Of a stretch of 64,000 nt of DNA, positions 1 to 64,000 are shown in pieces. The notes under the pieces are model-generated. The model had not been told where the DNA came from, did not search any database, and saw nothing but the letters and a program-made list of their open reading frames with translations. The DNA lies in assembly GCA_036172245.1 (NCBI GenBank), contig JAYWIR010000018.1, forward strand, positions 558,001-622,000. The letters are read 5' to 3'. The position numbers were made by a program, and so were the translations under genes. Every line of letters begins with the position of its first letter. The first letter of the stretch is position 1. This DNA comes from Raillietiella orientalis. Taxonomy: Eukaryota.

Positions 1-3000
1 CTTACAACTCGAGGTACGCATCTACCCTGCCAGTAGCCTTGGACACGGAAAAATAAGAAAAGAGAGAGAGAGAGAAAAAGGAAAGTTGTTGGCTTTCGCG
101 AATTTCGACCGCCAGCTCTGCTGTTAAATCACTCGCAAGGGCTTCGAAACATTCGAATGCCGCATGTCGCAGATCTGCCGTCTCCAACGACGCCCATCTT
201 CTCACTTCTTCCTTTCTCTCGTTGATCTCACGTGTTTCGACCGCGCCGACGAGGACCTGTCCATTGCTAGGCTCCTACGGAGGCATGGAGCACGCGCGCG
301 CAGGTGAAAGCACCCGAGAAAAATTTGGTTGCCGATCTTTCTCAAGGATTAATGGCTCGGGGAGGCGAAGAGCGTCGAGCGACACCTGAGCGAGAGACCC
401 TTTCCTCCCAAGATGCCGCCTCGCCTTCTGCAGAGGAGACTGACTCAGTTCCATTCACGTGGCGGATCACCCTGGAGCCTCTTCCGCGAAACGCGGACGC
501 GAATTCTCTTTAGGCCTCTCAGCGAATTCCGTGGTGCAGATTCCTCCGGCTCAGGTGATGATGGATGAGCATTCTCCGCGGCACAGAGTCTGCGCCAAAG
601 CCACGCTACTGTGACGAAGTGAATCTGTGCATGTGCACAGCGAGGGCTTCTCGCGACCAGAAATCCCGAGATTTCTTGTTGAGGCGGGAAACTTCAGCCC
701 GATTGTCTTACGCCGTTTCAACACACGAGCACGCGTAACATACACGCATCACTTTTGCCCTTCGGTTGCCGGGGGATTTTTCAGCGGTGGCGGCAAGAAT
801 TTTTTTTGACCTCCTTGACTCTCAGCTCCGGAAGTCCTTCGCCATCGCCGGCTCAGCAGTGCAGTTGGACCTGAGGTTACTTTTCCGGAGCGACGAAGAG
901 CCCGGCAACACCTCAGGAAAAGCACACTTGTGCTCGCAGAGGGGCGGAGGCCCCTTGAACCTTCCTCGGGTCCCTCCCCACCCAGTTCCCTTATTCCCTC
1001 GCCTCTCCCGCTTAGGAAACCCCTCTGCGCACCAGTGGTTTCCTCCTTTCCAACCTCAGCTTCATTTTCTTCTTGCACCCCGTACCTCCTACATCCCTCC
1101 CCCAAGCTTTTGAAAACGGAAAACCTTTTCTCAGAGCAGATCATGTACCATGAAAATACGTCACGCTACAACCAAACGACAGTAGAACCAATGCTCCACT
1201 ATGCATGGAGAGCGCGGTTCGTAGTCCAAGCAGGAAGTCCAGAGATGCTGCACAACAGAGATAGGAATGTGATGCTTCTTACAAGTGTGCAGATTGCAAC
1301 TAATTTCCCATTTCTGAGTAAGGAAGGGGGAGGGAAGGAGGGCAGCATGCACGCACGCGCGGATGCATGCACGCGTGCACACACGTCAGGTGATCAAACC
1401 TTCAGATCGATAGTGGAATCATGAGCGTAACGCAGCCTCCCGCCAGAACCCAGCAAGGAACTGTAGTCGCCGCTGCCACGAATGACGAAGTTGCTTAGGA
1501 ACCATGAAGCGCAATGAGGCTCTCTCAGATTTGCAAGTGAAAAGGAGAGGCCGGCGAAGGAACAAGGTGGAACCGTCACTCAGGCAGCGATTTTCACGAA
1601 GCCAAACATCTCTGGCGGCGATCACATCCCTGATGCCCTTTTCGGGACGCATTTTCTGTAACCCATCAACCACAGGAGCTCGAAGAGAGGAGTGCTGAAG
1701 CGAATTTATTCGATTTTCCATGGAGCGACCACTTCGACGTCTTCCTTTGCCACATGGTGTGCAACCTCTGGGAATGAGAACACAGAAACATGGAGCTCGA
1801 AGGAGGCAGAGCATCTTCGAGTTACACTTCACGCTCTGGGGGAAGCCTCAGTGAACGCGGACCACAGTCCGAGAGATGAATCTCTTGAGGAGACTGCCGT
1901 TTCGAACGTCTCATGCGCGCCTCCGCCCACGGCACTAGAAAAATGCAGGACAGAAGAGGAAGAGCGAGGATCGTGGAGGCAAAGGGCTGTTTGCTTTGCC
2001 TTGAAGGGAGTGGGAGTCATCCCGGCAACCGTAAAGACAATTGTTGTGCGATTCCAGAGGTTAATGGGGATCCTATGAAAGGTGATGGAGGGTCTCGAGG
2101 AAGTAACCGAGCGACCTCAGATAGGAGACGATTTCTCCGCACAACCATCCCACACTCTAGAGACAGTTACCGGAGGCCCAGGACGGGTCATCATCCGAAC
2201 TGGAACCATTCTGCCAGAAGATGAGCCTACCAGAAGAACGGAGGGTCAGCTACTCGCAGCACCCTGATGTACAGAATGGCCATACCCTAGGGAGACGGTG
2301 GAAGTCACCCAATCGCTTGTTTGCTTTTGCCATCGGCATGAATTGTGGAAAACAAATTGGATAAACGTTCAAAATCGATGCGCCAGCCAGCCCACTCTGT
2401 CCACGTTTTCGTTTCCACACCCATGCAGTAATGCGCTGCGTCCCTCTGATATCCCATCAGGAAAAGAAGATGGGTTAGTACTTAGCCGCAAGTTTGCACA
2501 CTCTATGGAAGGGAGTGATCTTTTAAGTGCAAATTAAGTTTAATCTGCGTGCAGGAACTCCAGAATAACCTTCAATGTACATTTTCACAGACGGATGGCA
2601 ATGCTTTCCTCGCCTGATCGAAATTCCAATGTGTCTCCCTCCCGGGGAGCTGATCCCACCCTAGCACGGACTCCGAAGCACAAAAAAGCACAAAAGAAAG
2701 AGATTCCCCTATCGTTTCGTTTCATTCGATCGTCTGGACACGCGTATGCCTACGCCCGAACGAAATGCAGCCTCCTTCCATCAGCAGCACGAGCAGCAGC
2801 AGCAGCAGGTTTGGGCAGCTCGGAACTTTCGCAAGTTTCCGTGCCTTGCGCTGTTGGGAAACACAACGAAATCTTCCCGAGGGAGGAAAACCGGCATCAA
2901 GGTAGTCTGCAGCGAAGACCTGCTACGTTCCAAGACGTGCACGCGTGGGAGTTTTCTTGTACCGTGCACCTCGTGCAGCCTGCCTGACCGTCTCCGATCA

Positions 3001-3433
3001 GATGTTTCGTTGTGCTTCACCCTTCCACGATGGCGAGGAGTCACAAGTCCGTGACGTTTCTCCGCGCTGGATAAGGTCAGCTCACGTCAGCAGATTCCAA
3101 GAATGAGAACACATGTTCTTGAGGACGTGGTTTCGTGGGGACAGCGGGACACCTCTAAACGAGAGCGATCATGAAGGACCACACGGGCGTCTAAACAATC
3201 AGCAAGCGACCTCCCTAACATCACCTCGGCGATGTTCCTCCCAGCTTATCAAGTGGATGGGTTTTTGCCTTATGAAGGTGCTGCCTGGCAGGTTGATCTG
3301 TTTCAGGCTCGCTCATCCCTTAGCTCCCAAGTTCGGTTCACAGTGATTAGCAGCGTCGCAGACGTCAAGTAGGCTTCCGTCAACATGGTCAACGTGCGTC
3401 ATGAGCCACCCGCTCCGTTGCCGAATGTGTTTT

Positions 3434-3590
3434 GTTCGTGCACCAGACTCGCAACAAAGATTCGCGATGGTTGCCCCGGCAGCAGCATGCCATGATTACT
3501 CTGCGCGGCCATCACGATGATATTTTTTGCATTTCTGCTCCTGGTACCAATGGAAGGTTAAGCAGAAGCAGATTCCCAGCTCCCTCGCAG
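3434..3590 (+). repeat. ~160-bp repeat, inverted relative to 8050-8212
   Basis: Shared GGTTGCCCCGGCAGC..TGCCATGAT.AC.CTGCGCGGCCATC...TGGTACC.ATGG; moderately diverged. Confidence 0.8.
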
Positions 3591-4599
3591 AGGACTTTCA
3601 CATCAGCCGCACCGGTACGTGGCGGCGGCTGATGTGAAAGTCAGTCCCCCAGGGAGAAAAAGTCCCCACACACAGAGACAACGACACGCAAACACAAAGA
3701 CTGCAACTATCGCCGTCTCTTTCCTTCGGACCTTGGATAACAGTGGCAGCGGCATTTTTTTCCTCTTTAGAGGTGACTGACTACGACGCGTCGACACCAC
3801 TTCCCGGGTGATGTCCTAGCCGCATTCGCTGTGGCTGCCTAGCCTCCAACGCGGCGCTCGCTACCCGTAAGGTAAAACCGGAACGCCCCTACCGTACAGT
3901 GGAGGAGAGATAAAGAGGAGAGAATGTGTGAGAAGGAGAAAGGGGGGAGGGAAGATGCGTCTTGCACTGCAGGGTTTCCGAGCTCAAGTTTCCAGGCTTT
4001 TCATAAAGAACGGATTGGACTCCGCCGATTGCTCTCGAACGCGCACCTAAGCGCCGCCGCGCAACACGTACGCGCGCTTCAGTCCAGCGAGGGCGCTGCG
4101 CTTCCTCGCAACAACGGCGACAGCGGGTCTTGGGTTCCACGGCTTTCCTGCCACCCGCAAGGGTCTCTTGGACGACAGTCTGAGAAACCTGCGCGCAGCT
4201 CTCTTTTTTTTTGGTTCTTCGTCTTCGTATTCCCGCTGGTAGGTGAAGAAGGCGAGGGAGGGAAGGCGGCGCGATCCACGGGGAAGGAGGATACGGGGAG
4301 AGAGATTGGGCGAAGGAAGGAAGGTGACAAGGACCCTTCTTTCCTTGCGTGGGGTATTGCGCGCATTCCCCGGCGGCGGTTCCTGCCGCTCTTGCTAGTG
4401 GGTTCCCCTCCTCCTTCGGAAAGAAAGCCACTTGTACCAACGGGTTTCAGGCGGCCATCCAGTGGCTCACTCTCCTATTCCTGTTCCCTCCATCCCGAGC
4501 TCGAAGCGATTTTACCTGGTGGATCCCGCAAGGCGACGCGGAATGGGTACTTCCGTAGACGGGAATGCGAAACGCGCCGCGCCGGCATGCCTCCCGTAG

Positions 4600-5332
4600 C
4601 GGATGAGAGGAACCTCCCTGCAAGATGCGAGAGCTGATGCTCCGCCAGCTGGCGTCGCCGCCAAGAAGAGGGAGAGGGAGGAGGTGTTTCTTCTCCTCCT
4701 CCTCTGAGCGATCACCTGGGCTGCTCCCGTTTCCGGGGCGACTCCACTGCAGTCGAAAAGGCTTCTCCACCGGCCAGGAGGAGACCACAATACGCAGGTC
4801 TATCTCTCTCCTCGGGGGATGCGAGGAGGAGCGAGTGGAAGGGGCGGAGAAAGGTTGCTACGGAAAAGTCCCGGGAATCCTGGGGAGGGTGCGTTTTCTC
4901 CGGAAGAGTGAGTGCGTGGTGGCAAAAGGAAGACGCGGGCAGGTCGACGGGGGAGCGAGGAAGGACGTGCGGATGACGCGAAAGTCCGAGAGAGCCCGCG
5001 CGGCGGCGGCGGCAGTGACCAAAGCGGAGAGACTTCGCCCTTTCCTCGTCCGGCGTCTCGGGAGGCGACGCGCGCGCTGCCGCCGCCGCCGCTGTCTCCC
5101 GGGCCGGCTTGATTGATTGAGGCGGCGGGGACGGGAAGCTGGGGAATGCGGCGATTCCCGCGTCGGCGCTTCCTGGAGGCAAGCGACGGCGGCTTCCCTC
5201 CTTTTGTCCTTCCCCCCTCCTCCCCCCGCTTCCTCGATCTTTCCAGGGTACTTTCAGCCGATCCCGTCAGCTGCGCGGCAGCTCTTGCCAGGGGCTACCG
5301 GGAGGAAACGGAGGAAAGCCCTTTGACAGGGG

Positions 5333-5366
<34 letters not shown>

Positions 5367-7550
5367 AACTCCCCCCCCCCCAATCTTCCTCCCATCCCCT
5401 TCTTTTACGATTTCACCCCCTCCCCCCTCCATCTTCTTCCTAGGAAAGCAGGAGCTGGCGTTCCCGCAATGTCGGCGGCCTTTCTGGGCCGGCGGGTGGA
5501 CGCGCCGGAGATGGACGTTCCCTCGAACGCGGACCCCGGCGACGGACGGAGTCGGTCGCGTCGCCTTCCGGTCGAGCGAGCACGCGACAGCTCATGCGGG
5601 GGAGCAGAGAGAGGGAGAGAGAGAAAAGGAGAGAAAGAAGGTGGGGGAGGGCGTGGGTGGGGGAAAGGAGGGGCTAGAACCCACCCGTCCGCTGCGGAAA
5701 CACATGGAGGAGCAGGGTCAAGCGACGGTCTGCGGAGGGAGGGGAGGGAGGGAGGAGGAGGAGGAGGAGGAGTAGGGAGGGAATGAAGTCTCGTCTCCGA
5801 CCCGATGGAGAGGGAAGGACGAGAGGCTTCGGAGACGGCGGCAGTTCCCTCCTCCCCCTTCCCTCTTCTGAATTCCCCCGCGCGGCGGCGAGTCATGTCG
5901 AAAGACCACGCTCTGGAGGGGGGAGGGCGGGGGGGGAGGAGGGGAAGGAGAAGGCGGACCGTACACGTGCGAGTGAGCGCCCCCGTGCGTCTTCCGCGAC
6001 GCGTAACGAGGGGGCGGAGGTTAGCGGGGGAGGTACAGGTTCGTTCGTCCGCCTTCTACCTTCCTCCGGGTGCGCGCGTGCGCCCGCCGGCGGCTTTCGC
6101 GCCGATTTGCGTCTCGACTTGCCGCGTTGCGGGTCGGCCTGCTGCGTCCGCCGCCGCCGCCGCCGCCGCCGCGCGTTTTTCCGCATGAATGAGGGGAGAG
6201 GGGGAGGGCGGAGGTCCCCAAAGGTAAACCCGCGGCGGCGGGCTGCGTAGTTCAACAATGACTTCCCGCTCGAGGCGCCGCCGCCACCTATGTCCTTGGG
6301 TCGGCGGATACGCCGCCAGCAGTCGTGCCGGGCGTGCAAACTCCGTCATCGCGCGGGGCGACGAGAGCAAACGCGGCCGCCGCAGGAAGCACGAAGGGGA
6401 GGGAAGGCGATTGTTCGCCGTCTCCGCCGCTGCCGTTGCGTAGGTGATAGGGAGGAGAGAGAGAGAGGGAAAAACGCGCCTTCCCTTCTTGCGAAAATCG
6501 GCTTCCCGTCGGAAGTCCCGTCGCCCGGTGTCGCAAGCGGACGCTCTCCCTCTCTCCCTCGCATGGCAAACGTCGGATGTCCGAAGTGGATGCCGACGTC
6601 CACGTCGTCGTGCGCTCTTGGCGGCGGCGGTGGTGGTCCTGTTTTTCGTCTACGGAGCGCGCGCGCGCCGGCTTGCGTGTAATGTATCCGCCTGGTCCGC
6701 GCAAGTTGCGGGCACCTGTTGCACGCGCGCGCGCAAACGCACGGGAAGGGGGCGGGGGAGGGGGGGGGGACGCAGCGCCTCTCCTGCCTGCGGTCGGGTG
6801 CCATCGGCGCGGCAAGCACGCTGCCTCCATTGAGGGAAACGAGCTGCTGCAGAGGCGCTGCTCTCCTCCGCCAGAGCACCCGAGAGCGATGCAGTGCCTC
6901 CGCTTGCCTGCCTCCCTGGAGGCCGTCGAAGGAAGCTCTCTCCCTGGAGACGGAGTGCGCGCGCGCGACCGGAGGATTATCGATCCTTCCGTGGTACCGC
7001 GCGCTCGTTCGTGCGCGAACGCAGAGATCTGCCTCCTTGCAGGGATGCGGCTCGCTCGCGGCTGCTTCCTCTTCCCTTGCTGCCTTAGGACTTGCTTCCT
7101 CCCCCCCTGCGATTCGAAAGAGCAAGCGGCTACTAGGAGACAGCTCAGCGGAACGGAAAGCTCCAAGAGTTGGAAAGCGGGGGGGGGGGGGGGGAGCAGG
7201 GAGAAGTGGCTGGAAGCGCCTTCTCGTTCGGCCGGGGCAATGCCAGAGGAAAGATTGCGAGCACCGAGCCAGGCTTGCCCCTTTCTGCTTCGGAGGTTTT
7301 TTCTTTCACGGTGGAAGCCAGGCGGGTGAGCGGAGGAGGAGGAGGAGGAGAGGCTCATTCTTAGCGGCATCTCCGCGACATGCTTTGCCGCCAGAGGAGA
7401 TTCGTGGATCCGTCGGCGCACGCGCGAAGGAGGTGGGAGAGAGGCGGGGGGAGGGGGGGGGGGAAGCGTCTGCTCCACGCCATCGTAGGTGCGTGTTTCC
7501 AAAGCATCGCACTCCACCGCCCTTCAACGAAAAGTGACTGGCGTTCCCAG
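4600..7550. other. Very GC/CpG-rich low-complexity island with G-tracts, (GCC)n, (GGA)n and a long poly-A
   Basis: Dense CpG; (GCC)n at ~6148-6172, (GGA)n at ~5751-5772, poly-A at 5333-5360, G-runs at 5917-5944, 6742-6769 and 7179-7195. Confidence 0.7.
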
Positions 7551-8049
7551 GTCGACGGGTAGAAAACACACACAAAACGTGTGTGTCTGAGAGCACAGGC
7601 GACGAGATGGAGGTGGAAGCTGACGGGCGAACAAGAAGGAAAGGACAGCCCAACGGCGAGGGCCAGGGAGCAGGGCCCTTTCGTTCGTGCTCCCGCTGGC
7701 GAACAGAGGGCCGCCGTTCGGCGATGGTGATCTGACTATGCATTCTTGACAAGGGCGACCACTTGACGTCCGCCTGTGACGTATGAAGCGGCTTTCTTTT
7801 CCTTGTGCGATCTCCCCGCTTCTCCGCCATGAAGGGTCATTAACGGATTATCATTCGTCACTCTTTCCGACCCGACGGGCCCGCTGAACCACGCGGACGC
7901 AAAGCACAGGCTCACCTCGAATTCTAATCAGCTACGGATGTGACTGATCCGTCGGCCTCTCCCGATCGGTCGCCTGGAGGGATTTCTCGAAATCTTGGGT
8001 CACGGAGTACAAGAATTCTGATGCGGCGCGCCTCTCAGGGATGCGCTCG

Positions 8050-8212
8050 AGAGGGAGCCGGGAACCCGCTCCTGATTGATCTCCCATCGGTACCATGAGA
8101 GCAGGAATGCGGGAAAAAAAGGACAAAACCGTCGCGATGGCCGCGCAGGGTGATCATGGCACGCTGCCGGGGCAACCGTCGCGAGTCATTGTTACGCGCC
8201 CGGCGCACGAAC
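8050..8212 (-). repeat. ~160-bp repeat, inverted partner of 3434-3590
   Basis: Reverse-complement alignment by eye; the ORF track also shows parallel translations (LPRQ..AMITLRGH). Confidence 0.8.
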
Positions 8213-9399
8213 GAACGCCGAGCGACGTGTGCACAGTGCAAACAATGGCGGCGACATTTCAGGGTTTACGAGTGTTTTTTGTTTGCGTTTCTGGAACTGG
8301 TGGTCTCAGGTTCCCTCGAAGCCAAGACTGGGCATATAGCGGGATCCAGAGCAAACAAGCGATAAAAAAAAAAAAAAAGAAGAAAAAAGAATGCAAAACA
8401 ACAGGAAGCGCAACGTTGTGTGATGCCAGCTGGTATCAATCTGCCATCGCGTGATTGCATCGTCGTGCGGCACCGCGCGCTCCGTGTCGAGGAGGAAGCT
8501 CCTCTGGTCCAGCGTACCAGGTTCGCACACACGCTGGCTGTCTTTGCTGTCTGCCTGTAGGAACTCTGTGGAACTTGGTGCGTTGCCTAGCGAAACGCAC
8601 GCGAGATGATGCTGGGGACAAGAAAAGTTCACACCGTCAGCGTTCCCAGGTGGTGTGTGGATGATTCCGTATGGTCGCCCGGCGTGCGCGGTTTTCGCGG
8701 CCAGTGCGCCTCTGATGCTGGCGGACATCCCTCCAATTTCTTTGCTGGTGAGCAAGAAGCGGTCGGATGCCGTCGGATGGAATCTGGAGCGCATCCCAAA
8801 CGCGTAACTCCGCCAGCGAGACTCTGAGGAAGTCCTTGTCTGCTCCAATAGCACGCCGTCGGAAGGCGTTTAGACTGCAGGCGGAGACAGAAGACGGACA
8901 AAAGGGGCCACTTTGGGACTGAAGACGAGGAGAGGAGGAAGGATTTGTTTTTGTTTTTTCAATTTACATTTATTTTTTTATGATGCATTCCTGTTTTCCA
9001 TCGTTGGGCTTTATCTCGACGCCGTCTTCTGCGATCCACCGCCTCGTATGAATGAAGGTGACCTTGCGTGTTGCAGGAGACGACTCTGCCCTTTCAGCGA
9101 GCCGCCCCTTTGTGGAAATCACCGTCCGAGAGAACTGAAACGTGCAAAAAAAAAAAAAGAAAAAAAGAAAAAAAAGAAAGGGGAACAACGGGCACAAGGC
9201 ATCGCTGGATGATGCGGCGTTGGTGCAGGGCAATGCTATGCTCTGTCGACGACCCCGAGCACGCTTTCTGCGCTTCCCCTCGCGCGTCCCTTCTAGGTTC
9301 CCCGTAGACAGGAACTCCTCAGCTACGAGCGGCGCGGGCGGGGAAAAGAGGCTGACTAGATGGAAGCGCGAGGGGCACAACGAGAAAGTAGCCTCCGTC

Positions 9400-11400
9400 G
9401 CCCACGGGACCAGGGCCTATTGAGGTTCCGAACTAGATCGTCTCGCGACCCGTGGTTCCCGTGGGAGGCGGAGGAAAGGGAAGAGGGAAATGGGCGCAGG
9501 GTTCCATCTGTCCCCGAGATCAGGCGGTAACCAGGTAACCGCGGAAAAGCTAACTGACCCACACTTCTGGGGAGGAGAAAAATACGGCTGGCCGCCCGAA
9601 GGTGGGATCAAAAAAAGGCGAGTCGCGTTTGCCCTTCTGCATGGGGGAGAGGAGAAGAAAACCTGGTACGGGACCTGTCCGGCTGGAGAGATTGCGAGGA
9701 ACCCTACGAGGGCTCCAGGCAACAGGAAACAGGATTGCCCCCAGCGGGTGCTTCGCGCGCACCGTCGTCTCCGGCAGCGCCCACCTTCACAGACGGTTGG
9801 TCGTGGCAAGGCGCCACGCCGAAATGAATAGCTGCCGCCGGCTCCTCGGTCCCCGGAGGAGTATGTCTCGTCACGTGGCACCTTTTATGCATTTCTTCCT
9901 GCTCGTTTTCGTCGCCCTTGCTTCCCGAAGACGCTCCCTGTGCATCTGGATGCCGCCGCTTGAACGGGCGGGAAGCTCAGCCGCCTGCTGCCGAGGGGAA
10001 GGAAGTTTAGGGAGATAGGAAGAAGGCCAAGGGTCACTCCTCGTCCTCGTCCGGTGAGCAAGAACGTTCCGAGCCGCGCCCTCCGGGCGCCTCTCCACAG
10101 TGTGTCTATTCGGCATCCTTACGCTAGACTAACGCCTCAGGGCAGAATGTCCCTATGCGCCTTGACCCGGAAGCGGCGAGTTTGCGGAAAGTTGCTGCGA
10201 GCGCCGACTAGCGAGGGAGATGCGCGGCCAGGAGGAGGGGGAGCGGGACGCCCTTCACCAACACGAGGCCCTGGGGGAAGGTGGGATCCTAAGGAGTAGG
10301 CCGGTGGTGAAAAGTGGTGACAGGCGCCTCCTGGAACGAGATGCGGTATTTCTCCCTGAACTCACTCGCCCCTTTCCGGAAAGGTGAAGGGGCCTTCGAT
10401 CCCGAAGGGGAGACATCGGCCCTTTCCAGCCTTCCCGAGATGTTCCTCTGATAGCCTTATAAGCGGCAGCTGTCGGGTGCAACGCCAAGACAGGACGGCC
10501 CGCCCTCCAAGCTCCGCTCACCCTCGAGAGCTTCTGGTCCGTCTCTGGAGCGCCGGAGGAGTCCTGGCGTCCGTTTTCCCAGTGCTTTTTCTCCGGTGAA
10601 CTGGCGACGTCCCGCTCACGGTGCATCCCAAAGGGAGGGGTAACAAAAGGAATGCTGGGAGGCAACGCTCGCTTCCCCATCCTCGTGCCAACGAGAGCAG
10701 GTGGCTCCCATAACCCCCTCCCTAGGGAAGGTGGCACTGCGTGATCTTGGAGGCAGCGCTGTTGAGCTTCCCGTTCCTGATGCCTCCCCTTCCGGGGTGC
10801 TACCAGCGCAGCTCCTCCTCCCGCCTTCGCTCCCATCGGTCCTGTTGCCCCGCCCCGCAGTTCTCGTGATTTCTCGACCCCACCCACCTCTGCGCGCCCT
10901 TCCCCGGAGGGCGTTCCCGACCATCCGCTATTTTAAGAATGCCTAGCCGTGTATCTGTGGAACTGTCCAGAGTTGCCCCGCACGCCTTCCCGGATACACC
11001 TCCCTGGAGCGCCACCCGCCTGAGGTTCGAGATCCGGATCCTCGGAGAGCGTCCCAACCTATGGCGCCGTCGCTACGCCCACTCCCCGCCCTCCCCTGGG
11101 AGGAGCGACCGCCCCACACCTCCGGGTTCGGTTTCGCTGGAGGGCGGGGAGAAAAGAGCGCTTGAGCTCTGCAGCGGGAAATCTCGGCGGCACCACCTCG
11201 TTCCCAGCGCCCAGTGCTGGATCCTCCTGGAGTCTTACCTCAACACGAGGGGAGAGTGGGATAATGCTTGGCGGTGGCAACAAGAACATAAGGATCCCAG
11301 ATAGGTCCGAAAGGAAGGGAAGGCATGCTGACGTGACACCCGAGGCAAAGGTCAGCAGGAGTAGGCGCGACTCCCGGACTGCGACTCACAGGATAGACTC
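9400..11400 (+). mobile_element. Possible heavily decayed LINE ORF2 relic
   Basis: Weak motifs in plausible order: RRVAFALL (APE-like), IPKGRHRP (RT start-like), LWRRRYAHSPP / LCSGKSRRHHLV (zinc-finger region-like). Confidence 0.3.
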
Positions 11401-12094
11401 CTTTAGGCAGTGTTGCCCATGACAGAGCGGGAGAAATATTCTTCAATGGTCTTCCTGACAAAAGGAAGCACCGAAAACGAGATACTCGCGACTGCTGAAG
11501 GTGCGTAACGCTCGGAGAGACGCCGGAGGGGTGTGTTGCCATTAAAATATCCGCCTCCGTCGCTCTCCATGCTATTCCTTCAGCCTTCGCGCCGGCCGCT
11601 TCTTCCTTCTCCCTTGGCACTCCTCTCTCTCCGAAAAATAGACGGCGGCCCATCAGCAGCCGAATTCCCTCCAAAGCAATCTGCGAAGTGATACCTTCTA
11701 TGCATGTCGCGTAGCAACCGCTGTCGTGCACCGAACCGAACCGAACGTGGGGTAACGGAGAGCTGCAGCGGCGGGTTGAGACGGCGGCAGTGGCCGAAGC
11801 GTGCAACTCCAACGAGAAGGTGCTGCCATCTCCACGCGCGCATGGGAGTTCAGACTTCCTCGTTGATTCTGCCGTCACAAGGAGTCGCGAAAGCGGTAGG
11901 AGGCCTGCGAGCCCCCTGGAGAGCTTACACGCCAGCACGCCTACTAACAACGCCAAAGACTCTCTCATTTCCCGGAACGGGAACCGCCGCCGCAACAGCA
12001 CCCTACCCCTCTCTCTGCGGGCTGGCAGGCAGCCAAAAGGAAGACGCACAGCAGCGGACGGCGCCGGACGCCTCCATGTCTTTCAACCGTTCGC

Positions 12095-12100
12095 TTTATT
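12095..12100 (-). promoter_or_regulatory. Candidate polyadenylation signal of aPKC
   Basis: AATAAA on the minus strand about 240 nt downstream of the stop codon, in otherwise GC-rich sequence. Confidence 0.5.
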
Positions 12101-12336
12101 TCTCACTGCTGCCGCAGGTTGGCACTTTGCAGGCTGGAGCGAAAATGGGGGCCGAGGAAGAAAAGATGCACATGGGAGGAAGGTGGGCCGCGTGAGTGAC
12201 ACGCATGCCTGGAAGTGGGCCAAAACGAGGGCTACGAGGAGGATGCGGGAGGATGTTTTGCCGGCCTTCTGCTGCAAGGGGCGGTGGCTGCCTCGTCTAA
12301 ACAAAGGGACCACTCCGACACTCAGAAGGCCTCCGG

Positions 12337-26673
<14,337 letters not shown>

Positions 26674-29045
26674 TTTTGTGATTGACAGGATAAAAAGCAA
26701 ACTGGTATGCTGATTCCCATTGAGGTCCTCGTCCATACATACACTACATTTCCGAGCGGGGCTACCCTAAAAATTGGTGCACAGTTAATACTACACACTG
26801 GCCACTTACACTGCTTTCCAGTTCAAATAATCAGACCACAGTATTAACAACCTGACCCATCTCAAGAGTGCATATTATCGCTCATTCCTCAAGTTCAGAA
26901 CCTTGTTTCATCCACTCACATTTAGCTTTTGCTGTCAAATAATGTGTTAATCAAGAAATATTTCAGTCAATAAAATAAAAATGGTTAACCAATGCTTCTT
27001 GTTAAACAGATAATAAATGTTTTTGAAGTGTCATATGCCAGAGTTCTTTCAGAGATCCGATACCACATTAGCATACAAAGCACAACTACAATACTTTAGT
27101 TTAACACAAACACACACACAAAAACCGCTTTGGCAGCATCAGATGCCATATCTCAATAAGCCTCAGTCAAGAGTTTTTGCCACACCTGTATTAGTATTAG
27201 TAATTCGTCCTTGCGATCTTTGGAAAAAAGGGATCCTGCATGTAAAGGATCAAATCTCTTACTTTTCCACTTACTTGGGTATCGAACTCTTGTGTCCAAA
27301 CGCCCCAGGCTACACAAATACCAACAGAATTCCTTGAGATTTGATCGCAACTTAATAACAATCGGGTATCAATCGTTCTACTACTACTAATTTGCACAGC
27401 ATCAAACGGCTGCAGAATATCTAAAGCGGGTCACACGCAAACCTGGTGTGTACAAGGTACAAACAAGGCTCGTGTTGTTTTCTCCATGGACGCTGAAAAA
27501 TACAAATTAATTGCTTAATTTCCATCTTCAATTCCCAATTCTCCATGGACGCTCATTCTCGAAACACACAAAAGGCACCGAGCTGGCACGTTTCAAATTA
27601 GGGAAGATTTGGCGAAATTAGGAAAGAAACACACATCCAGCAGTTGTCAGCTTGAATGTATAATTACCTTAGCGATCCTTTACCCACCTTTGACCACGCC
27701 CACAATTAAAAGTGTAAGTAAATTGTACAAATCAATGGCAAAAAATATCGGTTCGTGAGCCATAACAGAGTCGCCACACTACGCTTACGCAACTTGGGAT
27801 GCTGGGAACTGGACAATGTGTACCGGTTAAATCCGTCCGCCAAAAGGGGAAAATTAATCCTTCATACATAATGAAGAATATTGTTCCATACCAAATTTTT
27901 GAAAACTGCTCCAAATATAATCCATTTGAAAAGAAAGAAGGTCACTAAATTTGGAGATCTCTCTCGGCTCACAGCAAGCCATATTTTAAAGTTTTCTCTT
28001 GAAGCAAAGTAGGAGAAAATTCTGAAATTAAGTTAGCAGGGACATAATTTTATTTATAGTGGAAAGAATGATGAAGAGCCATTTTGAGAATTAATCTGTA
28101 ATTTCTGGAATAATTTGCAACAATAGGTTGCCATTAAGTTCATGATCTCATTTTCATTTTTAGATATCGAAATGTTTGGATACATGGCAAGTACAAAGGT
28201 TCTTTATACAGATCATCTAGCATGTTGGCAGCGAAGTTCAATCATCAAAGATTCTAGTATTCTATATGGACCGCTGACATATGGAACTACTGATTTCTAG
28301 GATCTCTTAAATAGTTTGAAGAAAACGCTTGCATGACGACTTCTGTAATCGCTATCTCGGTCTAAAGACCGCAAAATTATTCACTACATGGCATTTTATG
28401 GGCAAGAATTCCTCATATTACGGTATTGCTTTTATTTACTAACTTGTTGTTGCACATCACTTTGAAGGTAAGTCCGAGAGGCTGCCAGCATTTGGAGTCT
28501 AGATTTAGCTGTAGCCGATCAAATCATAAGCGACTCGTAGCACTAAAGGAAACCCTTGAGCTTCTCACTGCTCCTTTTAGTCTGACAAAATCTAGCTTAT
28601 GAATCTGTATCATCGACTGAATGGAAGCAAATTTCAGGGATGAGGAATCAATCCCTGACATCCTCGACGAAAAAACAACAAAGATATGGGATAAAGATTG
28701 AGGACATCCAGAAATTGGCTCATCTTTCTCCCTAGTCTTTACTTGTGATCCCCCAATAACTGCAAATCAATTCTGAGTAACAAACCTTAAGACTAGTTTT
28801 ATTTCTAACACTCTAATACTCTATTTTCTATTATTATGCAAAAACAAAATTCCCCTTATGTTAGGCAGCGTAAACAGCGATTTGCTTGTTTCAGGGTAGT
28901 TAGAGCTTCGAGGATTTACAAGACCAGATGCTGGAACATCCAACTTAGTGCTCCATGGTGACCACAGCACACTACAGTGTTTTGTTTGGAGCACCTGCTG
29001 TTAACAGCACCTCACAGAACCAATGGTTGCGATGCTGCCAATAAC

Positions 29046-29143
29046 GGGGAAACGAAATTTCACGAGGGGCGAACCTTCCTTTCGCACTGCGTTGACCGGC
29101 CAGCACGCCGCTGTACGCCGGGCGTGAGGTGGGAGCTGCTGGG
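29046..29143 (+). repeat. ~100-bp dispersed direct repeat, copy 1
   Basis: Matches 31644-31742 with a few differences. Confidence 0.9.
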
Positions 29144-31643
29144 ACTCTAAGACGGCTCCTGAATGTAACAGTAATTCTAAGATGACGTGCATGTGCACTG
29201 AGATTCCGCGCTTTCCAGCTCAGCGGCTTTCCAGGGGGAAAATCGCTCAGCCATGGATGAGCGGTGTCATCCTCTTCCTTATCAGACTATCTCCGATCTG
29301 TGTTCCACAAGCAACCACGTCCTGATCGACTTTTGCCAATAAACCCAGTGAGCATCCCCGAGATAGATCCGGTTGGACTTCTAGTAAGTACGCCATCTAG
29401 TCGGTGATCAGTTTTCTATGCAAGAGCTGAATGGTAGCCTGACTCGGAGGAGAGTGGAGCGACCTGTTTCTTTACGGAAGGAACCCACTTCGGAAGGTCA
29501 CGGTGAGCAAACGATATGACAACGGATCGTGTCAAGCTCAGGAAAGGCTGCATCCTGAGCTTCCGCTTGGGAGTCTATAAATGAGAGACTTGGGTTCTTG
29601 GCAAGGGCCGGGGCGATGGACCTCTACCTCTACCAAACCCCTCCTGGTGAAACATTGAGAGGTAATGTGATGCTCCAGGGCAGCACCCAACTACTATTGG
29701 GAGGATCAGACTCAGCTACATTATAGTACACAGAGGATAGGACATTCCACTCCTCCTTAAGAACAGGAAAGATCTCCGCAAGTCATGGATGTGTATCATC
29801 GCTAGGAGCAGTCTTTGAGAAGTCTTCAGACGACTACGGATCTCTCTCCGTGAATCGCAACTCGACGTTTACTCGGAGCGTCACCCCTGAGTGACCTTCG
29901 AGTGCGAGAGTAGCTGCATCTTCTGATTCGATATTTCTGGACGACAAGAGAGCTTTGGAAAGGCTGACTACGCCTCGGTCACAATGGCTGCTTTCCGTCC
30001 GCCTCCAGGCATCATCTTTTTTGCTCTCATTTGAAAAAATTAGGCCGCAGCTGCTCTCCTGAGGTCTATCGCTGCCTCCATGCTCCGTGCTTCCTTCACA
30101 AGCTTGTGACCTCTCCCTAACCTTCGCCTAAACGGACCAGACAAAGGGAGGGCTTGCAGAAGGGAACCAACCCACCCCAACTGCCCGCCCACCCACCGCC
30201 TGCACCCGGCACCTCCTCAAAAGCAAATTCCGTTCATCCGCAAAGTTCTGTGCTCCGGAAGAGGAAACCTCCTCCTGCTTTCGAATGTTCCTGGATTCCG
30301 GGTGACTTTCGCTTGTACCCACGCCGGCTCCAAGCAGCATGGGAGAGCGGAACCGCCGCTCTCTTCAGGCAACACGCCGATCCCTGCTTGATTGGTTCGT
30401 CGTCAGATGTCGTGAGCTGGTGGTCGAGGTCGAGACCAGAGGGGCCTGTCATCCTGGACTCGGATGGAGGGAGAGAGCTTGTCCTTTCTCTGGGAGCGCC
30501 ACCACGCGAACCTCCTCTCGCCACCTTCACGTTCTCTCTCAGGTCCTCAGGAGCTCCCGGATACTCGGACATGGAGTAGCCTGAACGGGCTCTCTGGGGA
30601 GTTTCTCGGAAAGTTCGCAGTGGTGCCTCTTTCACTCTTGCAGTTGCTCTTGCTTCGCATGGTTTCCTCGAAGAAAAGAGAGGGACGCTGACATCTGACA
30701 ATCCGTCCGTTTTCTCGCCAGCGACCAGTTCACGATGGGGAGCGCTGGAGGCGCTGCACTGAGGGAGGAGGTGAAAAAGCATATGGAGGTCCTCTGGACC
30801 GCTGACCCCAGGCTCCTGGATACGGAAGCAGGGCAGTCGAAAGGAGAGGGATGAGTGAAAAACAAAGGGAGACATGGAGGGTCTGAAGCGGATGCGACAG
30901 GACAGGAACCTCTGCCAGAGGGAATTCGTCCGAGAAGACGCGCGAGACGGGAAGTCCGGAACCGCCGACGTTTCCCTTGGCAACCCGTCCTTCACTCCTC
31001 TCCTCCCCCCCACCTCCCCCAAACTCCCCATTCGGCCTCTCATGTTCTTTGGCCTCGGGCTCCCACATCCCCCACGCTCTGGCGGGCGATGGCGTCACCG
31101 CTTCCGCGCGGGACCTGCTGGAGTAGGAAATCCTGCAGAGGAAAGGCAGGGTTTCCAATGAGTCCAAATGCGAAGGTAGGGGTAGAAGGAGGAAAGCCAG
31201 GGGGCTCTTGGATCCTACGTCGGTACGTTCGTCCGCCAGCACCCCGAGATCCACGCTAGGTTCTTGGAGATCCACGCGCGGGCAACGGGAACGGCCTTCA
31301 GGGAATCTCCCTGGAGGACACCACCGGGGCAGACGATGGAGTCATCAAAGAGGAAGAATGCTTCGTGCGGGACCCGAGGGAATGCTCCTTCTTCCACTAT
31401 GACGTCACGAAGGGGTTCCGCCTCCTGGCTGCCTGAGATCCCACTCCTTGAAGTGGAATTCCTGACCTCCTGCTCCAGTGAAGTGCCTGCTAACCGCCCC
31501 AGCTTCCCCTCCTTTTTCTTCTTGAGAGGATCTCAAAGTGTCTCTGCAGCGCTTCCGTGACCTCCGTTCCAGGCAAACTGGAATTTACTCCTACCTCCAG
31601 TTTGTCTGCAGTTGCAGTCCTGTAGGCGGTGAAAGGCGCCTTT

Positions 31644-31742
31644 GGGGAAACAAAATTTCACGAGTGGCGAACCTTCCTTTGGCACTGCGTTGACCGGCCA
31701 GCACGCCGTTGTACGCCGGGCAGTGAGGTGGGGGCTGCTGGG
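31644..31742 (+). repeat. ~100-bp dispersed direct repeat, copy 2
   Basis: Matches 29046-29143. Confidence 0.9.
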
Positions 31743-31779
31743 CCCTTTGGGTCGGCGATCTCGCCGACCCAAAGGGCAT

Positions 31780-33000
31780 CAGTTTTATCACCCAGTCATG
31801 CCAGGATGTTTATTATGAAAAATAAGTACACATGTGTAGGGTCATCGGCACTACATCATCCTTAAATGCTCGGAACCTGCCGAGTAACTTGCACACAGGC
31901 TAGCGAGGTTCGCCTCGGCTACGGAGGAGGAGGAAGGAAGAGGAAAACAAAAATAAAAATAAAAATCCATAATAAAAAAACTCTGAGGGACACAAGAAGG
32001 GATCACTGTCTGGTGGAGGGCGTCCTCCTCATCCTTTCCAGGATGCCGGCAAGTTCCATCCGTGTATGCCTCAGGTGAGGACCATCTTGCTGCCGTCCGC
32101 AGGAAGCGCAGGGCGAAGCAGATGAAGTCCCTATCATGCCATGCTCCTCTAGTATAGCTCCAGGCTGACACAATCCCAGATAGGCAGCAGCAAAGAGCTG
32201 CTGGGGATGCGGCAATAGAAGGGGCATCGCAAACGAAGAGGCGCTTCATCAGGTCCCTGGGATTGTCCGTCGGTGCACCAAGGGTCGTTGCGTAACGCAT
32301 CCACAAAGGCCGGAGGGCAACACAGTCTACAAGAAGGTGCGGGAGGGTTTCCCGTTCCTCGCACCTGCGACAGTTGGGGTCCATAGCCTCCCGGGTCTAG
32401 TGAGACCGGCGTGCGTTCCACGGGATACCCCAGTGCAACAGCAGAAGTGCCGACTACTGCCACTTCAGGGTGAGAACCCAGTTGTTGTTTAGGGTCGGGG
32501 GCCACTCGAGGTCTTCCTGTGGGATTCCCAGCAGCTCACTCCATCGAATAGTCCTTTCGGTGGGGGACTTGGGGTCGCAGCTGCCGTGATCTGGTCCGTG
32601 GTTCTAGTTCTTTCGTCTTCTGACTGATTTCGCAACTGACGTCCCATTTGGACAGCTGGTTATTGCCCGGGTGCTTCCTGAAGGAGGACAGTGCTGCAGC
32701 TGAGAAGGTTCTTTGCGCCTGCGCACACGTGGTGAGCTGCACGACGATGCCTTGCAGCGAGTGGTTGTTGTAGGAGGAAGTGCAGTAGTCGCTTCTGCTT
32801 CTCTGGGCTTGCTTTGTTGTTCTTGGTCCATGTGTTAACGATTTCCTGCAACCAGGCACTACCGTTCGCAAACCGGCAGAAGATCTATTCTCTCTTTTGA
32901 AGGGTATCGGAAGACTCTGGAGGCGTACTCCGGTCGGGGGAGTCTTGGTCAGCCAGCCAGGGAGGGTATTGAGGGGCTGTCCGTAGAGTGATAGGAGGGA
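31780..33000 (-). mobile_element. 3' fragment of the same LINE family (CCHC zinc finger, T-rich 3' UTR, AATAAA)
   Basis: DPNCRRCEERETLPHLLVDCVALRPLW; ELAGILERM C-terminus; 3' UTR alignable to 39560-39840 and 43930-44200. Confidence 0.8.
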
Positions 33001-33699
33001 GCCGGAGGCCATGGACGAAGAGACTCCAGGAATACACCAGCTATTTAATATTTCTGGTGGATGGACTCAGGGGGAGTAGGATCCCAAGAAATCCCGGAGT
33101 CATCCGCGCGGTCGGACATTCGTAGGGGAGGCGAGGGTCTGTCTGTTATCTCGAGGTAGATAGCAGAGAAGGATGCTGAGTTTAAGACGGAAAAGGGGAA
33201 GAGGCGTGGTGCTCGTGGCGTCTACGAGGCTGAAAGTCGAGGTGGCTTCTGTCCTCTGGCAGTCGATTGTGGCTCAGCGGATGAGGGAAGAGTCGGAACG
33301 CCTTTTGATCAGGAAAGAGAGAGAGAGGAGGAGGAAATGAGAGAGGCGACAAGAGGCCTTCGCTGCGATAAGGAGAAAGGAAGCCCATGAAGGTCACATC
33401 CTGGAGTCCAGGTCAAGGTGTGCTAAATGATGGAGACAGGGAAAGTCTGAAGATGATGAAGGCGGGAGAAGCCTGAAGCTCCTTTTGCATTGAGGGGCAC
33501 TACAGAGTAGGGTTGGTGGACGGATCGGACCGGCAGGACGTAATGAGGGGAGAGGGGAGGAGGTATAGCAGTAGATCGGTTCTGGGAGGGATAGGATTCA
33601 ACATGGAGTGGACCGGAAGCTGGAGTTGCCTGACTGCCTCGCCAAGATCTCCAGCAAGTCGCGGCGAGACGGTCCTGGAAGCTGTTGAGCCTCTCGGAC

Positions 33700-35250
33700 A
33701 GCCCTGAGGGAAGAGAGCAGCCGTTGGAGACCTCAAAAGACCCCTGAGAGATCCCCAGGAAATTTCAATCTTCAGAGAACTCTAGAGGGCGTAGGAGGAG
33801 CGTGAGCTGGGCGGCATCTCCTTAGGAAGGAAGGCTGTCCGAATCCTGAAGTTCCTTGCATCACCTTTTTCCATCCCCTCCCTACCGTGGGTCTGCTTCC
33901 CATTTTGGTCTCACGCTGTCGACCTAGATGCTGAAGGACCTTCCTAGAGCCGGGACGGGGTCCAGGAAGAGCAGAGACGGCCGTCTTCCGTCTCCAAGCT
34001 CTCCGGATCGACGTCCACTTCATTCCTTGAGGCGGCCGTTCCCATGCCGGACGAACCAGTCTGGTCAAGAGACTTCAGAAGGGACGTGAAGAGGGAACGC
34101 GGCGACTGTGCGACTGTGCGCTGTGGACTAGTGACTAAGCCTCGACGCACTCCATACGAAAGCGTCGCCACGCACACCGACTCCCCACTGGGTCCTCGTA
34201 TCCTTCTGCATCTATCAGGATCGGCAGAATGAGTAATGTCCCTAGAAACTGCTCAGGGGAGCTCGTGGCAATGCACACGGCTCACGCCGAGCGCGCGTCA
34301 TCCATCCGCCTCCCAAACTGCTAGGCGCGACCGCTTGGAGCTGCTCTCCGGCCGCTACCTGGACCTCATTGACAGAAGGGGTCAAGGTTACCAGAAATGG
34401 GACGCGTCTCGGATGGAGGAGGGCATGGGTCCAGGAGTCGTCATGGACCCACACCGTTATTCACCTACCGACTCTTGGGGACTCTGCGGCGATGTGGACG
34501 TATCCTCTGCACCCGTCGTCGTCCACGTGGGAGGATAGTACCCCCTTACGGGATGGCTGTGGACTCTGCGGGAAACACCCTCTTCGATAGCTCAGCTTCG
34601 ATAGCTTATGGTTGCACTCTGCTTGAAAATTTCACCAAAGGGGAGTTCTGGGAGGAGGGACAGCACCTCTTTGGATCTCCACGAGTGCCTTCGAGGATCC
34701 CGGGAAGTAGTTGGGAGGTCCAACTCCGTGCACGCGCCCCTACTGGCACTATCTGACTAGGGTGGCGTTCAGGAAGCGCATCCATCTCGTTCGAAGGGGC
34801 GCAAATCATCAGTCCCAAGAATGCCGCTCCAGATGATCGCTAGTGATGCTGTAAGAGCGTGCCCCTCCTTAGGCGCGTTGGAAAGAAAGTCACAGAGGAA
34901 GAAGGTCTACGTGCCGAAAAGGTGGAACCGGCGGGCCACTTTCTCTCGCTCCTGGAAAGCACACTGGAGAAGAAGGGAAGATGAACCAGTGTCCCCTTTT
35001 CAAGAGCTTTGGAAGTAGCAGCCCATAGAGGGTGCTGCTGCCACCCACTCGAGCACTTCCCTCCCATCTCAGCGAGGAAGGCGATCGTGAGTGAACGCCC
35101 GCATGAGAGGCTTTCGGAATGATCCACTTGCGCTGCCTTCGCTCGAACTCACGGACTTGGGAAGGGGTCGGAGGGGATCGCGCATGGCCGCAGCGAAATA
35201 GGAGATGCAAACAGGAATCCTCGAGGACGTGGGAGAGGCGAAACTCTAGG
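33700..35250 (-). mobile_element. Possible LINE ORF1-like relic
   Basis: Stop-riddled GC-rich sequence between LINE fragments; weak DLP..EVLSLLPELPFGEI and RCRR motifs. Confidence 0.25.
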
Positions 35251-37079
35251 CAAGATGGTGCATATTCCGAGGCAGGATCTTTTGCAATCCTCACAAAGGA
35301 GGATTCACTCCAAAGTTCCATTCACTCCAGTTATTTGCCTCCTTTCCTCTTTCAGGTAAGCCCTGTGCTTGTTCCGATCTTCTCTTCCTCTTAATTGTGC
35401 CGTCAATTGATAGCTTGCTTATTAATAATAAAGGTAGTGTGGCAATCCTGCAACCATGTTGACCAACTTTATCTGTGATTCGCTCCAGCACGGCAAAGAG
35501 CGGCGACGAGCGCGCGTTTCGACGGCCGGGAGACGCTCCCATCCGCATTTTGGGAACGTCATTACATGTCTGAGAAATTCCCACCGAATTGCAACGTCTG
35601 CATTCACGGTAAGAAGGGCTGTTGCCACCCATTGCTAAGGGCCAAAGTCGGCAAAACTGTGGCATTTCCATCTCGGTATTCAAAAATTAAAGCAGCTTTC
35701 TCATTCTTTTAGATAGTACCTTAGCCCTGGTATAGTATAAGTACATTTAATTGAATCGTATCAGTAGAGCACTTTTGCTGCATAACATGAATGACTTTCT
35801 AGTAGGATTCAATCACATATTTATGTAATTTTATATACACAAATTAAATAAAGCAGGCCTTTCGATAACGCAGGGGCTACGTTCCGCGTTGTACAAATCA
35901 GCGTTGTACCAGGTTTGTGGGCAACATGAGGATAATAGGATTTATCAAAGATTTAAAATACACCTTAAACGTTTTAACAGTAGAACACACATTATGTGAT
36001 TCTGCAACAAAAAGAGGAAGATAGAAGCTTTTAACTCAAAAAGAAAAAGAAAAGACTTTTAGAGTCTTGTAGACATGTAACCCATTTAAAGAATCCCATA
36101 GGTTCGGCTCTGGTCATTCTCGTTCGACAATTCAACCTACTTAGATCATGGGTTTTTGTGTTTTCGAAAAACCGGTTAACCGACACAAAATAAAAATTTA
36201 TCCATAGCTTCGTACAGGACTGATTTTCCGCCTTGTACGAGAGCTTTTCATTTTGTCGCCGCATTGTACGAATCCAACTTATACGGGGGCCTTCTCTACC
36301 ATAAAGAAAAAAGAAAAAAAGAACATCTCCATCATCGTTTAATCCACAATTCACGTTACTAGAAATTTAGACTGAAATCAGCTACTGCTTTTTAAAAATA
36401 AGTTCAGCTGAACAGAGCCTAACAAAAACATTTCTTGGAAAGAAAACGCTCACCTTTACAGCAATAGAGTATGCTAATTGCATTCTTTCTTTTAGGTTGA
36501 GAATAGCCTTCCCTATAATACTGCAGTCTTTTCTCCTCCATGGTCCCGTGTTACTCGTCCAACGGCGAGCATTCTTCCATTTGTTGCTTTTAGCAATAAT
36601 AACCAAGTACGGTGTCAGGTCACCAATTCTTCAAGTGATGGACTTCCCTCCATAACAAATCGTTCCTGGACCCCTCGTGCAAACTGCATTCACCTTCCTC
36701 CTTGCTTCCTCTCTTCCATCTACCTCTCTCTGGTTTCTCAGAGCATCTACTACTAACCTTCTGGCGATTTCGTTCAGGAAACATTGCTAAGAGACATCCA
36801 AAGTAGCCAACCCTCCTGATGTACCCCACCTCTTCGATTCTCTCTGAAAGCGACGCAATGTCGGTAGGGTACCGGAATTATCTACGGAAAAGTGCTGAGG
36901 TCCCGATCATCGAAGATCGAGGGAAGTCACCCAGACTCCTCTTCGCTCGTGAGGCGCTCGAAGAGGGAATCGCTCCTTAAAGATTCCCAGCAGGAACGCG
37001 GGGTGTAGCCTCTTTGGATGACCTCTGTGTAGTTGCCTTCGCCTATTTGGACGACCTCTGTGCAGTCGCCTGCGGCGAG

Positions 37080-38130
37080 TCTGTACTGACACTCACTGCT
37101 CGAAACTTCGACGGACTACGCGGTGATGCAAAGAGGTGTGCTCAAATTCTGAGTCGCCTCGAGTTCGCTCTCCTCCAGGAAGCGCATAGGACTTCCGCGG
37201 AGGAGGCGGTCGAATTGGAGATGCGCGTACAGGGTGCGCTGCGCCGGCGGTGTGGTTCTTCGCGCACGCGGGTCAGGGTCACGGCTTTCGTGCACGCGTC
37301 TCTCACCGGCTTCATTCGCTGCGCCCGTTTCGATGGCGCCGGCAGAGTGGTCCCGACTTGTGCTCAAGTGGCCCAATGCGATCGATCTCGTCGTGATCAA
37401 AGTCTGCGCGCCATGTGGCCACAACACGGGCACACACGGTGACGAGACAATGGCTAAACGACGCATCCCAACGCGGCACATGTGATGGCAGAGGACTTCA
37501 ACCTCCGTGCGTGCTATCCAAACGAAGCGCGAAGGAAAGGATGCCGCGGGCGGACAGACAAGTTGTGCGCGTCAGTGCACGTGACCAGCCTGCTCACCGC
37601 CGAGCTCCTGGGATGTGGGTGGGCCAAATTTTGTTCGACGGCCGCCTGTGTTCGTAGGTGGGTCGAAGAGACAGGGTGAGGTCGACCCAGTAAGGACGTT
37701 CCAAGATGAAGCAGGAGCTTCGTCCGCCTGGGAAGGAGTCTCCGATGGGCTCCCACTCCAGGCCGAGGCCTGGGGACCCCTGAGGAATTGGCAGGATTGG
37801 CTCGGCCATTCAGAAGCCGCGAAGCAGCTCCGTGCCTTCCTCAGTGGCTTTGCTGTCACCAAGCTGAAGGACTGGGACCACTTGACGCACTCGTTCTGGG
37901 CAGTTTTGCGTCCATATTCGCCGTTCCTCCTATCCCAAGGTTTCCAGAAGGTGTCGAGAACGGTAAATTCTTGTTTACATCCATTGAAGCCGGGATCTTC
38001 ATTAAAGGAAACATTGAATGTACAAGAGTTTTGGGACTCTCATTCTACCAAGTTCCGTCATCCAGAGGCAGACACCGAAAGTCCGGCTAGTTGGCTGGCG
38101 AGATCGTCATCGGAATACCCGGGAAGGGAA
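37080..38130 (+). mobile_element. LINE ORF2 5' fragment: APE-type endonuclease relic
   Basis: TARNFDGL..KR (cf. WNVxGL), ALLQEAH (cf. LQETH), VIKVCAP (cf. NVYAP), MAEDFN (cf. GDFN), RTD (cf. RID), in order across frameshifts. Confidence 0.68.
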
Positions 38131-38159
38131 CCCCCCAAAAAAACCCCAAAAGAAGAAGA

Positions 38160-38640
38160 AAATAAATAAGCAATGAAACTTGTCCTGGGGGTTCGGGAAG
38201 AGCGATCACAGTCTGTTCCGCGGCATCCTTTGCATCCTCTGAAGGATGCCAGCAAGTTCCTCTTCGCTCCCGTAGGTCATGAAGTGCATGGCATCCCTGT
38301 CGTTCCTTCTTCTTTCGGCGGCGCTTTGGCCGCGACTATCCCGCGGAGACAGCACAGACGGCTGCGATCGACCCGTCGGGAGGCACTGCATTCCGCACAA
38401 AGAGGCGGGAAGCGATGCCTGGTCAGAGAACTGTTTCTGGGGCTCCGGAACACTTGGTCTCCCGCAAGTTCTTCTCCCCTACCTGCACTCGCTCTGAAGC
38501 GACGCTCTTGTGGACGTTGCTTCCAGCGGTCTGCTGCACGTATCTTCACCCGGTCACTCCGGGGCGTCCAGCCTAAAAGAGAGATACACGATGAATTCTC
38601 TCTGGGAAGGCCCTTCCTTTATAGCGGGATGGCGGTCTCA
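38160..38640 (-). mobile_element. Inverted LINE 3'-end fragment
   Basis: EELAGILQRM C-terminus and GCATCCT-N4-AGGATGC motif shared with the other 3' ends; the A-rich run at 38140-38170 is the T-rich UTR on the minus strand. Confidence 0.65.
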
Positions 38641-38699
38641 CTACGTCGATGATTGTCTTGAAGGCGTGCCTCTCGCGAGTGGCTTGCCGAGAGAGGAAC

Positions 38700-39840
38700 A
38701 CAGAGGAAGAGAAAACAGGTGGGAGCAGACGAACACAACAAAGCATCTGGGCTCTTGGCTGCAGGGAGTCCGTTTTCGGATGAGGTAAAATCAACGCCAC
38801 GAGTGGGGCAGAGTGCATCTGCCTACGAAATAGCAGATACTCTCGCCAGCTGCTGAAGGAGATCCTGGGTGACTCAGTAATCTGCTTTGGGAGTCTTTCA
38901 CTCCCCTGGCCCCAGTGCTACCATCCCTACGGGAAGCAAGGGACTGATAGTACACGTCACCTTCCGGAAAGGTGGCGTGCACTATCGAAAATAGAAGAAA
39001 ACATCTAAATGCGTGGACAACTCGGGAGCTAACAGATGCTGCCACCCCGAGTGTCCCTCTAAAAGGACTGCTACGGTGGAGAGAGCTACTAGAAATTCCT
39101 CCGGAGGAGAGGTACAGTGGTCCCTAGCGTGCTGAGTCAGTGCAACCTTTTCCCTAAAGTAGAGGGAGTCGGTGATCCTTCTGTTGCATTGGGACTTCCC
39201 GTGCAAACGCCTGCCGACACCATTGGACCCGGGGGAGTGTGATCCCCAACTGCAGCAGGTGTGGCGAAAGAGAGTCCCTCCTCACCTGCTCGTGGATTGT
39301 GTGGCCCTCCGCTCCATGTGGGGACGCTTTGCCGTGTCCCTGCGGAAATCCGAGGGCAACCCTAGGAACCTCCTGAAGCGCCTCTTCCAGCACGATGTCC
39401 TCGCGCCGGACGCATCCCTAGCAGTACTCCGCTGCCTAGGCGGGACCGTGGCGACGCAAGAGAAGGCCAGGACGACAGGGACGGCATCTATTTTGCTATC
39501 CTCTTCATGAGGATAGCGTCAAGATGGCCCTATCTGGGAACCTTAAAACAGGAAATTGCCGGCATCCTGCAAAGGATGCAGAGGACGCCCTCCAGCACCT
39601 GGTGATCCCTTCCCGAACCCTCCCAATTTTTTTTTGTACATTTGTACAAAAAAAATTTTGTTTTCTTTTTCTTTTTTTTGTTTGCCCCCCTCCCCCTCAG
39701 CTGTCGAGGCGAACCTCGCCGGTCTGCGTGCCGGCACATGGCAGGTTCCTTTTAGTATATTTATAACGTGGCAGGACCAAGCGTCCTGACACTGACCTGT
39801 ATGTTTATTTTTTATATAAATAAACGCTCCGGTGCAACCA
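38700..39840 (+). mobile_element. LINE 3' fragment (plus strand), tail-to-tail with the 39950-42960 copy
   Basis: PHLLVDCVALRSMW...PRNLLKRLF; GILQRM; T-rich UTR; AATAAA at ~39818. Confidence 0.78.
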
Positions 39841-39949
39841 GATGTCAAAACAAAGCATCTGTAAATGTCAAACGAAAAAAGGGGCTTCTGAAGAGAGTGG
39901 GGGGAAAGGGAAGCAGGCGTCCTGGGCCAGGAAGCCGTCAAGGCTCGAG

Positions 39950-42900
39950 CGCTGGGGATGAGGCCATCTTATCGTCATCCTGAAGAAGGGGATCGCGAAC
40001 GGCATGGAGTCCTCGGTCGTCTGGACTCTCTCGCTATGGCTCCACGGAAGCAGCACAAAGCTGCGATGTTTACTGCAGGCGACCTTGTATCACCCGTAAA
40101 GTGGTGTCTCAGCACTTTGTAGTCGTCCCTCGGGAATTGGAGGGACGTTGAGAAACGTTCCCACACATACCTCAAGGCAACTCTCTCAAGCAACAGATGT
40201 GGTAGGATTTCCCTTTAGCCACACCTTGTACACCGCTGGGCCGGGGCTGCACTTCCCCCGGTCCGGCAGTAGAGGCGTGCGTTGCATGGGACGGCTCAAC
40301 GCAGCAGTCACAACGCCGAGTCCTGCCACTTCAGGGGAAGCACGGAGCTGTCCAGGAAAACCGCAAGGATCTCCATTCCATCTAGAAGGAATTACAGGAG
40401 ATCCTTCTAGCGGAGAATTCCTTTGGCACAGCGAAGGTGGAAGCGTCAGCCAGCTGACGCACCATCCAACAACCCAACAGCTCTTTTCGTCCTGATATCT
40501 CGCAGGACAGCTGCCAACTTGCTAGATAGTCGCTGCTACTATTGTCCCGTAGCGACATCAGTGCCGTGGCAAGTGGTGGGGTTTATGCACACTTGGTCTT
40601 CCTGAGGCATGATCTCCTTGAACGAGCAGCGAGCATGAATGAAGCACCGCAGACACTGCGTTTCCTCCGAGGTCGTGCCATTTATCTTCGCAAACGTCTG
40701 CACTGTTTCCTGTTTCCTGGCACCACAGCTTCGTGGGCTAGCTGGGGATCCACGCTTGGTCCTGCACCGAGGCAACCGTCTGCCGAGACTGACGACCCTC
40801 GTCGGAGTAGTTCTTCGGTGGACGTATACGGGATAAGATGTTAACCTCTTGGAACCGGCTGCTAGCTTGGCCAGGATCGTGCAGGAGCGCACCGGTGTGT
40901 CCACCAATTCTTGACCTCCAGGATCAGTTTCGGAATCGGAGCTGACTCTACATCCAGCGTCAGACGCCAAGTCAATCTTCCCGACGTGGAACACATGCCT
41001 TTTAAGATTGCTCGGGACCACCATGTGCTCTTCTCAGGAGGTTCTCGGTTCGCTTTTTGATCGTAGGACGGAGCAAACAAGAAGCAGAGAATGGAGAAAG
41101 GGGTTTGAGAGCGTGTTCCACACGCCGGCCTGTTCGGGCAGGACAAAACCTGCCATCCGGGAACGGGACGAGCGCCGACTTTTGGAGGCATACGGAGGAC
41201 GCTTCCGCAAGGGAGAACTCCAGTACGCCAAGGTACTTGATGCATCTGTCCCTGGAGATCTTCAGACGGGCCCAGTCTGACTGTTCAGCCCAATCCGCAC
41301 CAACTACAAGTATGCAAGACTTCGCCCGGTTCGCGACCACGCCAGCTTCGCGGCGGATCAACTCGAAGTCCTCGAGCGCCGGGGACAGGGTTGACACGGG
41401 TAACAGCAACAAAAGATCGTCTTCACAGGCAGACTCGTTCCGGCACGAGCTCTGCAGGGTATACAGAGTCTCCCTGTGCGTCCTCACCACTAACTCGAAG
41501 TAGGTGCTGAAGGGGTGGGGACCCAGGCTGTCACCAGGTCATGCGCCCTGCCTCATACACGTGCTAAGCACTAAAAAGAAAAAAAGAAAACAAAATGCTC
41601 ACGAGCGCATGGCTCCAGCCAGAGCGCGGGGATAGTTCCGGAGGAAGGTCGTGAGCCCCATGTGTTCCAACAGCTCCAGAAGGAGCCGCTGACACCGCAA
41701 GGACCCCCGACGTTTCCGCATCCAAACAGTCTCCCATTTCCTGAACAGCTTGGAATCCAGAATTTCCGTGGCTGGCTTGAGCAATCCCTTGTTGCATCTG
41801 GATCCAGGCAAAGGTTAGCTTCTACATTACTTCCGGGAATAGCGTAAACGTCTGTTCTGGAGTGGTTAACGTTTCGGCTATGTCCCTCCCTCCCTCCCCC
41901 AGGCATTCAGTCCAGAGCTTCTCCAGCAAGTTGGCGCTTGCGTTCATCACGGTAATCGGACGCCAGCTCTTACGCTCCTTGGCTGCTGCGACCGGGAGCC
42001 GCCGGGAAGTCCGGTCTTGTGGCTCTGTTCCACTGCCGCCTCCTGATCTTCTGGACGAGCCGATCCTCTGGCGAGTTAGCAGGAGCGTGAGAGCCGCTTG
42101 TCAAGCAAGGGACGCCCGTGCCCGCGACCCAGGCAGACGACAAGCGGACGCGGATCCATAGGTGCGATGAAGGGGGAGGAGGGTGTCCGTCCCCCGGGAA
42201 TGCGAATCCGGCATCCAAAGAACTCCCGTCACCGGAGAAGAAGACACAGAAACCCAGGAGTAGATCGGTTTGAGCGAACCCCACGGCAGGGCCGATCCAT
42301 CCAAACAGCTCTGTGTCGGCGACCGCCCTCAGAGATCCCCGAGGGTAGTCGCCTAGGTGAAATCCTAGCAGGCCAGGCAGCCCATTGTATTCCTTGAGAA
42401 GATGGGAATCAGGAAGAGATTTCCGTGATACTCTCCTATCCGGGAGGCAGGAGAACCTAGAGAAGCGCGAGATTTCTAGAGCGCGCCGCAGGCACCGACC
42501 TCCTCGAATTTTTCACTCCAGCAGAACGAAGAGAGGTGTTGCATGAAATTCTGAAGCCGAATCTGCAAAGAGAAAGACGCTCCCGGCATCCTTCCGGAAA
42601 AGAGGGAGATGGAGCGAGGGCAAGGGATGTAGGGACTGCGTACCGCTACCCGTTTCGTCCACAAGGGAGCTCGCGAAAGTAGGGAAACCGTCGAAGAAAG
42701 CAGCCAAGCTGGCGATCTTCGAGCACAAAGCAGGTGCACTACGAGGTCACCGCAGGGCGAGCCAAGGAAGGACGCGCGTTTCGAATTCTTGAGCAAAACA
42801 TGGCGGTGCACGTTGAGATGGGCTCATAGCACGACCACCCCGGTCGATGGAGATAACGAACCACGAGATGTCCTGAAAATCGAACCATTTGAAGAAGCGC

Positions 42901-42960
42901 TCCGGGGAGAAGCGGTGCGGTCCACAAGCGCTCAAGGAACTCAAGGTCCCAAGCACAGGA
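39950..42960 (-). mobile_element. Decayed near-full-length ORF2 of an L1/Tx1-like non-LTR retrotransposon (weak endonuclease, RT, CCHC finger)
   Basis: Frameshifted motifs in the expected order: KSWRPITVMN (~41960), MRQG..DSLGPHPF (~41530), ACEDDLLLLL (degenerate YADD, ~41420), GVVANRAKS, IKYLGV (~41230), CTRCG*REILPHLLLERVALR (~40200). Many stops and frameshifts. Confidence 0.8.
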
Positions 42961-42962
42961 AG

Positions 42963-43113
42963 GCCACGGAAAGCATTTCTGGACGCGACGTTTTGCTCCG
43001 GTCCGCGCTGCAGCGGAGCATTCTATTGGCACTTTTGAGTCTGTGGCTCAGATGAACCCACTGCTCTGCGAGGATGTGAATGCGGGCAAAGACGGTTCCT
43101 CCTCTTCCATCGA
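42963..43113 (+). repeat. ~150-bp repeat, inverted relative to 45712-45872
   Basis: The core GGCACTTTTGAGTCTGTGGCTCAGATGAACCCACTGCTCTGCGAGGA is present in reverse complement at ~45750-45797. Confidence 0.9.
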
Positions 43114-43929
43114 CAGCAACTAAATAAACAAGGGTCTTATATTTAGTTGCTGTCTCCTCCCTCCCGTTCTGAACTTTTCCCGGTGTTCAGGAAGGAACAG
43201 GAAGGGCTAAAGACTGGGCCCCTGCCCTCCACTCCATTCCTTTTCTTTGATTTCTGTTTATCATCCCTGCACATCCGTTCTGGGCTTCTGGAGTGACCAC
43301 CTGCGTGTCGGTGCTCCCTCCCTACGAATATCTTGCTACTCTGTTGAGGAACTTGGTGGTTCCCAACATGTTTATCTATCGAATAAACGCCCCGGCGTGA
43401 TGTGACTATGAATCTCTGCAGTATCCTCCACTGAGACCTCGTGAGTCTCTCAGGGGAACACCGGATCGATGAATCGGAGGGCAGTGGTTACTCCTCGCCT
43501 CTTGCTGTCATCTCGCAGCCCTCCGTCCTTCCGACAGACCACGCGTGCTCGACGGCAGGCGGCGAGTTCCTGCATTATTTCTGGGAAGAAAGCGCTTCGG
43601 TTCCCGATTGATAGTCAGGCGGGAGACTCATTGAGAAAGGGCAAGTGGAAGGATAGGCACTTCCTTCTTTTCCTTCTCTCACCCTGATTCCTCTTCCGGA
43701 GTGCTGGACCTTCTCAGTCGATGGTCCCTGCATCCTTTCGCCTTACACGAGGGAACATCCCTTTGTTGGGGAGATGCATTCCTCCTCTCTGCTTTCGGTG
43801 AGCCCGTCCGGGATCAGGCACGAGCGTGAACAGGACGAAGTCGAAGATAGTTCCTGTGGGTGCAGAGTGTACAGGACGTCCGGAATGGATCCAATCGAGG
43901 ATCCCCGTGGGCAGCACGGTCAAAGACTT

Positions 43930-44600
43930 TGGTTTATCACCAAGTTACGCCGGGGTGTTTCTTAGAATTTAAAGGAAACTCACAAATTGTGGTGGTAGCA
44001 CACGTGATGGTACTACCACACTTCTCTCGTCCGTGGACCTGCCGGGTCACCGGCGGGGCTCCCTCCTCGACAGCGGAGGGGGAAAACAAAAAGAAAATAA
44101 AAATAGGCGGTAAATAAAGATAAATGAAATCTTTGAGAGGATCGGGAAGGGACCACTGTCCACTGGAGGGAGTATGCATCCTCTGCAGGATGCCGACTAG
44201 GTCCGTTCGAATAGGTCCCAGGTGGGGCCACCTGGCCGCCATCCGCGGGGAGCGAACTGAGGACTGGACGGCTCTCCTCCCGTCTCTCCCTCTGTCGGCT
44301 TCGCTCCAGGCCTCCTCAATCCCGCGAATGAAGCAAAGCGCTGTAGGGCTGCAGAGCATCCCGCACAAAGAGACGGGGTAAAACGTCCCTGGGGGTGCCA
44401 ACTGGGATCCGGAGGGTCGTTCCGAAACGTTTCCCATAGGGTCCGGAGGGCAACACAGTCTACGAGCAGGTGCGACAGGGGGAATTCCCATTTCCCACAC
44501 CTGCGACAATCCCAGCATCCAGTGGTGTCGGCGCGCGTTGCCGGGAAGACTCCAGCGCAGCGGCAAGAGGGCCGACTCCTTCCGCTTCAGGGGGAGGGCG
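43930..44600 (-). mobile_element. LINE 3'-end fragment
   Basis: CRRCGK..SHLLVDCVALR, DLVGILQRM, and a UTR homologous to the 31.8 kb and 39.7 kb copies. Confidence 0.75.
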
Positions 44601-44654
44601 CTGCTGTTGAGCACTGAAGACCACTCCAGGTCTCCGCTAGAAATACGGGAAAAG

Positions 44655-45315
44655 GGAGTTCGTTCCTCTCACGCCTGGGAGGGATCCCTGAAGGAAGCCT
44701 TCTCCTTAGTTGTCTCCGAAGGGAACCTCCTTTCTCGTTCCCTCCGGAAGAAGTGACCGGTTTATGGGCTACTCCTGATTTCTTCTCCGAAGGGGACCCG
44801 GAAAGGATCAATTCCTGGAATTTTTTCTGCGGAGGGATCCGCTCCCTGTTTCCTTCTCTGAAGAGAACCCCGGAGGGAAGCTCCCCACATTTCTCTGAAG
44901 GGCGCCCCCTGAAGGGAGCGGCATGCTTCTTGCAGACTGGAGAGGCATCATCAGTCCACCAGCTCCATGGTACGAGACGGAGGGTCTCTCTTAGGGAAGA
45001 GGGGGAGAGGGGAAAGGACGGTTCCTTCGCACAAGCGGAGGGAAACTCCGAAGGAAACCGGACTCCTGTATTCGGTTTCCTGGAAGGCCCCCGGAGGTTC
45101 GACTCCCATTGTCCCGGCCACTCATCAGGGGCATTTGGTTTAAACCGCTACTGGTGCCGCACCCGAATGCAGGCCAACCAGCGTCATCTCGCGGGAGGAA
45201 CTCGAACCCACAACGCACCCTTCCATCTCTCGGCGTGGATTCTTTCTGAGTATTCGAACCTGAGACACTTGGTGGTGCAACGTGCGGAGACCGTGACCAC
45301 GTGGCCTACGACGCG
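44655..45315 (-). mobile_element. tRNA-headed SINE-like repeat, copy 3 (3'-truncated)
   Basis: Collinear with 51686-52345 (e.g. GGAAAGGATC..TCCTGGAATTT, ACCAGCGTCATCT, GGAACTCGAACCCAC). Confidence 0.6.
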
Positions 45316-45711
45316 ATCTCGAGAACTCCATCCAAGGAGGAAGACCCCTTCTGCTCCTGAAGAGATATTTTCATTGGCAGCCAGCCATTCTCGAAATCAC
45401 GCGAGAGATGCGTTTCGCATGTAAGCTGTATCTGCTCTCTCTCCAGCTGGGATGGGTCTCCATCCGGCTACCTCAGCAGCTGGAGGTGGAAACTTTGGAA
45501 TTGATTTGGTTCTGTGGTGGTTCCTGTCTCCCTCTCTCCCCCTTCCCGGTATCTCCCTCCTCTTCACGCAACTTTAAAGCTAGGAATGTACAGTTCTGGT
45601 CCTGGACCTCCGTATTTCTATCCCGCGTTCGCAACGCCCTCATGTCCCGGGGAAGAGTCCCCTGTCTTGTTCAGGATCTCTGCCAATTCTTCAGCCTCAA
45701 CTAGCGCGAGA

Positions 45712-45872
45712 TCGATGGAAGAGGCGGAACCGTATTTGCCCGCATTCACGTCCTCGCAGAGCAGTGGGTTCATCTGAGCCACAGACTCAAAAGTGCCAGT
45801 AGAGTGCTCTACTGCAGCGCGGACCGGAGTAAAACGTCGCGTCTTCGTGCGTCCAGAAATGGTTCCCGTGGC
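45712..45872 (-). repeat. ~150-bp repeat, inverted partner of 42963-43113
   Basis: Reverse-complement match with one ~10-nt indel. Confidence 0.9.
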
Positions 45873-47229
45873 TCCTTCGCAGCCCTGTCCGCAATTAAAC
45901 AACATGCTGAACAAAGAAGACAATATAAACAATTGAATCCCGGGAAGAACTTCCAATCAAGTGATCGGCAGGCGAAGGTCAAAGGAAAGAATGGACGCCA
46001 AGCGAAAAAGACCCATACTCCAGAGCAGCACTTTCGAGGAGGAATACCGGTCTGGCCGGGGCAGTAGCCACATCGTTCTCTTTCTTCCTCTCTCTGCAGA
46101 AAACACACCGCCGGAGGCGACCTGTGGCATTCCCGTCCTTCTCAACGGGCTGTCCACCGAGATCCCCGGGGGTGGACGCACCGAGGGGCGGGATCGCCCC
46201 GGGCTGCAGCTGGGAGCTCCCTTCTCCGGTGCATGCGGAGCCAGGGAAGCACCCTCCAAGAAGTGTGGAAGGAAAGGGGGTGGGATAGGGGAAAAGTTCC
46301 TATCTCCCCCTGCCCTCCTCTTCTAATCCTCCTCCTTTTCCCCGAAAAAATTTTCCCCGGCCTGTCCTCTCCATTGATGCGGTGTCGATCCAAATCCCAA
46401 AAGATCCTGATGAGTAAACATACAGGCTTATTCTACACGGATCAGTATACAAAGGTTTATTTTAACATACATAGTTTAATTCATATTTATCAACAGTAAT
46501 ATCATTGGGACAGGTACATTTATCAAGATTCAATGACATACATTCCATTTATATGATTGATAATTTCTTGATTATGTTGTTGATATACATATATGTACAT
46601 TAAAGATTATAAAATACAAGTATACATTCTTATTATATTTCTTCATATAAACATAAATATATGAATTAATGTGTATCATGAAGATTATAAAAAAATAAGT
46701 TGCATTTATTCCGACCTCTGGACTCTGGAAGCCAGGAACGGCTCCGTTCCGGTGGTTGGATGCAGGCAAGGGACCCTTGAGGGTCACCAGCCTTGGGACC
46801 GGTCGCTTCGGCGGAGAGTCGTTGACGGAGCTGAGGATTCCGGTTTCCACGACTGTCGCCGTCCTGCTGCCCACAGGAACCAGTGCCCCTGCGCGAGATT
46901 TGATGAGCATCGCACCAGGCCCACCGCACCCCAACGTGTATCGCGTCCGCGGAAGACATCGGTTCCGCCTACCTCCCCTGGTGGTGCTCGCGGATCCGAC
47001 AGCCCGCGCTTCAGTGTTCGAGCAACTTACCCCCCTCCCTCCACACACACTTAAAACTCGGGAATAGGTGGAGGTCATTCCAACCCCGAGACCTCTGATC
47101 ATTCACTTCACCGGAAGGGATGAGCTCTCCATCCGCTTCCTCGAGAGGCAGCCATCCGGAGGGAAACTTCGAAGGGAACCAGCAGATGTCGAACCGAATC
47201 TGCAGAAGAATCGTTACTACCCGCGTTGG

Positions 47230-48010
47230 AGTTTTTGCGGCTGCGGTGTCGCCTCGCGTGGCACCGAGCGTTGAGGGTTCGAATCCCTCCCGGAGAAGGA
47301 AGCATCGACGTCAGGAACGGAGGGTGCGTCGTGGGTTTCGAGTTCCTCCCCCTTCCCAGCAGGATGACGCTGGTGGGCCTGTGGGCTCCGGGTGCGGCAC
47401 TGGTCGAAGCCAGAAACCCCCGGATGCCCTCGTTGAGTGACCAGGACTGGCAGTGGACACTCCGGGGTCCTTCCAGGAACCCAAGAGTCGGTTCCCTCTG
47501 AGGTTCTCTTCCGGTTGTGAAAACGGGGCCTCCATCGAGTACCATGGAGCTAGTGGATTGATGATGCCTCTCCAGAGAGCCAAGAAGTGCTCTGCTCCCT
47601 TCGGGAAGCGACCCCTCCAGAGGAAATTGGAAAGCGTCCCTTCGGGGCTCTCTTCAGAGGAGGAAACCAGGAGAGACTGGGTGGGTTTCCCTTGCTTGTG
47701 GGTTCCCTCCGGAAAAGAAGTTCCAGGAGCGGGGGATCCTTTCCTGGTTCCCTTCGGAGAAGAAAACGATAAGCGATCCCCTCCGTCGGGTTTCTCCGGA
47801 GAGAATGAGAAAACAGTTCCCTTCGAGGTTCCCTATCAAGGGAAAGGAACGGAGTCCTTTCTCCGATACCGTTCCTGGATTCATAGGGTGGTCCCCTCCC
47901 GGGGCACCCCCTATCCGGAAGAGTTGACAGGCACCCTTGGGTGGCGTGGGACAGCGTCAAGGAGATCAGCGGGCGGCGTTCTTCAGCACTTGGCGGGACA
48001 AAGAAAAAAA
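47230..48010 (+). mobile_element. tRNA-headed SINE-like repeat, copy 2
   Basis: Perfect B box GGTTCGAATCCC at 47276-47287; body homologous to the reverse complement of 51570-52330; ends in AAAGAAAAAAA. Confidence 0.6.
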
Positions 48011-48025
48011 TAACCATCTGACAAT

Positions 48026-48085
48026 AATCCTTCGTGCCTCCCCGTCACTCCTTAGGGAAGGAGTGACGGGGAGGCACGAAGGATT
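48026..48085. repeat. Perfect hairpin, 28-bp arms, 4-nt loop
   Basis: AATCCTTCGTGCCTCCCCGTCACTCCTT-AGGG-AAGGAGTGACGGGGAGGCACGAAGGATT. Confidence 0.97.
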
Positions 48086-49104
48086 CCCGGCGCGGCTGCA
48101 GTAACCATTAGCACTCAGAGCAGCCTCAGATGGCAATTTAGGGAGGTAGGAAAATTGCGGTAGGGGAATGGCAAGGGTTCGCCGTCGCCGGCGTTCTCTC
48201 CGACTCGACGTTGGCCGTCGTGGTCGCCGAGACCGCACTTCGGAGGTGTGGCCAAAGGAGCGGAACGTGACTGCCGGTTCCCTGGCGGTTGTTCGAGCGG
48301 GTCATCAGCTCCCCCCTCTGGTAGCTGAAGCGTGGGTGGTGAAGGAAGCCAAAAATCACTCGGAAATAACTGCATCATTCCTGAGCCGTTATCGAGAACA
48401 ACACGCAAGGGACCGGGGAAAACTATAGTCCAATGGCGGCGGCAGTTCGCCGGTAGATTCCGTGCTGCAGCACGCGCGCCACTGGAGTCGAACTGTTGGG
48501 TCGAACGTGGCCCAAGTCTGTGCACAGCTCTGGCAGGTGCCCCGCGATGCGCGGTTCTTTCGGAACTGCGAGAGACCTGAGTTGAGAACCATGCTGCCCC
48601 AGTCCTTGAGAAGAAAGAGTACGGGTCAACCTAGCAAGCTGCTCCTTCAGCGCCATTTCGCAGTGGGAGGCGAGGGAGCCTCCAGCGCCGACCGCTGCTC
48701 GCCCGGCTTCAGGGCAGGAAACAACAACAGCAGGCTAAACGAAAGAAAAAACCGCAGGCGACGATGGCTGATGACGGGCTATTGAAAGACGTCCTCAAAC
48801 TTCAGCTGACAGTCAAGGAATATGGAGACACTTCCTTTAGGCTTTGAGGCCGACTTTTCTGCCGCCTTTCCGAGCTGCCCTCGCTGAAACTCGCCTTATG
48901 TCTTTCGCTTCGAATTGAACCTCCCACCCCCCCTTTTTTTTTCATTTTGTTGTTAACAGCAGAAAAGTTGACGAACCGAAAAGCGAGTAACTAGGGTTGA
49001 GGAATCTCTTCCTACTACTGTCTTCACAAAGTGCTCCAAGAAACAAGACCTCACACTCCATTGGAGCCCTCTGGCATCTACTCCCACCCTTGGCAAACGA
49101 TAGG

Positions 49105-49190
49105 AAACCCGCAGGCACAGCGTTTTGCATTGAGACGTCCGACGCGGGCTATCTCCTATGATGAGAACAACTCAAACAGAGTTGATGGAA
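49105..49190 (-). repeat. Fragment matching the 5' leader of the SINE-like repeat
   Basis: CCCGCAGGCACAG.GTTTTGC.TTGAG...AACAGAGTTGATGGA is shared with 52365-52450. Confidence 0.6.
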
Positions 49191-51569
49191 TGCTTTGCCA
49201 AGGTCTTGACGAGGTCATTGATATACAGCATAGAAGAAGTAACACGATTGCGAAAGGAGTCCGTAGCGATGTGGGGCTCTAACAAGCTTCCGGGGCAAGG
49301 TTTGCAGACACGCGTAGGTTTCTCCTAAAACCCTCGCCGCGTGATCATCTGCACCTTATCGGTTGTTCTTCCCAACACTCGAAGCGCACGTGTTCCTGTG
49401 TTGGTTTCTAAAGACGGCCAGCGCGCAAGAGGATGCTCTGGCGCAGCCTGCATAGCCGGCACGGAAAAATCGACCAAGTTCAGCACCCAAAAAGCAGCTT
49501 CCCAGATCTTTTTCAACCAGAAGCCAGCTGAAGAAAACACGTACCGACCCGATGGGATCCATCATGCAAAGAGTGGAACTCACTGAAGGAAACATGGAAA
49601 AGTGCGGTTGAGCGATAGCAGCCTAATAGTATCGCAGAAACGTAAACAGATGAAAGACCGGAGAGCTGGAAAACACACACACATATGCACACATTGCGTG
49701 CCAATAACGCTGAAAAAAAAAAGCACTCCAGAGCAAGCGTGCCACAAAACGCATGAAAGCAGTCATCAAGGTTTCTAACTTGTTCTTTTTTTTTTTTTTT
49801 CCTTAGGATCATGTGAGGTTTTTGGGCTAGTCCAGAGATGAAACTGTTCCAACACATTCCATCATAAAATGGACGTTAATCCATAATTTAAATTCGGAGC
49901 TTTCTCCGTGGGTATCAATTTAGAATACCCCGACGTCCGCAACAGTAATTACGAGCATTTCGACACCTGATCGAGAAGAATTTTGCGTGCTCGGGTTTCC
50001 AGCATGTCGCGGAAACAAACTCCAAGGAGGAATAGACGGTGTGCAAATAGCAAAATCAAATTTCTCGGCGTTTCCTTTCTTCAGCGCTTCCTGGCCACAC
50101 CTGGAGCTTTGATGGGAAACCACGGTGATTGAAATAGGAACGAGAGCAAGGGTTCCCAGCTCGTAGGTGGAGCGCGTTCGGGTGGTCGGAACACGCCGAC
50201 ATCGGTTTCCCGATTAGAGCCTTTGATGGCACCCTGGAAGATCACCAGCGATCACCAGCTGACGCCTCGCGGAGAAAATGAGCTCTCAGACCTCTGATCT
50301 CTGTTTGATGTAAGCAACGGGAGTCGTTTTCTAGCGGTCGGTTTCTTGAACGCGGGAAAACACGAATTCCTATTCCGATCTGCGAGTTGACAAACTCTCG
50401 AATCTGCTCGGCGTCGAATCGAAAATCACATGGCCTTCTCGCATTTATTTTTAAATGACCACTTAATTGGTCAGCAAGCTGCACAGCACGCGAACGCCAA
50501 GCGCTGCACCCGACTGACCGTCTCTCTTGATGTTTCACATCGAACGGAAACGAAGACTTCGTTCTCCTCGATACAAAAACTGGTTCAGCAAAATCATCTT
50601 TGCAGTTTCGGACCAGAGCATCCATTGCTGCTGCACCCTCCTGGAATCGGTGTTTAGCGATGCATCTCATTTCAGTGGATAATTACCTAAAACTTCTTTC
50701 TCCGGGCCACTTATTCAGGCATTTGTGCACATGAGAATCGTTCACAAGCCGATCCAGAAAAGCACGATTTACTCCAACATCCCACATAATAACTCGCCAC
50801 AAGTCCGAAATTATGGACCATTTGTGGCAGAAACCAATTCTTTTATGGAAACCAAAGGTGACTGGTACATTGTGCAGCCTCTGCAGATCGTTACTGCTTC
50901 ATTATTCCTTAGGAATTCCGCGGTGGTTGCGAACCAAAATTCGGTGCTGAATAGTTTCATTCTTGTTTCCATGGAGACGTGATTTCAACATGAATCGGTC
51001 AATTTTTCTAAGGGAACTCATATCCTGGAAAACGGAATCTGCAGAAGAGATCTGCAGTTCCTTTCCTTCATCCCAGTCCATTGCTTGCAGTTAGGGCACG
51101 AACTTCTACCCGCTGATTTTCAAGCATCCTTCCATTTTCCGACGGTACTTTCTTGTACGATGAAAATCGTGTGTGTGCAAACTGGACATGATGATCGTTC
51201 CGTGCTCAGCAATCTTTCGAAAGCAGTGATCTGCGGCGCTGCAATCAAGTAGACAGTAATCGAAATGCTGTCAATAAACAGGAGCGAACACGTCCTAAGG
51301 TTGTTTCGCTTTCAGAGCACAGATGCCAAAAATTCAAAGACCACTGTCATAATAGTAATCATATTTATTACTATCACTATTGCCCATCCGCGTTGCCAGG
51401 CATTTGTTTGGTGCGTTTCGCTTGGTTTCGTTGTCACTGCTGTAGGGAAACAGAGCTGAGCGTTTACACTGTGAAAAAGACACGAAACACCAGCACACTG
51501 TCGATGTTGAGCACACAGGGAAGTCGCCCGCTTCGATCGTTACTATTTGGTCTAGGATGACGGGAATCC

Positions 51570-52450
51570 TTTCTTTCCTGTCTTGGCAGTTCTTCGACAC
51601 GGTTCCACGCCACCCGAGGGTCGGTAATTCTTCAAGATAGGGGGCACCTCGGGAGGAGTCCGCCCTATGAATCCAGAGAGGACTCGGAGTCCGTTCCTCT
51701 CACACCTGGGGAGGGATCCCCGGAAATGGAGATCACCTCCACCCTGGTTGTCTCTGATGGGGAATCCAAAAGGGAATCTCCTTCCTTATTCTCTCCGGAG
51801 GACCCCCGGGGGAATCCGCTCCATTTTTTCCTCTCTAAAGGGAACCCGGAAAGGATCCGCTCCTGGAATTTCTTCTCCGGAGGGATCCCCCACAAGGGAC
51901 CCGCTCCTGTTCTAACTCCTCTGAAGAGGACCCAGAAGGGACGCTTCCGAAATTCAGAAGGACGCAGCTTCCCCGGAGGGATCGGCTCGTTTTTCTGCAC
52001 TCTCAGGAGAGGTGGTGGCGACACACCTACTCCATCAGTATGACTTGGAGGGTCCTCCCGTAATGTAGGGTTCGCTCCTTCACAAACGGAGGGGAGCTCC
52101 CACTCCTTGGATTCCTGGAAGGACCCCAGGGTCGACTCCCATTTGTCCCGGCCCTCGTCGGGGGCATCCGGTTTTGACCGCTACCAGTGTCGCACCCGGA
52201 TGAATGCAGGCTAACCAGCGTCATCTTGTGGGAGGGGGAACTCGAACCCACGACGCACTGCCCCGTCGGTTCAGTCCGGGGTATTCGAACCCGCGACGCT
52301 TGGTGGTGCCACGCGCGGAGACCGCCGTAACCACACGGCCTCCGACGCCAGCGACGCTCGGTAGCCCGCAGGCACAGAGTTTTGCGTTGAGCTACCACCC
52401 GGTGCGGACCATCTCCTGTGGCGCGAACAGCTCGAACAGAGTTGATGGAC
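51570..52450 (-). mobile_element. tRNA-headed SINE-like repeat, most complete copy (~880 bp)
   Basis: Minus strand GGCCGTGTGGTTACGGCG (A-box/D-arm-like, cf. tRNA-Ser/Leu TGGCCGAGTGGTTAAGGCG), GGTTCGAATACC and GGTTCGAGTTCC (B-box-like), A-rich end; alignable to 44655-45315 and 47230-48010. Confidence 0.6.
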
Positions 52451-55400
52451 TTAGGAAGACTTTGGAATTAAATCCTTTAATCAATTTGTCGACATCCGTA
52501 ATTGAGTGATCCAAGGTTTTTCTGCACAATTAATCGATGCGTCGATGCCTGTTTGTTGATTCTCGAAGATGCACTTTTCAGTTTCCATGTAGTTAGCCAC
52601 AGACGTACACGCGAACAAAGATGTAGGTTTGTTTCAAGGACGTTGAAAGGATCAAAAGTTCAAAACTGTGCTTGCAGCATTTTCCTTAACTGTTCCATCT
52701 CAGATACGGTTCAGATTCCGGCACTTTTTTTGTTGTGCTTCGAATGGAAACACGGTGAGGATCGGGAAAGTTCCGAAGATGAAATCGTTGACCACGGAAA
52801 GCCTTGACCCATCGACATGGAAGTTTGATGTGATTTCGATAAATACTCAAATGCACGACTGGCAGAAAACTGCCTCATCACATTTGCAAAAAATCGTGAA
52901 ATCTGAAGAAAAAAGAGATCTTCAACTTTCGAAAGGGTTGAAAATCCAACGAATGCCGGAAACGAATGGGGTAGTTTAAATTTGTTTTAGAATTCACCGA
53001 AAATAGCGTCCATGTTTTTTATCCATAGAAGGCCAACAGACTACTTGACTAAGAAATAGTATGGCTGAATACGGGGGAAGGGGAGGGGGGGAAGACTGCT
53101 AAATGAATCAATATCGATAGTGAGTACAATAAAGGGATATGGATTTTGGCATCGATTCAATTTCGACCATCCATGAATATTTTAATTCTATACGGGATTT
53201 ATTTCAGAATGTCATGCCACGGGAGCTGCATAATGGACGGTGCGGTAGCACTTGAGGAAAGTTTGGATTTCAAGAGATTCGGGAATGAAAGCCCGCCGCT
53301 TATATACATAGTGAACTTAAGTCACTTCGTCACCCAAGTTGTACGCGTGCACAAATGACCTTTGTGATCACATAGGAAATTCCTGCATACATGCACGTGC
53401 CTTGAAAAAAAAAAAAAAAAAAAAAAAAAAAACATCCCAAGGATTGTACGAGGAAAATGAATAAACAAACAAACTTTTGCTGCCGAGTGATGGCAAACAT
53501 TCGCAACTCTGATGGAAGAACGAACAACTTGGAATGTGATTTCACTCGCATGCGAGCTGCATCCTTTACGATCCTTAATAGGTGCATTTCTTATTCCTTT
53601 ACCCACGCAATGCTCTTTTAAAAAGCTTTATGTGTAGTATTCATCTTGGAGGCAAGGACATGGTCCCAGTATGTCCGTCCAGCAACAGGGATCAATTGGA
53701 CAGGAGTAATCGTACGAACAAGCTTGAAGCTGACTATTTCGAGACAGGTGCACACGGGCATACTGTACAGAGACAATCATGCCCGTTGCAAAATTAAGAA
53801 GAAAAAAAAACTGTCGTCCCCCTGCCTCTCCCCAAAATAAAGGAAAAGAAATGGAAGAAAAAAAAAAAAAAAACTGTCTTCCAGGAAGCAAACTTTTAAG
53901 GAGGAGAAAGAGAGGACCAGTTCTCTCACGGTCTCACGGAAAGAAAATACGCCTCCTTTCTTCGGACAACTCTTTTCTTTTTGTTTGAGGAACATGTGCA
54001 TCCCTCGTCGCAATTGATACATTAAACGAAATAGCATTGAAAATGCAAAACCTGCAGGTGTAAAAAAAAGAAGAAAAATAGAAATAAAAGCGCGCACCTG
54101 CACATACAGGAAAAAGATGGGACCAGATAAGGAGACCACGGAAGACTAAACTAGACGACCTGAAAATTAAAAAAAAAACCGGCATGTGGTCATTTGATTT
54201 GGGATGGCTCTGCGTGGGTGAGGTAAAATGAAGTACTTTTTGGTACCAAAATAAGTACATGTGTATACGAGAATCTTGCTTGCGAATACGAGGGTGTAAC
54301 ACGAGTAACGACGAGAAAGATACCTGAAGCCAGGTACAGATGAAATCCATGCATCCCACATCGTGGACAGATGGGGGGGAAACGGTGCATCGAAACACGC
54401 ATCCGGACGGAGGAGATTGCAGCATCGGCCTTGGCAACCTCTCCCATCGAAGTCGTCGCAGCTCTTCACGACTTCCACATTTCCCGTCAGCGGGGAAGGA
54501 AGACCGCCTGCGTCGAGAACTCGAAACTTGCAGCTGGACGGCTTTCGCCAGGCAGCATCCACAAATTCTGTCTTTGGATCTCAGCGTACAGCCGATGGTT
54601 TGCGAGCGGGCGCGGGAAAGTTTTGTTTTTTCTTGCCGGACCTCGAAGAAGCCAGCCCGTGTTCGCATCTGCACAGAGGCGCCGGTGACCTGAGAGCACC
54701 GAAGCAGAAGTCCTCCGCGGAACGAAGAATGAGGCTGTCCCTCCTTGGTTGCCGGGCGGGAGGGTGCCGCCCGCGGGTGGTGTCCACGCTGACCTGCATC
54801 GACGCTCGAGGTACGAATACCGAGCGAAAGATGTCCGTTGCACCCATTCCTCCTTGGTTTCCTAAACGAAATATCTGAAGGGGAGAGCATTCATGGGGTG
54901 GGGACAGTCCAGGTCTCCGTGACACGGAAGACCCACGTAGCCGGACCGAGGTGAGGACGAGCTACTGGTCCAATGAAGCCTCCAGCTTGACCAAGACTGC
55001 ATATGTCTGAATCGAACTCTTGCAGGATCAGCTCTGGTCATAACGGCATCCGAAGATTTTCATTTCTTTTCCAAGCAGCAGCCCGTTCGAAATGGAATTG
55101 CATCCCTACCACGGGAAATGAAAAGGACGACTCCAGACGTTCGAAACAGATGCCCATCATCAACAATTGGTATCCTTAGGTTTCGAAAGGAGGGCTGACT
55201 ATAACACACACACACACACACACACAAATAGAAAAACCAACATCCCCGATTTGCATTTCATCTGGACCACCTGGTTTCGTGACAACATTTTTCGTTTCGT
55301 TCCTGCAAGGCTCCAGGAACGAAACGCGTGCAGCGCCATGTGCTTTCGTGCTCATGCTTCGCGGCGCAGTTGCCACACGAGGCGCAAATTCGAGTCCGAC

Positions 55401-57499
55401 TTCTTCAGCAACCCATCAGCCTTCTCCTCCTTCTTCTGAACCTTTATCCAGGAACCTATCCCGATTTTCCGTTCGATCCCCTGGGACAGTGGGAAGACGA
55501 CCATCGAGAGAGGGTGGTCCTTTCTGAGGCCTTCCTGTCTGGCACTCCTGCGCTGTGCAATCGAGCGCAGCCCCCGTCGGTCGCCCTTCCCCGCCCCGTT
55601 TCTCCTCCCTCTTCCCCCACTTTGGAGCGTGGGGAGTCCTCTGTGGGCACATCGTGGGGACGGTGACGGGAGCGCCCTACCTTCTTTGCCGCGCCCGCCA
55701 TCTCGACCGAGAATGTCGTAGGCCGATAGAAGGGGCTCCCGGTAGCATTCAAGGGGTCGTCGGGGAAGGAGAGGGTGGCTGGGGCTGCGGGACTGCCTCC
55801 TTCGACCCTGCTCAAACCGGAGGAAGCTTCGTAGAAAGGCAGGCAGGAGCGAGGAGGGGGAGGAGTCTCTCCGTTGCCATGGTCTTCCTCAGCAGCGGCG
55901 GGATAGGGAGGAGCGGGAGAGCTCCTGGAATCCCGAAGAGAGAGAGGGACCTTTAGCTCCTCCGTTGCTTGCTTCCCGATCCGCCAGCATCCCTCTTCAC
56001 CGGCTCCCAGCAGCTTTATCAAGGACACGAGGACCACGTCCCGACCCACGCTGCAGAGAATATCCGTTGTCACTGAAAGGGCTGAGACGAAGGAAGAGGA
56101 AGGAGCTGTTTTTTTCTAGGCAAAGATTATGGAGGGCTGAGACTCCTACATGTTGCTCCCGTAGAAAGCAGGGATCTCTTTCCATCCTTTCGTTAGGATG
56201 TGTGTGTGGGGGGGGAGAGGGGGAGGAGCTTGGCTCACTTCTTTCTCGTTCTCCGTCTCTCTCCTGTTGGTGAATGCAACTTTGGCGCAGGCAGGAAACG
56301 AGAGAGCCAACTTCCGACTCGAGAATCTGGGACGGCATTGCTTGCGTGACGAAAGTGCAGCGGAAAGCTCACGTGACCTTAAAAAAAAAGGAGGGGGGGA
56401 ATATGCATCTGGAGAGCAAAAAAGGGAACAAAAAAAAAAAAAAAAAACGAAAAGAAAAGAAAAAGAAAAAGAAAATGTCACATGATTAACCCTGTGGATG
56501 CAAGGACGGAATGTGCGAAAGTCCATCATCGACCCTTCTCCCCGTTGCGTTGCCTAGCGCGCGGGTTGCGTCAGCATCGCGTCTCGCGAACGAAGGCAGT
56601 GCTGCCAATAGGATGGATCGGTATTTTTTAATATCGGTTCTGAAAGCCAAAGGGTGCTTTTTTTTTCTTTTTTTTCCTGGATTCCATCAAAGAAGCTTCG
56701 CCTCATCGTCAGCATCCTATTAATATGCATATTAATAGGACGCCTGCGTTTCCTGCAGTGTGGCGCGAACCGAGTGAGACGGTGCCGTGGCGGACGACAG
56801 TAAGAAAGCAAACAAACAAACAAACAAAAAAGGGATCGGAAATAGAGTAGCCCAGAACTACGACGAATCTTCACGGCAGCCTGCGTGCCCATTTTTCCAA
56901 AGCAATGCAATGGAACCCCGAATTTTTGTGAATCATTTTTTCTGCTGTGCACGCTGCCCAGCTTGGATACGGCTCTTGGATATGAGGACGCACTCAACGA
57001 CGCACCCGTGGCGGCGCACGAGCGCACCTGAGAAACGCTTGGAAGTCCAAATTAGCCTCTTTGCAATTGCGTTCCCGGAGAGTCTGGTGGGGAGAGCCTC
57101 TTTTTGGAGGAGGAAGTCGTTCCTTGTGACTCCGCGCTCGCCCCCGTGTTTGGGGACCGGGGAACTTCCGGCGTTCCCTTGAATTCCAGGTGGGTTCGTT
57201 GCCATGCTGCCGGTGAAATTGCCTCCAACGCCGCTCGCATGTTCTTCCCGACCGACCGCAAAGGGGCCCGTGAGGTTGCGCCGCCCCTGTCCCTCACTAG
57301 ACCTTGGGCGTTGTAGCTTTGCTATCTTCCTCTTCTCACCCCAACTAGTTTCTCGGAAGCGCTGGGCACGTTCCGAAGGAAGTTGCCGACCCCCAAATTT
57401 TTCTTTACCTCGAGATTCCAGATGCGATGCGCGTCCCTCCTCGTGTGCCGCGTTCGGGTCCACCACTTCCGGAGGACTCGCTCGACCGGGATGCGACTG

Positions 57500-60430
57500 C
57501 GGCAGCAGATGCTAGGCGGGCAGCCGCATGCCCGTGGTTGCCCAGCTAGACCAGGTTTCGGAGGCTGCCCGTGACCCCGGGAAGACAAAGGGGCAGGTGC
57601 ACTCATTCGCTTCCGAGGGCGCGCGTGGCCCCAGCTAAGGGGAAGAGGGATGGAAACGTCCCTCGTCCCCTTAGTTGGGCAGGCACACAGACCACGACGT
57701 AGGCAGCGGCTGACTTTTGCCTGCAAACGAAGCGAGCAGAAGGGTTCCGTCCTTTATCGGAAGAGGGAGGGGGATGGTGGTCCGGCGCTCCTCGAGGAAC
57801 AGGGAAACCGCTTCCCCCACCTTCCTCTTTCCCTCTCAGCTTTCCCGGAAACGATTGACTTGTCGCGAGCAGAGGATGCGGAGGAGATCCACGTTGCTCC
57901 TCTGTCGGTGGAACAGCGTGTTCCCGGTCGCTGGCCTTCCGGGAGCGAAAGTCGAGGAAGAGCAGTGTTGTCACTTCGCAGGTGGGCAGCAGCGCTCCGT
58001 TTGTCGGTGTCACCTCCTCCACCCCCATCTTCACGCCGGAATGGGAGGTTTCGCGGGAGGCGCAAGTGCTTCCCGATGCGCGTGACATCCGTTGCACGGC
58101 AAACTCATGCTCTCCAGGTGCGTGCGCGCGCGGGGGGGGGAGTTTCCTCTGGCATGCGCGACATGCGTCCGCCGTTCTGGCCTCCAGGGGACTCAATAGG
58201 GTGCGCGCGCTCCTGCCCCCCGTTCCCAGCTGCCCGGTAGCCCTAGCCTGCTGCTTCTCCCGCGAATGCTACGCAGAAAGACGCTGCCCTTCCGATTCCC
58301 GCTTCCTGAACTCGGTTCCTTCCCCTTTCCCTTCCTTCAACGAGAATCAAGGGATCCTGGAGCCGCCGGAAAGAGGCTACTTGGGGACGTCTACGAGCTG
58401 CCGAGTCAGAATGAAGAGGAGAGGCATCCCGCTGAAACCCTGGTGTGGGAGGAGAAGGGGTCGGCGCCGCGGGAAGCAGCAGGGACGCGTAATGGTTGCC
58501 GTGGTTCCACTCGCGTCCCTGCCCTGGGGGAGGAGGCAGAGGAATCGCCACCGGGGGGAGGAGAGCACGTCTCTCCCGTCCGCGGAGAGTGCGCGGCGGA
58601 CGATGGAGTCGCCGTCTTCGGGGCGCGGTGGCTCCTGGACCCGCTTCCCGGCGGAGGGGGAGGGACCGAAGAGGCCGAAGGTGGGTCCTGCCGAGGGAGG
58701 GAGGGGGGTCCACGTGCTTCCGGTCCGAGGTCCCGCAAGAGAGAGGAGAGGGAGAGGGGGGAGGGAAGGATCGCTCTGGGAGACGACGCCTGCCGGAGCC
58801 GGGGGAAGGGTGCCTGGCGACCGCTCGGTGGGGTTCCGGGAGGCGGGCGCGCAGGGTAGGCGGCGCTTGAAAAACAGGGAAGACAGCTCGCCAGCACAGC
58901 CACTCCAGACTTGGGAAGACCTCGGGAGTTCCGCCTCCTGCCCACCTCTGGCCGCTGTGGCACCACCGTTCCCTCTGGAAGGGATCAGAGGTGGGCACAC
59001 GCTGTCTCTCCTCAGCTCCTTCGCTCGGGAAGAGGGAGGAGGGCTATTTCGGTTCTGTTCACGCCGCAGCATACCCTGCCCGGGCCCCTCTTCCTCGATC
59101 CTGCTCTAGGGAACCGTGTTTCTTCCCTGTTCCGGGATGACCGACTCCTGACCGGACTTCGCTGAAAGAGAGGCACTCCTGTAAGAATGACCTTCTCAGG
59201 GTGACCTGAGGGCCAGGGAGCCTCCCCGCCACCCGGTCGCGCGGCCAGTGGCAACGGAGGCGCGGCGGGTGAGAGTGCCGTCCTCTCTGCCGCCGGAAGG
59301 GCGCCCCCCGCCGCGGAGGGTGCATCTGGGGTCGGGGGACCTCCCGGAAGGGAGCCCGACTGGAAAACGTGGCAGACCCAATGGAGTCGGGGGCTCTGCG
59401 CGCAGACGTCGGGAGTGCAGGGAGGGCGGAGCGGCAGTTCCGGTTCGAAGAATTGGCCGCAGCGACCAAAGGCCGTGGAGACCTCCGGGTGTCTCCGGGC
59501 CTCGCAGAGGTCAAGAAGGTCAGAGTTAAACTTTCTGGACTCTCCCTAGGTCAAGCGTCCCCCTCCTCTGCCGCCGGAAGGGCGCGAGTGCGCCACCTGC
59601 CTCCCTACGAACTCAAATTCTTGGTGAGGGGGGCGTCCCATGGACGTAGATCGAGGGATCCAGCCTGGAAGCGCTGTCCGAAGTCTCGAGAGGGCCTCCC
59701 TGGAAGGAACTGGACAAGACCCGCAGGAGTCTGAGGCCTGAGTAACCGCCGCCCCCTCAGCCACAGGGGCGTCTTCCCCGTAGGAAGGGGAGACGGTTCA
59801 TCGTCGGCAGGAAGAAAGTTCTCCTACGCCATTTCGCTATCGTCGAAACGCCTCGGGATGGTCTCCTGGTCAGCTGGTCTACAAGCAAACCCCGACCGCC
59901 AGCGCTGCTCCGGCGGGAGAGAAGGGACCGAGGGGAGGAACCGGTTGCTCCCTCGATCCAAGCGCACGCGCAGCTTTCTTGCTCCCCACCAGGTGGCAGC
60001 ACATGGTGGCGCTCTTCCCCTGCCGCGGTTACTGATGACAGCACGCGCACCCCCAGACTGCACTCGGACCGACAGAGTTCTCTAGAGGCGATCCTGGCTC
60101 TCCCAGAACGTCTGCTGCGACGACCCTTCTTTACGGATCGACAGCCAGCTGTAGCAGGCCCAACCTCGGCTTGCAACTACAGGCGTCATGGCAACGGGTC
60201 AGCTAGTTGGGTGGAAGCGGCGGCGGCGACGCAAAGCCGCCTTCGTTGCTGCGTCCCCTACTGCAAGGAGTTGGGAGGTTCTCCTCACCCCTTCCCTTTC
60301 TCCCGCCTGGATCGGCAAAGGGTGAAGTGGCGCGCACGCCCACGTCACTCGCGGGTCGTGACGGGAGCAGCACGCTGCTCTCCACTCCGTGGCGCTGTTT
60401 ATTTATTTATTCCATCGCCGTCCCTCCCCC
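57500..60430 (+). mobile_element. Highly decayed GC-rich LINE ORF2 relic (RT C-terminus to 3' end)
   Basis: GYLGT (~58378), GRVMVAVVPLASLPW (cf. GRxxLxxxxLxSLP), LLPTRWQH..C (~59980), PERLLRRPFF (cf. PRNLLKRLF), TTTA-rich tail at ~60400. Confidence 0.5.
58598..59193 (+). repeat. 596-bp direct repeat, copy 1
   Basis: Near-identical to 62934-63529 (offset 4336; about 6 substitutions by eye). Confidence 0.95.
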
Positions 60431-62299
60431 GCTCTCTTCGTGAGGTCTGGGGCCCACGGCTGACCAGCGGTCCTCTCGCGAGACGACTGTCCTCCATCGG
60501 GGTGTGGTCCCTCCCTGAGTCGCATCTTCCTATCCGCTCTCCTGGGAAGAACGAGGGGCTCCGGATCGGCCGTGCGGCGCGCAAAGCCCAGCGGTGAGCC
60601 TAGTCGCGCGCAACGGAGGAAACACGCGGAGCACGGGAAGGAGAGGGAATCCAGTCGCGCCTGGCCTCTCCGCCCTCTCCTGAAACGTCTCGTCTGCCGG
60701 GACCTCCTCTCTCGGGCTCCTTGTTTCCGAGTAGGCGTGGGAAAAATCGCAGGTGAGTGACAAGGAGCTCACGAGGCAAAAACAACGCTTCACGATGGCG
60801 AAGTCGCGATGGCGTAACGACGTCCTCCGTTTCGGCGACCCCCTTCTTTCCGTGGTCGGACGCGTAAAAGGCAAGTGGAACGGAAAGCGCCAAAAAAATT
60901 GAAGAAGGGAAAAATAAATTGAGATGAAAAATCCGTTCTTTTTCCTGCTCTTCCGGGAGAGTGAGTCCAGGAAAAACGAGGGTCGCGAGGGACTGCTGGA
61001 AGCCGGATCGTTCGCCAAGGAGGCAAGGAAAGGGAGAGCGTTTTACCCGCGAGGGCCGTTCCTCTGCCGGCCGGTAGGGCTGCACTCGCATGCCGACCGA
61101 CCACGAGCTCGAGCGGGAGGGGAAGGAAGGGAGGGAGGCTGGGGTGGCAAAGAAAGCTGGACGTCTCTACCGCCGCTCTTGCTTTCAGTGGGGCTGCCCG
61201 AGTTGCCTGCCCCGCCTTGCCGTGGCAACACGGGGAGTTTCGCTTTCCAAGCGGGAGCTTCGCCTCCATCCCGGTCTCACGAGAGAGCGAGCGCTCTTCC
61301 CGGAGCATGCTCGAGGAGAAGGTGGAGGAGGAGAAGGAGGAGTTTCCTGCGGGGAGCGTGCACGCACCGGGGCTCCGCGCGACGTCCCCTAGCACGCATA
61401 TCGCTCCCTGCTGACGTGAGAGCCGCGCGCGGAGGTCGTGCGGCAGGGAGGCGCGACGCAAGGCAAACCGGCACTTTCCCGAGAGGAAGGGAGAGGGGAA
61501 GGAAGGCTCGGGATCGATCGTGGCGGAGGAGTACCTGTGCGGGAAACCGGAGTGAAAGGAAGAGAAAACTGGACCGAAAGCAGTAGCAGCAGCGGCGACA
61601 GCGACCCCTGACGCTGCAGTGGTGGCGGTTGCTGCCGAAGGAGCCCGGGGATTGCCTGGCCGGTCGGATGCCAGTGCCTTTGATCCAGAGTGCATCTTTG
61701 ATGCCAGCAGTCCCAGAGACGACCAGTATCGATCGGCCATGGAAGTACTCGGGCACGCCCCGCGCGCGCTGCCAGGTTTCGCTTCTTCGTCTCGAAGCTG
61801 CTGTGGAAACCTCCGGAGGAGCAGAACGCTGCATCCATGGGGGACCGCCCGGACTCTCCACTACGGGTCTTTCGGGAAGGGATCTCTCTTTCTGGCAACG
61901 TACGCACGCGTCTTTGCGTGTGTACATAGGAGGATGCATGTACGCACACACGGTCCACGCGTGCGCACACACGCACGTAGAGAAGAGCCACTCTTTCCCT
62001 TCTCTAGGAAGAGGTCGCCCACATCCGGTCTGTGGGACCCCTTCCCTCCCTGAACTTTTCCAGGCGTAGGGAAGGAAGATCGAGGACCCTCCGCTGGGTC
62101 AGGGAGGGACGGGCCGCCTTCCCGCAGGGGGCGAGGAAAAAAGAACGTAGATTTTCCTCGTTCCTTCTTCCGCCGCCGATACGTGTGCTTCCCGACCGGA
62201 ACTCCGTCGGCTAATTGGGAGTCCCCCAAATGCAAGCCGGAACTCCTCCTCCTTCCCTTTCCCCTTCCCCCCCTTCCTCTTCCCTTCTTCTGCGGAAAA

Positions 62300-64000
62300 G
62301 AAAAACAAAAGTCGGCGGCGCCGAGGTGGGACGCGAGGTTTACTCGTTCGGGATATGCGGGGGTTGCAAAGACATCCCTCCCCTTCTCCCCCCTTCCCCC
62401 TCTTTTTCTGTGAAGCCACTGAGGGAGCAACCGGGCGGTTTCCAGTAACGTGCGGCGGAGTTGGCGGCGGAGCGCGCGTTTCCTCCTCCACTGCCAGCCC
62501 GTGTCTTCTGGGAGAGCCAGAGGAAGGCGATGTGCGATCTTTTCGGTCCGCTCGTGCTGGACTGATAATTTGGGGAAGGGGAGGATACCGGATGTTCCCG
62601 CTTTTCACCTTCCCCTTTCCCTTCAGCCCCTTTTCCGCTAGAGGGAGACTCCCATGCACCCACTGAGCGAGTCGGCTCCGCCGCCTGGCAAGGGCGGCGG
62701 CTCTTCCTGAGGCTCCCGCGCAGCAGCGCGCTTCCCAGAGAGGACAGAGTGAGCCCGGCAGCAGTCTATCGTAGGGCTGATGGCCGGGATGGCGCCGAGC
62801 GCCGCGTGGCCGGCTCTGTATCGCCCTCCCCGAGTGGAACCTGCAAGAGGTCACAGAGAGCCGCGCACGCTGGTCCTGCTAGAGGCGAGCAGGCGGTACC
62901 TGTTCGGTCGCTTTTTGCACAACTGCGTGAGGTGGACGATGGCGTCGCCGTCTTCGGGGCGCGGTGGCTCCTGGACCCGCTTCCCGGCGGAGGGAGAAGG
63001 ACCGAAGAGGCCGAAGGTGGGTCCTGCCGAGGGAGGGAGGGGGGTCCACGTGCTTCCGGTCCGAGGTCCCGCAAGAGAGAGGAGAGGGAGAGGGGGGAGG
63101 GAAGGATCGCTCTGGGAGACGACGCCTGCCGGAGCCGGGGGAAGGGTGCCTGGCGACCGCTCGGTGGGGTTCCGGGAGGCGGGCGCGCAGGGTAGGCGGC
63201 GCTTGAAAAACAGGGAAGACAGCTCGCCGGCACAGCCACTCCAGACTTGGGAAGACCTCGGGAGTTCCGCCTCCTGCCCACCTCTGGCCGCTGTGGCACC
63301 ACCGTTCCCTCTGGAAGGGATCAGAGGTGGGCACACGCTGTCTCTCCTCAGCTCCTTCGCTCGGGAAGAGGGAGGAGGGCTATTTCGGTTCTGTTCACGC
63401 CGCAGCATACCCTGCCCGGGCCCCTCTTCCTCGATCCTGCTCTAGGGAACCGTGTTTCTTCCCTGTTCCGGGATGACCGACTCCTGACCGGACTTCGCTG
63501 AAAGAGAGGCACTCCCGTAAGGATGACCTCGCTGGCTTCGAGGTTTCCAGAAACATTCAGCTGAGGGTAGCTGCCCCTCCAACCATTGCTTCTCGCTTAG
63601 GGAAGTCAGGACGACGGGGGGGTTCGTCATCAGGAAGTCCTTCCCACGGGGTCGAGAGCTTCCCTTCTCGAGCGGCTCCACGGACTCATGTTCCTCGTTG
63701 CGACGGCCCGCGCCGTAAGCTTCGCCTTGGGGGAGCTCCGCACACGTTGGGTGGGTCCGCACCCTTCGAAGCTCCCGCTTTTCGCGCCATCTACGAGAAA
63801 CCACGGGAACTCGCAGTGTGGCAGGTCAGGAAGCTCGAACTCGGGTCGGAATTCCAGCCCCAGGAGGGAGGAAAGCAGGAGGAGGAGTCAAGAATGCACG
63901 GGATGATTTCCGCCTACCCTGTTGGATCCCGCGGCGGGATCCTCGGCGCCCCGCTCGTGCTTGCACGACCAGACTGCTAAGAAACCCGCCGCGGCATGGA
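62300..64000 (+). mobile_element. Second decayed LINE ORF2 relic related to 57500-60430
   Basis: GYAGV (~62351), AWQGRR..LRLPR (post-RT-like), and a shared 596-bp block. Confidence 0.45.
62934..63529 (+). repeat. 596-bp direct repeat, copy 2
   Basis: Near-identical to 58598-59193. Confidence 0.95.

Follow-up and report, generated by a model that had tools for sequence, protein, structure and literature searches.

Perfect hairpins in the Raillietiella orientalis genome as probable scars of germline template switching

Introduction

Perfect inverted repeats arise in one step in the four-point model of short-range template switches, whose events fall into classes such as '3-1-2-4' (Loytynoja and Goldman 2017, PMC5453318). 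Short orientation-reversing switches are described as frequent in human and yeast (10.1101/2020.03.06.980458), and the template-switch process has already been described in human, ape and yeast genomes. Related products are the snap-back insertions of SD-MMEJ and polymerase theta (PMC5728401, PMC5068794), the multi-template germline templated insertions described for MMBIR (PMC8421209) and the snap-back 5′ junctions of R2 (PMC11371274).

Here, we analysed the hairpins of a 64-kb stretch of one R. orientalis contig (the window), for which an earlier note had reported five perfect hairpins and two weaker ones, and compared them with these systems as far as the portions of the published accounts available to us describe them. 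The hairpins are a new instance of an already known process. Like four-point template switches (PMC5453318), they are perfect inverted repeats and include insertions that reverse-complement adjacent DNA as well as an apparent inverted-spacer case, the hairpin at 43112. The four-point events were called against an outgroup and return locally, whereas our knowledge of the older state is confined to hairpins within repeats, and the return point at 43112 is 2.6 kb away. Snap-back SD-MMEJ insertions (PMC5728401, PMC5068794) likewise show an inverted copy of a flank at the junction, and the joins here have comparable overlaps of 1–2 nt, a size common by chance, but most hairpins here have no visible junction and are known from sequence alone. 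With MMBIR-type insertions (PMC8421209) they share the copying of a nearby patch, a further switch and fixation in the germline; those insertions were found in human genomes from reads, whereas ours are inferred from one assembly and involve patches that are 75–94% identical. R2 snap-backs (PMC11371274) also place inverted synthesis beside a retroelement end, but at 5′ junctions of fresh insertions, whereas here two cases lie at LINE 3′ ends and 80 other such ends have none. A literature search for a copied patch capped by a hairpin in arthropods returned no papers, and other searches gave general mechanisms only.

In our view the hairpins most likely record template switching or snap-back that is ongoing in the germline, some few of them having formed by multi-template repair at junctions; we give this reading a probability of about 0.7. 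If true, template-switch mutagenesis is at work in the germline of a non-model animal.

Materials and methods

The window is G000:C18:558001-622000 of an assembly of 210 Mb in 491 contigs, and it was scanned for hairpins exhaustively. A fixed-rule sample of 740 kb was taken as 50 kb at 2.0 Mb on each of contigs 1–12 and 20 kb at 1.5 Mb on each of 7 more. The second sample, 177 kb, consisted of loci fetched around repeat matches, together with four that surround Ku and polymerase genes. The counts exclude low-complexity arms, which were removed beforehand; mirror repeats and shuffled sequences served as controls. The library for the junction test comprised all fetched DNA and is incomplete. As it covers only 12.5% of the 740-kb sample, the whole genome was also searched around hairpins. 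Two junction rules were used: a loose one, by which any repeat edge lies within 10 nt of or inside the hairpin, and one derived from the window, by which an outer edge lies at most 7 nt away.

The window has 55% GC, dropping abruptly to 33–35% at 24000–28000 (an AT-rich island). Protein-kinase exons near 13.9–14.2 kb (Pfam Pkinase) presumably belong to an atypical PKC, going by their motifs.

Results and discussion

Perfect hairpins exceed chance expectation

The scan recovered all five main hairpins with exact coordinates (Table 1). The earlier note had put the chance expectation of a 15-bp perfect arm with a short loop at about 0.001, which is right: 0.0011 are expected in 64 kb for arms of at least 15 bp and loops of at most 15 nt, and 0.017 for arms of at least 13 bp with the same loops. 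Its two weaker candidates fared differently. At 14622–14637 there is a palindrome of a kind of which about one is expected by chance, so it is no evidence for the signal. The candidate at 39625–39657 is of low complexity, yet it is an insertion relative to other LINE copies, since 39628–39655 is missing from three others aligned across it.

Table 1. Hairpins of the window and the duplicates and repeats that adjoin them (positions are those of the window)
Feature	Position	Strand	Size or stem	Remarks
Local inverted duplicate	3431–3586	+	156 bp	75% to 8051–8215; two copies in genome
Hairpin, perfect	3593–3642		arm 18, loop 14	starts 6 nt past end of local inverted duplicate
Partner of 3431–3586	8051–8215	-		without hairpin
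Palindrome	14622–14637		8+8	chance level; outside the signal
Partner of 31644–31742, putative donor	29046–29143	+		without hairpin
Direct copy	31644–31742	+	99 bp	94% of 29046–29143; last base is the hairpin's first base
Hairpin, perfect	31742–31777		arm 17, loop 2	between local copy and LINE 3′ end (6 nt off)
LINE fragment, 5′-truncated	31784–32885	-		3′ end at 31784; 74–80% to other copies
Hairpin, low-complexity	39628–39655		arm 13, loop 2	inside LINE 3′ region; inverted insertion
Local inverted copy	42963–43113	+	151 bp	88% of 45712–45872; last 2 bases overlap hairpin's left arm
Hairpin, perfect	43112–43154		arm 15, loop 13	right arm formed by the truncated beginning of a dispersed repeat
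Unclassified dispersed repeat, truncated copy	43140–43400	+		~70% to other copies, which extend leftwards
Partner of 42963–43113, putative donor	45712–45872	-		without hairpin
Dispersed repeat	47217–48023	+	~0.8 kb	A-rich end 48000–48010; SINE-like by anatomy only
Hairpin, perfect	48026–48085		arm 28, loop 4	2 nt past furthest repeat match, 15 nt past A run
Hairpin, perfect	55293–55326		arm 13, loop 8	additional to the earlier note; no repeat end near in local library
Palindrome, perfect	56715–56740		13+13, loop 0	unique sequence; no repeat end near
Hairpin, older, decayed	57630–57679		arm 21, loop 8	2 mismatches

The excess over chance extends beyond the window. With arms of at least 14 bp and loops of at most 20 nt, the 740-kb sample held 15 inverted repeats, while mirror repeats numbered 0 and shuffles gave 0.2 each; for arms of at least 12 bp the figures were 36, 2 and 1.8. 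Extrapolated from the 15, the genome would hold about 4,000 perfect hairpins with arms of at least 14 bp. With 4 in 64 kb, the window does not clearly exceed the rate of the fixed-rule sample (P = 0.059), and repeat-centred loci are about three times denser than the sample (12 in 177 kb versus 15 in 740 kb; P = 0.0025). Total inverted-repeat density is ordinary for eukaryotes: with arms of at least 10 bp and spacers of at most 8 nt, as defined in PMC13155455, the sample has 2.42 bases per kb and is not an outlier against the mean of 1.91 given in the available part of that source, whose counting rules may differ from ours. With a density near the eukaryote mean and a process already described, the hairpins hold little surprise for a specialist.

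Older states and decayed stems

For hairpins within repeats, other copies of the repeat supply the older state; those at 3593, 31742, 48026 and 56715 have no homologue. Locus L041 carries a 19-nt insertion that reverse-complements the sequence immediately preceding it and is missing from 6 other copies aligned. At L003, C4:10957 and window 39628, an arm has been replaced or inserted relative to other repeat copies, and the flanks are colinear. The left arm at 43112, readable as an inverted copy of the adjoining repeat, belongs with these cases. Judged by these alignments, hairpins within repeats are inverted self-copies confined to single copies of the repeat, as short-range template switching would produce. 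The earlier note had proposed a lineage-wide process, to be abandoned if each hairpin were a normal part of a repeat consensus. This was not so for any consensus tested, and a lineage-wide process writing inverted self-copies is supported by the genome-wide excess together with the copy-specific inverted insertions. Copying of the arms from a distant donor was considered and rejected, as 25 hairpins gave no above-background match within the same block.

Stems scoring at least 15 in the 740 kb comprised 10 perfect ones, 6 with one mismatch, 1 with two and 1 with four, and mirror repeats gave 0. Decayed members therefore accompany the perfect ones, a mix consistent with steady birth followed by neutral decay, and one that speaks against an artefact. 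In favour of fold-back during assembly or amplification, 9 of 10 stems at the repeat-centred loci are perfect, as are 4 of the 5 found in the window. We nevertheless hold such an artefact to be highly improbable: 8 of the 18 stems in the fixed-rule sample carry 1–4 mismatches, the local duplicates are only 75–94% identical to their partners, where fresh chimeras would not be diverged, and a 12-bp inverted repeat at 58939 and 63275 is common to both copies of a 98.8% duplication. The latter is a direct duplication of 599 bp, at 58595–59193 and 62931–63529 of the window, with the 12-bp inverted repeat in each copy.

Anatomy of the junctions in the window

The four longest hairpins of the window all lie at junctions, and three of them are found where a 99–156 bp copy of DNA 2.5–4.5 kb away comes to its end. 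Among the six complex window hairpins with arms of at least 12 bp, four are at junctions, against 0.23 expected. The earlier note had placed three hairpins where a dispersed repeat copy stops matching a partner that lacks the hairpin. Each of the three does adjoin the end of a copy whose partner has no hairpin, but the partners at 3593, 31742 and 43112 are not dispersed repeats. No third copy of any of them was found genome-wide, and they are therefore two-copy local duplications. Within each pair, the roles of donor and recipient are assigned putatively. The overlap between patch and arm amounts to 1 nt for 31742 and to 2 nt for 43112, sizes that are common by chance.

At 31742, the far side of the hairpin is occupied by a LINE with 656 candidates in the genome; the label is based on anatomy and on zf-RVT matches below the Pfam cut-off (best E 7e-5; three of six frames). 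The flanks of this LINE match at 9 of 11 nt, perhaps a degenerate target-site duplication, which was noticed post hoc and given no weight. At 43112, the left arm and most of the loop are an inverted reading of the dispersed repeat at 43140. The inverted-spacer match, made up of 7 and 3 nt with a short gap between them, is suggestive of the '3-1-2-4' class of template switches. An inverted spacer would require the opposite strand as template, so a simple fold-back would be insufficient. The proposal that a fourth hairpin follows a SINE-like tail proved sound, since 48026 starts 2 nt past a repeat with an A-rich end. Near the 56715 palindrome, no repeat end was found.

If each stem were as old as its patch, the probability of an arm still being perfect would be 0.34 at 31742, 0.14 at 43112, 0.05 at a site on contig 17 described below and 0.006 at 3593, values that are a guide only because perfect arms were selected. 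Given the 0.006 for a perfect arm of 18 bp next to a duplicate of 75% identity, the patch and hairpin at 3593 are probably two events or chance neighbours. At the ends of local duplicates and repeats, no decayed hairpins were found in addition to the perfect ones, apart from an 11-bp stem at L141 and low-complexity cases.

Junction hairpins are a minority outside the window

Against the library of fetched DNA, a repeat end adjoins two of the 15 hairpins of the fixed-rule sample and one of the 12 from the repeat-centred loci. Four of these 27 outside hairpins lie within repeats, and 20 have no detected repeat on or beside them. By the window-derived rule, 3 of 27 have an outer edge at most 7 nt from a repeat end, compared with 0.31 expected (P = 0.004); by the loose rule, enrichment outside the window is not significant (P = 0.055 and 0.58). 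Whole-genome searches around 11 of the 15 sample hairpins and 4 of the 8 unplaced hairpins of the loci placed only two at an edge. The junction share differs between the window (4/4) and the rest (3/27; Fisher P = 0.001). That hairpins sit mostly at repeat junctions, as had been stated for this DNA, describes the window well and fails as a rule for the genome. The striking pattern of the window is mostly a local extreme, with about one hairpin in ten at a repeat junction outside it. A small class of junction hairpins probably exists, and it is over-represented in the window. Some seemingly unique hairpins may sit at unseen junctions, the library being incomplete.

One outside hairpin, C1:2033859, begins exactly at a LINE 3′ end (0 nt). 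In the fixed-rule sample, the 19-bp hairpin at C17:1512134 lies 3 nt past a 162-bp, 86% inverted copy of DNA 8.7 kb away, of which there is no third copy. This repeats the build of patch plus hairpin, which is thereby seen at three sites in the window and one outside. A further case lies somewhat away from its local inverted duplicate: at L140:1950-2470, an AT-rich inverted duplicate of about 200 bp (92%, short spacer) is followed 31 nt on by an 18-bp perfect hairpin and then by a young high-copy repeat (~98% identity, 659 candidates).

Outside the window, 32 local duplicate pairs provide 128 ends, of which one has a hairpin with an arm of at least 13 bp, versus 1 of 1500 random positions and 3 of 20 local-duplicate ends within the window. 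The 32 pairs are local and non-dispersed, occur in both orientations and amount to about one per 23 kb in the 740 kb. They are mostly 40–270 bp long, 70–96% identical and 0.1–27 kb apart, and some may be paralogous exons.

Hairpins and LINE 3′ ends

Snap-back of the cDNA or the target at an insertion junction could form hairpins in the course of retrotransposition. The hairpins at 31742 and C1:2033859, 6 and 0 nt from LINE 3′ ends, would suit this origin, as would the A-rich tail before 48026 and the snap-back 5′ junctions described for R2 (PMC11371274). We examined 80 of the best 100 of 1371 matches to the LINE 3′-end motif, all perfect motif matches and all at 3′ ends. Not one of the 80 (52 distinct flanks) had an arm of at least 11 bp within 100 nt; the best arm was 10 bp, in 2 of 80, and arms of at least 11 bp occurred in 4 of 600 random stretches. 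No 3′-end hairpin was present in any of 14 copies of the LINE at 31784, the snap-backs in the published account sit at 5′ junctions, and the 20 outside hairpins with no repeat detected on or beside them also count against this origin, which we regard as very unlikely. The 0/80 means that a hairpin is not a normal product of 3′ insertion, and a normal LINE 3′-end feature was ruled out on the same figure (80 of 1371 matches). Template switching during retrotransposition, which the earlier note had offered as one possible source, accordingly finds no support as a routine source at LINE 3′ ends, the ends that were sampled systematically. A modest excess of hairpins at these ends is still conceivable.

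The flanks past the LINE 3′ motif (L152–L231) recur in classes of 11, 10 and 8 of the 80, and some match the coding part of LINEs, in one orientation or the other. The elements may thus insert sequence-specifically into further copies, or composite units may have been amplified. Among the matches listed, many perfect LINE 3′-end motifs are no more than about 50 kb from the end of a contig; contigs therefore seem to break in LINE clusters.

Functional stems and MITEs

MITEs are families with perfect terminal inverted repeats and a target-site duplication. The hairpins here share the perfect inverted repeats but have no families, no target-site duplication and almost no internal sequence. As already claimed, they have no common sequence and are not one MITE family: their arms have at most 5 nt in common, and genome searches found no second copy of any of the five main hairpins. 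A flanking target-site duplication of at least 3 nt is absent in all six window hairpins examined for it, which gave two differing 2-nt matches only. On these grounds (no multi-copy family, no duplication of at least 3 nt) a MITE was rejected.

The same absences weigh against the idea that the hairpins are stems under selection for a function, as miRNA-like or hairpin RNAs, or else tiny MITEs. All five main hairpins fold well (z -4 to -12), the one at 48026–48085 is of pre-miRNA size, and template switches can seed new miRNAs (10.1101/2023.04.19.537475). Strong folding, however, is a consequence of how the hairpins were selected, and the window gave 0 Rfam matches at gathering score, a search in which a lineage-specific miRNA would not show. 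A functional origin is thus scarcely credible for these hairpins.

End joining, template switching and a possible two-step scar

Nearly all hairpins might instead be double-strand-break scars of polymerase theta end joining (snap-back SD-MMEJ), the isolated ones being unrecognised junctions in unique DNA. Polymerase theta is present: an exon on G000:C11 has polymerase theta as its best solved-structure matches, at E 5e-29 for the exon, not the whole gene. The junction position of all four long window hairpins also favours such scars, as do the higher density in repeat-centred loci, the frequent templated insertion suggested by the 32 local duplicate pairs and the snap-back inserts described in PMC5728401 and PMC5068794. 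We think it unlikely as a general explanation. The flanks of hairpins within repeats are mostly colinear, the inverted spacer at 43112 demands an opposite-strand template instead of a simple fold-back, and snap-back is a minor share of theta products according to the S7 legend of PMC5068794. Ku is also present, with domains above cut-off at 3 places, so there is no sign of a lineage depending on alternative end joining. Loss of classical end joining as a driver was ruled out by these Ku domains (ligase IV and XRCC4 lay outside the search). For the junction subset, polymerase theta is a compatible candidate agent; the observations as a whole point to no single enzyme.

Germline template switching or snap-back, the reading we prefer, could proceed as follows. 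A growing 3′ end would leave its template and prime anew, with slight homology at most, either on its own strand (snap-back) or on the opposite one, then copy 13–30 nt backwards and rejoin. Most events would be isolated, located in unique sequence or within old repeats, and a minority (~10% outside the window) would be one step of a multi-template repair, in which the end would also have copied a 100–160 bp patch a few kb off or joined a truncated repeat. The replication or repair setting, the direction of copying, the origin of patch and hairpin in a single event and the enzyme are what we infer.

More speculatively, there may be a stereotyped two-step germline scar in this lineage: a 100–160 bp patch from 2–9 kb off, capped within a few bases by a 15–19 bp perfect fold-back, with hundreds genome-wide. 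We find this possible but doubtful. The combination occurs three times in the window and once in the 740-kb sample, and extrapolation from that one event gives a few hundred genome-wide, with very wide limits. If real, this compound scar would preserve a single repair route (nearby invasion, copying, fold-back and rejoining) as a datable fossil record, and repair activity could be dated from one assembly. It would be concentrated in repeat-dense regions and be a steady source of new stem-loops.

Inverted duplications on a larger scale were also observed in this genome. Near-perfect examples measure 10.4 kb at 99.6% (G000:C9:2002173-2032921) and at least 1.2 kb at 99.8% (C11:2000001-2028907). 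A Ku-domain exon occurs twice with identical scores, in opposite orientation and 22 kb apart (L109 and L110; G000:C5:3770343 and 3792661), and the gene probably lies within a large palindrome.
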